Shown here: piece after piece, positions 1-23,413 of the stretch
How positions within the stretch are numbered: the stretch's first letter is position 1
How the letters are laid out: each line of letters starts with the position of its first letter
IMG/VR virus record: IMGVR_UViG_2740892229_000010
Strand: one strand, 5' to 3'
DNA from: a virus
Lineage: Duplodnaviria; Heunggongvirae; Uroviricota; Caudoviricetes
Length of the DNA stretch: 23,413 nt
Program-made: the position numbers and the translations under genes
Notes under the pieces: generated by a model
What the model saw: only the letters and a program-made list of their open reading frames with translations
Database searches by the model: none
What the model was told of the DNA's origin: nothing

Positions 1-90
1 GCGCTGACGCTGACGGATGTTACAAAAAATGCAGCGTATGGCGTTGAGATAGAAAGTCTGGTGCTGGAGATAAATGCACCGGCAGCATAA
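1..90 (+). CDS. 3' end of an unidentified upstream gene, truncated by the window start
   Basis: Open frame from position 1 to TAA at 88-90 (…YGVEIESLVLEINAPAA*). Only 29 codons visible, too short for the ORF track; the frame was chosen by eye. Its position upstream of the late leader is compatible with a Q-like antiterminator C-terminus, but I do not recognise the sequence. Confidence 0.2.
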   Translation, partial: ALTLTDVTKNAAYGVEIESLVLEINAPAA

Positions 91-132
91 TAAAAAAAGA
101 GCCAGCGACTGACCTGAAAGAAGACGCTGGCT
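91..132 (-). terminator. Putative intrinsic terminator, minus-strand orientation
   Basis: 8-bp stem agccagcg/cgctggct at 100-132 with a 17-nt loop; a run of seven A at 92-98 on the + strand gives a T-run after the hairpin on the - strand. No T-run follows on the + strand. Confidence 0.3.
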
Positions 133-600
133 AAAAGGCCTTATATGTTTGTAGAGACTTATTTTTCACAGACAGCAATGATGCCTGTCAATATATTATC
201 AATATGCGGATTGTTTCAGTTACAGATGCTTTATTAAGGAAAAAAACAGCCAGCACTGACTTTCGGTGGAGAGGTGCTGGCTCAGAAGGATAGTTGGATT
301 TCACATGATACTTATGCCTGGCGGTATATTTTCTGACAGACAGTGACGGGTGTTGTCAAGATATTGTGTCATTTATAACCTGAATCAGGGGAGGCCGGAA
401 TGTTATCTGGNNNNNNNNNNTCCACTCTGAAGGACGCTGGCTAAAACGGGTAGATGTACTTCACATGATACTTATATTTGGCAGTACATTTTCTGACAGA
501 CAGTGACGGATGTTGTCAAGATATTGTGTCATTTATAACCTGAATCAGGGGTTGGTCGGAATGTTATCTGGCATTTTTAGCAGAGCCTGAATGCCATAAT
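97..600. repeat. Diverged repeat units of about 150 bp, each with a stem-loop and a conserved downstream block
   Basis: Unit A (about 97-240) and unit B (about 241-410) are adjacent with no N run between them and share a hairpin plus a block like 'ttctgacagacagtgacgg.tgttgtcaagatattgtgtcatttataacc'. Unit C (421-600) follows the N run at 411-420 and is near-identical to B, so it is probably the allelic copy rather than a third tandem unit. Confidence 0.5.
238..283 (-). terminator. Putative intrinsic terminator, minus-strand orientation (second repeat unit)
   Basis: 9-bp stem agccagcac/gtgctggct at 249-283, preceded on the + strand by an A-run at 238-245. The stem differs from unit A by compensatory changes that keep pairing. 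Confidence 0.3.
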
Positions 601-617
601 CACGGCTCCCGGAGTTG

Positions 618-654
618 GCCGTCAGTGGGTGACACTGGCGGCTTTTTGTTTTCC
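618..654 (+). terminator. Rho-independent terminator in the late leader upstream of the holin (tR'-like)
   Basis: 10-bp stem gccgtcagtg/cactggcggc (one G-U pair), 5-nt loop ggtga, then tttttgttttcc. It lies 44 bp upstream of the holin ATG, the position tR' occupies in lambda. Confidence 0.55.
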
Positions 655-697
655 TTTACTTTCATTTTCTGTCGGCGGTGACGGAGACATACATCAG

Positions 698-904
698 ATG
701 GAAAAAATCACAACGGGTGTGTCATACACCACGTCAGCGGTGGGGACGGGATACTGGTTACTGCAGCTGCTGGACAAAGTCTCTCCGTCCCAGTGGGTGG
801 CAATAGGTGTGCTGGGAAGTCTGCTGTTTGGCCTGCTGACGTATCTGACTAACCTGTATTTCAAAATCAGAGAGGACCGTCGTAAGGTGGCGCGGGGAGA
901 GTAG
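698..904 (+). CDS. S: Class II holin, phage-21-type pinholin
   Basis: 68 aa from ATG 698 ([68 protein letters not shown]). Closely matches the S21 pinholin as I recall it, including the [21 protein letters not shown] tail; two hydrophobic segments; GGAGA about 10 nt upstream. The ORF track's 629 start is an upstream extension across the terminator. Confidence 0.85.
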
Positions 905-950
905 TCGATGAATAAACAATACGAACTGGTTGTAAAATGANNNNNNNNNN

Positions 951-999
951 TTATTTCAAGATTAAAGAAGATAAGCGTAAGGTGGCGCGGGGAGAGTAG
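951..999 (+). other. Allelic second copy of the holin 3' end after an N run
   Basis: Following N 941-950 the sequence restarts inside the holin tail and encodes …YFKIKEDKRKVARGE* against …[15 protein letters not shown] in the first copy. The R-to-K changes are conservative, as expected for a paralogous allele rather than sequencing error. Confidence 0.6.
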
Positions 1000-1254
1000 T
1001 CGATGAATAAACAATACGAACTGGTTGTAAAATGAATATTTCTAACTGAAAAAACGTTCCATGAGGTAAGAAAAGGTCACAGGCAATCAATAACAGGACG
1101 TGATGAAAGACCCTTGCATTTGTGCGCTTTCTCTTTAGATAGCAGCAGATACTGAAAATCTGAGTTGTCGGGGAGTCAGGGATACAGCTGTGCAAGAGTT
1201 GGTCATTGTGATTCCATTGAAATCCTGTATGCCATGAAGGGCAGGATTTTATGG

Positions 1255-1569
1255 CTACCTGAGCTTTGGTGATAGTAAGTTGAAAATTCGCATTTTTTGC
1301 TGACATGCGTAACGAGAATCCCATAAGCAGGGAGGACTTAATTCTTCATTAACCCATGCGTTGATATTATGTTTCAGCCGTTGAAGCATCAGCGGTGTTA
1401 ATGTTGTGGTAATAATATCCAGCGTTTTATGTGAGATCTTACCGTAAGGGTCTGCAAGAATGCTGCTTGTTGCTTCGTTATTATCTGCCATCAGAAGAAG
1501 TAACTCTGATTTAACGTTTTCTGTCATTAGTTGTAAAAATCTTCTGCGCAAACTTTCTTTACTGTTCAT
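1255..1569 (-). CDS. Hypothetical protein on the opposite strand inside an AT-rich insertion between holin and endolysin
   Basis: 104-codon ORF antisense to the lysis operon in a region (about 1021-1686) visibly more AT-rich than the flanking phage genes. No recognisable motif and no strong SD at any of the candidate starts (1569, 1524, 1488). Confidence 0.3.
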   Translation of the reverse strand: MNSKESLRRRFLQLMTENVKSELLLLMADNNEATSSILADPYGKISHKTLDIITTTLTPLMLQRLKHNINAWVNEELSPPCLWDSRYACQQKMRIFNLLSPKLR

Positions 1570-1686
1570 TTATATGGCTTCATTTGTTGTAATCTGCTGC
1601 GTCTCAAGGGATATGTTTATGAGAGCGACCATGAGTGTTGGATTATATACCTAACATATCAAGGGATTAGAAATCGATAAATCCCC

Positions 1687-2204
1687 ATGAACGAAAAAAT
1701 AAAATACGGCCTGTCGGCTGCCGTTCTGGCGCTGATTGGTGCAGGTGCTTCTGCGCCTGAAATCCTCGACCAGTTTCTGGATGAAAAGGAAGGTAACCAC
1801 NNNNNNNNNNGATCTGGACCATCTGCCGTGGTGCCATTCTGGTGGATGGTAAGCCTGTTATTCCTGGCATGAAGCTGTCAAAGGAAAAATGCGACCGGGT
1901 TAATGCCATCGAACGTGACAAGGCTCTGGCATGGGTGGAGAAAAACATCCGGGTGCCGCTGACCGAACCCCAGAAAGCGGGGATCGCGTCATTCTGTCCG
2001 TACAACATTGGCCCCGGTAAGTGCTTCCCGTCGACGTTTTATAAACGAATTAATGCAGGCGATCGAAAAGATGCCTGTGAGGCGATTCGCTGGTGGATTA
2101 AGGACGGTGGCAGAGACTGCCGTATCCGTTCAAATAATTGCTACGGTCAGGTCTCACGGCGTGACCAGGAGAGCGCGCTGGCGTGCTGGGACATCGACAG
2201 ATAG
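1687..2204 (+). CDS. R: SAR endolysin (phage lysozyme, 933W R-like), interrupted by an N run
   Basis: N-terminus MNEKIKYGLSAAVLALIGAGASAPEILDQFLDEKEGNH has the weakly hydrophobic signal-anchor-release segment. After N 1801-1810 the ORF 1842-2204 continues …DGKPVIPGMKLSKEKCDRVNAIERDKALAWVEKN…RRDQESALACWDIDR, matching the 933W-type lysozyme as recalled. The apparent frame change at the N run is an assembly effect. Confidence 0.85.
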
Positions 2205-2294
2205 CAGAATATTTTCCTGAAAAATGACGTTGGCCAACGCGGGTGGATAACACGAAATCCTGAAAACTGGTAAAACCTAAGTGAATAAAAGTAA

Positions 2295-2334
2295 AAACCC
2301 CGTTTGTTGGCAGCAAGCGGGGTTTTGTGTTTTC
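2295..2334 (+). terminator. Rho-independent terminator between endolysin and spanin genes
   Basis: Stem ccccgtttg/caagcgggg extended by aaa/ttt, 7-nt loop, then ttttgtgttttc. Confidence 0.5.
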
Positions 2335-2424
2335 TGACCTTGAGTAAGGCAAGGGAGAAATTATGGGTAGGGAGGTACTTTCCCTGTGAGGAAGTATAAA
2401 AGATTCTTTCTGAGGTTGTCCATT

Positions 2425-2538
2425 ATGAAAGGCATTGAAGTGGAGACGCCAGCCAGTCTGGATTTAACAAGAGCGGCAGCTTTTGCCATTCGTATTGTGG
2501 CCATTGCTGTTCTGGTCTGGGCAATCCGTTGGTGGTGA
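2425..2538 (+). CDS. Small hydrophobic ORF (37 aa) coupled to the Rz start
   Basis: ATG 2425 with GAGG 9 nt upstream; MKGIEVETPASLDLTRAAAFAIRIVAIAVLVWAIRWW; stop TGA 2536-2538 sits 1 nt before the Rz ATG (tgATATG). Below the ORF-track length cutoff. One predicted TM helix. Confidence 0.3.
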   Translation: MKGIEVETPASLDLTRAAAFAIRIVAIAVLVWAIRWW

Positions 2539-2539
2539 T

Positions 2540-3172
2540 ATGAACCGTGTTCTGTGCGTGGTTATCATTGTCCTGCTGGTGGCCTGTGGTGCGCTTAGTC
2601 TGGGGCTGAATCATTACCGTGATCACGCCATCATCTACAAAGAGCAGCGCGATAAAAAAGCCAGTGAGCTGGAGCTGGCGAACGCGACAATTACTGATAT
2701 GCAGATACGCCAGCGTGATGTCGCTGCACTTGATGCCAGATACTCGAGGGAATTAGCCGATGCGAGAGCTGAAAATGAAACTNNNNNNNNNNTCATCACC
2801 TACAAAGCGCAGCGCGATAAAAAAGCCAGAGAGCTGGAGCTGGCAAACGCAACCATTACTGATATGCAGGTGCGCCAGCGCGATGTTGCTGCGCTCGATG
2901 CAAAATACTCGAGGGAATTAGCCGATGCGAGAGCTGAAAATGAAACTCTGCGTGCTGATGTTGCCGCTGGTCGTAAGCGCCTGCGGATCAACGCCACCTG
3001 CTCCGGTACCGTGCGTGAAGCCACCGGCACCTCCGGCGTGGATAATGCAACCGGCCCCCGACTGGCAGACACCGCTGAACGGGATTATTTCATCCTCAGA
3101 GAACGGCTGATGGCAATGCAGAAGCAACTGGAAGGAGCACAGGAATATATCCGTACCCAGTGTATACCGTGA
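2540..3172 (+). CDS. Rz: Rz inner-membrane spanin (i-spanin), composite across an N run
   Basis: From ATG 2540: [41 protein letters not shown]…[35 protein letters not shown], matching lambda Rz as recalled. The N run at 2783-2792 is followed by an allelic repeat of the preceding 50 codons, so the true protein is about 150 aa, not the 210 implied by the coordinates. Confidence 0.8.
2940..3110 (+). CDS. Rz1: Rz1 outer-membrane lipoprotein spanin (o-spanin), embedded in Rz in the +1 frame
   Basis: [56 protein letters not shown]: lipobox LVVSAC and a proline-rich mature part matching lambda Rz1. Lies wholly inside Rz in a different frame. An alternative ATG at 2925 is in frame. Confidence 0.75.
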
Positions 3173-3635
3173 TGTTTTGTTATGAAGGTGTTACTGGTAA
3201 CGTTAAGGTAATTTAACAAAGAGTCAGTTCCGGACTTTATAGTGTGCTCAGTTCATGGCCAAAAACGATTTCTGTGATAAATATTTTGAATATTATTTAC
3301 AGGTAAATGGAGTGGGGCGCATGGATAGAAATATTACAATAGAGTATGAAGTATATGCCCGTATTGTATGGGCAGAGAAGGCAAAAACATGGTAATTCCG
3401 TGTGTTGCCATGATACCTGATTGGCAGAATTGTTGTTTGGTTTTGAGTATATAGTCAGCGTCTTTTGTTCGGTAATTGCTCTTTCAATTAAAATGCCAGA
3501 TATGATTTGCTTTTCTTTGTTGTTTAGTTTTTTTGTATATTATTTTTATTGTTTTTATATAATTAGTTTTTTATTGTTGTCTTATTAAGGACGGTAAATT
3601 CAGGATGGCAGTCTGTAGATAAACGGAGGTTACTT

Positions 3636-3950
3636 ATGCTACATGATCACCTGGCAGAATGTCTGGAGAAAAAAGGACTGTACCGGAGAGCAGCTGAACG
3701 ATGGGCAAAAGTGATGGTACAGCTAAGTGATGACCAGAAAAGAAAAGTGGCGGCACAGAAACGAGCAGAGTGTTTGCGTAAGGCGCGCCGGACTCCGGTT
3801 TCACCGGTGAACCTGACCGAAATAAAACAAGCGGTCAACAGACTACATTCTGAGTTGGGAATGGGATTTGAAGAGCGGCGGGTATTCCGACGATATAAAG
3901 GGACAGGAGAACAGAATACGTCCGGAAACGCGCGGTCAAAAAAATGCTAA
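3636..3950 (+). CDS. PerC-family transcriptional regulator (Pch-like)
   Basis: 104 aa with strong SD (ggagg) 7 nt upstream. The N-terminal motif KGLYRRAAERWAKVM resembles the PerC/Pch signature (GxYRRAAxRWLxVM, from memory). Preceded by about 450 bp of strongly AT-rich DNA (3181-3635). Confidence 0.6.
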   Translation: MLHDHLAECLEKKGLYRRAAERWAKVMVQLSDDQKRKVAAQKRAECLRKARRTPVSPVNLTEIKQAVNRLHSELGMGFEERRVFRRYKGTGEQNTSGNARSKKC

Positions 3951-3985
3951 AAAATATCTGAGAGCGTTATTGCCTGTTACCATAA

Positions 3986-4014
3986 GAAAAAGCGACTTTA
4001 GTGGTCGCTTTTTG
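3986..4014. terminator. Bidirectional intrinsic terminator between convergent genes
   Basis: Stem gcgac/gtcgc with an A-run on the 5' side and a T-run on the 3' side (aaaaagcgac-tttagtg-gtcgcttttt), between the PerC-like gene (+) and the YlcI-like gene (-). Confidence 0.5.
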
Positions 4015-4031
4015 TGTCATATATAAGTCGT

Positions 4032-4256
4032 TTAAGTAAACCTGTCTGAACAGGTTCTCTGGTCGTGTTTGTCTTTGTTGGGTACAAATTGAGAATATTT
4101 TTCATTAATTAATCTTCTTCTGCAGGCTTCAATAACCCACGCTGAAAAATTTTCTGAACCTTTCTGGTCAAGAGCGATGTTAATTTGTTCAATCATCTGG
4201 TTTGGAAATCGGATGTTGCGGGTTGTTGTTCTGCGGGGCCGGTTTTTCGATGACAT
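4032..4256 (-). CDS. Small YlcI/YnfO-like prophage protein (DUF3950-like)
   Basis: 74 aa, MSSKNRPRRTTTRNIRFPNQMIEQINIALDQKGSENFSAWVIEACRRRL…; resembles the small proteins found next to the terminase remnant in E. coli cryptic prophages, recalled from memory with moderate certainty. Confidence 0.45.
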   Translation of the reverse strand: MSSKNRPRRTTTRNIRFPNQMIEQINIALDQKGSENFSAWVIEACRRRLINEKYSQFVPNKDKHDQRTCSDRFT

Positions 4257-4279
4257 TTTCTTTCCTCTGNNNNNNNNNN

Positions 4280-4384
4280 ACCTGAACCTTTCAGGTCAAG
4301 AGCGATGTTAATTTGTTCAATTATCTGGTTTGGAAATCGGATGTTGCGGGTTGTTGTTCTGCGGGTTCTGTTCTTTGATGACAT
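4280..4384 (-). CDS. Allelic second copy of the YlcI-like gene 5' part, truncated by an N run
   Basis: MSSKNRTRRTTTRNIRFPNQIIEQINIALDLKGSG… starting at 4384 and ending at the N run 4270-4279; differs from the 4032-4256 copy by a few substitutions. Confidence 0.4.
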
Positions 4385-4591
4385 AATGTTGCCCCGTATT
4401 CAGTGTTGCTGATTTGTATTATCTGAAGTTGCTTTTACGCTAATTTGATGCAGATCAATTAATACGATACCTGCGTAATAATTGATTATTTCTCGTGGTT
4501 TGATGGCGTACACACATGTCGTGATAAACCTCATGTAGATGATAATTATTATCATTTTCGTGGGTCCTTTCCGGCGATCCGACAGGTTACG

Positions 4592-4603
4592 GGGCGGCGA
4601 CCT
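4592..4603. other. cosN, the 12-nt cohesive-end sequence GGGCGGCGACCT
   Basis: gacaggttacg|GGGCGGCGACCT|cgcgggttttcgctatttatgaaaattttccgg matches the lambda right-end/left-end junction as I recall it, including the first 33 nt to the right of cosN. Confidence 0.8.
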
Positions 4604-4629
4604 CGCGGGTTTTCGCTATTTATGAAAAT

Positions 4630-4745
4630 TTTCCGGGATCCATGTCCGGTTTCTCTTCAAGTTAACTATATGAAAAATATAAAAACAGGTCTTCTGTGAA
4701 CCGGACATGAACAAAAAACAGACATGTAAACCGGACATGACCGGT
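4630..4745 (+). promoter_or_regulatory. cosB-like terminase-binding region: three CCGGACATG repeats and an AT-rich IHF-like spacer
   Basis: Inverted copy catgtccgg at 4641-4649, direct copies ccggacatg at 4701-4709 and 4731-4739 (plus gacatg at 4721-4726), with an AT-rich stretch at 4655-4690 between the first and second. The layout parallels lambda R3-I1-R2-R1, but the repeat sequence is not lambda's. Confidence 0.55.
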
Positions 4746-4786
4746 TTTGTTGTGATTGTGAGGTGAGAGTTTTTGCGAGGTGAGGA

Positions 4787-5296
4787 GTGGCTACGCAGAC
4801 TGAAGTTGCCAGGCATTTAAGTCTGACCGATCGCCAGCTTCGCAGATTGCAGAAATTGCCGGGTGCCCCGATATCGAATAAGCGAGGGCAACTGGATCTG
4901 GATGCCTGGCGCGATTTTTACATATCGTATCTGAGGAGAAGTAAAAACGATGTGCCTGATGGCGATAGCGAAGACGACTATGAGGAGAAATTGCTTATTG
5001 CCAGATGGGAACTGACAGCAGAACAGGCTGTTACACAGCAGTTAAAAAATGAGGTGTCAAAAGGAAAACTTATTGACACCGGGTTCTGTATTTTTGCCCT
5101 CAGTAAGCTGGCAATGGCGTTATCCAGTACGCTTGATTCCATCCCTTTATCCATGCAGCGACAGTTTCCTGATTTAACACCGCGCCATCTTGACCATCTG
5201 AAAACCCTTATTGCTAAGGGGGCAAATCAGTGTGCGCGGGCAGGGGATAAATTACCGGATTTACTCGATGAATATATCAGAGCAACAACTGAATAA
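4787..5296 (+). CDS. Nu1: Terminase small subunit (Nu1-like)
   Basis: GTG start at 4787 with GAGGTGAGGAG upstream. The C-terminal half (…TGFCIFALSKLAMALSSTLDSIPLSMQRQFPDLTPRHLDHLKTLIAKG…LPDLLDEYI) aligns with lambda Nu1; the N-terminal DNA-binding part is diverged, which fits the different cosB repeats. Overlaps the start of A. Confidence 0.85.
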   Translation: MATQTEVARHLSLTDRQLRRLQKLPGAPISNKRGQLDLDAWRDFYISYLRRSKNDVPDGDSEDDYEEKLLIARWELTAEQAVTQQLKNEVSKGKLIDTGFCIFALSKLAMALSSTLDSIPLSMQRQFPDLTPRHLDHLKTLIAKGANQCARAGDKLPDLLDEYIRATTE

Positions 5297-7196
5297 TATG
5301 ATGGCTGCCGTTTCGGTTGCGCTGCAGCCTCTGGTCAGGGTTGTACCAATGACGGCAGTTGAATGGGCTGATCAAAATTATTATCTGCCTAAAGAATCTT
5401 CATATGGTGAGGGAGAATGGAAAACGCTGCCATTCCAGATCGCCATTATGAACTGTATGGGTAACGACCAGGTTCGCACGGTTAACCTGATTAAATCTGC
5501 CCGTGTTGGCTATACAAAGATGTTGCTGGGGGTGGTCGGGTATTTTATTGAGCATAAATCCCGAAACAGTCTGCTTTTTCAGCCCACGGATTCTGCCGCT
5601 GAAGATTTTATGAAGTCTCACGTGGAGGCGACGATTCGGAACGTGCCATGCCTGAAAGACCTTTCCCCATGGCTGGGTCGTAAACATCGTGACAATACTC
5701 TCACGCTGAAACGCTTTTCATCGGGCGTCGGTTTCTGGTGCCTGGGCGGCGCTGCCGCCAAAAACTACCGTGAAAAATCCGTGGACGTGGTCTGCTATGA
5801 CGAACTTTCCTCGTTCGAGCCGGATGTCGAAAAAGAGGGCTCGCCAACCCTGCTGGGGGATAAGCGTATTGAGGGGTCGGTGTGGCCAAAATCCATTCGC
5901 GGCTCGACGCCTAAAATCAAAGGCACCTGCCAGATCGAAAAAGCCGCTAACGAGTCGGCGCATTTTATGCGTTTTTATGTGCCCTGCCCGCACTGTGGGG
6001 AGGCGCAGTATCTGAAATTTGGCGATGAGTCCACGCCTTTTGGGCTTAAATGGGAGAAGGACAGCCCCGAAAGTGTTTTCTACCTCTGTGAACATCATGG
6101 CTGCGTGATCCATAAGTCTGAACTGGACCAGAGCAACGGGCGGTGGATCTGTGAAAACACGGGCATGTGGACCCGTGACGGTCTGACGTTTTTCAGCGCC
6201 CGGGGTGATGAAATTCCGCCGCCGCGCTCCATCACGTTCCATATCTGGACGGCGTACAGTCCGTTCACCACCTGGGTACAGATTGTCTATGACTGGCTGG
6301 ATGCACTGAAAGATCCCAACGGCCTGAAAACCTTTGTGAACACCACGCTGGGCGAGACCTGGGAAGAGGCCGTGGGCGAAAAACTCGATCACCAGGTACT
6401 GATGGATAAGGTGGTGCGTTACACGGCGGCGGTGCCTGCCCGGGTGGTTTATCTGACGGCGGGCATTGACTCGCAGCGAAACCGTTTTGAGATGTATGTC
6501 TGGGGATGGGCACCGGGAGAGGAAGCCTTTCTGGTGGATAAAATCATCATTATGGGGCGTCCCGATGAGGAAGAGACGCTGTTACGTGTGGATGCTGCGA
6601 TCAACAAAAAATACCGCCATGCGGATGGCACCGAAATGACCATTTCCCGTGTCTGCTGGGACACCGGGGGAATCGATGGTGAAATTGTTTATCAGAGATC
6701 AAAAAAACACGGTGTTTTCCGGGTGCTGCCGGTAAAGGGCGCGTCTGTCTATGGCAAGCCGGTGATCACCATGCCGAAAACCCGCAATCAGCGGGGCGTG
6801 TATCTGTGTGAAGTGGGGACGGACACCGCAAAAGAAATTCTCTATGCCCGTATGAAAGCCGATCCCACTCCTGCGGATGAAGCCACGTCGTATGCCATCC
6901 GTTTTCCTGATGATCCGGAGATTTTTTCGCAGACAGAGGCGCAGCAACTGGTCGCGGAAGAGCTTGTGGAGAAGTGGGAAAAAGGAAAGATGCGTCTGCT
7001 GTGGGATAACAAAAAGCGGCGTAACGAAGCGCTGGACTGCCTGGTGTATGCCTACGCGGCATTACGTGTGTCCGTGCAACGCTGGCAGCTTGATCTGGCT
7101 GTACTGGCAAAATCCCGGGAAGAAGAGACGACCCGGCCAACCCTGAAAGAACTGGCAGCGAAGCTGTCCGGAGGAGTGAATGGTTACAGTCGCTGA
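5268..7196 (+). CDS. A: Terminase large subunit (gpA-like)
   Basis: From ATG 5268 (MNISEQQLNN…): a long collinear match to lambda gpA, for example TAVEWADQNYYLPKESSYGEGEWKTLPFQ, KNYREKSVDVVCYDELSSF, FHIWTAYSPFTTWVQIV, KKRRNEALDC. The ORF track's 5211 start is an upstream TTG extension. Confidence 0.95.
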   Translation: MNISEQQLNNMMAAVSVALQPLVRVVPMTAVEWADQNYYLPKESSYGEGEWKTLPFQIAIMNCMGNDQVRTVNLIKSARVGYTKMLLGVVGYFIEHKSRNSLLFQPTDSAAEDFMKSHVEATIRNVPCLKDLSPWLGRKHRDNTLTLKRFSSGVGFWCLGGAAAKNYREKSVDVVCYDELSSFEPDVEKEGSPTLLGDKRIEGSVWPKSIRGSTPKIKGTCQIEKAANESAHFMRFYVPCPHCGEAQYLKFGDESTPFGLKWEKDSPESVFYLCEHHGCVIHKSELDQSNGRWICENTGMWTRDGLTFFSARGDEIPPPRSITFHIWTAYSPFTTWVQIVYDWLDALKDPNGLKTFVNTTLGETWEEAVGEKLDHQVLMDKVVRYTAAVPARVVYLTAGIDSQRNRFEMYVWGWAPGEEAFLVDKIIIMGRPDEEETLLRVDAAINKKYRHADGTEMTISRVCWDTGGIDGEIVYQRSKKHGVFRVLPVKGASVYGKPVITMPKTRNQRGVYLCEVGTDTAKEILYARMKADPTPADEATSYAIRFPDDPEIFSQTEAQQLVAEELVEKWEKGKMRLLWDNKKRRNEALDCLVYAYAALRVSVQRWQLDLAVLAKSREEETTRPTLKELAAKLSGGVNGYSR

Positions 7197-7386
7197 ACTA
7201 CAGGCGCTACGTCAGGCGCGCCTTGATTTATTAACCGGTAAACGGGTGGTGTCTGTCCAGAAAGATGGTCGCAGAATTGAATATACGGCGGCTTCTCTGG
7301 ATGAGCTTAACCGGGCGATCAATGATGCGGAGTCGGTACTGGGGACAACCCGGCGTCGCCGTCGTCCGCTGGGAGTGAGGTTATGA
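7180..7386 (+). CDS. W: Head-tail joining protein W
   Basis: 68 aa; LTGKRVVSVQKDGRRIEYTAASLDEL…RRRRRPLG matches lambda gpW. Overlaps the A stop and the portal start. Confidence 0.85.
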   Translation: MVTVAELQALRQARLDLLTGKRVVSVQKDGRRIEYTAASLDELNRAINDAESVLGTTRRRRRPLGVRL

Positions 7387-9368
7387 AACGAACGCCTGTC
7401 CTGATTGATGTGAACGGCGTTCCGCTTCGTGAGAGTCTCAGCTACAACGGGGGCGGTGCAGGATTTGGCGGGCAAATGGCGGAGTGGTTGCCACCGGCGC
7501 AGAGTGCCGATGCAGCCCTGCTGCCTGCGTTGCGTCTGGGGAATGCCCGGGCAGATGATCTGGTGCGCAATAACGGGATAGCGGCCAATGCGGTGGCCCT
7601 GCATAAGGATCATATTGTCGGGCATATGTTTCTGATCAGCTACCGTCCGAACTGGCGCTGGCTGGGGATGCGGGAGACTGCGGCAAAAAGTTTTGTCGAT
7701 GAGGTGGAGGCGGCCTGGTCGGAATACGCCGAAGGGATGTTTGGCGAGATCGACGTGGAAGAGAAACGCACGTTTACGGAATTTATTCGTGAAGGTGTGG
7801 GCGTTCATGCGTTTAACGGCGAAATCTTTGTGCAGCCGGTCTGGGATACGGAGAGCACGCAACTGTTTCGTACGCGTTTTAAAGCCGTGAGTCCGAAACG
7901 GGTGGACACGCCAGGACACGGTATGGGGAACCGTTTTCTGCGGGCCGGGGTGGAGGTCGATCGATATGGCCGTGCCGTTGCGTACCATATCTGTGAGGAT
8001 GATTTTCCGTTCTCTGGTAGTGGACGATGGGAACGGATCCCGCGTGAACTACCCACCGGGCGTCCGGCCATGCTGCATATTTTCGAGCCGGTGGAGGACG
8101 GGCAGACCCGTNNNNNNNNNNTGTGGAGGTCGATCGATATGGTCGTGCCGTTGCGTACCATATCTGTGAGGATGATTTTCCGTTCTCCGGGAGTGGACGA
8201 TGGGAACGGATCCCGCGTGAACTTCCCACCGGGCGTCCGGCCATGCTGCATATTTTCGAGCCGGTGGAGGACGGGCAGACCCGTGGGGCTAATCAGTTTT
8301 ACAGCGTCATGGAACGGCTGAAGATGCTGGATTCCCTGCAGGCAACACAGCTTCAGTCGGCCATTGTGAAAGCCATGTATGCAGCGACGATTGAAAGTGA
8401 ACTTGATACCGAAAAGGCCTTTGAATATATCGCCGGTGCGCCGCAGGGGCAGAAGGATAATCCGCTTATTAATATTCTGGATAAGTTCTCCACCTGGTAT
8501 GACACGAATAGCGTGACGCTGGGTGGTGTCAAAATTCCGCACCTTTTCCCCGGTGATGATCTGAAACTTCAGACCGCGCAGGATTCAGACAATGGATTTT
8601 CGGCGCTTGAACAGGCGCTGCTGCGGTATATCGCCNNNNNNNNNNGCAGACTGCGCAGGATTCAGACAATGGATTTTCGGCGCTTGAACAGGCGCTGCTG
8701 CGGTATATCGCCGCCGGTCTTGGCGTTTCCTACGAACAGTTGTCCCGTGATTACTCGAAGGTCAGTTATTCAAGTGCCCGCGCATCCGCCAATGAGTCGT
8801 GGCGCTATTTTATGGGGCGGCGAAAATTTATTGCGTCCCGGCTGGCCACGCAGATGTTTTCCTGCTGGCTGGAAGAGGCANNNNNNNNNNGGATTACTCG
8901 AAGGTCAGTTATTCAAGTGCCCGCGCCTCCGCCAATGAGTCGTGGCGCTATTTTATGGGACGACGAAAATTTATTGCGTCCCGGCTGGCCACGCAGATGT
9001 TTTCCTGCTGGCTGGAAGAGGCACTTCTTCGGGGGATTATTCGTCCGCCACGGGCACGTTTTGATTTTTATCAGGCGCGATCAGCCTGGTCACGGGCTGA
9101 GTGGATTGGAGCCGGAAGAATGGCCATTGACGGGCTCAAGGAGGTTCAGGAATCAGTGATGCGCATTGAGGCCGGACTGAGCACGTATGAGAAAGAGCTG
9201 GCGCTGATGGGTGAGGATTATCAGGACATTTTCCGCCAGCAGGTCAGGGAATCTGCAGAGCGGGAAAAAGCCGGACTCTCACGTCCGGTGTGGATAGCGC
9301 AGGCGTATCAGCAGAAGATAGCGGAGAGTCGCAGGCCGGAAGAGGAGACAACACCACGTGAGACGTAA
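7383..9368 (+). CDS. B: Portal protein (gpB-like), composite across three N runs
   Basis: Collinear with lambda gpB from MKRTPVLIDVNGVP… through GANQFYSVMERLKMLDSLQATQLQSAIVKAMYAATIESELDT and SARASANESWRYFMGRRKFIASR to the C-terminus. N runs at 8112-8121, 8636-8645 and 8881-8890 are each followed by an allelic repeat of the preceding segment, so the coordinates overstate the gene length. Confidence 0.9.
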
Positions 9369-9385
9369 TCTTTCANNNNNNNNNN

Positions 9386-9541
9386 CGAGGATTATCAGGA
9401 CATTTTCCGCCAGCAGGTCAGGGAATCTGCTGAGCGACAAAAAGCCGGACTCTCACGTCCGGTGTGGATAGCGCAGGCGTATGAGCAGCAGATAGCGGAG
9501 AGTCGCAGGCCGGAAGAGGAGACAACACCACGTGAGACGTA
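9386..9541 (+). other. Allelic second copy of the portal 3' end, carrying the C start
   Basis: After N 9376-9385 the last 50 codons of the portal recur with substitutions (for example AESAEREKAG versus AESAERQKAG, and QQKIAE versus EQQIAE). Confidence 0.6.
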
Positions 9542-11493
9542 ATCTTTCACACATTATTGCCGCAGCATTCAATGAACCGCTGCTTCTGGAGCCCGCCTAT
9601 GCGCGGGTTTTCTTTTGCGCGCTCGGGCGCGAGATGGGGGCATCAAGTCTTTCGGTACCACAACAGCAGGTACAGTTTGATGCTCCCGGAATGCTGGCTG
9701 AAACGGACGAGTACATGGCCGGAGGTAAACGACCGGCCCGTGTTTACCGGGTGGTGAACGGTATTGCGGTACTGCCGGTGACCGGCACGCTGGTGCACCG
9801 GCTGGGGGGTATGCGGCCATTTTCCGGAATGACAGGCTATGACGGCATTGTCGCCTGTCTTCAGCAGGCAATGGCGGATAGCCAGGTGCGGGGCGTACTG
9901 CTGGACATTGACAGTCCGGGCGGGCAGGCCGCCGGCGCGTTTGACTGCGCTGACANNNNNNNNNNTGATATCACGCTGATTTACTCAGGGGCGCACAAGG
10001 TGGATGGCAATCAGTTTGAAGCGTTGCCGGCAGAGGTTCGCCAGGACATGCAACAGCGCATTGATGCGGCGCGCCGGATGTTTGCTGAAAAAGTAGCGAT
10101 GTATACCGGTCTGTCTGTTGATGCTGTCACGGGAACAGAGGCCGCCGTTTTTGAAGGTCAGTCCGGCATTGAGGCCGGGCTGGCGGATGAATTAATCAAT
10201 GCGTCGGATGCCATCAGTGTGATGGCCACGGCGCTGAACAGTAATGTCAGAGGAGNNNNNNNNNNGATGCGGCCATTTTCCGGAATGACTGGCTATGACG
10301 GCATTGTCGCCTGTCTTCAGCAGGCAATGGCAGATAGCCAGGTGCGGGGCATACTGCTGGACATTGACAGTCCGGGCGGGCAGGCCGCCGGCGCGTTTGA
10401 CTGCGCTGACATGATTTACCGCCTCCGTCAGCAGAAGCCGGTCTGGGCACTGTGCAATGACACGGCCTGTTCTGCAGCCATGCTGCTGGCGTCGGCCTGC
10501 TCCCGACGGCTGGTTACCCAGACATCCCGTATCGGCTCCATTGGCGTGATGATGAGCCATGTCAGCTATGCCGGTCATCTGGCGCAGGCCGGTGTGGATA
10601 TCACGCTGATTTACTCAGGGGCGCACAAGGTGGATGGCAATCAGTTTGAAGCCTTACCGGCAGAGGTTCGCCAGGACATGCAGCAGCGCATTGATGCGGC
10701 GCGCCGGATGTTTGCCGAAAAAGTGGCCATGTTTACCGGTCTGTCTGTTGATGCCGTCACGGGAACAGAGGCCGCCGTTTTTGAAGGTCAGTCCGGCATT
10801 GATGCCGGGCTGGCGGATGAATTAGTCAATGCGTCGGATGCCATCAGTGTGATGGCCACGGCGCTGAACAGTAATGTCAGAGGAGGCACTATGCCGCAAT
10901 TAACTGCAACGGAAGCCGCCGCGCAGGAGAACCAGCGAGTGATGGGGATCCTGACATGCCAGGAAGCGAAAGGACGTGAACAGCTTGCCACGATGCTGGC
11001 AGGACAACAGGGCATGAGCGTTGAACAGGCCCGGGCGATTCTGGCCGCGGCGGCACCGCAGCAGCCGGTGGCATCCACGCAGAGTGAAGCCGATCGCATT
11101 ATGGCGTGTGAAGAAGCGAACGGTCGTGAACAACTGGCGGCAACGCTGGCGGCGATGCCGGAGATGACGGTGGAAAAAGCCCGCCCGATCCTGGCTGCTT
11201 CACCGCAGGCGGATGCCGGACCCTCACTCCGTGATCAGATCATGGCACTGGATGAGGCAAAAGGGGCTGAGGCGCAGGCTGAACAGCTGGCTGCCTGCCC
11301 GGGAATGACTGTGGAGAGCGCCCGGGCTGTGCTGGCTGCGGGATCAGGTAAGGCAGAACCGGTCTCTGCATCCACAACCGCCCTGTTTGAACGCATCATG
11401 GCGAACCATTCACCGGCAGCGGTACAGGGTGGCGTGCCACAGACGTCAGCAGACGGTGATGCGGACGTGAAAATGCTCATGGCTATGCCATGA
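9532..11493 (+). CDS. C: Head maturation protease / scaffold (gpC-like, S49 peptidase), composite across two N runs
   Basis: FNEPLLLEPAYARVFFCAL, GIAVLPVTGTLVHR, SGMTGYDGIVACLQQA, LLDIDSPGGQAAGAFDCAD and KPVWALCNDTACSAAMLLASACSRRLVTQTSRIGSIGVMMSH match lambda gpC. Segment 9966-10255 is allelic to about 10600-10875, and 10266-10400 is allelic to 9820-9955. Confidence 0.9.
   Translation: MRRNLSHIIAAAFNEPLLLEPAYARVFFCALGREMGASSLSVPQQQVQFDAPGMLAETDEYMAGGKRPARVYRVVNGIAVLPVTGTLVHRLGGMRPFSGMTGYDGIVACLQQAMADSQVRGVLLDIDSPGGQAAGAFDCADXXXXDITLIYSGAHKVDGNQFEALPAEVRQDMQQRIDAARRMFAEKVAMYTGLSVDAVTGTEAAVFEGQSGIEAGLADELINASDAISVMATALNSNVRGXXXXMRPFSGMTGYDGIVACLQQAMADSQVRGILLDIDSPGGQAAGAFDCADMIYRLRQQKPVWALCNDTACSAAMLLASACSRRLVTQTSRIGSIGVMMSHVSYAGHLAQAGVDITLIYSGAHKVDGNQFEALPAEVRQDMQQRIDAARRMFAEKVAMFTGLSVDAVTGTEAAVFEGQSGIDAGLADELVNASDAISVMATALNSNVRGGTMPQLTATEAAAQENQRVMGILTCQEAKGREQLATMLAGQQGMSVEQARAILAAAAPQQPVASTQSEADRIMACEEANGREQLAATLAAMPEMTVEKARPILAASPQADAGPSLRDQIMALDEAKGAEAQAEQLAACPGMTVESARAVLAAGSGKAEPVSASTTALFERIMANHSPAAVQGGVPQTSADGDADVKMLMAMP
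10891..11493 (+). CDS. Nu3: Nu3-like scaffolding protein from an in-frame internal start within C
   Basis: AGGAGG 6 nt upstream of ATG 10891, in the C frame, as for lambda Nu3. The product contains three tandem copies of a roughly 40-aa motif (IMGIL.C.EA.GREQLA..LA….M.VE.AR.ILAA). Confidence 0.5.
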   Translation: MPQLTATEAAAQENQRVMGILTCQEAKGREQLATMLAGQQGMSVEQARAILAAAAPQQPVASTQSEADRIMACEEANGREQLAATLAAMPEMTVEKARPILAASPQADAGPSLRDQIMALDEAKGAEAQAEQLAACPGMTVESARAVLAAGSGKAEPVSASTTALFERIMANHSPAAVQGGVPQTSADGDADVKMLMAMP

Positions 11494-11529
11494 AGTCAGT
11501 GCTGACCATCAACAGGAGGTTTTTACAAT

Positions 11530-11877
11530 ATGGTAACGAAAACCATCACTGAACAGCGTGCGGAAGTACGTATTTTTGCCGGTAATGATCCGGCTCATAC
11601 CGCCACAGGCAGCAGCGGGATTTCCTCGGCAACACCGGCACTGACGCCCCTGATGCTGGATGAAGCTACCGGGAAACTGGTGGTCTGGGACGGACAGAAA
11701 GCCGGTAGTGCGGTTGGCATACTGGTACTGCCGCTTGAAGGCACAGAGACGGTACTGACGTATTACAAGTCGGGGACCTTTGCGACGGAGGCAATCCGCT
11801 GGCCTGACAGTGTGGATGAACACAAAAAGGCAAATGCCTTTGCCGGCAGTGCCCTGAGTCACGCGGCGCTGCCGTAA
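11530..11877 (+). CDS. D: Head decoration protein (gpD-like)
   Basis: GNDPAHTATGSSG…TPLMLDEATGKLVVWDG…AVGILVLP…YYKSGTF…KKANAFAGSA matches lambda gpD; AGGAGG upstream. Confidence 0.9.
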   Translation: MVTKTITEQRAEVRIFAGNDPAHTATGSSGISSATPALTPLMLDEATGKLVVWDGQKAGSAVGILVLPLEGTETVLTYYKSGTFATEAIRWPDSVDEHKKANAFAGSALSHAALP

Positions 11878-11934
11878 CACGTTATCAGGCCACCGCGGTG
11901 GCCTGACTGATTTCTGAATGAAAGGAACTGATTT

Positions 11935-12936
11935 ATGGGATTGTTTACGACCCGCCAGTTACTCGGTTATACCGAACAAAAAGTGAAATTTCGTGCGCTG
12001 TTTCTGGAGCTGTTTTTCCGCCGTACGGTGAATTTCCATACCGAAGAGGTGATGCTGGACAAAATTACCGGAAAAACGCCGGTGGCGGCCTATGTCTCCC
12101 CGGTTGTTGAAGGAAAAGTGCTGCGTCATCGCGGTGGTGAAACCCGCGTGTTACGTCCGGGCTACGTCAAGCCGAAACACGAATTTAATTACCAGCAGGC
12201 GGTTGAGCGTCTTCCCGGTGAAGATCCGGCTCAACTGAACGACCCGGCCTACCGTCGTCTGCGTATCATCACCGATAACCTCAAACAGGAAGAGCATGCC
12301 ATTGTCCAGGTGGAAGAAATGCAGGCGGTGAATGCCGTGCTGTATGGCAAATACACCATGGAAGGGGATCAGTTTGATACTGTCGAGGTGGATTTTGGAC
12401 GCTCTGAAGGAAATAACATTGAGCAGGCCGACGGTAAAAAATGGTCTGAGCAGGACCGTGATACGTTTGATCCGACGCATGATATTGACCTCTACTGCGA
12501 TCAGGCCAGCGGTCTTGTGAATATTGCCATTATGGACGGTACTGTCTGGCGTCTGCTGAATGGTTTTAAGCTGTTCCGCGAAAAACTGGATACCCGTCGC
12601 GGCTCAAATTCACAACTCGAAACGGCAGTGAAAGACCTGGGGGCGGTGGTGTCCTTCAAGGGGTATTACGGCGATCTGGCCATTGTGGTGGCGAAAACGT
12701 CTTATGTGGCAGAGGACGGTACCGAAAAACGTTATCTGCCGGAGGGCACACTGGTCCTGGGGAATACGTCAGCAGAGGGCATTCGTTGCTATGGTGCCAT
12801 TCAGGATGCGCAGGCGTTGTCCGAAGGTGNNNNNNNNNNTGTGGGCGATCCGGCCCGTGAATTCACCATGACGCAGTCCGCACCGCTGATGGTGCTGCCG
12901 GATCCGGATGAGTTTGTGGTGGTACAGGTGAAATAA
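11935..12936 (+). CDS. E: Major capsid protein (gpE-like), allele 1, with an N run near the 3' end
   Basis: PGYVKPKHE, VEEMQAVNAVLYGKYTMEGDQF, KLDTRRGSNSQLETAVKDLG and GDPAREFTMTQSAPLMVLPDPDEFVVVQV match lambda gpE. N 12830-12839 deletes a few codons. Confidence 0.95.
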   Translation: MGLFTTRQLLGYTEQKVKFRALFLELFFRRTVNFHTEEVMLDKITGKTPVAAYVSPVVEGKVLRHRGGETRVLRPGYVKPKHEFNYQQAVERLPGEDPAQLNDPAYRRLRIITDNLKQEEHAIVQVEEMQAVNAVLYGKYTMEGDQFDTVEVDFGRSEGNNIEQADGKKWSEQDRDTFDPTHDIDLYCDQASGLVNIAIMDGTVWRLLNGFKLFREKLDTRRGSNSQLETAVKDLGAVVSFKGYYGDLAIVVAKTSYVAEDGTEKRYLPEGTLVLGNTSAEGIRCYGAIQDAQALSEGXXXXVGDPAREFTMTQSAPLMVLPDPDEFVVVQVK

Positions 12937-12944
12937 TCCGTGAG

Positions 12945-12974
12945 CGGGGGCGAAATGCCCCCGTGTCTTTTTTC
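12945..12974 (+). terminator. Intrinsic terminator immediately after the major capsid gene
   Basis: Perfect 7-bp GC stem cgggggc/gcccccg with loop gaaat, then tgtcttttttc; 8 bp after the E stop and 14 bp before the FI ATG. Confidence 0.55.
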
Positions 12975-12987
12975 ACAGGAGGCTGAG

Positions 12988-13371
12988 ATGGCAACAAAAG
13001 AAGAAAATCTGAATCGTCTTCGTCAACTGGCTGGCCTGCTGGGGCGCGAGGCGGATATGTCGGGGAGTGCTGCGGATATTGCGCAACGTGTGTCTGAGTG
13101 GGAAGAGGAGCTTGCTGCTTCCCGGGAGGGCATTATGCCTGGTGATGAGAGCGGGCCTGAGCAAAATCACACAGACGATGGTGAGCAGTTGCACAACACT
13201 GATGCTACGGATGATGTTAAAGCGGTCCGTGTGCGGAAATGCCTGCATGTGATGGGGTATTGCCCGGAGACAGGCCGTCCCGTTGAACTGACGTACCGGG
13301 GCATGCGTGTTCTGGTGCCATCACCACTGGCGACAGCCATGATACAGCACGGAACGGCTGAGCATGCGTGA
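12988..13371 (+). CDS. FI: DNA packaging protein FI-like, allele 1
   Basis: ATG 12988 with AGGAGG upstream (MATKEENLNRLRQLAGLLGREADMSGSAADIAQRVSEWEEEL…). Position after E and loose similarity to the lambda gpFI N-terminus; the C-terminal half is poorly conserved. Confidence 0.65.
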   Translation: MATKEENLNRLRQLAGLLGREADMSGSAADIAQRVSEWEEELAASREGIMPGDESGPEQNHTDDGEQLHNTDATDDVKAVRVRKCLHVMGYCPETGRPVELTYRGMRVLVPSPLATAMIQHGTAEHA

Positions 13372-13717
13372 TTTTCAGAATGCCTTTGATGCTGCCCTTG
13401 CCGGGGTGGACAGCACGATTGTTGAAGTGATGGGGCTCTGTGCGCAGTTCACCTCGGGGGCACAGTGTGGCAGCGAAGTTCAGGGGGTTTTTGACGATCC
13501 GGAGTCGCTGGGGTTTGCCGGTAGCGGGGTCCGTATTGAAGGAAGCTGCCCGTCATTATTTGTACGGACGGATACGGTTCGTGCTGTGCGGCGTGGTGAC
13601 ACGCTGACCATTAATGGTGAGACATTCTGGGTGGATCGTGTTTCTCCGGATGACGGGGGCAGTTGTTATCTCTGGCTCAACCGTGGGCAACCACCGGCAG
13701 TTAACCGGCGACGATAA
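13364..13717 (+). CDS. FII: Head-tail connector FII, allele 1
   Basis: FDAALAGVDSTI, GVFDDPESL, PSLFVRTDTVRAVRRGDTLTI and FWVDRVSPDDGGSCYLWLNRGQPPAVNRRR match lambda gpFII. Confidence 0.9.
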   Translation: MRDFQNAFDAALAGVDSTIVEVMGLCAQFTSGAQCGSEVQGVFDDPESLGFAGSGVRIEGSCPSLFVRTDTVRAVRRGDTLTINGETFWVDRVSPDDGGSCYLWLNRGQPPAVNRRR

Positions 13718-13731
13718 ACGCAGGGTGAATT

Positions 13732-13914
13732 ATGGCGATAAAAGGGCTTGATCAGGCGATTGAAAATCTGAGCCGGGTTCGTAAAAACGCCATTCCGTCG
13801 GCTTCAGCAATGGCTATTAACCGCGTGGCTACAACGGCGATTAATCAGTCTTCATCACAGGTTGCCCGGGAGACCAGGGTGAGCCGGAAACTGGTAAAGG
13901 AACGGTCCAGACTG
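13732..13914 (+). CDS. Z: Tail protein Z, allele 1, 5' fragment truncated by an N run
   Basis: MAIKGLDQAIENLSRVRKNAIPSASAMAINRVATTAINQSSSQVARETRVSRKLVKERSRL matches the lambda gpZ N-terminus; it ends at N 13915-13924. Confidence 0.7.
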
Positions 13915-13924
13915 NNNNNNNNNN

Positions 13925-14654
13925 GCTGAACGACCCGGCCTACCGTCGTCTGCGTATCATCACTGATAACCTCAAACAGGAAGAGCACGCCATTGTCCAG
14001 GTGGAAGAAATGCAGGCGGTGAATGCCGTGCTGTATGGCAAATACACGATGGAAGGAGACCAGTTCGAGAAAATTGAGGTCGATTTTGGCAGGTCGACGA
14101 AGAATAACATCACTCAGGGTAGTGGTAAGGAGTGGTCAAAACAGGATCGTGACACGTTCGATCCTACACATGATCTTGACCTCTACTGCGACCAGGCCAG
14201 CGGTCTTGTGAATATTGCCATTATGGACGGTACCGTCTGGCGTCTGCTGAATGGCTTTAAATTGTTCCGCGAAAAACTGGATACCCGTCGCGGTTCAAAT
14301 TCTCAACTCGAAACAGCGGTGAAAGACCTGGGCGCGGTGGTGTCCTTCAAAGGGTATTACGGCGATCTGGCCATTGTGGTGGCAAAAACGTCTTATGTGG
14401 CAGAGGACGGTACCGAAAAACGTTATCTGCCTGAGGGCTCGCTGGTCCTGGGGAATACGGCAGCAGAGGGCATTCGTTGCTATGGTGCCATTCAGGATGC
14501 GCAGGCGTTGTCCGAAGGTGTGGTGGCCTCTTCCCGTTATCCGAAACACTGGCTGACGGTGGGGGATCCCGCCCGTGAATTTACCATGACGCAGTCCGCG
14601 CCGCTGATGGTGTTGCCGGACCCGGATGAGTTTGTGGTGGTACAGGTGAAATAA
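13925..14654 (+). CDS. E: Major capsid protein (gpE-like), allele 2, missing its 5' third
   Basis: Begins mid-gene after the N run (…LNDPAYRRLRIITDNLKQEEH…) and runs to the same C-terminus as allele 1. Near-identical to allele 1 except for a substitution cluster around DQFEKIEVDFGRSTKNNITQGSGKEWSKQ. Confidence 0.85.
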
Positions 14655-14662
14655 TCCGTGAG

Positions 14663-14692
14663 CGGGGGCGAAATGCCCCCGTGTCTTTTTTC
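14663..14692 (+). terminator. Intrinsic terminator after the major capsid gene, allele 2 copy
   Basis: Same cgggggc-gaaat-gcccccg hairpin and T-run as at 12945-12974. Confidence 0.55.
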
Positions 14693-14705
14693 ACAGGGGG
14701 ATGAT

Positions 14706-15080
14706 ATGGCAACGAAAGAGCAAAATCTGAAACGGCTTGATGAACTGGCCCTGATTCTGGGGCGTGAGCCGGATATATCCGGGAGTGCCGCAGAGATAGC
14801 GCAGCGGGTGGCAGAATGGGAAGAGGAAATGCAGTCATCCGGCGATGATGTACAGGTTATGAATATGGATATCCGGGAGAGGGAAAACGCGGCTCATGAT
14901 GTTCGTGAGGAAACATCCGGCGCGTTAACGCGCATCAGAGTTCTGACCTGCCTCCATCTCTGTGGCGTTGATGGTGAAACGGGGGAATCCGTTGAGCTTG
15001 CGGATGTTGGTCGGGTGATTCTGATTATGTCCTCAGATGCAAAAACACACGTTGATGGTGGAATGGCTGTTTATGCGTGA
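14706..15080 (+). CDS. FI: DNA packaging protein FI-like, allele 2 (diverged C-terminal half)
   Basis: MATKEQNLKRLDELALILGREPDISGSAAEIAQRVAEWEEEM… has an N-terminus similar to allele 1, but the C-terminal roughly 80 aa are largely different. Confidence 0.65.
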   Translation: MATKEQNLKRLDELALILGREPDISGSAAEIAQRVAEWEEEMQSSGDDVQVMNMDIRERENAAHDVREETSGALTRIRVLTCLHLCGVDGETGESVELADVGRVILIMSSDAKTHVDGGMAVYA

Positions 15081-15426
15081 TTTTCAGAATGCCTTTGATG
15101 CCGCCCTTGCCGGGGTGGACAGTACGATTGTTGAAGTGATGGGCATCAGTGCGCAGTTCACCTCCGGTGCACAGCGTGGCGGCGAAGTTCAGGGGGTTTT
15201 TGACGATCCGGAGTCGCTGGGGTTTGCCAGTAGTGGGATCCGTATTGAAGGAAGCAGCCCGTCATTATTTGTGCGGACGGATACGGTTCGTGCCGTGCGG
15301 CGTGGTGACACGTTGACCATTAATGGTGAGACGTTCTGGGTGGATCGTGTTTCTCCGGATGACGGGGGCAGTTGTTATCTCTGGCTGAACCGTGGGCAAC
15401 CACCCGCAGTTAACCGGCGACGATAA
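15073..15426 (+). CDS. FII: Head-tail connector FII, allele 2
   Basis: Near-identical to the 13364-13717 copy with a few substitutions (for example GISAQFTSGAQRGGEVQ versus GLCAQFTSGAQCGSEVQ). Confidence 0.9.
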   Translation: MRDFQNAFDAALAGVDSTIVEVMGISAQFTSGAQRGGEVQGVFDDPESLGFASSGIRIEGSSPSLFVRTDTVRAVRRGDTLTINGETFWVDRVSPDDGGSCYLWLNRGQPPAVNRRR

Positions 15427-15440
15427 ACGCAGGGTGAATT

Positions 15441-15985
15441 ATGGCGATAAAAGGGCTTGATCAGGNNNNNNNNNNGCGGCTTCAGCAATGGCCATTAACC
15501 GCGTGGCCACAACGGCGATTAATCAGTCTTCGTCACAGGTTGCCCGGGAGACCAGGGTGAGCCGGAAACTGGTAAAGGAACGGTCCAGACTGAAACGGGC
15601 GACGGTCAGAAATCCGAATGCCAGAATTATCGTTAACCGCGGTGATCTCCCTGCTATTAAGCTGGGGATCAGGATGCTTGGTCATCGTCCGAACAGCATA
15701 CTTAAAGCCGGTCAGCATCGTTATCAGCGGGCATTCATCCAGCGATTAAATAATGGGCGCTGGCATGTTATGCAACGTTTGCCAGAAGCCCGGTATGCGA
15801 AGGGCAATGACGATAAAGGAAGGAAAAAGCGTAATCGTCTTCCCATTCAGGTGGTTAAAATTCCGATGGCGGCCCCACTGAAGCAGGCTTTTGATGAGAA
15901 CGTTAACCGTATCCGGCGAGAACGTCTGCCAAAAGAACTGGGCTATGCGTTGAAACAACAACTAAGGATTGTGATAAAGCGATGA
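15441..15985 (+). CDS. Z: Tail protein Z, allele 2, full length apart from an N run
   Basis: ATG 15441, N 15466-15475, then …AINRVATTAINQSSSQVARETRVSRKLVKERSRLKRATVRNPNARIIVNRGDLPAIKLG…RLNNGRWHVMQRL…VVKIPMAAPL…[22 protein letters not shown], matching lambda gpZ. Confidence 0.85.
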
Positions 15986-16377
15986 AACATACTGATATCC
16001 GTGCTGCAGTGCTGGATGCACTCGAGCAGCATGAACACGGGGCGACGCTGTTTGATGGTCGCCCCGCTGTTTTTGATGAGGCGGATTTTCCGGCAATTGC
16101 TGTTTATCTCACCGGCGCTGAATACACGGGCGAAGCGCTGGACAGCGATACCTGGCAGGCGGAGCTGCATATTGAAGTTTTCCTGCCTGCTCAGGTGCCG
16201 GATTCAGAGCTGGATTCGTGGATGGAAAGCCGGATTTATCCGGCGATGAGTGCGATCCCGGCACTGTCAGGCCTGATTACCACGATGGTTACGCAGGGCT
16301 ATGAGTATCGTCGTGATGACGATATGGCGTTATGGAGTTCTGCTGATTTGACTTATTCCATTACATACGAGATGTGA
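15982..16377 (+). CDS. U: Tail terminator protein U
   Basis: [87 protein letters not shown]…[10 protein letters not shown] is a near-complete match to lambda gpU. Confidence 0.9.
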
Positions 16378-16384
16378 GGACGAT

Positions 16385-17292
16385 ATGCCAACACCAAATC
16401 CTCTGGCACCGGTAAAAGGTGCCGGTACCACCCTGTGGGTTTATAACGGTCAGGGTGATGCCTATGCAAACCCGTTGTCAGACGATAACTGGCAGCGACT
16501 GGCACAGGTAAAGGATCTGACGCCGGGCGAGATGACGGCAGAACCCTACGATGATAACTACCTGGATGATNNNNNNNNNNTACCACTCTGTGGGTTTACA
16601 ACGGCAAGGGTGATGCTTATGCAAACCCGTTGTCAGACGATGACTGGCAGCGACTGGCTAAGGTGAAGGATCTGACGCCGGGCGAGATGACGGCAGAACC
16701 CTACGATGATAACTACCTGGATGATGAAGACGCGGACTGGACCGCGACCGGGCAGGGGCAGAAGTCTGCAGGAGATACCAGTTTTACGCTGGCCTGGAAA
16801 CCGGGAGAAGAAGGTCAGAAAGGGCTTATAGGCTGGTTTGAAAGCGGGGATGTGCGGGCCTATAAAATCCGTTTCCCAAATGGCACGGTGGATGTGTTCC
16901 GTGGCTGGGTCAGCAGTATCGGTAAGGCCGTGACGGCGAAAGAAGTGATCACCCGCACGGTGAAAGTCACTAACGTGGGCAAACCTTCCGTGGCGGAAGA
17001 ACGCAGCGAAATTACGCCGGCCACTGCAATTAAGGTGACACCGACATCCGGTACGGTGGCAAAAGGGAAAACAACCACCCTGACGGTTTCTTTTGAGCCG
17101 GAAAGTGCAACCGACAAGACGTTCAGAGCGGTTTCCGCCGATCCGTCGAAAGCCACCATTAGTGTGAAAGATATGACAATTACGGTAAACGGCGTGGCGA
17201 CAGGTAAGGTGCAGATCCCTGTGGTGAGCGGAAATGGTCAGTTCGCCGCAGTGGCTGAAGTCACCGTTACTGAAGCGGGCGCTGCAGGGTAA
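16385..17292 (+). CDS. V: Major tail protein V, allele 1, with an N run
   Basis: [63 protein letters not shown] and [40 protein letters not shown] match lambda gpV, including the C-terminal Ig-like extension. N 16571-16580 is followed by an allelic repeat of the preceding 30 codons. Confidence 0.9.
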
Positions 17293-17305
17293 ACGGAGGT
17301 AATAC

Positions 17306-17728
17306 ATGTTTCTGAAAACAGAACAATTTGAATATAACGGTGTGTCCGTCACGCTTTCCGAATTGTCTGCGCTGCAGCGGTTTGATTATATGAAGTTTGT
17401 TTCAGACGCAGCACAACAGAAGACAACGAAGCATAATGCCGTGCACATTAACCAGCGATATCTGGAAACGGCATCCCTGCTTGTGGCGATGTCGCTATGG
17501 CATTCCCATTCCCTCAAAGGCACTCTGGCCTCTCCGGAGACAGAGATGCAGCAGATCCGCCGTGAAGTGATGCTGGGATGGCCTGCTGATGCACTGAATC
17601 AGGCAACGAACCGGGTGCTTTATCTTTCAGGTATGCTGGATAACCGGCACGATGCCGATCCTGAACAAACCGGGAAAGCAGAAGCGACTGAGCCGGTAAC
17701 ATCAAAAAAGCATTCGAAGGCGAGCTGA
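17306..17728 (+). CDS. G: Tail assembly chaperone G, allele 1
   Basis: MFLKTEQFEYNGVSVTLSELSALQR…LLVAMSLWH… matches lambda gpG. Confidence 0.85.
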   Translation: MFLKTEQFEYNGVSVTLSELSALQRFDYMKFVSDAAQQKTTKHNAVHINQRYLETASLLVAMSLWHSHSLKGTLASPETEMQQIRREVMLGWPADALNQATNRVLYLSGMLDNRHDADPEQTGKAEATEPVTSKKHSKAS

Positions 17729-18168
17729 ACTTTGTCCTGAAACTGGCGCGAGAGATGGGGAGACCCGACTGGCGCGCCATGCTTGCCGGGATGACATCCA
17801 CCGAATATGCCGACTGGCGACGTTTTTACTGCACGCATTATTTTCAGGATACCCAACTGGACGCTCATTTTTCCGGGCTGATGTACGCCGTACTCAGCCT
17901 GTTTTTTGGCGATCCGGATATGCATCCGGCGGATTTCAGTCTGCTTGCTCCAGCGTGTGAGGAAGAGCAGACGGAGATGCCGGACGAGGAAGAAATGCTG
18001 ATGCAGAAAGCGACAGGAGTTGCCGGAGGCGTCCGGTTCGGAGGGGACGGAGGGCGCGATATTTCACCTTCTGCGGATGTGGTGGATGTCAGCGAGGATG
18101 ATGTTGCATTAATGATGGCTTCAGCGGGGATTTCCGGAGGTGTGAGATATGTCCCAGCCAGCGGGTGA
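17306..18168 (+). CDS. T: Tail assembly chaperone GT fusion by programmed -1 frameshift, allele 1
   Basis: The T frame is -1 relative to G and is open from 17692 to 18168 (…KKAFEGELNFVLKLAREMGRPDWRAMLAGMTSTEYADWR…). The heptamer A AAA AAG at 17704-17710 is in the correct X XXY YYZ register in the G frame. Confidence 0.7.
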
Positions 18169-18349
18169 TCTGGTTATTGATTTGAGTCTGGATGCGGCCC
18201 GGTTTGATGAACAGATGGCCCGGGTACACCGTCATTTTTCCAGTCTGGAGGCGGATGCCAGAAAAACCGCCAGTACTGTTGAACAGGGGCTGAGCCGACA
18301 GGCGCTGGCTGCACAAAAAGCCGGGATATCAGTCGGACAGTATAAGGCT
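18149..18349 (+). CDS. H: Tail tape measure protein H, allele 1, N-terminal fragment truncated by an N run
   Basis: MSQPAGDLVIDLSLDAARFDEQMARVHRHFSSLEADARKTASTVEQGLSRQALAAQKAGISVGQYKA matches the lambda gpH N-terminus and overlaps the T stop. Confidence 0.8.
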
Positions 18350-18359
18350 NNNNNNNNNN

Positions 18360-18774
18360 GAACGGCACGGTGGATGTGTTCCGTGGCTGGGTCAGCAGTA
18401 TCGGTAAGGCCGTAACGGCGAAGGAAGTGATCACCCGTACGGTGAAAGTGACCAACGTGGGCAAACCTTCTGTGGCGGAAGAACGCAGCGAAATTACGCC
18501 GGTCACTGCGATTAAGGTGACGCCGACATCTGGTACGGTGGCAAAAGGGAAAACAACAACCCTGACGGTTTCTTTTGAGCCGGAAAGTGCAACCGACAAA
18601 ACGTTCAGAGCGGTTTCCGCCGATCCGTCAACGGGAACCATTGCTGTGAAAGATATGGCGATCACTGTGACGGGGGTTAAGGCTGGAAAAGTGAGTATCC
18701 CCGTGATTTCCGGTAATGGTCAGTTTGCCACGGTAGCTGAAGTCACCGTTACTGAAGCGGGCGCTGCAGGGTAA
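18360..18774 (+). CDS. V: Major tail protein V, allele 2, C-terminal fragment
   Basis: After N 18350-18359: [37 protein letters not shown]…TVTEAGAAG, near-identical to the C-terminus of the 16385-17292 copy, with substitutions in the Ig-like part. Confidence 0.8.
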
Positions 18775-18787
18775 ACGGAGGTCATAC

Positions 18788-19219
18788 ATGTTTCTGAAAA
18801 CCGAACAATTTGAATATAACGGTGTGTCCGTCACGCTTTCCGAGCTGTCTGCGCTGCAGCGTATCGAGCATCTTGCCCTGCTGAAACGACGGGCAGAACA
18901 GGCTGAAGCCAGCGGTAACCTGCAGGTGAGCGTGGAAGACCTTGTCAGAACCGGCGCGTTTCTGGTGGCGATGTCCCTGTGGCATAACCATCCACAGAAA
19001 ACGGAGTCACCATCAATGAATGAGGCTGTGATGCAGATCGAACAGGAGGTGCTCACCACCTGGCCTGCTGATGCCATTGCCCGGGCGGAAGACGTGGTGT
19101 TGCGTCTGTCCGGGATGAGCGGGGCTGTTCATGCGGATACTGACAGCACCGAAGTGGCGAAAAATAACGCGCTGACTGATGATGATTTTTCTGCGGGAAA
19201 GTCTTCGACGGCGAGCTGA
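18788..19219 (+). CDS. G: Tail assembly chaperone G, allele 2
   Basis: MFLKTEQFEYNGVSVTLSELSALQRIEHLALLKRRAEQAEASGNLQVSVEDLVRTGAFLVAMSLWHNHPQKTESPSMNEAVMQIEQEVLTTWPADAI… is closer to lambda gpG than allele 1 is. Confidence 0.85.
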   Translation: MFLKTEQFEYNGVSVTLSELSALQRIEHLALLKRRAEQAEASGNLQVSVEDLVRTGAFLVAMSLWHNHPQKTESPSMNEAVMQIEQEVLTTWPADAIARAEDVVLRLSGMSGAVHADTDSTEVAKNNALTDDDFSAGKSSTAS

Positions 19220-19659
19220 ATTTTGCCCTCAGACTGGCGCGTGAGATGGGGAGGCCTGACTGGCGCGCCATGCTTGCCGGGATGACATCCACCGAATATG
19301 CCGACTGGCGACATTTTTACCGTACGCATTATTTTCTCGATACCCAACTGGATATGCATTTTTCCGGGCTGACGTACGCCGTACTCAGCCTGTTTTTTTG
19401 CGATCCGGATATGCATCCCTCTGATTTCAGTCTGCTTGCCCCCCGGCGTGAGGAAGCGCAGACGGAGATGCCGGATGAGGAAAAAATGCTGATGCAGAAA
19501 GCGGCAGGACTTGCCGGAGGCGTCCGGTTTGGTGGGGACGGAGGGCGTGAGATTTTATCGTCTGCGGATGTGGCGGATGTCAGCGAGGATGATGTCGCAT
19601 TAATGATGGCTTCAGCGGGGATTTCCGGAGGTGTGAGATATGTCCCAGCCGGTTGGTGA
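18788..19659 (+). CDS. T: Tail assembly chaperone GT fusion by programmed -1 frameshift, allele 2
   Basis: The lambda-type heptamer G GGA AAG at 19195-19201 is in register in the G frame; the -1 frame then reads GKVFDGELNFALRLAREMGRPDWRAMLAGMTSTEYADWR… to TGA 19657-19659. Confidence 0.75.
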
Positions 19660-22600
19660 TCTTGTTATTGACCTGAGTCTGGATGCGGTCCGTTTCGATG
19701 AGCAGATGAGCCGGGTAAGGCGTCATTTTTCCGGACTGGAGACTGACGCCAGAAAAACCGCCGGTGTTGTTGAGCAGAACCTGAGTCGTCAGGCGCTGGC
19801 TGCACAAAAAGCCGGGATTTCCGTCGGGCAGTATAAAGCGGCCATGCGAACCCTGCCCGCACAGTTTACGGATATCGCCACGCAGCTTGCCGGTGGTCAG
19901 AATCCCTGGCTGATCCTGCTGCAACAGGGCGGTCAGGTGAAGGACTCCTTCGGCGGGATGATCCCCATGTTCAGGGGACTTGCTGGTGCGATCACCCTGC
20001 CGATGGTCGGGGTCACCTCGCTGGCGGTGGCGACAGGTGCGCTGGCGTACGCCTGGTACCAGGGGGATTCCACGCTTTCAGCGTTTAATAAAACCCTGGT
20101 TCTTTCCGGTAATCAGTCCGGACTGACTGCCGATCGCATGCTGACGCTCTCCAGAGCCGGACAGGCCGCAGGGCTGACGTTTAACCAGGCGAGTGAGTCA
20201 CTGGCAGCCCTGGTGAATGCCGGTGTGCGTGGTGGTGAACAGTTTGATGCCATCAACCAGAGTGTCGCGCGTTTTGCTTCTGCATCCGGTGTGGAGGTGG
20301 ACAAGGTGGCAGAGGCTTTCGGAAAACTGACCACCGACCCGACGTCGGGACTGATGGCGATGGCGCGCCAGTTCCGTAACGTGACGGCAGAGCAGATTGC
20401 GTATGTTGCACAGCTGCAGCGTTCCGGAGACGAGGCCGGGGCATTGCAGGCGGCGAACGATATCGCCACGAAAGGCTTTGATGAGCAGACCCGTCGCCTG
20501 AAAGAAAACATGGGAACACTGGAGACCTGGGCGGATAAAACAGGGAAGGCATTCAAATCGATGTGGGATGCCATTCTGGATATCGGTCGTCCTGAGTCCT
20601 CAGCGGATATGCTCGCCAGTGCACAGAAGGCATTTGATGAGGCAGATAAAAAATGGCAGTGGTACCAGAGCCGGAGCCAGCGCCGGGGAAAAACCGCCTC
20701 TTTCCGGGCCAACCTTCAGGGCGCATGGAATGACCGGGAAAATGCCCGTCTGGGGCTGGCAGCGGCCACGCTGCAGTCGGATATGGAAAAAGCCGGTGAA
20801 CTGGCCGCCAGGGACCGGGCCGAACGGGACGCATCACAGCTGAAGTATACCGGAGAGGCGCAGAAGGCGTATGAGCGTCTGCTGACGCCGCTGGAGAAAT
20901 ATACCGCCCGTCAGGAAGAACTGAATAAGGCCCTGAAAGACGGGAAAATCCTGCAGGCGGATTACAACACGCTGATGGCGGCGGCGAAAAAGGATTATGA
21001 ATCGACGCTGAAAAAGCCGAAGTCGTCAGGAGTCAAAGTGTCAGCCGGTGAGCGTCAGGAAGACCAGGCGCATGCTGCCCTGCTGGCGCTTGAAACCGAG
21101 CTCCGGACGCTGGAAAAACACAGCGGTGCGAATGAGAAAATCAGCCAGCAGCGTCGCGATTTATGGAAAGCGGAAAATCAGTATGCGGTCCTGAAAGAGG
21201 CAGCCACGAAACGGCAGTTATCTGAGCAGGAAAAATCCCTGCTGACCCATGAGAAAGAGACGCTGGAGTACAAACGCCAGCTGGCTGAGCTGGGAGACAA
21301 AGTTGAACACCAGAAACGGCTGAATGAGCTGGCACAGCAGGCTGCGCGGTTTGANNNNNNNNNNGCCATGCGCACACTGCCCGCACAGTTCACGGATATT
21401 GTCACTCAGCTTGCCGGTGGTCAGAATCCCTTCCTTATCATGCTGCAGCAGGGGGGGCAGATCAGCGATTCATTCGGTGGACCGCTCAGCCTGCTTACCC
21501 TGCTGAAGGAGGAACTTCTCGGGATCAGGGATGCCTCTGAATCATCAGAGGAGTCGCTGTCAGATACGGCAAATGCACTGGCTGAAAATGCCCGGAATGC
21601 CGGTGAGCTGGGACGATTTATGTCGGTGGCCCGTGTGGCGGCAGGTGGCGGGGTTGCCGTACTGGCCGCGCTTGCTGCCGCCGCCTGGCAGGCAGAGCAG
21701 GCTGACCGGGCCTTATTGCGTTCACTGACCCTGACCGGAGGGGCTGCTGCCACCACAACGGCAGAATTGTGGAAAATGGCCGGGGTGATCAGCGATGAAG
21801 CCGGTGGTGGTATCAGACAGGCGGCAGAAAATCTGGCCCGTCTGGCAGAAAGCGGGAAATATACCGCCGGGCAGCTACGGATCATGGGGGAAACCTCTCA
21901 GAGATGGCTGCAGACGGTGGGGGACGATGCCGGGAAGGTGGAAAAAGCCTTTGAAGGGATTGCAGCAGATCCGGTGAAGGCGCTGGCCTCCCTGAATCAG
22001 CAGTATAACTTCCTGAGCGTTTCCCAGTTACGCCATATTGATGAGCTTGAGCGCACGAAAGGTAAACAGGCTGCGGTGACGGAGGCGATGTCCCTGTTTG
22101 CGGATGTCATGAATGCACGTCTGGAGCAACTTGATAAAGCGGCCACGCCGGTGGAAAAAATCTGGGACGATGTTAAAACCTGGACTTCTGACGCATGGGC
22201 ATGGATAGGTGATCATACACTGGGGGCACTCAGTCTGATCACTGACGTGGTGGCAGGAACCGTTGAACAGGTGAAGCTGCTGCTTGTGCAGGGGGATCTG
22301 GCGCTGGCTGAATTTATTCAGTCAGCCTGGGAAACGACAAAGAATGTGCCCGGCGTTGGTGCGTTGTTTGGTGAACTGGCAGAAGAGAACCGCGTATTTA
22401 TTGAGAAAACAAAACGTGATGAACTGGCGCTGAGAAAATCCATTGCGGAACGGGATGCGCGTATACGCCAGGGGGAAATGGGGTACATCAACCGCTCGCG
22501 TGCAACAGGCGTCAGCAAAGGTCCTGGGCAGCAGGAAGCCGTCAGCCGTCTGGCTGAAGAGCTGACAGGTAAAAAGCATACATCACCGAAAACGCGCTCT

Positions 22601-23413
22601 GCCGGGGAGAGGGAAGAGGAGCAGGCAAGAGAGGCTCTGCTTGCCCTTGAAGCTGAGCTCAGGACGCTGGAAAAACACAGCGGTGCGAATGAGAAAATCA
22701 GTCGGCAGCGCCGTGATTTATGGAAGGCGGAAAGTCAGTATGCGGTCCTGAAAGAGGCTGCCACGAAACGACAGTTATCTGAGCAGGAAAAATCCCTGCT
22801 GGCGCATAAAGACGAGACGCTGGAGTACAAACGCCAGCTGGCTGAGCTGGGCGACAAGGTTGAATACCAGAAACGCCTGAATGAGCTGGCACAGCAGGCG
22901 GTGCGGTTTGAAGAGCAGCAGAGCTCGAAGCAGGCCGCCATCAGCGCAAAAGCCCGCGGTCTCACTGACCGTCAGGCGCAGCGGGNNNNNNNNNNGCAGT
23001 TATCCTGGCAGGAAAAATCCCTGCTGGCCCATGAGAAAGAGACGCTGGAGTACAAACGCCAGCTGGCTGACCTGGGCGACAAGGTTGAACACCAGAAACG
23101 CCTGAATGAGCTGGCACAGCAGGCGGTGCGGTTTGAAGAGCAGCAGAGCGCGAAGCAGGCCGCCATCAGCGCAAAAGCCCGCGGTCTCACTGACCGTCAG
23201 GCGCAGCGGGAGTCTGAAGCGCAGCGTCTTCGGGACGTGTACGGTGATAATCCGCAGGCGCTGGCCCGGGTCACTGGGGCACTGAAACAGACATGGGCGG
23301 ATGAAGACATGCTGCGCGGTGACTGGCTGGCCGGGCTGAAGTCCGGCTGGGGGGAGTGGGCGGAAAGTGCGACGGACAGTTTTTCGCAGGTTAAAAGTGC
23401 TGCCACGCAGACC
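19640..23413 (+). CDS. H: Tail tape measure protein H, partial at the window end, composite across two N runs
   Basis: ATG 19640 (MSQPVGDLVIDLSLDAVRFDEQMSRVRRHFSGLETDARKTAGVVEQ…AAMRTLPAQFTDIATQLAGGQNPWLILLQQGGQVKDSFGGMIPMFRGLAGAITLPMVG…) is collinear with lambda gpH. After N 21355-21364 a second allele restarts near H residue 70 with a different N-proximal domain and rejoins the common sequence around 22620; N 22986-22995 adds a third overlapping piece. No stop codon before the window end. Confidence 0.85.
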   Translation, partial: MSQPVGDLVIDLSLDAVRFDEQMSRVRRHFSGLETDARKTAGVVEQNLSRQALAAQKAGISVGQYKAAMRTLPAQFTDIATQLAGGQNPWLILLQQGGQVKDSFGGMIPMFRGLAGAITLPMVGVTSLAVATGALAYAWYQGDSTLSAFNKTLVLSGNQSGLTADRMLTLSRAGQAAGLTFNQASESLAALVNAGVRGGEQFDAINQSVARFASASGVEVDKVAEAFGKLTTDPTSGLMAMARQFRNVTAEQIAYVAQLQRSGDEAGALQAANDIATKGFDEQTRRLKENMGTLETWADKTGKAFKSMWDAILDIGRPESSADMLASAQKAFDEADKKWQWYQSRSQRRGKTASFRANLQGAWNDRENARLGLAAATLQSDMEKAGELAARDRAERDASQLKYTGEAQKAYERLLTPLEKYTARQEELNKALKDGKILQADYNTLMAAAKKDYESTLKKPKSSGVKVSAGERQEDQAHAALLALETELRTLEKHSGANEKISQQRRDLWKAENQYAVLKEAATKRQLSEQEKSLLTHEKETLEYKRQLAELGDKVEHQKRLNELAQQAARFXXXXAMRTLPAQFTDIVTQLAGGQNPFLIMLQQGGQISDSFGGPLSLLTLLKEELLGIRDASESSEESLSDTANALAENARNAGELGRFMSVARVAAGGGVAVLAALAAAAWQAEQADRALLRSLTLTGGAAATTTAELWKMAGVISDEAGGGIRQAAENLARLAESGKYTAGQLRIMGETSQRWLQTVGDDAGKVEKAFEGIAADPVKALASLNQQYNFLSVSQLRHIDELERTKGKQAAVTEAMSLFADVMNARLEQLDKAATPVEKIWDDVKTWTSDAWAWIGDHTLGALSLITDVVAGTVEQVKLLLVQGDLALAEFIQSAWETTKNVPGVGALFGELAEENRVFIEKTKRDELALRKSIAERDARIRQGEMGYINRSRATGVSKGPGQQEAVSRLAEELTGKKHTSPKTRSAGEREEEQAREALLALEAELRTLEKHSGANEKISRQRRDLWKAESQYAVLKEAATKRQLSEQEKSLLAHKDETLEYKRQLAELGDKVEYQKRLNELAQQAVRFEEQQSSKQAAISAKARGLTDRQAQRXXXXQLSWQEKSLLAHEKETLEYKRQLADLGDKVEHQKRLNELAQQAVRFEEQQSAKQAAISAKARGLTDRQAQRESEAQRLRDVYGDNPQALARVTGALKQTWADEDMLRGDWLAGLKSGWGEWAESATDSFSQVKSAATQT

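Follow-up and report, generated by a model that had tools for sequence, protein, structure and literature searches.

The question raised by the window, that is, the whole stretch of 23,413 nucleotides analysed here, is whether it represents one real piece of phage DNA with repeated lysis, head and tail genes, or alleles from several prophages written one after another. We favour the latter with a probability of roughly 0.93: the window would consist of 19 short-read de Bruijn contigs (k = 61) from about six lambdoid prophages of one Escherichia coli genome close to strain 2013C-4991, joined by spacers of 10 N, the source probably being a single isolate. The earlier note on this DNA had proposed 'two or more' prophages; several are indeed present, and about six donors is the sharper figure.

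Eighteen runs of exactly 10 N, all at the positions reported before (411, 941, 1801, 2783, 4270, 8112, 8636, 8881, 9376, 9956, 10256, 12830, 13915, 15466, 16571, 18350, 21355 and 22986), divide the window into 19 segments, S0 to S18. The junctions were sorted by BLAST of the 19 segments against one another and by a junction-by-junction overlap analysis. At 10 of the 18 (411, 941, 2783, 4270, 8112, 8636, 8881, 9376, 16571 and 22986) the end of one segment directly overlapped the start of the next over 66–214 nt at 88–98.5% identity, and at four others the following segment stepped back and re-covered 0.3–1.7 kb as a second allele: S10 falls within S11, S13 goes again over the 3′ part of S11 and over S12, S16 in its 5′ half over S15, and S17 over the 3′ part of S16. 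The two second-allele blocks described previously were thus recovered, the one at 13925–15465 comprising the 3′ part of E, FI, FII and only the start of Z, and the one at 18360–19659 (3′ part of V, G and T) running on into H to 21354. The remaining four junctions (1801, 9956, 12830 and 15466) showed no overlap with the neighbouring segment, so that the claim of a repeat after the N run 'in nearly every case', which applies to 14 of the 18, was somewhat generous; at 9956 and 15466 one flank (the tail of S9 and the head of S14, respectively) overlapped a non-adjacent segment. Behind these four runs lie true gaps of 26, 184, 37 and 41 nt, respectively, all written as 10 N, and the spacer is therefore no estimate of gap size. 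Redundancy amounted to ∼29% of the window, ∼16.4 kb of prophage being written out as 23.2 kb, and three alleles of the tape-measure gene H, from S16, S17 and S18, are stacked. No structured RNAs or tRNAs were found in the window. An exact 60-mer of S17 occurred in 60 IMG/VR contigs, none with N runs or with the exact core of S17; the plain sequence pattern had no match in the genome collection, and one spanning an N-run junction had none in the viral, genome or metagenome collections.

Every allele of the window was present in one finished chromosome, that of E. coli 2013C-4991 (NZ_CP027355.1), an EHEC strain of serotype O80:H2 (PMC8537712), where the module occurs at 0.63, 1.23, 1.28, 1.55, 1.83 and 2.10 Mb in six prophage loci:

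P1, 1.22–1.25 Mb (locus label L063)
P2, 2.09–2.12 Mb (locus label L064)
P3, 0.61–0.65 Mb, Stx2c-converting (locus label L065)
P4, 1.26–1.30 Mb (locus label L066)
P5, 1.81–1.85 Mb
P6, 1.535–1.572 Mb

The segments, with their strand, genes, assigned donors and following junctions (N10), are:

S0, 1–410 (+): 3′ end of a SASA-family esterase gene and spacer upstream of the holin; P1, 100% identical, terminal 60-mer in P1 and P2, 61-mer in P1 only. N10 411–420; direct overlap of 276–410 with 436–571, 88%.
S1, 421–940 (+): P21-type class II holin (ORF 629–904; Pfam PF04971); mosaic of P6 (421–715), then P1 (716–940). N10 941–950; 84-nt overlap, 90.5%, terminal exact 60-mer 881–940 equal to 976–1035.
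S2, 951–1800 (+): holin tail repeated (R-to-K), a small ORF on the opposite strand and the beginning (5′ part) of the lysozyme gene; P6/P1. N10 1801–1810; true gap 26 nt.
S3, 1811–2782 (+): 3′ part of the lysozyme gene (ORF 1842–2204; Pfam PF00959) and 5′ part of an Rz-type lysis gene; P1, 100% identical, terminal 60-mer also in P4 and P5. N10 2783–2792; 154-nt overlap, 90.9%.
S4, 2793–4269 (+): part of the lysis gene again, a PerC-family regulator (3636–3950) and a YlcI/YnfO gene (opposite strand, going by the annotation of the corresponding site in the donor prophages); mosaic P6, P1, P5, with 3184–4269 equal to P5 (0 mismatches). N10 4270–4279; 103-nt overlap, 93%.
S5, 4280–8111 (+): Nu1 (4787–5296), terminase A (ending at 7196), W and the portal gene B in its 5′ part; P1, P2 and again P1 in a perfect mosaic. 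N10 8112–8121; 162-nt overlap, 97.5%.
S6, 8122–8635 (+): portal gene fragment, mostly P2-like. N10 8636–8645; 66-nt overlap, 98.5%.
S7, 8646–8880 (+): portal gene fragment, P2-like. N10 8881–8890; 132-nt overlap, 97.7%.
S8, 8891–9375 (+): 3′ part of the portal gene; P1 stub (8891–8963), then P2. N10 9376–9385; 163-nt overlap, 96.9%.
S9, 9386–9955 (+): last part of the portal gene and first part of C/Nu3 (protease-scaffold); P1; tail overlaps S11 over 145 nt, 97.9%. N10 9956–9965; ∼184 nt of P1 absent before S10.
S10, 9966–10255 (+): 290-nt C/Nu3 fragment, 100% identical to P1, wholly within the span of S11 (10597–10885, 96.5%). N10 10256–10265.
S11, 10266–12829 (+): C/Nu3, D (11530–11877; Pfam PF02924) and 5′ part of E; P2, 2564/2564 identical. 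N10 12830–12839; true gap 37 nt.
S12, 12840–13914 (+): end of E, FI, FII (13364–13717) and start of Z; P2, with a P1 stub from 13697. N10 13915–13924; back-step.
S13, 13925–15465 (+): second allele of the E 3′ part, FI, FII and Z start (Pfam PF03864), re-covering 12235–13756; P1, 1541/1541 identical, likewise to 18 finished genomes. N10 15466–15475; ∼41 nt of P1 absent before S14.
S14, 15476–16570 (+): Z (to 15985), U (15982–16377) and 5′ part of V; 57-nt P2 stub, then P1. N10 16571–16580; 145-nt overlap, 93.8%.
S15, 16581–18349 (+): V, G (17306–17728), T and 5′ part of H; P3 up to 17439 and P4 beyond, a perfect hybrid. N10 18350–18359; back-step.
S16, 18360–21354 (+): second allele of the V 3′ part, G and T, and 1.7 kb of H; P1 up to 19093 and P2 beyond, a perfect hybrid. 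N10 21355–21364; back-step.
S17, 21365–22985 (+): alternative H allele (Pfam PF06791), tail module of the Stx2c-type prophage P3, 99.8% identical. N10 22986–22995; 214-nt overlap, 94.9%.
S18, 22996–23413 (+): third H allele, overlapping S16 and S17; P4, 418/418 identical. The window end carries the contig-end signature, terminal 60-mer in P3 and P4, 61-mer in P4 only.

Identity to the assigned donor was 99.5–100%, and S0, S3, S10 and S13 (P1), S11 (P2) and S18 (P4) were 100% identical to a single prophage. When homologous positions were compared with all six donors, only 4 of the 23,233 non-N bases remained unmatched, including one in a run of G in FII (five in the window, four in P2), whereas unrelated prophage controls left 739 and 1,528 sites unmatched. 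A mixture of two donors only was ruled out, as P3, P4, P5 and P6 are required to account for S17, S18, S15, S4 (3′ part) and S1/S2. A single reference prophage was likewise ruled out, the best record, PhiR12_2_star, reaching only 93.8% over 79% of the window and the other best record (99.2%) matching S5 alone.

The manner in which the segments end indicates the forking and merging of a de Bruijn graph with k = 61. At 12 of the 18 internal 3′ ends the last 60 nt exactly matched the interior of another segment while the 61st base back differed, and about 12 segment starts showed exactly one mismatching base followed by a match; 12 terminal matches of exactly 60 nt cannot be due to chance. With the finished genome as a proxy, the terminal 60-mer was present in at least two prophages and the 61-mer was rarer at 15 of the 18 internal 3′ ends and at the window end, and for 12 of the 18 internal starts the preceding 60-mer was common to another prophage in which the next base was different. 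The fork signature was absent from the proxy genome at three 3′ ends (S1, S4 and S16) and six starts, which would have to be explained by extra prophage copies or strain differences. One exact match, between S12 and S13, extended to 76 nt and thus exceeded k − 1, so that the contigs must be resolved paths rather than raw unitigs. These 60-mer ends and the six loci in one finished chromosome bear out the previous proposal that short-read contigs of several lambdoid prophages had been concatenated.

We propose that the source genome held about six lambdoid prophages with lysis, head and tail modules 85–99% identical. Where prophages shared at least 61 nt they would have collapsed into one graph node, and where they differed a fork would have formed, a contig thus starting at the first base past a shared 60-mer and ending with the next shared 60-mer. 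The joining step would then have left non-identical arms unmerged and printed them serially with a fixed or minimum spacer of 10 N, giving rise to apparent tandem allelic repeats and back-steps, while dropped collapsed nodes would appear as short gaps. None of the gaps of 26, 37 and 41 nt reaches 60 nt. Velvet uses k − 1 overlaps with odd k and a minimum gap of 10 N, and nodes appended after a gap lose their k − 1 prefix. With k = 61 these rules agree with segment ends at 60 nt, with the asymmetry of the starts and with the 10-N runs, but gaps of 26–184 nt were written as 10 N too. The assembler may have been Velvet, a literature search having returned no usable passage on a 10-N minimum gap. 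The homologous prophage content of STEC is known to exceed the capacity of short reads (PMC10925052).

A variant of this explanation differs in the last step only: the contigs of all prophages may have been piled on one reference and ordered by it, with a fixed 10 N between them, rather than scaffolded by paired ends. The spacer is constantly 10 N at true distances from −289 to +184 nt, the interleaved contigs come from loci as much as 1.5 Mb apart, and the segments are nearly monotonic in reference coordinates, only S10/S11 and S12/S13 being out of start order. A strict sort by start coordinate would, however, place S11 before S10 and S13 before S12, and paired-end links through collapsed repeat nodes would yield identical interleaving, which leaves reference-guided ordering a tentative alternative.

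Donor painting further revealed a change of donor inside S1, S4, S5, S8, S12, S14, S15 and S16. Chimeric genes, which had been expected at the N runs and do occur there, are thus not confined to them. All clean internal switches sit in stretches of 92–1092 nt that are identical between the donors and at least k − 1 long, and the site-by-site table and donor painting of S5 contained 0 sites private to the window. Real recombination or gene conversion between resident prophages after divergence from 2013C-4991 is an unlikely source of the switches in S5 (P1 to P2 to P1), S15 (P3 to P4) and S16 (P1 to P2), as against path errors of the assembler; if it were true, the window would document that prophages of one EHEC lineage had recently exchanged head and tail modules.

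Where the overlaps had an open frame, codon changes were synonymous in 75 cases and non-synonymous in 42, a pattern that fits coding sequence, and the R5K and R8K changes in the holin tail were present. Differences at codon positions 1, 2 and 3 numbered 25, 17 and 93; as third positions were favoured (93/135), the overlapping copies differ as real paralogous alleles do. This bias and the identity of the alleles to finished prophages rule out sequencing error, which the earlier note had also considered improbable. The same alleles could in principle stem from a mixed culture or metagenome containing several E. coli strains rather than from the paralogous prophages of one genome, since alleles cannot be phased to one cell from the sequence alone and such lambdoid modules occur in thousands of E. 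coli genomes. One finished chromosome nevertheless holds all six donor alleles with four bases unmatched, while prophages of other strains leave 739–1,528 sites unmatched; moreover, the alleles lie 2–13% apart, which is what paralogous prophages, rather than strain variants of a single prophage, would be expected to show, and the pattern of N-run junctions was not found in the metagenome collection. A mixture of strains is therefore very improbable.

Genuine tandem or segmental duplications within one prophage, with N runs standing for short unsequenced stretches, have nothing but the appearance of the sequence in their favour and can practically be dismissed, as every repeat junction is an N run with no continuous sequence across it, all repeat boundaries fall on an N run and an exact 60-mer, the finished genome carries the identical copies at separate loci far from one another, no such tandem repeats exist in the six finished prophages or in the compared phage records (PhiR12 and other lambda relatives), and duplication would disrupt the genes for portal, protease, capsid and tape measure.

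The window is thus a well-known, ordinary assembly artefact and not one real piece of DNA: its N runs are of fixed length, most of its segment ends are shared (k − 1)-mers and its repeated copies correspond to separate single-copy loci. Its significance is that of a warning about data quality. Gene models taken from it would be falsely chimeric, duplicated or truncated, those of the portal, C/Nu3, E, V, H and lysis genes and even some lying within a single segment, for example terminase A and H; tandem repeats called by repeat-finding programs would be spurious, and prophages or alleles would be miscounted. The 60-mer signature provides a quick test for such scaffolds from sequence only and also recovers k. 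The underlying biology, several paralogous lambdoid prophages per EHEC genome, here with one of Stx2c type, is already well known.

Compared with phage lambda, the window has the gene order and gene families of the late operon (lysis cassette, Nu1-A-W-B-C/Nu3-D-E-FI-FII-Z-U-V-G-T-H), with Pfam matches to holin, lysozyme, Nu1, gpA, D, E, Z, G and the tape-measure protein; once the redundancy is removed, these genes are all on the plus strand in lambda order. Related lambda-like phage records annotate the same late genes at a DNA identity of 88–94%. The window differs from lambda in its P21-type holin, in a PerC-family gene between the lysis genes and cos/Nu1, and in an operon broken and partly duplicated by assembly, whereas in the prophages of 2013C-4991 each module is single-copy and continuous. 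The repeat forks and bubbles of de Bruijn assemblies of STEC and EHEC genomes show the same (k − 1)-mer ends, partly collapsed paralogues, chimeric contigs and fixed short N spacers between unmergeable contigs, with no essential difference from the window, in which the only unusual trait is that both arms were kept and printed in series.

The window is the lysis-head-tail module of an Escherichia coli lambdoid prophage, encoded entirely on the + strand, its genes being identified by Pfam and annotated relatives; neither tRNAs nor Rfam families were found in the window.

Genes of the window
Lysis genes, + strand: P21-type holin, lysozyme and Rz-type lysis gene (Pfam, relatives)
3636-3950, + strand: PerC-family gene, 104 aa (Pfam PF06069, E = 5e-44)
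Head-tail genes, + strand: Nu1, A, W, B, C/Nu3, D, E, FI, FII, Z, U, V, G, T and part of H (Pfam, relatives)

The genes D (head decoration) and E (capsid) are separated by a short spacer with a perfect 22-nt palindrome (11885-11906), possibly a hairpin or an element resembling a terminator; a weaker palindrome of 33 nt lies at 2294-2326.

As reported in the earlier note, the window contains 18 runs of exactly 10 N, which divide it into 19 segments of 235-3832 nt (S0-S18, numbered 5' to 3'). The junctions were classified by all-against-all BLAST of the segments followed by a junction-by-junction check.

Junctions, named by the first position of the N run
411, 941, 2783, 4270, 8112, 8636, 8881, 9376, 16571, 22986: direct suffix-prefix overlap (10 of 18; 66-214 nt, 88-98.5% identity)
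10256, 13915, 18350, 21355: back-step (4 of 18)
1801, 9956, 12830, 15466: no overlap between neighbours (4 of 18), hiding true gaps of 26, 184, 37 and 41 nt, respectively

Among the back-steps, S10 (290 nt) is contained in the span of S11, S13 repeats the 3'-terminal 596 nt of S11 together with most of S12 (87-94%), and the first 1.5 kb of S16 repeats S15 (88-90%). The last 1.5 kb of S16 is in turn repeated by S17, and S18 overlaps both, so that three alleles coexist in the tape-measure gene. The claim that the flanks repeat each other at nearly every N run thus holds for 14 of the 18 junctions and fails at four. Altogether, ∼23.2 kb of window sequence maps onto ∼16.4 kb of lambdoid late region. 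Differences between the copies are indeed coding-compatible: in open-frame overlaps, 75 codon differences are synonymous and 42 non-synonymous, nucleotide differences number 25, 17 and 93 at codon positions 1, 2 and 3, and the holin tail shows the R-to-K changes noted earlier.

When the maximal exact matches of the window with itself were all listed, 12 proved to be exactly 60 nt long, each ending at the last base of a segment and having its partner in the interior of another segment, where the 61st base back differs. Likewise, about 12 segments start with exactly one base that differs from its counterpart in the overlapping segment and match thereafter. By our own arithmetic, the chance that an exact match at a segment end is exactly 60 nt long is ∼0.005 per end at 3% divergence, so that 12 such runs at 18 ends are far beyond chance. 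Terminal matches and one-base starts of this kind are as expected from a de Bruijn graph with k = 61. A contig would end with the (k-1)-mer at which it merges with another path and start at the first distinguishing base after a shared (k-1)-mer, and a simple junction would thus represent both arms of one unmerged bubble placed in series, plus the shared 60-mer. S12 and S13 also share an exact match of 76 nt (12904-12979 and 14622-14697), longer than k-1 = 60, which a raw unitig graph would have collapsed; the contigs therefore appear to be paths that had been resolved or threaded, not raw unitigs.

Eighteen finished E. coli genomes match S13 at 100% identity, among them that of 2013C-4991 (NZ_CP027355.1), an American O80:H2 EHEC strain (PMC8537712). 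In this chromosome the competing allele, S12, is found at a distance of 870 kb (99.5%), S17 at a third locus (99.8%), S18 at a fourth (100%), the 3' part of S4 at a fifth and S1 at a sixth. The six prophage regions were fetched and each window base was compared with all of them.

Donor prophages in NZ_CP027355.1
P1 (1.23 Mb): identical to S0, S3, S10 and S13
P2 (2.10 Mb): identical to S11 (2564/2564 bases)
P3 (0.63 Mb), Stx2c-converting: tail module matches S17
P4 (1.28 Mb): identical to S18
P5 (1.83 Mb): identical to window 3184-4269
P6 (1.55 Mb): matches S2 and the first part of S1

For 23,229 of the 23,233 non-N bases, one donor or more has the same base at the homologous position. The same test left 739 unmatched sites for the homologous stretch of another STEC strain's prophage and 1,528 for phage PhiR12_2_star, indicating that the base-match criterion discriminates. 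As judged from these matches, the source is the 2013C-4991 lineage or one almost identical to it at the loci compared. The number of donor prophages, given earlier as two or more, is thus about six. The gene for the PerC-family transcriptional activator follows the lysis genes and precedes Nu1, in the P5-identical part of S4; in EHEC, the LEE island is regulated by PerC homologues carried on prophages (Pch). The first half of S15 (16581-17439) and S17 (21365-22985) match the tail module of P3, which in 2013C-4991 carries the stx2 A and Stx2c B subunit genes (10503-11743 of its fetched region, L065), and the source strain thus probably carries a Shiga-toxin prophage. P3 has a different head module (HK97-type) and for that reason contributes only tail alleles. 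P1 and P4 (regions L063 and L066; 1.22-1.30 Mb) are only ∼10-15 kb apart, nearly tandem and in the same orientation, an arrangement that would favour recombination between them. FII in S12 has a G5 run (13452-13456) within an intact 117-aa ORF (13364-13717), whereas the homologous P2 gene has G4 and is annotated as frameshifted; several other genes of the six finished prophages are also flagged, and these frameshifts look like homopolymer errors of the long-read reference, not like true pseudogenes.

Genes spanning N runs are chimeric, as had been suggested, and chimerism also extends inside segments. S5 has no private variant, equals P1 or P2 at 96/96 variable sites and follows the order P1, P2, P1; S15 and S16 are perfect hybrids (P3 then P4, and P1 then P2, respectively), and S8, S12 and S14 bear a short stub of another donor at one end. 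All clean switches fall where both donors are identical for 92-1092 nt, at least k-1, and several switch points coincide with shared 60-mers.

With NZ_CP027355.1 as a proxy for the source, 15 of the 18 internal 3' ends terminate in a 60-mer present in two or three prophages, the 61-mer being present in fewer. The last 60-mer of the window (23354-23413) is likewise common to P3 and P4, the 61-mer occurring in P4 only, and the window thus terminates at a contig end. No fork signature was seen at its start (1-60), so that the first contig probably continues upstream. At 12 of the 18 internal starts, the preceding 60-mer also occurs in another prophage, where the next base differs. None of the three shortest gaps (26, 37 and 41 nt) reaches 60 nt, and junctions 1801 and 12830 have a merge to their left and a fork to their right in the proxy genome. 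Each of these gaps presumably corresponds to the inside of a small collapsed node omitted from the scaffold.

These comparisons establish the k-mer signature, assign the donors and place all of them in one finished chromosome; the source was presumably a single isolate. The results support the earlier proposal of concatenated short-read contigs from a genome with several lambdoid prophages, and we consider it very probable (about 0.93) that contigs of one EHEC-type genome, assembled in a graph with k = 61, were scaffolded or concatenated to give the window. Such a genome would carry about six paralogous lambdoid prophages, and a joining step unable to merge non-identical arms would have strung these together with spacers of 10 N, either a fixed length or a minimum. 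Velvet is a candidate for the software, as it would account for k-1 overlaps with an odd k, a gap minimum of 10 N and appended nodes lacking their prefix, yet 10 N also stand for gaps of 26-184 nt. A reference-guided pile-up in place of paired-end scaffolding, altering the last step only, is a tentative possibility, as the segments are nearly, but not strictly, sorted in reference coordinates. Alleles from a strain mixture are unlikely, since all fit one chromosome almost perfectly, and a real tandem duplication is for practical purposes excluded, as all boundaries are N runs bearing the 60-mer signature and none of the finished prophages compared has this arrangement. Homologous STEC prophages are well known to be hard to assemble from short reads (PMC10925052). 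The arrangement of the window is not a biological feature, and the value of the record is to caution that genes, repeats and allele counts should not be taken from it.

Follow-up and report, generated by a model that had tools for sequence, protein, structure and literature searches.

Tandem diverged small-RNA genes, pasA and a probable paralogue, between the esterase and holin genes of a Stx1-type lambdoid prophage

The spacer that separates an esterase gene from the lysis genes was analysed in a viral DNA of 23,413 nucleotides (IMG/VR record IMGVR_UViG_2740892229_000010), called the window below and numbered along its plus strand. Positions 91-410 very probably contain two tandem, diverged and paralogous small-RNA genes of a Stx1-type lambdoid prophage, pasA and a second gene that we call unit A, both encoded on the minus strand. 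The two genes would face the Q-dependent late operon, convergent with it and antisense to it; in this operon the esterase gene nanS-p is followed by the holin S-R-Rz cassette. Unit B would be pasA (from 324 to 240) and unit A (from about 156-168 to 92) would give the RNA listed as EcOnc51/52 in E. coli O157; in the 236-nt read-through form of PasA, unit A would also supply the 3' part. A common layout is proposed for both: an inferred promoter with a perfect -35 box TTGACA and a TG-extended weak -10, a short allele-variable body and a GC-rich terminator with U7. A GC-rich terminator hairpin followed by a U tail is the usual Hfq-binding 3' module of enterobacterial sRNAs. The order "A-run, then hairpin" seen on the plus strand would thus be the reverse complement of the minus-strand terminators. 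The RNAs are expected to regulate core and virulence mRNAs in trans, by Hfq-dependent base pairing; for PasA in EPEC E2348/69 such action is supported by 41 RIL-seq interactions and by Hfq-dependent abundance, the RNA being less stable in delta-hfq (PMC8550237). The feature is real, functional and already known, as PasA/PasC and EcOnc51/52: PasA and PasC were validated in 2021 and their distribution was analysed in 2026, and peaks on unit A were listed in 2014.

The first 720 positions of the window match Stx1-converting lambdoid phages at 95-97% (H-19B, YYZ-2008 = NC_011356 and many Stx1a phages), and in all matched Stx1-type phages the esterase-holin spacer is the counterpart of the region described here. 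On the plus strand, positions 1-90 belong to a nanS-p/yjhS-type gene for a SASA sialate O-acetyl esterase, of which they form the 3' end with the stop codon TAA at 88-90. This part matches H-19B and Stx1a phages at 97%, and the gene is annotated as yjhS or as a SASA family esterase in LC567819, NC_011356 and E2348/69. On the other side, the open reading frame at 698-904 of the plus strand encodes a holin S of the phage-21/class II type, the first gene of the lysis cassette, annotated as S or holin in H-19B, LC567819 and E2348/69. A terminator-like hairpin with a T-run lies on the plus strand at 617-653 (called at 617-643 by the scan), 45 nt before the holin start codon, and is unchanged across related loci.

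Direct reading confirmed what the earlier note had described here, namely two diverged tandem repeats, unit A (about 91-239) and unit B (240-410), which adjoin directly, with no N between them, and each of which opens with an A-run and a hairpin. Hairpin A, beginning 10 nt past the esterase stop codon, pairs AGCCAGCG (100-107) with CGCTGGCT (125-132) and is preceded by A7 at 92-98; hairpin B pairs AGCCAGCAC (248-256) with GTGCTGGCT (274-282) and is preceded by A7 at 240-246. Compared with shuffled sequences the two fold at z -5.7 and -4.0, respectively, and 0 of 200 shuffles was as good. Their U7 tails exist on the minus strand only; on the plus strand no U-run or T-run follows hairpin A or B, so they do not stop late transcription on its way to the holin. 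Beyond the hairpins the two units resemble each other only weakly. When unit A is aligned globally with unit B, or with the PasC locus, the score is nevertheless about 9 sd above shuffled controls, and a multiple alignment places the TTGACA box, the CTGTCTGT-GAAAA block, ATAAGT and the hairpin in register between the units; unit A carries a deletion of 15 nt where the RNA body begins. Judged by these alignments, unit A is a full-length, strongly diverged tandem paralogue that covers promoter, body and terminator.

The identity of unit B follows from published probes. The northern probes for EPEC prophage sRNAs are given in Table S6 of Pearl Mizrahi et al. 2021 (PMC8550237), and the one for PasA, GCCAGCACTGACTTTCGGTGGAGAG, equals the window plus strand at 249-273 in 25 of 25 positions. 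In the same table both PasA and PasC are entered opposite in strand to the flanking genes ('> < >'). A probe being the complement of its RNA, and both entries being antisense, PasA and PasC are made from the minus strand of the window. The 85-nt major form of PasA, mapped from 743499 to 743415 in E2348/69, corresponds to 324 down to 240. Its Rho-independent terminator (240-282, minus strand), identified by folding and covariation, consists of the stem AGCCAGCAC/GUGCUGGCU (282 to 248), of 9 bp and GC-rich, then a G, then U7 (246 to 240). The earlier note had offered a pair of small structured RNAs as one reading, which the exact probe matches and the minus-strand origin of the RNAs now support; its further suggestion, that the A-run/hairpin geometry would terminate minus-strand transcription, agrees with the published 3' ends, which map to the U-runs. 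The published PasA seed, GCCAGCACCU, taken from the text of Fig. S5 (Pearl Mizrahi 2021, PMC8550237), is found at 281 to 272 on the minus strand, where it makes up the 5' arm of the stem of this terminator.

The context points the same way. The pasA gene sits between the SASA sialate esterase gene and the holin-lysozyme genes, antisense to both, and the synteny esterase-pasA-holin has been described by Zhu, Shabalina & Storz 2026 (bioRxiv 10.64898/2026.05.13.724894) with NC_011356, itself among the matches to this window, as the PasA phage. The predicted pasA promoter (330-359, minus strand) has the -35 box TTGACA (359 to 354), an 18-nt spacer and a TG-extended weak -10, TGT-CAGAAA (338 to 330). 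The start predicted from it, 324/323, coincides with the published PasA 5' end (mapped from E2348/69), and the inferred promoter block is invariant between pasA and pasC loci. Perhaps that 5' end derives from cleavage of a longer transcript (Zhu et al. 2026). Our consensus scan for promoters and terminators left the TTGACA promoters uncalled, their -10 being weak, and missed terminator B, whose loop is longer than 8 nt. As to the allele, unit B differs from PasA of E2348/69 in the 5' ~40 nt and shares the rest. PasA and PasA-2 are alleles with a common 3' end that differ in their first 40 nt (Zhu et al. 2026); as the window departs from PasA in the same 40-nt part, its allele is taken to be probably of the PasA-2 type. 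The two pasA alleles are about equally frequent among 120 related viral contigs.

Those 120 contigs, anchored on the esterase 3' end, allowed us to align 11 distinct hairpins of four types, a covariation comparison that the earlier note had proposed. The paired G:C versus A:T change it had read between the two stems is real, and the pattern of preserved pairing generalises to the 11 hairpins. Standard pairs are formed in 94.5% of the aligned cells, against 21-55% when the partners are slid, and both sides change in four of the ten stem pairs, among them pair 7 (C-G to U-A) and pair 8 (G-C to A-U). Pairing is thus conserved and the stems covary across homologous loci, which supports selection on stem pairing, though the independent events behind the covariation are few: four types of hairpin, with some 2-4 substitution pairs. 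A reason for this pattern may be found in the position of the seed. Because the PasA seed doubles as the 5' arm of the terminator, a change of seed calls for a matching change in the 3' arm if termination and a stable RNA are to be maintained, and this would account for the compensatory changes between units and alleles. Plausibly, the paired stem changes represent retargeting with the terminator preserved.

Three locus architectures occur among the 120 contigs: unit A together with pasA, a single PasC-type unit, and a single unit which we call the L029 type. The latter is pasA-like, has the stem AGCCAGTAC/GTACTGGCT and stands directly after the stop codon, and PasC combines stem arms of the unit A type with a body of the pasA type. 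The chimeric make-up of PasC and the position of the L029-type unit suggest recombination between repeated terminator modules.

The window itself appears to contain a third copy, which needs a different explanation. Positions 411-420 are a gap of 10 N, one of 18 runs of exactly 10 N in the window, and 10 of these 18 gaps are flanked by diverged copies, the sequence on the left recurring to the right of the gap. The window is consequently a scaffold of contigs that end inside repeats common to sister prophages. In the complete phages H-19B and Stx1_14040, units A and B are followed by a direct junction of window position 410 with 572, and the esterase-holin spacer is about 160 bp shorter in complete genomes than in the window. 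The extra piece, 421-571, carries on its minus strand a fragment of a PasC-type allele, recognized by the PasC probe and by alignment with E2348/69 PP5, and is absent from H-19B and Stx1_14040. The PasC probe CGCTGGCTAAAACGGGTAGATGTAC equals the plus strand at 435-459 in 25 of 25 positions; pasC, running from 484 to 421 by mapping from E2348/69, is cut within the terminator loop by the contig end at 421, which leaves the window without its 3' arm and U-run. Segment 421-571 is therefore a PasC-type allele of a sister prophage joined by scaffolding, and no third tandem repeat. Of the range 91-600 given in the earlier note, 91-410 holds and 411-571 does not, being the N gap and the PasC-type allele.

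Unit A has the same parts as pasA. Its Rho-independent terminator (92-132, minus strand), identified by folding and by RIL-seq fragments, is the stem AGCCAGCG/CGCUGGCU (132 to 100) followed by U7 (98 to 92). Its predicted promoter (162-191, minus strand) has TTGACA at 191 to 186, an 18-nt spacer and a TG-extended weak -10, TGT-GAAAAA (170 to 162), with a start at about 156; register and -35/TG/-10 spacing are those of the pasA promoter block. The small RNA of unit A (92-168, minus strand), with a start predicted at about 156-168, would be some 65-78 nt long and would correspond to two Hfq CRAC peaks of O157 Sakai, EcOnc51 in prophage Sp12 and EcOnc52 in Sp4.

This correspondence depends on coordinates. 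EcOnc51 (Sp12, 2237479-2237555, + strand) and EcOnc52 (Sp4, 1181998-1182075, - strand) were each listed as an Hfq CRAC peak with a predicted terminator (Tree et al. 2014, PMC4104026, Table S2); the peaks are 77-78 nt long. These positions refer to an older Sakai record and were calibrated against NC_002695.2 with sequences and probes of the same supplement. The offset (new minus old) is about 0 to +12 at 1.18 Mb in Sp4 (probes for EcOnc05 and EcOnc08/21), +136 at 1.27 Mb in Sp5 (AsxR sequence) and about +128 to +136 at 2.17 Mb in Sp11 (EcOnc24 probe and its terminator), and the EcOnc04 probe at 2.19 Mb in Sp11 agrees with the other offsets. After calibration both peaks lie on unit A and their 3' edges fall at the U-run, the residual uncertainty being about 10-20 nt, and none of the Sakai Hfq peaks listed by Tree et al. 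falls on unit B. By position, then, unit A and not pasA is the counterpart of EcOnc51 and EcOnc52. An assignment of EcOnc51 to unit B, obtained when the uncalibrated coordinates are laid on NC_002695.2, was rejected, since the position-dependent offsets place it on unit A. Our literature search for EcOnc51/52 found no main-text mention in any paper retrieved.

In EPEC, the same region was seen from another side. The 236-nt minor form of PasA ends at 743264 of E2348/69, equal to window position 89 and just past the U-run of hairpin A. In RIL-seq the unit A region was scored apart, as 'pasA.E2348C_0688.IGR', and was always the second RNA in chimeras (PMC8550237), which is sRNA-like behaviour; the RNA2 fragments at 743267-743294 map onto hairpin A. 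The sole northern probe used for PasA falls within unit B (PMC8550237).

How much of this RNA comes from unit A itself is where the main alternative enters. Unit A may be a decayed duplicate which serves only as a back-up terminator for pasA read-through and keeps antisense transcription out of the esterase gene; all RNA over it would then start at the pasA promoter. We consider this a real possibility, though one that falls short of being probable. The 236-nt form ending at hairpin A was documented with the unit B probe, the published authors merged the unit A region and PasA into one sRNA (PMC8550237), the -10 element of unit A is weak, and a copy of unit A on EHEC plasmids shows visible decay (a C-A stem mismatch). 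Yet the Hfq peaks listed in Sakai are on unit A and not on unit B, and unit A retains a perfect TTGACA box with pasA-like spacing of its promoter elements. Moreover, in Sakai Sp4 an IS629 replaces everything past window position 213, so that unit A with its TTGACA box and inferred promoter is the only unit left, in the absence of pasA. Unit A is identical in Sp4 and Sp12 and the peak scores of EcOnc51 and EcOnc52 are nearly equal; CRAC reads are accordingly not assignable to one copy. Finally, among 35 distinct two-unit loci variation is limited to the length of the A-run and to window positions 285-327, the 5' body of pasA; unit A is invariant there, the overall diversity of these loci being too small for a separate test of selection on unit A. 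Unit A is likely to be transcribed independently; the 236-nt read-through RNA could explain the Hfq binding at hairpin A as well.

A further possibility extends the two-gene reading, and we rate it as rather unlikely. The spacer would be a small recombining array of Pas-family sRNA genes, with unit A as an independently transcribed third member having a seed of its own, GCCAGCGUCU, and the RNAs may act in cis on the late mRNA. Recombination between A-run/terminator modules would create the one-unit alleles, PasC and the L029 type. Both RNAs are fully complementary to the late transcript, and PasA would in addition pair with a motif in the esterase 3' end; acting on the late mRNA of their own and of sister prophages, they might tune esterase or holin expression or the timing of lysis. 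The motif in question, CUGGUGCUGGA at 58-68 of the plus strand, is a PasA target motif by the RIL-seq analysis in Table S7 (rows E2348C_1246 and E2348C_0688; Pearl Mizrahi 2021, PMC8550237), and its core GGUGCUGG (60-67) is an 8-nt complement to the PasA seed. With RNAduplex, whole PasA or unit A RNA paired with the esterase 3' end no better than with shuffled targets, which makes this prediction uninformative; what we retain is the 8-nt complement and the RIL-seq site.

It is quite improbable that the hairpins work mainly in the plus-strand late mRNA, as 3' stabilisers or processing sites which split the esterase and lysis messages, the minus-strand RNAs being incidental. Hairpin A does lie only 10 nt beyond the esterase stop codon, both hairpins fold equally well as plus-strand RNA, and a plus-strand fragment of the spacer (743494-743512) occurs in RIL-seq chimeras with PasB. 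Against these observations stand the conserved U7 tails, exclusive to the minus strand, and the documented Hfq-dependent minus-strand RNAs of the expected sizes.

The earlier note had offered as its first reading a duplicated late-promoter/leader module of the plus strand upstream of the lysis genes, at the place of pR', qut and the 6S-like leader of lambda. Although the position just before holin S resembles the lambda layout and a terminator-like plus-strand hairpin (617-653) follows downstream, this can practically be dismissed: Q, together with the spacer that follows it, is found 4-6 kb farther upstream, ahead of stx1AB and the esterase gene, the published PasA and PasC RNAs are minus-strand, and a blastn search of the units against the Q-stx1 spacer of H-19B, which holds pR', gave no significant similarity (best E = 0.085 over 27 nt). 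In H-19B Q occupies 11300-11734 and the locus lies at about 15.8 kb, some 4 kb downstream, with stx1AB and the esterase gene between; in Stx1_14040 Q is more than 6 kb upstream of the locus. The promoter-like motif on which the idea had leaned, TTGTCA (353-358), 15 nt, TATAAC (374-379), does exist on the plus strand (353-379). As a promoter it fails a standard sigma-70 scan because of its short spacer and the missing final T, and the same TGTCAA box, taken on the minus strand, gives a perfect TTGACA whose distance from the published PasA 5' end is right. The plus-strand promoter scan of units A and B called nothing except a weak CAGACA-17-TATATT.

The two small-RNA genes are widespread in E. 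coli. Among 5,426 complete genomes, unit A is present in 677 (~12%), at 2,303 places with a median of 3 per genome, and unit B in 676, at 2,185 places. Plasmid copies of unit A are decaying relics beside IS elements and are uninformative on function. No annotated feature underlies the match in any best-matching record among the matches listed, and no Rfam family matches these sRNA genes, an annotation gap owing to which sequence-only readers keep rediscovering them. To what was already known the present analysis adds that unit A is, by alignment, a tandem paralogue of pasA, that EcOnc51/52 map, after calibration, to unit A, and that the apparent third copy is a scaffolding artefact. Copies of pasA have been stated not to be tandem duplicates (Zhu et al. 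2026, bioRxiv 10.64898/2026.05.13.724894); the paralogy of unit A qualifies that statement and points to a candidate sRNA. A seed placed within a terminator stem also offers a concrete reason for compensatory stem evolution.

Among known systems, the lambda pR'-qut-6S RNA-tR' region resembles this locus only in its general position before the lysis cassette; it differs in strand, in the adjacency of Q and in having a plus-strand U-run after its hairpins, and the cognate H-19B Q-stx1 spacer is dissimilar. Closer in kind are AgvB and AsxR (RF02702, RF02703), the anti-sRNAs of EHEC lambdoid prophages. Like the RNAs found here, they are short and bind Hfq, come from the "moron" region that follows pR', run convergently with the late operon and join a conserved terminator to a variable 5' part, with several alleles in each genome. 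They lie, however, upstream of the esterase gene and not between esterase and holin, and their seed is in the 5' variable region, unlike that of PasA in the terminator stem. AgvB and AsxR have no sequence match here, and no Rfam family, RF02702 and RF02703 included, matched the whole window at the gathering threshold, and none matched positions 1-720 at E <= 5 except a chance snoRNA. OmrA/OmrB and PrrF1/PrrF2 resemble units A and B as adjacent, co-oriented paralogues with their own terminators, read-through giving longer species. Units A and B are far more diverged than these pairs, sharing only promoter blocks and stem arms, and unit A is a candidate for independent expression. EcOnc51/52 of Sakai have the sequence of window unit A, lie on the minus strand relative to the late genes, were flagged with a Rho-independent terminator and are Hfq CRAC peaks; they have been cited as EHEC homologues of PasA (PMC8550237), but coincide after calibration with unit A and not with the pasA unit. 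PasA and PasC of EPEC E2348/69 share with the window exact probe matches, synteny, antisense orientation, terminator and seed. In the PasA papers unit A figures only as the 3' extension of the minor 236-nt form, whereas here it emerges, by alignment, as a diverged tandem paralogue, and the PP2 locus of E2348/69 has a two-unit layout identical to that of the window.

Exactly 10 N make up each of the 18 N runs in the window (411-420, 941-950, 2783-2792, 4270-4279, 8112-8121 and 13 others). At 10 of these 18 gaps, 65-210 nt of the sequence to the left reappear, in diverged form, on the right. This recurrence shows that the window is a scaffold in which contigs of paralogous prophages have been joined, and the seeming local duplications beside N runs are therefore artefacts. 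Among them are the apparent duplications at the 3´ end of the holin gene (857-940 repeated at 952-1035) and in the Rz region (2629-2782 repeated at 2794-2947).

Comparison of 35 distinct loci carrying both unit A and pasA (the adjacent unit B) revealed that almost all substitutions fall into a 40-nt patch of the pasA 5´ body (window 285-327), the flanks of which are nearly invariant. Two allele classes of this patch occur at roughly equal frequencies. The pattern looks like recombinational allele replacement, not gradual drift. Across all related loci, a strong terminator-like hairpin on the plus strand (GGCCGTCAGTGGGTGACACTGGCGGCT followed by a T-run, 617-653), located 45 nt ahead of the codon at which the holin gene starts, is unchanged. 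It could keep non-antiterminated transcription out of the lysis genes, or else end a plus-strand spacer RNA.

The 3´ end of the esterase gene contains CTGGTGCTGGA (58-68, plus strand), which nearly repeats the 3´ arm in hairpin B, the PasA terminator stem (compared with 272-281). The same sequence was entered as a PasA binding site in a RIL-seq motif analysis (Pearl Mizrahi 2021, PMC8550237). The sRNA may therefore pair with the late transcript of the prophage that encodes it and with those of sister prophages. In duplex prediction with the whole RNA against the esterase 3´ end, shuffled targets scored no worse.

Unit A is also found in other surroundings. In prophage Sp4 of E. coli O157 Sakai (NC_002695.2, 1181500-1182700; positions 509-700 of this segment), IS629 has inserted 123 bp past the esterase stop codon; pasA and the holin-proximal part of the spacer have been lost to it, and unit A with its TTGACA box remains. 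Plasmid pO145-12581 (NZ_CP007138.1, 2440-2700) carries a decayed esterase 3´ end together with a relic of unit A, bordered by IS elements, in which unit A retains 91% identity and has a C-A mismatch in the stem. Relics of the same type are present on about 58 other EHEC plasmids (large virulence plasmids) and explain the majority of the 100 places at which unit A occurs on plasmids, as against 5 for unit B.

Coordinates of Tree et al. 2014 (PMC4104026) are offset from the current RefSeq Sakai record (versions at issue NC_002695.1 and NC_002695.2) by an amount that varies with position. The difference goes from about 0-12 nt at 1.18 Mb to +136 at 1.27 Mb, and it is about +128-136 at 2.17 Mb. 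Left uncorrected, the published coordinates put the EcOnc sRNAs (Hfq CRAC peaks) in wrong places. Because the window begins within the esterase gene, the upstream part of the sRNA cluster lies outside it. Related prophages carry further convergent sRNAs there, upstream of the esterase gene, namely EcOnc05, EcOnc08/21 and PasD2 (Sakai 1179500-1180500; EPEC strain E2348/69 741157-741328).

What the first reader, a model, noticed from the sequence alone, without database searches (positions are those of the whole stretch)
1021..1686. AT-rich insertion of about 660 bp between holin and endolysin with an antisense ORF
Holin and endolysin genes are normally adjacent or overlapping in lambdoid lysis cassettes. 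Here they are separated by a markedly AT-rich segment whose only sizeable ORF (1255-1569, 104 codons) runs antisense to the late operon and resembles nothing I recognise. Compositional contrast plus opposite orientation is typical of a horizontally acquired moron (accessory cargo gene). Being inside the late transcript, it would be transcribed antisense during lysis, so it may be a lysogen-expressed gene. I could not find a credible ribosome-binding site, so it might be non-coding.
Basis: partly seen in the sequence, partly recalled or inferred. Interest (0 to 1): 0.6.

Follow-up and report, generated by a model that had tools for sequence, protein, structure and literature searches.

The report
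Orphan antisense gene inside prophage lysis cassette
The AT-rich stretch between the holin and endolysin genes of this E. coli prophage carries a real, selectively maintained 104-residue protein gene of unknown function on the opposite strand, next to the decayed remains of a second gene; it is an ordinary, already-annotated accessory ("moron") gene.

Summary
A spacer with GC 0.395 (window mean 0.532) separates a P21-type holin (698-904) from a lysozyme endolysin (1687-2204). It carries a 104-codon ORF on the minus strand (1255-1569).

The ORF is a genuine gene. It matches phrog_1853 (E 3.5e-47). It has full-length homologues at 43-79% identity, with dN/dS of 0.13-0.32. It evolves more slowly than its flanks, and canonical ribosome-binding sites sit at the same start in relatives. 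The exact protein is "unknown protein encoded within prophage CP-933O" of EDL933. The DNA is at least 99% identical in 624 records of complete E. coli genomes.

It is not a lone insertion. In relatives it forms a convergent pair with a 185-297 aa gene on the late strand. That partner survives here only as a 10-codon stub and a weak pseudogene trace.

The AlphaFold2 model is a five-helix soluble bundle (pLDDT 88) with no recognisable relative in Pfam, NCBIfam, PADLOC, PDB or BFVD.

Function is unknown. My best guess, at low confidence, is a protein made when the late operon is silent that binds a late-phase phage protein. Expression in the lysogen is untested.

Verdict: a known kind of feature (moron), an uncharacterised family, modest interest.

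The parts
617..643 (+). Terminator-like GC-rich hairpin with a T-run just upstream of the holin. This is context only, not part of the cassette.
   Evidence: A similar hairpin motif lies upstream of the antisense gene in other alleles.
698..904 (+). Class II (phage 21 S-type) holin, 68 aa.
   Evidence: PF04971, E 1.4e-32. RefSeq annotates the same 207-nt CDS in L001.
908..940 (+). Ten-codon stub MNKQYELVVK*, the remnant of the 5' end of a DUF1327/YdfR-family partner gene. It is repeated at 1003-1035 after the N gap.
   Evidence: orf5 of Stx2 phage 86 starts MKKKYELVVKGI and matches PF07041 at E 3.7e-45.
941..950 (.). Assembly gap of 10 N. 951-1035 is a variant duplicate of 866-940.
   Evidence: Sequence and comparison with the complete genome L001.
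1076..1207 (+). Probable pseudogene fossil of the conserved C-terminal core of the partner (GRCMGYLQvAAEIE...), with in-frame stops.
   Evidence: tblastn gives 36% identity over 44 aa, E 4.8e-5. A profile HMM scores 10.3 bits, against a maximum of 3.8 bits in 1200 shuffled frames. The evidence is weak but on the right strand and in the right position.
1255..1569 (-). Antisense accessory gene of 104 aa. It is a phrog_1853 family member, identical to the EDL933 CP-933O 'unknown protein', and is predicted to be a soluble five-helix bundle.
1570..1686 (-). 5' region of the antisense gene. It holds a weak SD-like GAAG 9-12 nt before the ATG and a candidate -10 hexamer TATAAT at 1647-1642 (minus strand) with no good -35. 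On the plus strand the same DNA is the leader of the lysozyme gene.
   Evidence: the TATAAT is conserved in window, L057, L060, L061 and L007; L004 has TACAAT. The promoter scan found no site at its threshold.
1687..2204 (+). Lysozyme-family endolysin with a hydrophobic, SAR-like N-terminus. An N gap lies at 1801-1810.
   Evidence: PF00959, E 2.7e-15. The complete copies in related loci are 177 aa.

Best explanation
The segment is accessory ('moron') DNA lodged in the lysis cassette of a lambdoid E. coli prophage.

Shown directly:
- 1255-1569 (minus strand) is a real protein-coding gene under purifying selection. It encodes a 104-aa soluble, all-helical protein of the phrog_1853 family. The true start is the ATG at 1569, not the internal Met that RefSeq uses.
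- In relatives this gene is one half of a convergent, tail-to-tail two-gene cassette. The other half is a 185-297 aa protein encoded on the late-operon strand. Here that partner is reduced to a 10-codon stub and, probably, a decayed fossil.
- The small gene has stayed intact and constrained after the partner was lost.

Inferred from orientation and anatomy:
- The gene must use its own promoter in the 117-bp region next to the lysozyme start. The candidate -10 is TATAAT at 1647-1642.
- It can therefore be expressed only when Q-dependent late transcription is off, that is in the lysogen or early after infection. Where the partner is present, convergent transcription would make the two genes mutually exclusive.

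Best guess for function (about 0.4):
- The protein acts by protein-protein binding as an antagonist of a late-phase phage protein. Targets could be the partner family or a lysis-cassette product, from its own phage or from co-resident or superinfecting lambdoid phages.
- It is unlikely to be an enzyme, a membrane protein or a DNA-binding protein.

The overall confidence of 0.5 combines about 0.9 for the gene-level and cassette-level claims with about 0.4 for the functional guess.
For: Coding:
- phrog_1853, E 3.5e-47.
- Full-length homologues at 43-79% identity with conserved N- and C-termini.
- dN/dS 0.13-0.32 in unsaturated pairs.
- Among partner-less alleles the ORF diverges 2.5-3.8%, against 5.9-7.8% for the 3' flank and 8.5-12% for the 5' region. 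Synonymous to non-synonymous codon changes are 6:2, 7:3 and 8:4.
- M15 is replaced by I, L or V in divergent members, and canonical SD sequences precede the 104-aa start in L002, L010, L011 and L013.

Cassette:
- The convergent partner is present in Stx2 phage 86, phage Stx2_12E129 and several E. coli contigs.
- It is also present in distant relatives, where the pair sits upstream of the holin next to three different holin families.
- The 3' ends overlap or lie within 20 nt of each other.
- The fossil and the stub are described.
- The gene plus its 5' region is a discrete indel relative to the partner-only locus L094.

Protein:
- AF2 gives pLDDT 88 and five helices.
- There is no TM segment, and pI varies from 4.6 to 9.3 across the family.

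Persistence:
- The gene is intact in a defective prophage whose lysozyme is cut by an IS and whose terminase and portal genes are frameshifted.
- The DNA is at least 99% identical in 624 records of complete E. coli genomes.
- The solo allele and an intact partner co-reside in NZ_CP074756.1 and NZ_AP038976.1.
Against: - There is no direct evidence of transcription or translation.
- The promoter scan found nothing at its threshold. The candidate promoter has a -10 hexamer only, and the SD of this allele is weak.
- No fold or sequence relative gives a functional lead.
- Evidence against a tight partner-specific interaction: the partner occurs intact without the antisense gene (L094), and the antisense gene occurs without the partner in at least 3 lineages. 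Nearly identical partners (94% identity) sit beside antisense alleles that are only 47% identical.
- The near-identity of most copies means that part of the 'persistence' may simply reflect recent spread.
Confidence: 0.5

Rival explanations
1. Orphan antidote. The small protein is specifically the neutraliser (antitoxin-like) of the convergent partner protein. Since the partner decayed here, it is either a leftover or protects only against partner copies from other prophages.
For: The convergent pairing is conserved down to about 40% identity and in two different genomic positions. Divergence of the two proteins correlates across locus pairs, r = 0.64. The solo allele and an intact partner co-reside in some genomes.
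Against: The partner exists intact without it. Allele shuffling is seen, with partners 94% identical beside antisense proteins 47% identical. Solo copies remain under purifying selection. There is no PADLOC or TA-family hit. The genes are not co-directional as in classical type II TA operons.
Confidence: 0.2
2. Lysogenic-conversion gene unrelated to phage late functions. The protein changes host physiology or regulation in the lysogen, as other EHEC prophage morons do. Its position beside the lysis genes reflects only a permissive insertion hot spot.
For: The orientation is antisense and the composition AT-rich, like lambda bor. The gene is retained in defective prophages. A PerC/Pch regulator moron lies 2 kb downstream in the same late region. 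In distant relatives the pair sits in the well-known moron hot spot between Q and the holin.
Against: There is no DNA-binding or regulatory domain signature. pI is not conserved, ranging from 4.6 to 9.3. The persistent linkage to one specific partner gene would be unexplained.
Confidence: 0.2
3. The functional product is the antisense transcript, not the protein. A promoter firing against the late operon gives transcriptional interference or antisense RNA that dampens leaky holin or partner expression in the lysogen.
For: No terminator-like site lies between the ORF stop (1255) and the holin on the minus strand. The 3' ends of the convergent genes overlap in relatives.
Against: The amino-acid sequence is conserved while synonymous sites are saturated. 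The ORF is more constrained than the flanking DNA. There is no Rfam match. An RNA-only role would not maintain a 104-codon frame with conserved termini.
Confidence: 0.1
4. A relic with no present function. The gene is intact only because the allele spread recently.
For: 624 of 632 records are at least 99% identical. The partner is already decayed, the SD is weak, and the host prophage is often defective.
Against: The slightly diverged partner-less alleles (96-98% identity) show an excess of synonymous changes and slower change than the flanks. All 20 family-invariant residues are retained.
Confidence: 0.1
5. A non-coding spacer or leader. The ORF is a chance open frame.
For: The RBS is weak and no promoter was called.
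Against: PHROG match at E 3.5e-47, dN/dS 0.13-0.32, a confident AF2 fold, and conserved length and termini across 43-79% identity.
Confidence: 0.02

Closest known systems
phrog_1853, Stx2-converting phage 86 orf6 (BAF34038.1), and the EDL933 CP-933O 'unknown protein' (RefSeq WP_000138558.1)
   Same: Same protein family. The exact 104-aa sequence is the EDL933 protein. Phage 86 orf6 is 53% identical, also 104 aa, and also lies antisense between S and R.
   Different: Nothing differs in kind. This allele has lost the adjacent partner gene. RefSeq annotates a 90-aa version that starts at an internal Met.
Lambdoid-phage morons, for example lambda bor (concept of Hendrix/Juhala; from my own knowledge)
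   Same: Extra, AT-rich, self-contained DNA between late genes that are adjacent in other phages. Like bor, it is oriented against the late operon, so it is a candidate for expression from the prophage.
   Different: Bor is an exported lipoprotein with a known phenotype. This product is cytoplasmic and uncharacterised. No flanking promoter/terminator pair could be demonstrated. It normally travels as a convergent gene pair.
YdfR/DUF1327 (E. coli K-12 Qin prophage, essQ-ydfR-rrrQ)
   Same: It occupies the same slot between holin and endolysin. The window keeps a 10-codon stub of such a gene, and many partner proteins carry DUF1327 as their N-terminal domain. YdfR was reported to bind the RNase E catalytic domain and to co-purify RNA (PMC13232886).
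   Different: It is encoded on the late strand and is unrelated in sequence to the 104-aa protein. It is not functional in this window.
Small cytoplasmic lysis modulators such as T4 RIII or P1 LydB (from my own knowledge)
   Same: Small soluble proteins encoded with or near lysis genes that act by binding a holin. This is a possible working analogy.
   Different: There is no sequence or fold similarity. Those genes are expressed with the lytic programme, not against it. This is a lead only, not a tested relationship.

Membership tests
Protein-coding gene (as opposed to a chance ORF) | Homologues conserve length and frame, with purifying selection at the codon level | tested here: met
   Alignments A1-A3. 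dN/dS 0.13-0.32. Synonymous to non-synonymous changes 6:2, 7:3 and 8:4, and slower divergence than the flanks.
Protein-coding gene (as opposed to a chance ORF) | Recognisable translation initiation signal | tested here: inconclusive
   The window allele has only GAAG 9-12 nt upstream. Relatives have GAGGA, AAGGA or GGAG at the homologous start.
phrog_1853 | Significant match to the family HMM | tested here: met
   E 3.5e-47, residues 1-102 aligned to profile positions 57-158.
Moron (autonomous accessory gene in a phage operon) | Extra DNA between genes that are adjacent in related phages | tested here: met
   In L094 the preceding gene's stop is 36 bp from the lysozyme ATG. Pair-containing loci carry about 450 bp more at exactly that point.
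Moron (autonomous accessory gene in a phage operon) | Base composition distinct from the surrounding genes | tested here: met
   GC 0.395 against 0.53 in the flanks, in the lowest 2.2% of windows. Homologues are also 0.38-0.41 in E. coli loci of 0.46-0.51.
Moron (autonomous accessory gene in a phage operon) | Own promoter and terminator | tested here: inconclusive
   A conserved TATAAT lies at 1647-1642 (minus strand) but without a -35. The scan called no promoter, and no minus-strand terminator lies after the ORF.
Moron (autonomous accessory gene in a phage operon) | Expressed from the repressed prophage | not testable with these tools
   This needs strand-specific RNA-seq or Ribo-seq of a lysogen. 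Literature searches found nothing relevant.
Toxin-antitoxin or known anti-phage defence system | Match to a known TA or defence protein model | tested here: not met
   PADLOC, Pfam and NCBIfam gave no hits for the ORF or for the partner, apart from DUF1327 in the partner's N-terminal domain.
Toxin-antitoxin or known anti-phage defence system | Obligate co-occurrence and co-variation of the two genes | tested here: not met
   Solo antisense gene in at least 3 lineages. Solo intact partner. Partner 94% identical beside antisense 47% identical.
Known non-coding RNA (Rfam) | Covariance-model match | tested here: not met
   Over 1-4000 there was only a chance-level rimP hit outside the region, E 0.63.
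Any solved or viral predicted fold family | Significant structural match | tested here: not met

The most novel reading that the evidence does not exclude
The 104-aa protein and its convergent late-strand partner form an unrecognised lysis-cassette-associated two-gene switch in lambdoid prophages. The small protein would be made in the lysogen and would block a late or lysis function of competing, co-resident or superinfecting lambdoid phages. That would be a form of prophage-prophage interference, or defence. The partner, made only from the late operon, would relieve the block for the phage's own lytic cycle. Solo copies such as this one would then be domesticated defence genes.
Probability: 0.12. 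Interest if true: 0.6.

Novelty: new member of a known kind. Interest (0 to 1): 0.3.

Why it matters
The gene sits in pathogenic E. coli prophages of O157:H7, O103, O111 and O145, and its DNA is present in about 12% of complete E. coli genomes. It is under selection even in defective prophages. It therefore probably does something for the lysogen or in competition between prophages.

It also marks the holin-endolysin junction as a recurrent cargo slot. The same slot holds the DUF1327/YdfR family, which was recently linked to RNase E.

On present evidence it remains one more uncharacterised phage accessory protein. The practical gains are a corrected start codon, recognition of the decayed partner, and a defined two-gene cassette that could be tested cheaply.

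Tried and rejected
Searches with no informative result:
- Pfam, NCBIfam and PADLOC on the ORF gave no hits. Pfam on all 19 aligned members at E up to 10 gave only scattered noise.
- Rfam over 1-4000 gave nothing in the region.
- A PDB sequence profile search gave nothing meaningful.
- A megablast of the spacer against the phage collection found no match. Only tblastn found four Stx2-phage records.
- An exhaustive HMM search of 1.84 billion representatives found only 21 clusters, with no informative distant relative. One 1344-aa hit at E 1.9e-4 is probably spurious.
- Two scans of one-genome-per-species contigs found no relative, and an earlier attempt was rejected with an error. The hosts of the distant relatives L010-L013 therefore stay unknown.
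- Literature searches on the accession, DUF1327/YdfR, Stx prophage morons and O157 antisense transcription found nothing about this gene.

Analyses that failed or were set aside:
- The partner protein structure came out at pLDDT 48.6, too poor for a fold search.
- I considered the alternative ORFs 962-1324 (minus) and 1460-1654 (plus) as genes and rejected them.
- I considered the internal Met (the 90-aa RefSeq start) and rejected it.
- I looked in the 5' region for a LexA box or a conserved operator-like inverted repeat. Nothing was conserved across alleles.

Full report
OBSERVATION

The window is the late region of a lambdoid E. coli prophage. In order it carries:
- a P21-type class II holin at 698-904 (PF04971, E 1.4e-32);
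- a lysozyme-family endolysin from 1687 (PF00959);
- Rz (PF03245);
- a PerC-family gene;
- the terminase subunits Nu1 and gpA, followed by an S49 protease.

The ORF listing confirms a 104-codon ATG ORF at 1255-1569 on the minus strand.

The composition contrast is real. GC is 0.395 for 1036-1686 and 0.384 for the ORF, against 0.536 for the holin, 0.533 for the lysozyme and 0.532 for the whole window (SD 0.053 for 651-nt windows). Only 2.2% of such windows are as low.

The window is a gapped draft. Runs of 10 N at 411-420, 941-950, 1801-1810 and 2783-2792 are flanked by near-duplicate sequence, so the apparent spacer is inflated by about 95 bp. In the complete genome of O157:H7 PV15-279 the holin stop and the lysozyme start are 687 bp apart, and the arrangement is otherwise identical.

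The 666-bp query is found with at least 80% coverage in 626 of 5426 complete E. coli genomes, and 624 records are at least 99% identical. The arrangement is therefore not an assembly artefact.

IS THE ORF A GENE?

Yes, on five lines of evidence.

1. It matches phrog_1853 at E 3.5e-47.

2. Protein searches found full-length homologues of 104-106 aa at 43-79% identity. All are from E. coli and all are labelled hypothetical. An exhaustive HMM search of 1.84 billion representatives found only 21 clusters. These include more distant members of 105-107 aa (P0062, P0063, P0068).

3. Both termini, the length and twenty residues are invariant across the 19-sequence alignment.

4. Pairwise Nei-Gojobori estimates give dN/dS of 0.13-0.32 wherever dS is not saturated. 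For example, window against L004 gives dN 0.117, dS 0.671 and a ratio of 0.17.

5. Slightly diverged alleles with the same partner-less architecture (L057, L058, L060 against L014) show the ORF differing by 2.5-3.8%. The 3' flank differs by 5.9-7.8% and the 5' region by 8.5-12%. Synonymous to non-synonymous codon changes are 6:2, 7:3 and 8:4. Constraint has therefore continued in this architecture.

The two other mechanical ORFs in the segment, 962-1324 (minus) and 1460-1654 (plus), have no family hits. In those same alleles they collect stops or mostly non-synonymous changes.

The start is the ATG at 1569. RefSeq annotates a 90-aa product from the internal Met15 (WP_000138558.1). That Met is I, L or V in divergent members, the preceding 14 residues are conserved, and L002, L010, L011 and L013 have GAGGA, GAGG, AAGGA or GGAG sites in front of the homologous first ATG.

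The exact 104-aa sequence is recorded as 'unknown protein encoded within prophage CP-933O' of EDL933.

WHAT THE SEGMENT REALLY IS

In every intact relative the small gene is paired tail-to-tail with a gene on the late-operon strand.

- In Stx2 phage 86 the order is S, orf5 (268 aa), orf6 (antisense, 104 aa, 53% identical to ours), R.
- The same order appears in phage Stx2_12E129 and in several E. coli contigs, with partners of 189-217 aa.
- In the three distant lineages the convergent pair is still together, but it sits upstream of the holin and next to different holin families (PF04971, PF05106, PF16080).
- The 3' ends overlap by 8-33 nt or are separated by at most 20 nt. No terminator can fit between them.

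The partner has a variable N-terminus, either a coiled coil or a DUF1327/YdfR domain, and a conserved C-terminal core (GRCMGYLQvAAEIE ... PPFK..P..W..PG..YLKGRI) that corresponds to phrog_1085.

In the window the partner is gone. Two traces remain:
- Directly after the holin stop there is a 10-codon ORF, MNKQYELVVK* (908-940, duplicated at 1003-1035). It matches the start of the DUF1327 partners, MKKKYELVVK.
- On the plus strand, 1076-1207 retains a degenerate trace of the C-terminal core with two in-frame stops. tblastn gives 36% identity over 44 aa (E 4.8e-5 against this short region). A profile HMM gives 10.3 bits against a maximum of 3.8 bits in 1200 shuffled frames. This trace is weak. 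I call it probable, not proven.

Each gene can also stand alone. Among 80 IMG/VR loci, about 50 carry the small gene without a detectable partner. These include at least three separate lineages: the window type, L062, and L068/069/072, where only about 100 bp separate the gene from a different holin.

Conversely, strain NR363 has an intact 297-aa partner whose stop is 36 bp from the lysozyme ATG, with no antisense gene. Alignment shows that homology stops at the partner stop and resumes 6 nt before the lysozyme ATG. The antisense gene plus its roughly 120-bp 5' region is therefore a discrete indel of about 450 bp. That is the textbook anatomy of a moron.

Partner DNA is detectable in 1131 of 5426 complete genomes. 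The small gene is detectable in 674 by blastn, which misses the phage-86-type alleles.

EXPRESSION SIGNALS

The gene points against the late operon, so it needs its own promoter within 1570-1686.

- The consensus scan reports no sigma-70 site at its threshold and no minus-strand terminator after the ORF.
- By alignment, a TATAAT at 1647-1642 (minus strand) is conserved in the window clade (TACAAT in L004). It lacks a usable -35.
- A second invariant block, GATATGTTA, overlaps it. The same DNA is also the leader of the lysozyme gene, so its conservation is ambiguous.
- Other alleles (L002, L003, L010-L012) carry a GC-rich hairpin upstream of the gene. The window allele lacks it.

Expression timing is therefore an inference from orientation. 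Head-on late transcription from the Q-modified polymerase should silence this promoter. Where the partner is present, the two genes should be mutually exclusive.

THE PROTEIN

AlphaFold2 on the 19-sequence alignment gives a confident five-helix bundle, with mean pLDDT 88 and pTM 0.78. There is no hydrophobic segment (maximum Kyte-Doolittle 19-residue score 0.66). The pI ranges from 4.6 to 9.3 across the family. That argues against a conserved nucleic-acid-binding surface and is compatible with a protein-binding role.

Nothing informative came from:
- Pfam, NCBIfam or PADLOC;
- PDB sequence profiles;
- BFVD (best E 1.7);
- Foldseek against PDB (best E 1.2).

The partner model was too poor to use, at pLDDT 48.6.

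MECHANISM AND RIVALS

What is shown: a constrained protein gene, accessory DNA, a decayed partner, and a soluble helical product.

What is inferred: an autonomous promoter, expression when the late operon is silent, and convergent interference with the partner.

For function I commit, at about 0.4, to a binding antagonist of a late-phase phage protein. Candidate targets are the partner family or a lysis-cassette product, from the gene's own phage or from other lambdoid phages in the same cell.

Reasons for this guess:
- The gene is linked to one partner gene and to lysis cassettes across deep divergence and in two genomic positions.
- It is retained under constraint in partner-less and defective prophages.
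- Solo copies co-reside with partner-bearing prophages in at least two genomes.

Evidence against a strict antitoxin-like pairing:
- Each gene occurs alone.
- Partner alleles 94% identical sit beside antisense alleles only 47% identical.

Other rivals are a host-directed conversion factor, an RNA-level role for the antisense transcript, or a recent relic. A purely non-coding reading is effectively excluded.

COMPARISON WITH WHAT IS KNOWN

The gene is a member of phrog_1853 and is identical to an EDL933 protein annotated since the original genome. It is not new as a sequence.

As a kind of feature it is a moron. It is AT-rich, discrete, and antisense to the late operon like lambda bor (from my own knowledge). 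The promoter/terminator criterion could not be met and expression is untested.

The slot between holin and endolysin is the one that ydfR occupies in the K-12 Qin prophage. [quoted passage not shown] That bears on the partner's N-terminal domain, not on the 104-aa protein.

No paper I could search mentions this gene.

VERDICT

The moron interpretation is largely right, but the non-coding alternative is wrong, and the segment is a half-decayed two-gene cassette rather than a single insertion. This is an ordinary feature of EHEC prophages with an unknown function, and interest is modest at 0.3. The most novel reading the evidence still allows is a lysogen-expressed interference and self-relief switch tied to lysis cassettes. 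It would deserve about 0.6 if true, but I put it at roughly 0.12.

Noticed in passing
window 411-420, 941-950, 1801-1810, 2783-2792: Ten-N scaffold gaps, each flanked by near-duplicate sequence (for example 866-940 against 951-1035, and 2560-2782 against 2793-2960). The window looks like a draft assembly that joined variant copies from several lambdoid prophages. Gene lengths across these gaps, including the lysozyme and Rz, cannot be trusted.
   Followed up: partly
window 3636-3950 (+): A PerC/Pch-family transcriptional activator gene (PF06069, E 5.4e-44) lies between the lysis genes and the terminase. This is a known type of EHEC virulence-regulator moron.
   Followed up: partly
window 3100-3600: A second, even more AT-rich stretch (GC down to 0.275) carries small ORFs. 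3255-3395 matches phrog_2157 (E 2e-37). 3421-3588 encodes a very hydrophobic 55-aa product with only a weak PHROG hit.
   Followed up: partly
window 2294-2326 (+) and 2386-2538 (+): A strong terminator-like hairpin (15-pair stem plus a T-run) lies inside the late operon between the lysozyme and Rz. It is followed by a 50-aa ORF with a hydrophobic C-terminus that matches phrog_4493 (E 1.4e-24). The weak Rfam rimP hit here (E 0.63) looks like chance.
   Followed up: partly
window 617-643 (+); L002, L003, L010, L011, L012 upstream of the antisense gene: A hairpin of the form CCGYCAGYGG-loop-CACTGGCG followed by a T-run precedes the holin in the window. A near-identical motif precedes the antisense gene, in that gene's direction, in other alleles. 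The window allele lacks it. Its role (terminator, attenuator or 5' stabiliser) is unexplained.
   Followed up: no
L001 6235-6507 (equals window 1255-1527): RefSeq (WP_000138558.1) starts the antisense gene at an internal Met, giving 90 aa. Comparative evidence favours the 104-aa start.
   Followed up: yes
L094 1961-2854: PGAP annotates an intact 297-aa YdfR-family ORF (DUF1327 plus coiled coil plus conserved C-terminal core) as a partial pseudogene and leaves its 3' half unannotated. The spread sample listed includes many complete genomes with this unannotated pattern.
   Followed up: partly
L001 (O157:H7 PV15-279) 6667-12034: The prophage carrying the identical allele is defective. Its lysozyme is truncated by an IS3-family element, and its terminase and portal genes are frameshifted. 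The antisense gene is nevertheless intact.
   Followed up: no
L010 6195-6833: In the most distant genomic relative a HicA/HicB toxin-antitoxin pair sits between the Q antiterminator and the partner/antisense cassette. This is the same cargo hot spot.
   Followed up: no

What the first reader, a model, noticed from the sequence alone, without database searches (positions are those of the whole stretch)
3181..4030. PerC-family regulator gene in an AT-rich islet between the lysis cassette and cos
The 104-aa product has the PerC/Pch-like N-terminal motif and follows about 450 bp of very AT-rich DNA, the kind of region usually silenced by H-NS. Prophage-encoded PerC homologues in pathogenic E. coli activate chromosomal virulence loci (the LEE via Ler). 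Its presence suggests this prophage carries a regulator that acts in trans on the host, expressed independently of the late operon; the bidirectional terminator at 3986-4014 insulates it from the convergent YlcI-like gene.
Basis: partly seen in the sequence, partly recalled or inferred. Interest (0 to 1): 0.5.

Follow-up and report, generated by a model that had tools for sequence, protein, structure and literature searches.

The report
Known EHEC virulence regulator gene pchB

Summary
ORF 3636-3950 (+) encodes 104 aa that match Pfam PerC (PF06069) end to end (E 5.4e-44, 148.8 bits against a cut-off of 22.6). Protein and coding DNA are 100% identical to PchB (ECs_2182) of E. coli O157:H7 Sakai, and 103/104 to PchA and PchC. 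The 463 bp upstream (33% GC; 19.8% in 3480-3600, the lowest in the window) are 99.6% identical to Sakai's pchB upstream region. A hairpin at 3987-4013 with an A-run and a T-run, a convergent YlcI/DUF3950 gene (4032-4256, -) and a lambda cos site (4592-4603) are all present.

Published work shows that group 1 Pch proteins activate the LEE1/ler promoter by displacing H-NS. In 5,426 complete E. coli genomes, 671 of the 673 that carry this gene also carry ler.

Three caveats apply:
- The window is a scaffold of short contigs joined by 10-N gaps, and the pch contig (2793-4269) probably comes from a different prophage than the cos/Nu1 contig beside it.
- Independence from late transcription is not shown. 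The gene lies downstream of Rz on the same strand, and published data show SOS induction raises group 1 pch.
- H-NS silencing of its own promoter was not tested.

Verdict: already known, low interest.

The parts
2793..3172 (+). 3' part of the Rz-type spanin ('lysis protein') gene, with the embedded Rz1 lipoprotein ORF (2925..3110). This is the last late lysis gene before pch. The contig starts here after the N gap at 2783-2792.
   Evidence: ORFs. The matching stretch is annotated 'lysis protein' or 'endopeptidase' in O103:H2 12009 and Sakai. The gap and the 90%-identical 155-bp overlap are.
3173..3635 (+). AT-rich pch upstream region, holding the promoter and leader, of the pchB type.
   Evidence: GC is 33.0%, with 19.8% in 3480-3600, the lowest in the window. 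It is 99.6% identical to the Sakai pchB upstream region, 100% to O103:H2 12009, and only 90.8% to the pchA upstream region. Differences between alleles cluster at 3480-3590. The transcription start was not mapped here.
3255..3395 (+). 46-aa ORF inside the upstream region, probably not a gene.
   Evidence: It matches phrog_2157 over its full length (E 2.3e-37) and is intact in all 6 loci compared. However, codon differences are 10 nonsynonymous to 1 synonymous (summed over pairwise comparisons with the window). It is not annotated in any RefSeq record inspected.
3625..3629 (+). Shine-Dalgarno sequence GGAGG, 6 nt upstream of the ATG.
   Evidence: Read directly from the sequence.
3636..3950 (+). 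pch gene, pchB allele: a 104-aa PerC-family regulator.
   Evidence: PF06069 at E 5.4e-44. The protein is 100% identical to Sakai PchB and 103/104 to PchA (L6V) and PchC (V58M). The coding DNA is identical to Sakai pchB, with C/G/C at diagnostic positions 16, 172 and 183 (positions from PMC5931665).
3987..4013 (.). Hairpin flanked by an A5 run and a T5 run, resembling a bidirectional intrinsic terminator between pch and ylcI.
   Evidence: Folds at -14.7 (+) and -11.9 (-) kcal/mol, z about -3.8. The core alone gives -8.9 and -8.0. It is invariant in 5 loci, so no covariation test is possible. The consensus scan did not list it. Function was not tested.
4032..4256 (-). Convergent YlcI/YnfO (DUF3950) gene, 74 aa.
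   Evidence: NF041551 at 35.8 bits against a cut-off of 30. PF13132 at E 4.6e-19. Annotated as YlcI/YnfO family protein in RefSeq records.
4270..4279 (.). 10-N scaffold gap that ends the pch contig. The next contig restarts inside a second, 86%-identical ylcI copy.
   Evidence: The second partial ylcI ORF (4193..4384, -) is.
4592..4603 (+). Lambda-type cohesive-end sequence GGGCGGCGACCT (cos), on the neighbouring contig.
   Evidence: Single exact match; expected by chance 0.01.

Best explanation
This is a copy of pchB, one of the group 1 'PerC homologue' genes (pchA/B/C) carried as cargo by lambdoid prophages of LEE-positive E. coli. It sits in the slot between the last lysis gene (Rz/Rz1) and the DNA-packaging genes.

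What is shown here: the gene, its PerC-family membership, its identity to Sakai pchB including the regulatory region, its position, and its near-perfect co-occurrence with ler.

What is taken from published experiments on the identical or near-identical protein:
- Pch binds AT-rich DNA at the LEE1 promoter, displaces or remodels the H-NS/StpA/Hha silencing complex and so switches on ler. Ler then activates the rest of the LEE and non-LEE effector genes.
- PchB gave the strongest activation of a ler::lacZ fusion among the five Sakai homologues.
- In the resting lysogen, pchA and pchB are activated by LrhA. For pchA, control by Lrp/butyrate, and translational activation by the sRNA DicF, which opens a leader structure that blocks the ribosome, are also described.

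What is inferred: the AT-rich upstream DNA is itself a target of nucleoid-protein silencing. Because the gene lies on the late strand with no terminator before it, Q-antiterminated late transcription also reads through it during induction. The hairpin at 3987-4013 ends the gene's own transcript and that of ylcI in the uninduced state.
For: - Family: PF06069 at 148.8 bits, full length.
- Identity: protein and coding DNA identical to Sakai PchB ECs_2182, one residue from PchA and PchC. Upstream 463 bp are 99.6% identical to the pchB upstream region of prophage Sp11.
- Position: the same gene order (Rz - PerC-family regulator - YlcI on the opposite strand - terminase) is annotated in IAL7255, O103:H2 12009, O26:H11 11368 and O157:H7 MB41-1. 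Sakai Sp11 and Sp14 show Rz - pch - terminase without an annotated ylcI, though the ylcI DNA is present.
- Distribution: the gene is in 673 of 5,426 complete E. coli genomes (median 3 copies) and ler is in 697. The union is 699, so 671 genomes carry both, against about 86 expected if the two were independent.
- Literature: H-NS displacement at LEE1 (PMC4764244). PchB strongest on ler::lacZ and the allele-defining positions (PMC5931665). Groups 1-3 and SOS induction of group 1 (PMC6265319). LrhA, Lrp and butyrate inputs (PMC4456613). DicF and the pchA leader (PMC7873438).
Against: - Nothing contradicts the identification.
- The host genome of this window cannot be inspected, so the presence of a LEE in this strain rests on the collection statistic.
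- Neither the promoter nor the terminator was demonstrated. The sigma-70 consensus scan found no promoter in 3100-4700.
- The predicted leader folds do not give a single clear structure that hides the ribosome-binding site.
- The DicF result was published for pchA. The pchB-type leader differs from the pchA-type leader at two positions beside the Shine-Dalgarno sequence.
Confidence: 0.95

Rival explanations
1. The gene is a PerC homologue of the non-LEE-activating kind (group 2 pchD, group 3 pchE, or K-12 yfdN-like). It would then regulate something else, such as curli or flagella.
For: PerC-family membership alone does not separate the groups. The literature shows that PchD and PchE have little effect on ler (PMC5931665, PMC6265319).
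Against: The protein and coding DNA are 100% identical to Sakai PchB and carry the pchB combination at the three allele-defining positions. All but one of the 688 matching records are at 99% identity or more, so this is a tight group 1 cluster.
Confidence: 0.01
2. The pch contig does not belong to the lambda-like cos/Nu1 prophage shown around it. It comes from another prophage of the same genome, with an HNH-endonuclease/terminase packaging module, and was placed here by reference-guided scaffolding. 'This prophage carries the regulator' would then be an assembly artefact, although the gene itself is real.
For: There are 18 gaps of exactly 10 N, and the sequences on either side of the two gaps around pch overlap at only 90% and 86% identity. 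The 23.4-kb window maps onto only about 16.8 kb of complete genomes. The contig's right end is identical to O103:H2 12009, O26:H11 11368 and O157:H7 MB41-1, where HNH endonuclease and a different terminase follow. Loci that continue into cos/Nu1 (Sakai Sp11 and Sp14, IAL7255) diverge from the window over the last ~30 bases.
Against: Lambda-like cos/Nu1 prophages do carry group 1 pch in exactly this slot. Recombinants between modules are common among lambdoid phages. Only three genomes were inspected for the right-hand neighbour.
Confidence: 0.55
3. The gene is simply part of the phage late transcript, with no expression of its own in the lysogen. It would then matter only during induction.
For: It lies on the same strand as Rz and directly downstream of it. 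No terminator-like site and no consensus promoter were found between them. Group 1 pch mRNA rises on SOS induction (PMC5931665, PMC6265319).
Against: Published genetics show that pchA/B/C are needed for LEE expression in uninduced cultures and respond to LrhA, Lrp/butyrate and DicF (PMC4456613, PMC7873438, PMC4764244). The upstream region exists as two distinct conserved alleles, as expected of regulatory DNA.
Confidence: 0.05

Closest known systems
PchB (ECs_2182) of E. coli O157:H7 Sakai, prophage Sp11
   Same: Protein and coding DNA are 100% identical. The 463 bp upstream are 99.6% identical. The flanks are the same: Rz upstream and a convergent ylcI sequence downstream.
   Different: The last ~30 bases of the contig, at the 5' end of ylcI, follow the O103/O26 type, which leads to an HNH endonuclease, rather than the Sp11 type, which leads to cos/Nu1.
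PchA (ECs_1091, Sp4) and PchC (ECs_2737, Sp14)
   Same: Both are 103/104 identical, belong to the same family and sit in the same prophage slot. Like PchB, they are published LEE1 activators (PMC5931665).
   Different: They differ by L6V (PchA) and V58M (PchC). The pchA upstream region is only 90.8% identical over 463 bp. Both share an upstream type with a diverged ~110-bp T-rich block at 3480-3590. That fits the published differential regulation of pchA and pchB (Honda 2009, cited in PMC4456613).
PerC of typical EPEC (pEAF plasmid, perABC operon)
   Same: It is the founding member of Pfam PF06069 and activates LEE1/ler (PMC4764244, PMC4456613).
   Different: It is plasmid-borne in an operon with perA/perB rather than prophage cargo. 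It is dispensable for LEE expression in EPEC under many conditions, whereas pch is essential in EHEC (PMC4764244). E2348/69 has ler but no group 1 pch match (one place only).
bor and other morons of phage lambda between Rz and cos
   Same: Host-affecting cargo occupies the same slot at the end of the late lysis region. This comparison rests on established lambda genetics and on my own knowledge.
   Different: bor encodes a lipoprotein and lies on the opposite strand. pch encodes a regulator and lies on the late strand.

Membership tests
PerC family (Pfam PF06069) | Significant full-length match to the family profile | tested here: met
   148.8 bits against a gathering score of 22.6, E 5.4e-44, residues 1-89 on model positions 1-89 of 90.
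PerC family (Pfam PF06069) | Small protein of about 90-130 aa with the conserved N-terminal region | tested here: met
   The protein has 104 aa. PHROG families annotated as transcriptional activators also match the N-terminal ~55 residues.
Group 1 Pch (PchA/B/C of EHEC) | Near-identity to Sakai pchA/B/C, with alleles told apart by coding positions 16, 172 and 183 (PMC5931665) | tested here: met
   The window has C/G/C at these positions, as in Sakai pchB, and there are no differences over the 315 nt.
Group 1 Pch (PchA/B/C of EHEC) | Carried on a lambdoid prophage between the lysis genes and the packaging genes | tested here: met
   The Rz 3' end, pch and ylcI are continuous in the contig. The same order occurs in six complete-genome loci. 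Which prophage of the source genome carries it remains uncertain.
Group 1 Pch (PchA/B/C of EHEC) | Present in LEE-positive strains | tested here: met
   At collection level only: 671 of 673 pch-positive complete genomes also carry ler. The source genome itself could not be examined.
Group 1 Pch (PchA/B/C of EHEC) | Activates the LEE1/ler promoter by relieving H-NS silencing | not testable with these tools
   Shown experimentally for PchA (PMC4764244) and for PchA, PchB and PchC on ler::lacZ (PMC5931665). It applies here through sequence identity.
Rho-independent (intrinsic) terminator, bidirectional | G+C-containing hairpin followed by a U-run on each strand | tested here: inconclusive
   The hairpin at 3987-4013 folds well on both strands and has T5 and A5 flanks. 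The G+C core is only 5-6 bp, the consensus scan did not report it, and the sequence is invariant, so covariation cannot be assessed.
H-NS-silenced horizontally acquired DNA | H-NS occupancy of the AT-rich upstream region | not tested
   Only composition was measured (19.8-33% GC). No ChIP data for this site were retrieved.

The most novel reading that the evidence does not exclude
Group 1 pch genes have two sharply different upstream alleles. The pchB type is seen here and in O103:H2 12009. The pchA/C type differs mainly in a ~110-bp T-rich block at 3480-3590 and at two bases beside the ribosome-binding site. These alleles could wire otherwise identical regulators to different signals: different nucleoid-protein, LrhA or sRNA inputs. 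The pchB-type copy might also travel specifically with an HNH-terminase prophage lineage rather than with lambda-like cos phages. Part of this is already implied by the published 'differential regulation of PchA and PchB'.
Probability: 0.1. Interest if true: 0.25.

Novelty: already known. Interest (0 to 1): 0.08.

Why it matters
pch genes are the link between prophage content and expression of the LEE type III secretion system in EHEC and atypical EPEC. Finding one therefore marks the source strain, with very high probability, as an attaching-and-effacing pathotype. For discovery purposes it adds nothing new, because the gene, its product, its target and much of its regulation have been described since 2004. 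The practical value of this check lies in two points. The first-stage call was accurate. The window is a mosaic scaffold, so gene linkage read from it should not be trusted across the N gaps.

Tried and rejected
- NCBIfam has no model for this protein. It gave only sub-threshold noise, including a 13.6-bit match to the ANR family against a cut-off of 32. I did not pursue this.
- The consensus promoter/terminator scan of 3100-4700 found no promoter and missed the hairpin. The hairpin was confirmed by folding instead. An exact TATAAT at 3558-3563 has no acceptable -35 partner and is absent from the pchA/C-type allele, so I do not claim it as the promoter.
- Leader folds of 3540-3720 gave several alternative structures and no clear occlusion of the ribosome-binding site.
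- I tried to locate dicF in the Sakai loci, to test pairing with this leader. A sequence recalled from memory gave no match, and Rfam found no DicF in L004. The DicF analysis was dropped. The primary DicF paper (PMC6628830) is not held.
- Rfam found no known RNA family anywhere in the window.
- The PDB has no sequence relative of the protein.
- The 46-aa ORF (3255-3395) was considered as a possible co-transcribed small gene. I rejected it as unsupported, given 10 nonsynonymous to 1 synonymous codon differences.
- The phage genome collection holds only two unannotated fragments that match this region, so it gave no useful context.

Full report
**The observation**

ORF 3636..3950 on the + strand starts with ATG and encodes 104 aa. 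A GGAGG lies six bases before the start. Against Pfam the product matches PerC (PF06069) over positions 1-89 of the 90-position model, at 148.8 bits (gathering score 22.6) and E 5.4e-44. PHROGs gives full-length matches to phrog_994 and phrog_33603, and shorter matches to families labelled transcriptional activator. NCBIfam has no model for it.

The 463 bp between the Rz stop codon and the ATG have 33.0% GC, and 3480-3600 has 19.8%. The window average is 53.2%, and the 200-bp minimum of the whole window (27.5%) lies here.

Downstream, 3987-4013 forms a hairpin flanked by an A5 run and a T5 run.
- It folds at -14.7 kcal/mol on the + strand and -11.9 on the - strand. The core alone gives -8.9 and -8.0.
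- None of 200 shuffles folded as well.
- The consensus scan did not list it.

The convergent gene at 4032..4256 (-) is a YlcI/YnfO DUF3950 protein. The lambda cohesive-end sequence GGGCGGCGACCT occurs once, at 4592-4603, ahead of a Nu1-like gene.

**What the gene is**

The 1.1 kb around the gene is 99.9-100% identical to many complete genomes of O103:H2, O26:H11, O45:H2 and O157:H7, where the ORF is annotated as a PerC family transcriptional regulator. I fetched the three named pch genes of O157:H7 Sakai.
- The window's product is identical to PchB (ECs_2182).
- It differs from PchA by L6V and from PchC by V58M.
- The 315-nt coding sequence is identical to Sakai pchB. It has C, G and C at positions 16, 172 and 183, the three positions a published study uses to tell the group 1 alleles apart (PMC5931665).
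- The upstream 463 bp are 99.6% identical to the pchB upstream region in prophage Sp11, but only 90.8% to the pchA upstream region in Sp4.

An alignment of six loci shows two upstream types. The pchB type occurs in the window, Sakai Sp11 and O103:H2 12009. The pchA/C type differs mostly in a T-rich block corresponding to 3480-3590, and at two bases next to the Shine-Dalgarno sequence.

**How it works**

The mechanism comes from published experiments on the identical or one-residue-different proteins.
- Five PerC homologues exist in O157:H7. Only group 1 (pchA, pchB, pchC) is needed for full ler and espA expression and for adherence (PMC6265319, citing Iyoda and Watanabe 2004).
- On a ler::lacZ fusion in K-12, all three group 1 proteins activated at least four-fold, and PchB was the strongest (PMC5931665).
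- Pch activates the LEE1 promoter only when it is repressed by H-NS/StpA/Hha. Pch lowers H-NS occupancy in vivo and blocks H-NS binding to LEE1 DNA in vitro, so it acts as an anti-silencer. It also boosts Ler-dependent activation of other LEE promoters (PMC4764244).
- Upstream inputs include LrhA acting on pchA and pchB, and Lrp/butyrate/LeuO acting on pchA (PMC4456613). The sRNA DicF opens a pchA leader structure that blocks the ribosome (PMC7873438).

I could not reproduce the leader occlusion convincingly by folding. I also could not locate dicF to test pairing.

**The host question**

Only the window is available, so I tested co-occurrence in 5,426 complete E. coli genomes.
- The pch coding sequence is found in 673 genomes, with a median of 3 copies. 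All but one matching record are at 99% identity or more.
- ler is found in 697 genomes.
- A query made of both sequences joined together matches 699 genomes, so 671 genomes carry both. About 86 would be expected if the two were independent.

So 99.7% of pch carriers have ler. The typical EPEC strain E2348/69 is an example of a ler-positive strain without group 1 pch. Two of the genomes that best match the whole window, AMSHJX01 and Z1323HEC0355, also appear in the ler list.

First, the window is not continuous sequence. It has 18 runs of 10 N. Several gaps are flanked by imperfectly duplicated sequence, including the two around pch (155 bp at 90% and 118 bp at 86%). The 23.4 kb collapse onto about 16.8 kb of any complete genome. 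It is therefore a reference-ordered string of short contigs from several similar prophages.

The pch contig is 2793-4269. Its right end is identical to O103:H2 12009, O26:H11 11368 and O157:H7 MB41-1, where the next genes are an HNH endonuclease and a different small and large terminase. Loci that do continue into cos/Nu1 (Sakai Sp11 and Sp14, IAL7255) diverge from the window over the last ~30 bases. The gene probably belongs to a different prophage of the source strain than the cos/Nu1 contig next to it. The slot itself, after Rz and before the packaging genes, is the same in both prophage types.

Second, independence from the late operon is not established. The gene is on the late strand directly after Rz, and no terminator-like site was found in between. 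Published transcriptomics show that group 1 pch rises on SOS/prophage induction (PMC5931665, PMC6265319). The best reading is dual expression: a regulated promoter of its own in the lysogen, plus late read-through on induction.

Third, H-NS silencing of the gene's own upstream DNA is plausible from composition but was not tested.

**Other checks**

- The 46-aa ORF at 3255..3395 matches a PHROG family over its full length and is intact in all six loci. Its codon differences are 10 nonsynonymous to 1 synonymous (summed over pairwise comparisons with the window), and no RefSeq record inspected annotates it. I treat it as conserved non-coding DNA.
- No Rfam family matches anywhere in the window.
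- No PDB entry is related to the protein by sequence.
- The phage genome collection holds only two unannotated fragments that match this region.

**Verdict**

The object is an exact copy of a gene characterised two decades ago, so it is already known and of low interest.

Noticed in passing
window 411-420, 941-950, 1801-1810, 2783-2792, 4270-4279, 8112-8121 and 12 further sites up to 22986-22995: There are 18 runs of exactly 10 N. At nine of them the sequence on one side repeats the other side at 75-97% identity. The 23.4-kb window maps onto only about 16.8 kb of complete genomes. The window is a mosaic scaffold of contigs from several similar lambdoid prophages, so linkage across gaps is unreliable.
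   Followed up: yes
window 3255-3395 (+): This 46-aa ORF matches phrog_2157 over its full length (E 2.3e-37) and is intact in six loci. It shows 10 nonsynonymous to 1 synonymous codon differences (summed over pairwise comparisons with the window) and is unannotated in RefSeq. It is probably not a gene, which illustrates that a PHROG hit can reflect conserved DNA only.
   Followed up: yes
window 3480-3590; L002, L003, L004, L006: Group 1 pch genes have two distinct upstream alleles, the pchB type and the pchA/C type. They differ mainly in a ~110-bp T-rich block, while the flanking DNA is nearly identical.
   Followed up: partly
window 4240-4269; L001 7149-8367, L007 3649-4868, L008 3649-4866: The right end of the pch contig is of the type followed, in O103:H2, O26:H11 and one O157:H7 genome, by an HNH endonuclease and a non-lambda terminase. 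The window instead shows lambda-type cos/Nu1 after the gap.
   Followed up: partly
E. coli genomes plasmid records NZ_CP144931.1 (94.8 kb) and NZ_AP042674.1 (65.7 kb): Fifteen matches to the pch coding sequence lie on plasmid records rather than chromosomes. These may be phage-plasmids or unplaced prophage contigs.
   Followed up: no
phages collection: The pch region is in 673 complete E. coli genomes, yet only two unannotated fragments among 50,697 deposited phage records match it. Prophages that carry pch seem to be almost unrepresented among sequenced free phages.
   Followed up: no
window 4040-4056 (inside the 3' end of ylcI): A perfect inverted repeat ACCTGT-CTGA-ACAGGT lies within the last codons of the YlcI-like gene and is conserved in all five loci aligned.
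   Followed up: no
window 3636-3950 product, residues 7-47: There is a sub-threshold resemblance to the ANR (AraC negative regulator) family NF033650, at 13.6 bits against a cut-off of 32 and E 0.046. This is another family of small proteins. The match is not significant.
   Followed up: no

What the first reader, a model, noticed from the sequence alone, without database searches (positions are those of the whole stretch)
12988..15080. Localised mosaicism: FI alleles differ sharply in the C-terminal half while flanking E and FII are near-identical
The two FI copies share the N-terminal roughly 45 aa but the remaining roughly 80 aa are largely different, while the capsid gene upstream and FII downstream differ by only a few residues. 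In lambda, FI links terminase to the prohead. A swapped domain inside an otherwise conserved module suggests recombination at sub-gene scale or diversifying selection on the capsid-contacting part.
Basis: seen in the sequence. Interest (0 to 1): 0.45.

Follow-up and report, generated by a model that had tools for sequence, protein, structure and literature searches.

The report
Two FI packaging-chaperone alleles, scaffold-interleaved prophages
The "two FI copies" are the same DNA-packaging chaperone gene from two different phage-21-like prophages whose contigs were stitched side by side; the sharp difference between them is real but is ordinary lambdoid mosaicism, with one useful extra: each FI type travels with a matching, oppositely charged patch on the capsid protein.

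Summary
The sequence observation holds. FI-1 (12988-13371) and FI-2 (14706-15080) share 31/42 N-terminal residues but only 19/48 in the C-terminal domain. FII differs at 7/117 residues and E at 13/228.

The "two copies" are not a duplication. The window is 19 contigs joined by 10-N spacers, and it interleaves at least two phage-21-like prophages. In complete E. coli genomes the two alleles sit hundreds of kb apart.

Both proteins are full-length Pfam Packaging_FI. Both model as two helices, a disordered acidic linker and a C-domain whose best PDB match is lambda gpFI-C (2LSM). So this is the same domain at low identity, not a foreign domain.

Divergence is strongly non-uniform. Synonymous difference (pS) is 0.54-0.66 in FI, against 0.03-0.17 in most of E and in FII. 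dN/dS is below 1 between and within allele classes, so this is old allelic mosaicism, not demonstrated diversifying selection. N- and C-domain trees disagree, and 21-N/lambda-C chimeras exist, so intragenic recombination has occurred.

New lead: 11 of the 13 E differences lie in a patch at aa 148-184. It is also saturated at synonymous sites, is in strong LD with FI C-domain type, and has complementary charge (r=-0.90, 8 types). It is probably the FI docking site.

The parts
10266..12829 (+). Contig 12 (prophage 1): end of C/Nu3, D (11530-11877), E codons 1-298 (11935-12828)
   Evidence: Bounded by 10-N runs. 100% identical to L001 6400-8963, the type-A prophage of E. coli 2013C-4991.
12367..12495 (+). 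E patch, allele 1 (aa 145-187, DQFDTVEVDFGRSEGNNIEQADGKKWSEQDR...; net charge -5 over aa 145-175)
   Evidence: Carries the acidic 'A' signature that accompanies type-A FI in 59 of 63 loci.
12830..12839 (.). 10-N scaffold spacer; about 37 nt of E is missing here
   Evidence: In L001 the flanking contigs map 37 nt apart.
12840..13914 (+). Contig 13 (prophage 1): E tail (12841-12936), FI-1, FII-1 (13364-13717), Z N-terminus (13732-13914)
   Evidence: 99.5-99.6% identical to complete E. coli genomes annotated 'gpFI: DNA-packaging protein FI'.
12988..13113 (+). FI-1 N-terminal helical domain (aa 1-42)
   Evidence: AF2 helices 4-18 and 28-47. 31/42 identical to FI-2. pS 0.54, pN 0.145.
13114..13215 (+). 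FI-1 acidic disordered linker (aa 43-76, net charge -9)
   Evidence: pLDDT <50 over residues 49-74. Charge. Within-type piN/piS 0.44-0.93.
13216..13371 (+). FI-1 C-terminal domain, type A (aa 77-127, net charge +4), plus stop codon
   Evidence: AF2 fold beta4-alpha-beta. Top PDB hit 2LSM, TM 0.73. Pfam PF14000 matched end to end.
13915..13924 (.). 10-N scaffold spacer between contigs of two different prophages
   Evidence: Left of it is Z codon 61; right of it is E codon 101.
13925..15465 (+). Contig 14 (prophage 2): E codons 101-342 (13926-14654), FI-2, FII-2 (15073-15426), Z start (15441-15465)
   Evidence: 100% identical to L002 9001-10541 and to at least 15 complete E. coli genomes.
14058..14186 (+). 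E patch, allele 2 (aa 145-187, DQFEKIEVDFGRSTKNNITQGSGKEWSKQDR...; net charge 0)
   Evidence: Same patch as phage 21.
14706..14831 (+). FI-2 N-terminal helical domain (aa 1-42)
   Evidence: AF2 helices 4-18 and 28-44.
14832..14924 (+). FI-2 acidic disordered linker (aa 43-73, net charge -5)
   Evidence: pLDDT <50 over residues 46-71. Charge.
14925..15080 (+). FI-2 C-terminal domain, type B, the phage 21 gp8 type (aa 74-124, net charge -3), plus stop codon
   Evidence: Whole protein 99.2% identical to phage 21 gp8. Top PDB hit 2LSM, TM 0.72.
15466..15475 (.). 10-N scaffold spacer
   Evidence: The next contig maps 42 nt further on in L002.

Best explanation
**What the window is (shown).** It is a draft scaffold in which contigs of at least two closely related phage-21-like lambdoid prophages of one E. 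coli-type genome were placed side by side with 10-N spacers. The 'two FI copies' are therefore alleles of one gene, FI. FI is the DNA-packaging chaperone, called gp8 in phage 21. The alleles come from two separate prophages.

**What the alleles are (shown by sequence, models and database).** Both encode the same three-part protein:
- an N-terminal two-helix domain held by purifying selection;
- a disordered acidic linker that drifts almost freely;
- a C-terminal beta-rich domain with the lambda gpFI-C fold.

**How the pattern arose (inferred from dS, LD and incongruent trees).** Homologous recombination among co-resident and incoming lambdoid phages has homogenised the head module to 93-100% identity. 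FI survives as an old allelic cassette, bounded by its own start codon and by the start of FII. Occasional crossovers at the N-domain/linker boundary shuffle N-domains and C-domains.

**Why the alleles persist (inferred, not shown).** The FI C-domain docks on the prohead through a surface patch of capsid protein E, roughly aa 145-187. Each FI C-domain class stays with a matching E patch of complementary charge. Mismatched recombinants would be selected against.
For: **Scaffold, not duplication**
- There are 18 runs of exactly 10 N, and neighbouring contigs overlap at 83-98% identity.
- Contigs 12 and 13 map contiguously to one prophage. Contigs 14, 15 and 17 map to another prophage of E. coli 2013C-4991, 874 kb away. 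Each prophage has a single Nu1-A-W-B-C-D-E-FI-FII-Z module.

**Identity of the genes**
- Pfam PF14000 matches over profile positions 1-130 of 131 for both (E=3.6e-15 and 1.6e-16).
- FI-2 is 99.2% identical to phage 21 gp8. FI-1 is 89.8% identical to FI of the plaque-forming PhiR12 phages.

**Same fold**
- The C-domains are 40% identical (E=2e-9).
- The two AF2 models have the same order of secondary-structure elements.
- 2LSM is the top PDB hit for both (probability 1.00, TM 0.73 and 0.72).

**Mosaic, old alleles**
- The identity plot falls to 45-52% in FI, within flanks of 92-100% apart from a 73% dip inside E.
- pS is 0.54-0.66 in FI and 0.75 in the E patch, against 0.03-0.17 in the flanks.
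- piN/piS is below 1 within every type.

**Intragenic recombination**
- N-domain and C-domain relationships are incongruent.
- Chimeras of a 21-type N-domain with a lambda C-domain carry 21-like A and E upstream and lambda-like FII and Z downstream.

**Coupling of E and FI**
- FI type against E patch signature: 59/63 for A, 76/76 for B, 31/31 for B'.
- r2 with FI type is 0.57-0.76 (maximum 0.97) at E aa 134-183. It is 0.06-0.25 in the 500 nt between the patch and FI, and about 0.1 in FII and Z.
- The independent B-versus-B' contrast peaks in the same E region.
- Net charge of the E patch against the FI C-domain over 8 types gives Pearson r=-0.90 (p=0.002). Outside aa 121-196 no 31-aa window of E exceeds |r|=0.34; the strongest windows (|r| 0.75-0.94) lie within aa 131-191. 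There is no correlation with the FI N-domain or linker.
- Viable phages 21, PhiR12_2 and PhiR5_1 obey the pairing.
- The literature states that gpFI acts through the major head protein.
Against: - Co-adaptation is inferred only from association. Four haplotype classes break the pairing: L017 (type-A FI with a B patch), the L004 type (hybrid patch), and L284 and L286 (lambda-type C-domain with a B patch).
- Strongly divergent blocks resist homologous recombination. An LD island could therefore arise partly without selection.
- The 8 types are not phylogenetically independent; B and B' share a patch.
- Type 5 and Gifsy-1 fit the charge rule poorly.
- I could not place E aa 145-187 on a capsid structure, so surface exposure is not established.
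- The AF2 alignments included lambda-type sequences, which may bias the models towards 2LSM.
- The source genome was not identified. 'Same genome' is inferred from the scaffold.
Confidence: 0.8

Rival explanations
1. A genuine tandem duplication of E'-FI-FII inside one prophage, followed by divergence of the FI paralogues. This is what the first reader's wording implies.
For: In the window as given, the two sets lie about 1.7 kb apart on the same strand.
Against: - Every junction is a 10-N spacer that cuts genes mid-codon.
- The same overlap pattern recurs at all 18 spacers along the window.
- Each contig matches one of two separate single-copy prophage modules at 99.5-100% identity.
- In three complete genomes that carry both alleles, they lie 307-874 kb apart.
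- Synonymous divergence in FI is near saturation while the flanks are at 0.03-0.17. A local duplication cannot produce that.
Confidence: 0.03
2. Diversifying (positive) selection acts on the capsid-contacting C-terminal domain of FI and drives rapid amino-acid change within an otherwise conserved module.
For: - The C-domain is the most divergent folded part (40% identity).
- It is reported to bind the head protein.
- Capsid proteins can be targets of host defence sensors (a different phage system).
Against: - Synonymous sites are as diverged as non-synonymous ones. pS is 0.66 against pN 0.44, and Jukes-Cantor-corrected omega is about 0.43.
- Within each allele class the C-domain is under purifying selection, with piN/piS 0.11-0.27.
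- The variation falls into a few discrete old classes, not a continuum.
Confidence: 0.1
3. The link between the E patch and FI type is a by-product of recombination mechanics. Two highly divergent blocks 550 nt apart act as barriers. Only short conversion tracts shuffle the homologous spacer and flanks, so the blocks stay linked without any functional interaction.
For: - Both blocks have saturated dS and low nt identity: 73% in the patch and about 45-52% in FI.
- Exceptions to the pairing exist and include apparently intact prophages.
Against: - Another divergent block at a similar distance downstream, the Z indel block, shows r2 of 0.25 or less with FI type.
- LD collapses within 50 nt at the FI/FII boundary, so exchanges ending next to FI are frequent.
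- Mechanics alone do not predict the charge complementarity, which is specific to E aa ~131-196 and to the FI C-domain.
- An independent contrast (B against B') maps to the same E residues, 163, 182 and 187.
Confidence: 0.3
4. The whole module is uniformly diverged and FI merely looks different because it is short and poorly constrained.
For: The linker is indeed nearly unconstrained, with piN/piS up to 0.93.
Against: Synonymous divergence varies more than 15-fold along E-FI-FII. The transitions coincide with the FI start codon and the FII start.
Confidence: 0.02

Closest known systems
Bacteriophage lambda gpFI (DNA-packaging chaperone; C-terminal domain structure PDB 2LSM, Popovic et al. 2012, JBC 287:32085)
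   Same: - Same Pfam family, matched end to end.
- Same gene position between E and FII.
- Same architecture: helical N-domain, flexible linker, small beta-rich C-domain.
- The C-domain models superpose on 2LSM.
- Role as read in citing papers: binds the gpE lattice and helps terminase-DNA dock on the prohead.
   Different: - About 21-22% identity to 2LSM in the C-domain.
- Single-sequence searches do not reach 2LSM.
- The N-domain belongs to the 21 type (MATKE...SGSAADIAQRV.EWEEE), which is 52-58% nt identical to lambda's.
- The net charge of the C-domain differs: +4 for type A and -3 for type B, against about -1 for lambda.
Phage 21 gp8 (FI analogue) and the phage 21 head module (genes 1, 2, ... 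shp, 7, 8, 9)
   Same: - FI-2 is 99.2% identical to gp8.
- The E patch of contig 14 (aa 145-175) is identical to phage 21's; within aa 145-187 there is one I/L difference at aa 184.
- The flanking genes match 21-like prophages at 99-100%.
   Different: FI-1 is a different allele class (type A, 43% identical to gp8) sitting in an otherwise 21-like module.
Pervasive mosaicism of lambdoid phages, with junctions at gene boundaries and sometimes at domain boundaries (Juhala et al. 2000, J Mol Biol; recalled from memory, not read here)
   Same: - Sharp identity transitions at the FI start and at the FII start.
- An additional junction at the N-domain/linker boundary in chimeric alleles.
   Different: Here the flanks are nearly identical and one small gene, plus a 40-codon patch of the neighbouring gene, stay divergent. 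This is an 'island' pattern, not a module swap.
The 'EFi domain' of lambda gpE: E mutations that bypass the need for FI (Murialdo & Tzamtzis 1997, Mol Microbiol 24:341; only the title was seen, in reference lists)
   Same: Both point to a discrete region of the major capsid protein that is functionally coupled to FI.
   Different: I could not obtain the paper. I therefore do not know whether the EFi residues coincide with aa 145-187. The evidence here is natural co-variation and charge complementarity, not suppressor genetics.

Membership tests
gpFI / Pfam PF14000 Packaging_FI | Significant full-length match to the family profile | tested here: met
   FI-1: E=3.6e-15, 57 bits, profile positions 1-130 of 131. 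FI-2: E=1.6e-16, 61.4 bits. Gathering cut-off 27 bits.
gpFI / Pfam PF14000 Packaging_FI | Gene located between the major capsid gene E and the head-tail joining gene FII, in a lambda-type head module | tested here: met
   Order D-E-FI-FII-Z in both contig sets and in both reference prophages. FII matches PF05354.
gpFI / Pfam PF14000 Packaging_FI | Two-domain architecture: helical N-domain, flexible linker, folded C-domain with the 2LSM fold | tested here: met
   AF2 gives helices 4-18 and 28-45, a linker with pLDDT <50, and a beta4-alpha-beta C-domain with pLDDT 77-87. 2LSM is the top Foldseek hit for both models, TM 0.72-0.73. These are predicted models, not experimental structures.
gpFI / Pfam PF14000 Packaging_FI | C-domain binds the major head protein and stimulates terminase-prohead docking | not testable with these tools
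   Only indirect evidence: co-variation and charge complementarity with E aa 145-187.
Tandem gene duplication (paralogous FI copies in one element) | Both copies on one uninterrupted DNA molecule | tested here: not met
   10-N spacers at 12830, 13915 and 15466. Genes are truncated at the spacers. The contigs map to two prophages 874 kb apart in a complete genome.
Non-homologous domain replacement (domain swap by a foreign fold) | The C-terminal parts are unrelated in sequence and fold | tested here: not met
   40% identity, E=2e-9. Same predicted fold and same best PDB hit.
Diversifying (positive) selection locus | dN/dS >1 between or within allele classes | tested here: not met
   Between types: pN/pS about 0.68 with saturated dS, Jukes-Cantor-corrected omega 0.43. 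Within types: C-domain piN/piS 0.11-0.27. Site-specific models were not run.
Co-adapted protein-protein interface (FI C-domain with the E patch) | Partner residues co-vary more than linkage alone predicts, and physical contact is demonstrated | tested here: inconclusive
   There is an LD island, with r2 up to 0.97 across a low-LD spacer. Charge anticorrelation is r=-0.90 over 8 types. Exceptions exist, and contact or surface exposure was not tested.

The most novel reading that the evidence does not exclude
FI C-domain classes and a roughly 40-residue patch of the major capsid protein E (aa ~145-187) form co-adapted, electrostatically complementary 'specificity pairs'. Type A pairs a basic FI-C with an acidic patch. 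The phage 21 type pairs an acidic FI-C with a neutral or basic patch. Natural variation would then map the still undefined gpFI docking site on the prohead. It would also explain why FI and this patch remain old allelic islands in a head module otherwise homogenised by recombination among co-resident prophages.
Probability: 0.45. Interest if true: 0.5.

Novelty: already known. Interest (0 to 1): 0.3.

Why it matters
The gene is a known chaperone, annotated in hundreds of genomes. One allele is phage 21 gp8. The pattern is the familiar mosaicism of lambdoid prophages, made to look like a duplication by a scaffolded draft assembly.

Two points are practically useful:
- **A warning.** 10-N scaffolds of multi-prophage E. 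coli genomes produce false 'paralogue' pairs.
- **A testable lead.** The co-varying, charge-complementary patch of E (aa ~145-187) is a candidate docking surface for gpFI on the prohead. How gpFI recognises the shell is still described only in general terms. Allele-swap complementation among phage 21, PhiR12 and PhiR5 would test the lead directly.

Tried and rejected
- **PDB by single sequence.** Searches with either FI found nothing relevant. Only a family profile reached 2LSM, and that profile contains lambda-type sequences, so the hit is partly by construction.
- **Source record.** Exact-pattern scans of genome contigs, one across a spacer junction and one with a 65-mer of the FI-1 linker, both found nothing.
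- **Key papers.** I tried to read Popovic et al. 2012 and Murialdo & Tzamtzis 1997 by DOI, PMC id and PubMed id. Neither is held. A Casjens & Hendrix review was also not held. A search for 'EFi domain' returned only reference lists. One literature search and one paper look-up failed on term length.
- **Capsid domain boundaries.** Open papers did not give gpE domain boundaries that would place aa 145-187 on the capsid.
- **Tandem duplication.** Considered and rejected (see rivals).
- **Strict rule.** 'The C-domain must match the whole of E' was rejected. Chimeric FI with a lambda C-domain works with 21-type E that is only 62% identical to lambda E. This is why attention moved to the patch.
- **Flank comparisons.** The ungapped flank comparisons were out of register because of indels, so I ignored them.
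Full report
**1. What the window is.**
- The 23,413-nt window contains 18 runs of exactly 10 N, which divide it into 19 contigs.
- The end of almost every contig overlaps the start of a later one at 83-98% identity.
- So the apparent duplications along the window (B, C, E-FI-FII, V, G/T, H) all share one cause: contigs from more than one related prophage were laid side by side.
- Contig 12 (10266-12829) is 100% identical to one prophage of E. coli 2013C-4991 (locus L001). Contig 13 (12840-13914) continues 37 nt further on in that same prophage.
- Contig 14 (13925-15465) is 100% identical to a second prophage of the same strain (L002). Contigs 15 and 17 continue in that second prophage.
- In that complete genome the two prophages lie 874 kb apart. 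Each has one Nu1-A-W-B-C-D-E-FI-FII-Z-U-V-G-T-H module.
- Two other complete genomes that carry both alleles have them 307 and 865 kb apart.
- The 'two FI copies' are therefore alleles from two prophages, not paralogues in one element.
- I could not identify the source record.

**2. The observation.**
- FI-1 is 12988-13371 (127 aa) and FI-2 is 14706-15080 (124 aa).
- The first 42 residues are 31/42 identical. The next 31-34 residues cannot be aligned. The last 48 are 19/48 identical.
- FII differs at 7/117 residues.
- E differs at 13 of 228 comparable residues, and 11 of these lie at aa 148-184.
- In 30-nt bins, identity is 87-100% up to the FI start codon, 67-83% over codons 1-40, 33-57% over codons 41-120, and 87-100% again from the FII start.
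- Between the two complete prophages, FI is the deepest trough of the head module (45-52% identity). The flanks are 92-100% identical apart from a second trough of 73% inside E.
It overlooks the E patch, and it is wrong about the physical arrangement.

**3. What the proteins are.**
- Both match Pfam PF14000 (Packaging_FI) from profile position 1 to 130 of 131.
- RefSeq annotates both as 'DNA-packaging protein FI'.
- FI-2 is 99.2% identical to gp8 of phage 21. FI-1 is 89.8% identical to FI of the plaque-forming phages PhiR12_1 to PhiR12_5. Both types therefore work in viable phages.
- AlphaFold2 models of the two show the same layout: helices 4-18 and 28-45, a linker with pLDDT below 50, and a beta-beta-beta-beta-alpha-beta domain with pLDDT around 77-87.
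- The best PDB match of both models is the NMR structure of the lambda gpFI C-terminal domain, 2LSM (probability 1.00, TM 0.73 and 0.72, 21-22% identity).
- The two C-domains align directly at 40% identity (E=2e-9).
- The C-terminal halves are therefore the same domain at low identity, not a swapped foreign domain.
- Caveat: the alignments used for modelling contained lambda-type sequences.

**4. Old alleles, not fast evolution.**
- Synonymous difference (pS) by segment:

| Segment | pS |
|---|---|
| E aa 1-133 | 0.03 |
| E aa 134-190 (patch) | 0.75 |
| E aa 191-342 | 0.17 |
| FI N-domain | 0.54 |
| FI C-domain | 0.66 |
| FII | 0.14 |

- The N-domain looks 'shared' only because purifying selection holds the protein (pN 0.145). 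At the DNA level the whole FI ORF is an old block whose edges coincide with the FI start codon and the FII start.
- Within each allele class piN/piS is 0.11-0.27 for the C-domain, 0.11-0.36 for the N-domain and 0.44-0.93 for the linker.
- Nothing indicates positive selection on the C-domain. The linker is close to neutral.

**5. Recombination inside the gene.**
- A search of public proteins found at least six C-domain classes: A, B, B', a Citrobacter type, a lambda type and a short lambda type. All are joined to the same 21-type N-domain, and clear chimeras exist.
- Among 267 loci from IMG/VR plus the two reference prophages, the combinations are N1+B 97, N1+A 70, lambda-N+lambda-C 66, N1+B' 31, N1+C 2 and N1+lambda-C 1.
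- The N-domain of B' is 92% nt identical to A and 79% to B. Its C-domain is 67% identical to B and 52% to A. The trees are incongruent.
- In the N1+lambda-C chimera, the terminase and capsid genes upstream are 21-like (A 91%, E 95%). FII and Z downstream are lambda-like (96%). The junction between head and tail modules therefore lies inside FI, after about codon 40.
- Such chimeras occur in 19 of 5,426 complete E. coli genomes.
- Sub-gene recombination is thus real in this family. For the particular pair in the window, however, the whole ORF differs.

**6. The E patch.**
- Across 172 loci (63 distinct E proteins), FI C-domain type tracks ten E residues between 148 and 172 almost perfectly.
  - Type A goes with D148 T149 V150 E158 G159 E163 A165 D166 K169 E172.
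  - Types B and B' go with E K I T K T/I G S E K at the same positions.
  - B' is further marked by I163, Y182 and F187.
- Counts: A 59/63 (3 hybrids and 1 with the B patch), B 76/76, B' 31/31.
- On 140 distinct D-to-Z haplotypes, r2 with FI type (A against the rest) varies as follows:

| Region | r2 with FI type |
|---|---|
| E aa 134-183 | 0.57-0.76 (maximum 0.97) |
| The 500 nt between the patch and FI | 0.06-0.25 |
| FI N-domain | 0.30-0.51 |
| Upstream of the patch | 0.14 or less |
| FII, Z, U and V | about 0.1 |

- The independent contrast B against B' peaks in the same part of E.
- Residues of E between the patch and FI occur with both FI types, for example K/Q290, S/A316 and C/R317.
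- Another divergent block at a similar distance downstream, the Z indel block, is not associated with FI type.

**7. Charge complementarity.**
- The type-A C-domain is basic (+4) and its E patch is acidic (-5 over aa 145-175). Type B is acidic (-3) with a neutral patch. Lambda, B' and the Citrobacter type fall in between.
- After four more FI types were fetched, there are 8 classes at 70% identity. Net charge of E aa 145-175 against that of the FI C-domain gives Pearson r=-0.90 (p=0.002) and Spearman rho=-0.86 (p=0.006).
- In a scan of 31-residue windows along E, only windows inside aa ~131-196 reach |r| of 0.67-0.94. Windows between aa 121 and 156 reach 0.49-0.50. Elsewhere |r| is 0.34 or less, although some of those windows vary as much.
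- Patch charge does not correlate with the FI N-domain (r=0.09) or the linker (r=0.22).
- Phages 21, PhiR12_2 and PhiR5_1 show the expected pairs. Gifsy-1 fits poorly.
- Counter-examples: two chimeras with a lambda C-domain have an unmodified B patch. Two others have patches partly converted to the lambda sequence (AGGS/AGGT-EWS).

**8. Interpretation.**
- Shown: the scaffold artefact, the identity of the gene, the common fold (by prediction), the non-uniform and old divergence, purifying selection within classes, intragenic recombination in the family, and the statistical coupling of FI C-domain class with the E patch.
- Inferred: the patch is where the FI C-domain docks on the prohead, and selection against mismatched pairs keeps both blocks as allelic islands while recombination homogenises the rest.
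- This inference fits published statements that gpFI is bound to the gpE lattice and bridges the capsid to the terminase-DNA complex. It also fits the existence of an 'EFi domain' in E defined by FI-bypass mutations, of which I saw only the title.
- The main rival for this last step is mechanical: divergent blocks resist recombination and stay linked by default. I give co-adaptation about 0.45-0.55.

**9. Verdict.**
- The finding is real as a sequence difference and ordinary in kind. It consists of known FI alleles (one is phage 21 gp8) in mosaic lambdoid prophages, presented as 'copies' by a scaffolded draft.
'Swapped domain' and 'diversifying selection' are not supported.
- The E-patch/FI coupling is the only part that might be new, and it needs structural and genetic tests.

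Noticed in passing
window 1-23413 (spacers at 411, 941, 1801, 2783, 4270, 8112, 8636, 8881, 9376, 9956, 10256, 12830, 13915, 15466, 16571, 18350, 21355, 22986): The window has 18 spacers of exactly 10 N. Neighbouring contigs overlap at 83-98% identity. Every apparent internal repeat (B, C, E-FI-FII, V, G/T, H regions) is an interleaving artefact. For example, the 653-aa 'ORF' at 9532-11493 is a chimera of three contigs of the C/Nu3 gene.
   Followed up: yes
window 12367-12495 and 14058-14186 (E aa 145-187): A 40-codon patch of the major capsid gene has saturated synonymous divergence (pS 0.75) inside an otherwise 93-100% identical gene. It co-varies with FI C-domain class and has complementary net charge.
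   Followed up: yes
L163 10001-10399; L284, L285 and L286 about 9001-9400 (E. coli SE11, M8, CFSAN029787, M19): These are chimeric FI genes with a phage-21-type N-domain fused to a lambda-type linker and C-domain. In L163, the one case where all flanking genes were compared, the junction between a 21-like head/terminase module and a lambda-like FII/Z/tail module lies inside FI. Such chimeras are present in only 19 of 5,426 complete E. coli genomes.
   Followed up: partly
L001 10191-10373 versus L002 (gene Z; window Z pieces 13732-13914 and 15488-15985): There is a 42-nt indel and a roughly 60%-identity block inside tail gene Z between the two prophages. It is not in linkage disequilibrium with FI type and served here as a distance-matched control.
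   Followed up: partly
L001 6123-7627 and 9525-9877; L002 11492-11886 and 16718-17460: In strain 2013C-4991 the type-A prophage has frameshifted C and FII genes. The type-B prophage has frameshifted V and K genes. Both reference prophages are annotated as defective in at least one structural gene.
   Followed up: no
L002 18225-18752: A sodC (Cu/Zn superoxide dismutase) gene lies on the opposite strand between tail genes I and J of the type-B prophage. It is a cargo gene inside the tail module. It lies outside the part of the module covered by the window.
   Followed up: no
L001 14500-17363 versus L002 (end of H, M, L, K, I): Identity between the two prophages drops from about 100% to 59-89% from the last 500 nt of H through I. 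This is a second, much larger mosaic boundary in the tail-tip genes.
   Followed up: no
window 12940-12987 and 14658-14705: The mechanical ORFs extend 16 codons upstream of the FI start from a GTG (MSGGEMPPCLFSQ...). Some database entries annotate an 11-codon N-terminal extension (138 aa, for example P0008), while RefSeq starts at MATKE. This is probably start-codon mis-annotation and not a real extension.
   Followed up: no

What the first reader, a model, noticed from the sequence alone, without database searches (positions are those of the whole stretch)
17672..19201. The two G-T alleles use different -1 frameshift heptamers
In allele 2 the lambda-type heptamer G GGA AAG (19195-19201) is in the correct register in the G frame. 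In allele 1 GGGAAAG is also present (17672-17678) but in the wrong register (the zero frame reads GGG AAA) and the -1 frame hits a TGA at 17689-17691, so it cannot be used. About 30 nt downstream allele 1 has A AAA AAG (17704-17710) in the correct register, from which the -1 frame is open to the T stop at 18168. The frameshift signal has therefore been replaced or relocated between two otherwise homologous chaperone genes.
Basis: seen in the sequence. Interest (0 to 1): 0.55.

Follow-up and report, generated by a model that had tools for sequence, protein, structure and literature searches.

The report
Known slip-site variants, lambdoid tail chaperones
Two copies of the lambda-type tail-assembly chaperone gene pair, from two different E. 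coli prophages glued side by side by draft-assembly linkers, use different but already catalogued and about equally efficient frameshift signals (A AAA AAG and G GGA AAG) at exactly the same position, so this is ordinary.

Summary
G1 (17306-17728) has an in-register A AAA AAG at 17704-17710, and G2 (18788-19219) has an in-register G GGA AAG at 19195-19201. The extra GGGAAAG at 17672 is out of register and blocked by a TGA at 17689-17691.

- **Not relocated.** Both working heptamers sit at the same homologous site, 15 nt before the G stop and 56 nt before the T 'DWRAML' motif. The difference is an in-place change of the first three bases.
- **The upstream GGGAAAG is chance.** It occurs at the expected background rate and is present in only 14 of 21 allele-1-type loci.
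- **Not neighbouring alleles.** The window is 19 contigs joined by 10-N linkers, one of them at 18350-18359. The allele-1 contig continues at 21365 on a closed genome, so the two copies belong to two different lambdoid prophages.
- **Already published.** Sharma et al. 2014 (PMC4066793) list both E. coli prophage clusters, A_AAA_AAG_25 and G_GGA_AAG_4, and measured nearly equal efficiencies.

Across 122 loci the site reads GGGAAAG (84), AAAAAAG (21) or GGAAAAG (17), sharing an A_AAG core. Verdict: real, already known, low interest.

The parts
17306..17728 (+). Gene G, copy 1 (tail assembly chaperone gpG, 140 aa), from the O26/O145/Stx1-phage-type prophage
   Evidence: ORF. Pfam PF06894, E=8e-35. 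Its contig is 99.7% identical to closed genome NZ_CP074885.1, where the gene is annotated gpG.
17704..17710 (+). In-register -1 slip heptamer A AAA AAG of copy 1
   Evidence: It starts on codon position 3 of G1. It is identical in 21/21 allele-1-type loci at the same position. It lies 15 nt before the G stop and 56 nt before the DWRAML codons.
17704..18168 (+). -1 frame (T) part of the predicted G-T fusion, copy 1 (KKAFEGELNF...; fusion of about 287 aa)
   Evidence: The frame is open from 17692 to 18168. Pfam PF06223, E=1.2e-11.
17672..17678 (+). Out-of-register GGGAAAG: a chance occurrence, not a signal
   Evidence: It starts on codon position 1. It occurs at chance frequency in the window. 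It is conserved in only 14/21 allele-1-type loci.
17689..17691 (+). TGA that closes the T frame upstream of the real slip site
17719..17787 (+). Predicted downstream RNA structure, copy 1 (outer stem 8 nt after the heptamer, enclosing a GGCGCG/CGCGCC stem). A possible stimulator; unproven.
   Evidence: strand folding z=-2.7. Consensus structure over 24 sequences: 98% of cells paired, but only one covarying outer-stem pair.
18350..18359 (.). 10-N contig linker between the two copies (an assembly join, not real sequence)
18788..19219 (+). Gene G, copy 2 (gpG, 143 aa; 75% identical to lambda gpG, 46% to copy 1), from a second prophage
   Evidence: Pfam PF06894, E=1e-50. Its contig is 99.7% identical to L001.
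19195..19201 (+). In-register -1 slip heptamer G GGA AAG of copy 2 (lambda type)
   Evidence: It starts on codon position 3 of G2. It has the same position and sequence as in lambda. It is present in 84 loci.
19195..19659 (+). -1 frame (T) part of the predicted G-T fusion, copy 2 (GKVFDGELNF...; fusion of about 290 aa)
   Evidence: Pfam PF06223, E=2.4e-12.
19210..19278 (+). Predicted downstream RNA structure, copy 2 (same architecture as in copy 1)
21365..22985 (+). True continuation (tape measure gene H) of the copy-1 contig, displaced by contig ordering
   Evidence: It maps to L123 19770-21390 at 99.0%, directly abutting the copy-1 contig at L123 18001-19769.

Best explanation
The window holds the V-G-T-H tail-gene segments of two different lambdoid prophages from one draft E. 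coli assembly. They lie next to each other only because contigs were ordered against a reference and joined with 10-N linkers.

Each segment encodes the lambda-type tail assembly chaperone pair. Normal translation gives gpG. A small fraction of ribosomes slip back one base on a heptamer 15 nt before the G stop codon and continue in the T frame, producing the gpGT fusion.

The slip site is at the same homologous position in both copies and in lambda. Only the first three bases differ, so the P-site codon is GGA (tRNA-Gly) in copy 2 and AAA (tRNA-Lys) in copy 1. The A-site part, A AAG read by tRNA-Lys(UUU), is invariant. The extra GGGAAAG upstream in copy 1 is a chance, non-functional occurrence.

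Shown here: the anatomy, the register, the positional homology, the conservation and the assembly structure. Inferred from work on lambda and from reporter data in E. coli: that frameshifting actually occurs at these sites and at similar low efficiency.
For: - **Register and open frames:**
- **Family membership of G and T:**
- **Gene order V-G-T-H:** annotated relatives.
- **Same position:** the layout is heptamer + 15 nt + TGA in copy 1, copy 2, lambda, VT1-Sakai and O26. In 122 loci the heptamer lies 56 nt before the DWRAML motif, reading GGGAAAG in 84, AAAAAAG in 21 and GGAAAAG in 17.
- **Frame junction:** the T-frame peptide is conserved from the heptamer onward (GK/KK-[AV][FL]..E..F.L.LARE) and not before it.
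- **Fusion is required in relatives:** most of the GGAAAAG loci (all but two of the distinct sequences listed) have no ATG, GTG or TTG in the T frame ahead of the T domain, so the fusion is the only route to T there.
- **Not a sequencing error:** the copy-1 contig is at least 99% identical to 454 complete E. coli records. Copy-1-type G is found in 645 of 5426 complete genomes.
- **Assembly structure:** 18 N-runs, overlapping reference coordinates, and the copy-1 contig abutting segment 21365-22985 on a closed genome.
- **Literature:**
  - Sharma et al. 2014 (PMC4066793) Table S4 lists prophage clusters A_AAA_AAG_25 ('tail assembly chaperone', 53 genes, marked true) and G_GGA_AAG_4 ('gpG', 74 genes, marked true).
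  - Their measured efficiencies are 0.29 / 4.3 / 39% for AAAAAAG and 0.28 / 3.8 / 43% for GGGAAAG, for no stimulator, IS911 stimulators and IS3 pseudoknot respectively.
  - In lambda the zero frame is kept about 96% of the time, and slippage depends on tRNA-Lys(UUU) (PMC3296357; PMC5009743).
Against: - There is no protein-level evidence for either fusion in this strain.
- In the E. coli-type loci an ATG lies 51 nt after the heptamer in the T frame, and PGAP annotates T as a separate gene. Sequence alone does not exclude independent initiation of T.
- I did not verify that ECs1801, the representative gene of Sharma's cluster, is the direct ortholog of copy 1.
- That the two copies sit in one isolate, rather than in a mixed sample, is assumed.
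Confidence: 0.9

Rival explanations
1. The ancestral lambda-type GGGAAAG in copy 1 fell out of register, and a new slip site (A AAA AAG) arose about 30 nt downstream, so the signal was relocated.
For: Copy 1 does contain both an out-of-register GGGAAAG at 17672 and an in-register AAAAAAG at 17704.
Against: - The AAAAAAG occupies exactly the alignment columns of GGGAAAG in copy 2 and in lambda.
- The 17672 motif lies in a diverged part of G, which is only 46% identical between the copies.
- The motif occurs at chance frequency.
- It is absent from 7 of 21 allele-1-type loci, including VT1-Sakai.
Confidence: 0.03
2. T is made on its own from the internal ATG (17755 or 19246), as the genome annotations imply, and the heptamers are irrelevant.
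For: - An ATG is present 51 nt after the heptamer in all E. coli-type loci.
- RefSeq annotates a separate 'tail assembly protein T' CDS.
Against: - The literature read here describes gpG and the frameshift fusion gpGT as the products in lambda and does not mention a free T protein. From my own recollection of Levin et al. 1993, not read here, no separate T product was detected.
- The T-frame residues between the heptamer and that ATG are conserved.
- In the Enterobacter, Citrobacter and Kluyvera relatives the Met codon is Phe. Most of those loci have no start codon at all in that stretch, yet the slip site is kept.
Confidence: 0.04
3. In copy 1 the shift is made by RNA polymerase slipping on the A6 run (transcriptional slippage) rather than by the ribosome.
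For: CAAAAAAG contains six consecutive A residues.
Against: - To my knowledge, efficient transcriptional slippage in E. coli needs longer runs, about 8-9 or more A/T. I did not check this here.
- The homologous GGGAAAG and GGAAAAG sites have only 3-4 A residues, yet must deliver the same product.
- A AAA AAG is one of the three best ribosomal -1 heptamers in E. coli.
Confidence: 0.03
4. The difference is a sequencing or assembly error in a fragmented draft.
For: The window is a heavily fragmented draft of 19 contigs in 23 kb.
Against: The slip region of copy 1 is identical to that of a closed O26:H11 chromosome, and 14 of the surveyed allele-1-type loci share the same sequence around the site. 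The copy-1 contig is at least 99% identical to 454 complete-genome records.
Confidence: 0.01

Closest known systems
Bacteriophage lambda G / G-T programmed -1 ribosomal frameshift (Levin, Hendrix & Casjens 1993; Xu, Hendrix & Duda 2004, 2013, 2014)
   Same: - Gene order V-G-T-H and the same Pfam families.
- T lies in the -1 frame, overlapping the 3' end of G.
- The slip heptamer is 15 nt before the G stop.
- Copy 2 has the identical heptamer G GGA AAG, and its gpG is 75% identical to lambda gpG.
   Different: - Copy 1 has A AAA AAG in place of G GGA AAG.
- Its G body is diverged, 44% identical to lambda gpG.
- The P-site tRNA would be tRNA-Lys instead of tRNA-Gly.
E. coli prophage frameshift clusters A_AAA_AAG_25 (ECs1801, tail assembly chaperone) and G_GGA_AAG_4 (gpG) of Sharma et al. 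2014, NAR 42:7210 (PMC4066793, Table S4)
   Same: These are the same two heptamer classes in E. coli prophage tail-chaperone genes. Both are marked as true frameshift cases with a longer frameshift product. Both are flagged as having a potential downstream structure and no upstream Shine-Dalgarno-like element. VT1-Sakai, from the same O157:H7 Sakai strain as ECs1801, carries the copy-1-type site.
   Different: Nothing substantive. I did not verify that ECs1801 itself is the ortholog of copy 1.
dnaX and IS911/IS3-family A AAA AAG frameshift signals
   Same: The heptamer is the same as in copy 1. The slippage chemistry, tRNA-Lys(UUU) in both the P and A sites, is also the same.
   Different: Those signals rely on strong stimulators (an upstream SD-like sequence and a downstream hairpin or pseudoknot) and reach tens of percent. 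Here no SD-like element is seen. The downstream structure is only predicted, and by analogy with lambda the expected rate is a few percent.

Membership tests
Lambda-type gpG/gpGT tail assembly chaperone with programmed -1 frameshift | The two ORFs lie between the major tail protein gene (V) and the tape measure gene (H). | tested here: met
   Both contigs run V (3' part), G, T, then the start of H. Near-identical annotated records show the order V-G-T-H, as does lambda.
Lambda-type gpG/gpGT tail assembly chaperone with programmed -1 frameshift | Sequence homology of the upstream ORF to gpG and of the downstream ORF to gpT. | tested here: met
   PF06894 matches at E=8e-35 and 1e-50. PF06223 matches at E=1.2e-11 and 2.4e-12. 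All are above the curated cut-offs.
Lambda-type gpG/gpGT tail assembly chaperone with programmed -1 frameshift | The downstream ORF is in the -1 frame relative to G and overlaps its 3' end. | tested here: met
   The overlap windows are 17692-17728 (37 nt) and 19186-19219 (34 nt).
Lambda-type gpG/gpGT tail assembly chaperone with programmed -1 frameshift | An X XXY YYZ slippery heptamer, in register, lies inside the overlap. | tested here: met
   A AAA AAG at 17704-17710 and G GGA AAG at 19195-19201 both start on codon position 3 of G.
Lambda-type gpG/gpGT tail assembly chaperone with programmed -1 frameshift | The slip site is positionally homologous to that of lambda. | tested here: met
   It lies 15 nt before the G stop and 56 nt before the DWRAML motif in copy 1, copy 2 and lambda, and in all 122 surveyed loci.
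Lambda-type gpG/gpGT tail assembly chaperone with programmed -1 frameshift | A G-T fusion protein is actually made at a low, fixed ratio to G (about 1:30 in lambda). | not testable with these tools
   This needs protein or reporter data. Reporter efficiencies for the two heptamers in E. coli are nearly equal.
dnaX / IS3-family high-efficiency A AAA AAG signals | An upstream Shine-Dalgarno-like stimulator lies 6-17 nt before the heptamer. | tested here: not met
   No SD-like motif is seen in GACTGAGCCGGTAACATC upstream of 17704. Sharma et al. score both prophage clusters 'N' for SD.
dnaX / IS3-family high-efficiency A AAA AAG signals | A downstream hairpin or pseudoknot stimulator lies 5-9 nt after the heptamer. 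| tested here: inconclusive
   A structure with an outer stem 8 nt after the heptamer is predicted in both copies and in relatives (z = -2.2 to -3.7 in four of the five sequences folded, -1.0 in the fifth). It is almost invariant, with only one covarying outer-stem pair, probably a single evolutionary event.

The most novel reading that the evidence does not exclude
The conserved core of this family's signal may be only the A-site tetramer A_AAG plus a fixed downstream RNA structure, with the P-site triplet free to drift. Three versions are seen: GGA, AAA, and the non-canonical GAA in G GAA AAG, found in 17 Enterobacter, Citrobacter and Kluyvera-type loci.

The three versions put different tRNAs in the P site: Gly(UCC), Lys(mnm5s2UUU) and Glu(mnm5s2UUC). 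Co-resident prophages could therefore have G:GT ratios that respond differently to the host's tRNA thiolation state, which is known to modulate lambda G-T frameshifting and phage yield (PMC3296357).
Probability: 0.2. Interest if true: 0.35.

Novelty: already known. Interest (0 to 1): 0.1.

Why it matters
It matters little beyond correct annotation.
- Both heptamers are catalogued frameshift signals for E. coli prophage tail chaperones and have near-equal measured efficiency. The difference does not point to a new mechanism.
- The window is a reference-ordered pseudo-scaffold, so apparent duplications or 'alleles' in it are interleaved paralogous prophage contigs.
- RefSeq annotations of these loci still show T as a free-standing gene rather than as a ribosomal-slippage fusion.
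- The fixed position of the site, with three P-site variants around an invariant A_AAG, illustrates how a slip site can change by single G-to-A steps without losing function.

Tried and rejected
- **Relocation of the slip site.** Rejected after measuring distances to the G stop and to the T-domain motif in 122 loci.
- **The upstream GGGAAAG as a remnant signal.** Rejected on register, the closed -1 frame, chance frequency and lack of conservation.
- **Tandem duplication within one phage.** Rejected by the N linker and by mapping contigs to two closed genomes. A search for exact end overlaps between contigs found none, which was uninformative.
- **Sequencing error.** Rejected by identity to closed genomes.
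- **Downstream RNA structure as a proven stimulator.** The structure is predicted consistently but is nearly invariant, so covariation cannot decide.
- **Xu et al. 2004 (Mol Cell).** I tried to read it for its table of slip sites, but it is not held in the library.
- **Direct proof that one closed genome carries both G types.** Not obtained, because the search tool lists only the best place per record. Indirect support comes from up to 8 G-T places per genome, and from O157:H7 and O111 strains appearing in both hit lists.

Full report
**1. What is in the sequence**

Reading 17200-19800 and listing ORFs shows two similar gene pairs on the + strand.
- Copy 1 has G at 17306-17728. An overlapping -1 frame is open from 17692 to the stop ending at 18168.
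- Copy 2 has G at 18788-19219. Its -1 frame is open from 19186 to 19659.

- GGGAAAG at 17672 begins on codon position 1 of G1, so the zero frame reads GGG AAA. The -1 frame there ends at TGA 17689-17691.
- AAAAAAG at 17704 and GGGAAAG at 19195 both begin on codon position 3, the X XXY YYZ register.

Pfam places both upstream proteins in PF06894 (lambda TAC protein G). It places both -1-frame products in PF06223 (minor tail protein T), all above the curated cut-offs.

**2. The slip site was not relocated**

In copy 1, copy 2, lambda, VT1-Sakai and the E. coli O26:H11 11368 prophage, the heptamer is followed by exactly 15 nt and then the G stop codon.

I collected 80 loci from IMG/VR and 38 from one-genome-per-species contigs, plus lambda and annotated relatives. 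I then measured the heptamer position relative to the conserved T motif DWRAML.
- In all 122 loci the site lies 56 nt before that motif.
- It reads GGGAAAG in 84 loci, AAAAAAG in 21 and GGAAAAG in 17.
- The alignment of the region has no gaps, and the heptamers occupy the same columns.

The two copies therefore differ by an in-place change of the first three bases, which alters the P-site codon only. The A-site part, A AAG, is invariant.

The T-frame peptide is conserved from the heptamer onward and not before it. This marks the heptamer as the frame junction in all three variants.

**3. The upstream GGGAAAG is noise**

- The motif occurs 4 times in the window against 3.7 expected.
- At the position homologous to 17672 it reads GGTAAAG in 6 and GGGAAAA in 1 of 21 allele-1-type loci, VT1-Sakai among them.
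- The working AAAAAAG, by contrast, is present in 21 of 21.

**4. The 'two alleles' are two prophages joined by an assembly artefact**

The window has 18 runs of exactly 10 N, splitting it into 19 contigs. One run, at 18350-18359, lies between the two copies.

The best complete-genome match covers the 23.4 kb window in only 16.8 kb. The contigs map to overlapping reference coordinates with alternating identity, about 100% for some and 82-96% for others.

Mapping to a second closed genome (NZ_CP074885.1, locus L123) settles the layout.
- The copy-1 contig 16581-18349 maps to L123 18001-19769 at 99.7%.
- Window segment 21365-22985 maps to L123 19770-21390 at 99.0%, directly abutting it.
- The copy-2 contig 18360-21354 is 99.7% identical to the other reference prophage, L001, and is wedged in between.

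So the two G-T pairs belong to two lambdoid prophages of a poly-lysogenic E. coli. Such genomes hold up to 8 G-T loci.

**5. Not an error, and common**

- The copy-1 contig is at least 99% identical to 454 complete E. coli records and to Stx1a-converting phages.
- A copy-1-specific piece of G is found in 645 of 5426 complete genomes; the sampled hits were O157:H7, O26, O111, O103 and O145 strains.
- The copy-2 type is found in 3476 genomes.

**6. Mechanism**

By homology with lambda, most ribosomes terminate at the G stop. A few percent slip back one base on the heptamer and make the G-T fusion. The G:GT ratio of about 30:1 is needed for tail assembly (PMC5009743; PMC3296357).

In copy 2 the P-site and A-site codons GGA AAG re-pair to GGG AAA. 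In copy 1, AAA AAG re-pairs to AAA AAA.

Sharma et al. 2014 (PMC4066793) measured all 64 heptamers in E. coli. C_CCA_AAG, G_GGA_AAG and A_AAA_AAG were the three best.

| Heptamer | No stimulator | IS911 stimulators | IS3 pseudoknot |
|---|---|---|---|
| AAAAAAG | 0.29% | 4.26% | 39.0% |
| GGGAAAG | 0.28% | 3.80% | 43.0% |

The swap is therefore expected to be functionally near-neutral. A_AAG is by far the best tetramer. This makes single-step G-to-A intermediates such as the observed G GAA AAG plausible without loss of function. That last point is inference.

Most GGAAAAG loci have no start codon in the T frame ahead of the T domain, and the Met at the annotated T start is Phe there. This argues against independent initiation of T.

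**7. Possible stimulator**

Folding the 90 nt after the heptamer gives the same architecture in both copies, in lambda and in an Enterobacter relative.
- An outer stem starts 8 nt after the heptamer.
- It encloses a GGCGCG/CGCGCC stem.
- The z-scores range from -2.2 to -3.7 in four of the five sequences folded (-1.0 in the Kluyvera one).

The consensus over 24 distinct sequences keeps 98% of cells paired, but nearly all pairs are invariant. Only one outer-stem pair covaries (GC versus AU, 12:12), probably a single evolutionary event.

The result is inconclusive. It agrees with Sharma et al., who flag 'structure: Y, SD: N' for both clusters.

**8. Comparison with what is known, and verdict**

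Sharma et al. Table S4 already lists two E. coli prophage clusters.
- A_AAA_AAG_25: ECs1801, tail assembly chaperone, 53 genes, marked true.
- G_GGA_AAG_4: gpG, 74 genes, marked true.

Variation of slip sequences among tail-chaperone frameshifts in general is also documented (PMC10885494).

Novelty: already known. Interest: low.

Noticed in passing
window 1-23413 (N runs at 411, 941, 1801, 2783, 4270, 8112, 8636, 8881, 9376, 9956, 10256, 12830, 13915, 15466, 16571, 18350, 21355, 22986): The whole window is a pseudo-scaffold of 19 short contigs joined by 10-N linkers and ordered against a reference prophage. Contigs from at least two related lambdoid prophages are interleaved and overlap in reference coordinates. 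Any apparent duplication in this window, of head genes, V, G-T or H, is suspect.
   Followed up: yes
L102-L118 around position 1450 (Enterobacter, Citrobacter, Kluyvera, Pluralibacter, Yokenella, Superficieibacter and other prophages): A third, non-canonical slip sequence, G GAA AAG, sits at exactly the homologous position in 17 loci. No canonical X XXY YYZ heptamer is in register in the overlap. In most of them the T frame has no start codon before the T domain. This suggests A_AAG-based slippage with near-cognate P-site re-pairing (GAA to GGA).
   Followed up: partly
window 17719-17787 and 19210-19278; lambda L082 1225-1293: A predicted RNA structure starts 8 nt after the heptamer and is conserved from E. 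coli to Kluyvera-type loci. It is built from nearly invariant nucleotides, including synonymous positions of LAREMGRPDWRAMLAG. Only one pair covaries, so a role in frameshift stimulation is unproven.
   Followed up: partly
L087-L101, L119, L121, L122 (genome-contig hits): Contigs labelled Neobacillus, Oceanobacillus, Kitasatospora, Shewanella, Leeuwenhoekiella, Pseudoxanthomonas, Enterococcus and others carry sequence identical to lambda across the 137-nt window compared around the slip site. Many of these contig names give coverage of about 1x or less. This is almost certainly lambda DNA contamination of those assemblies.
   Followed up: partly
L001 17396-17809, L084 1475-1888, L123 19175-19588 (equivalent to window 17755-18168 and 19246-19659): RefSeq/PGAP annotates 'tail assembly protein T' as a free-standing CDS from the internal ATG, and no ribosomal-slippage G-T fusion is annotated. 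In VT1-Sakai the T CDS is annotated shorter still (309 nt).
   Followed up: partly
L120 (Shigella flexneri CP182557.1) around 1447-1548: This G-T region is decayed. The GGGAAAG heptamer is kept, but small changes downstream close the T frame, consistent with a degraded prophage.
   Followed up: no
window 17306-17380 versus 18788-18862, and the G bodies downstream: The two G genes are mosaic. The first 25 codons are identical and the T domains are 84% identical, but the middle and C-terminal parts of G are so diverged that G is only 46% identical overall. This is typical lambdoid mosaicism, and the heptamer type travels with the G-body type.
   Followed up: partly
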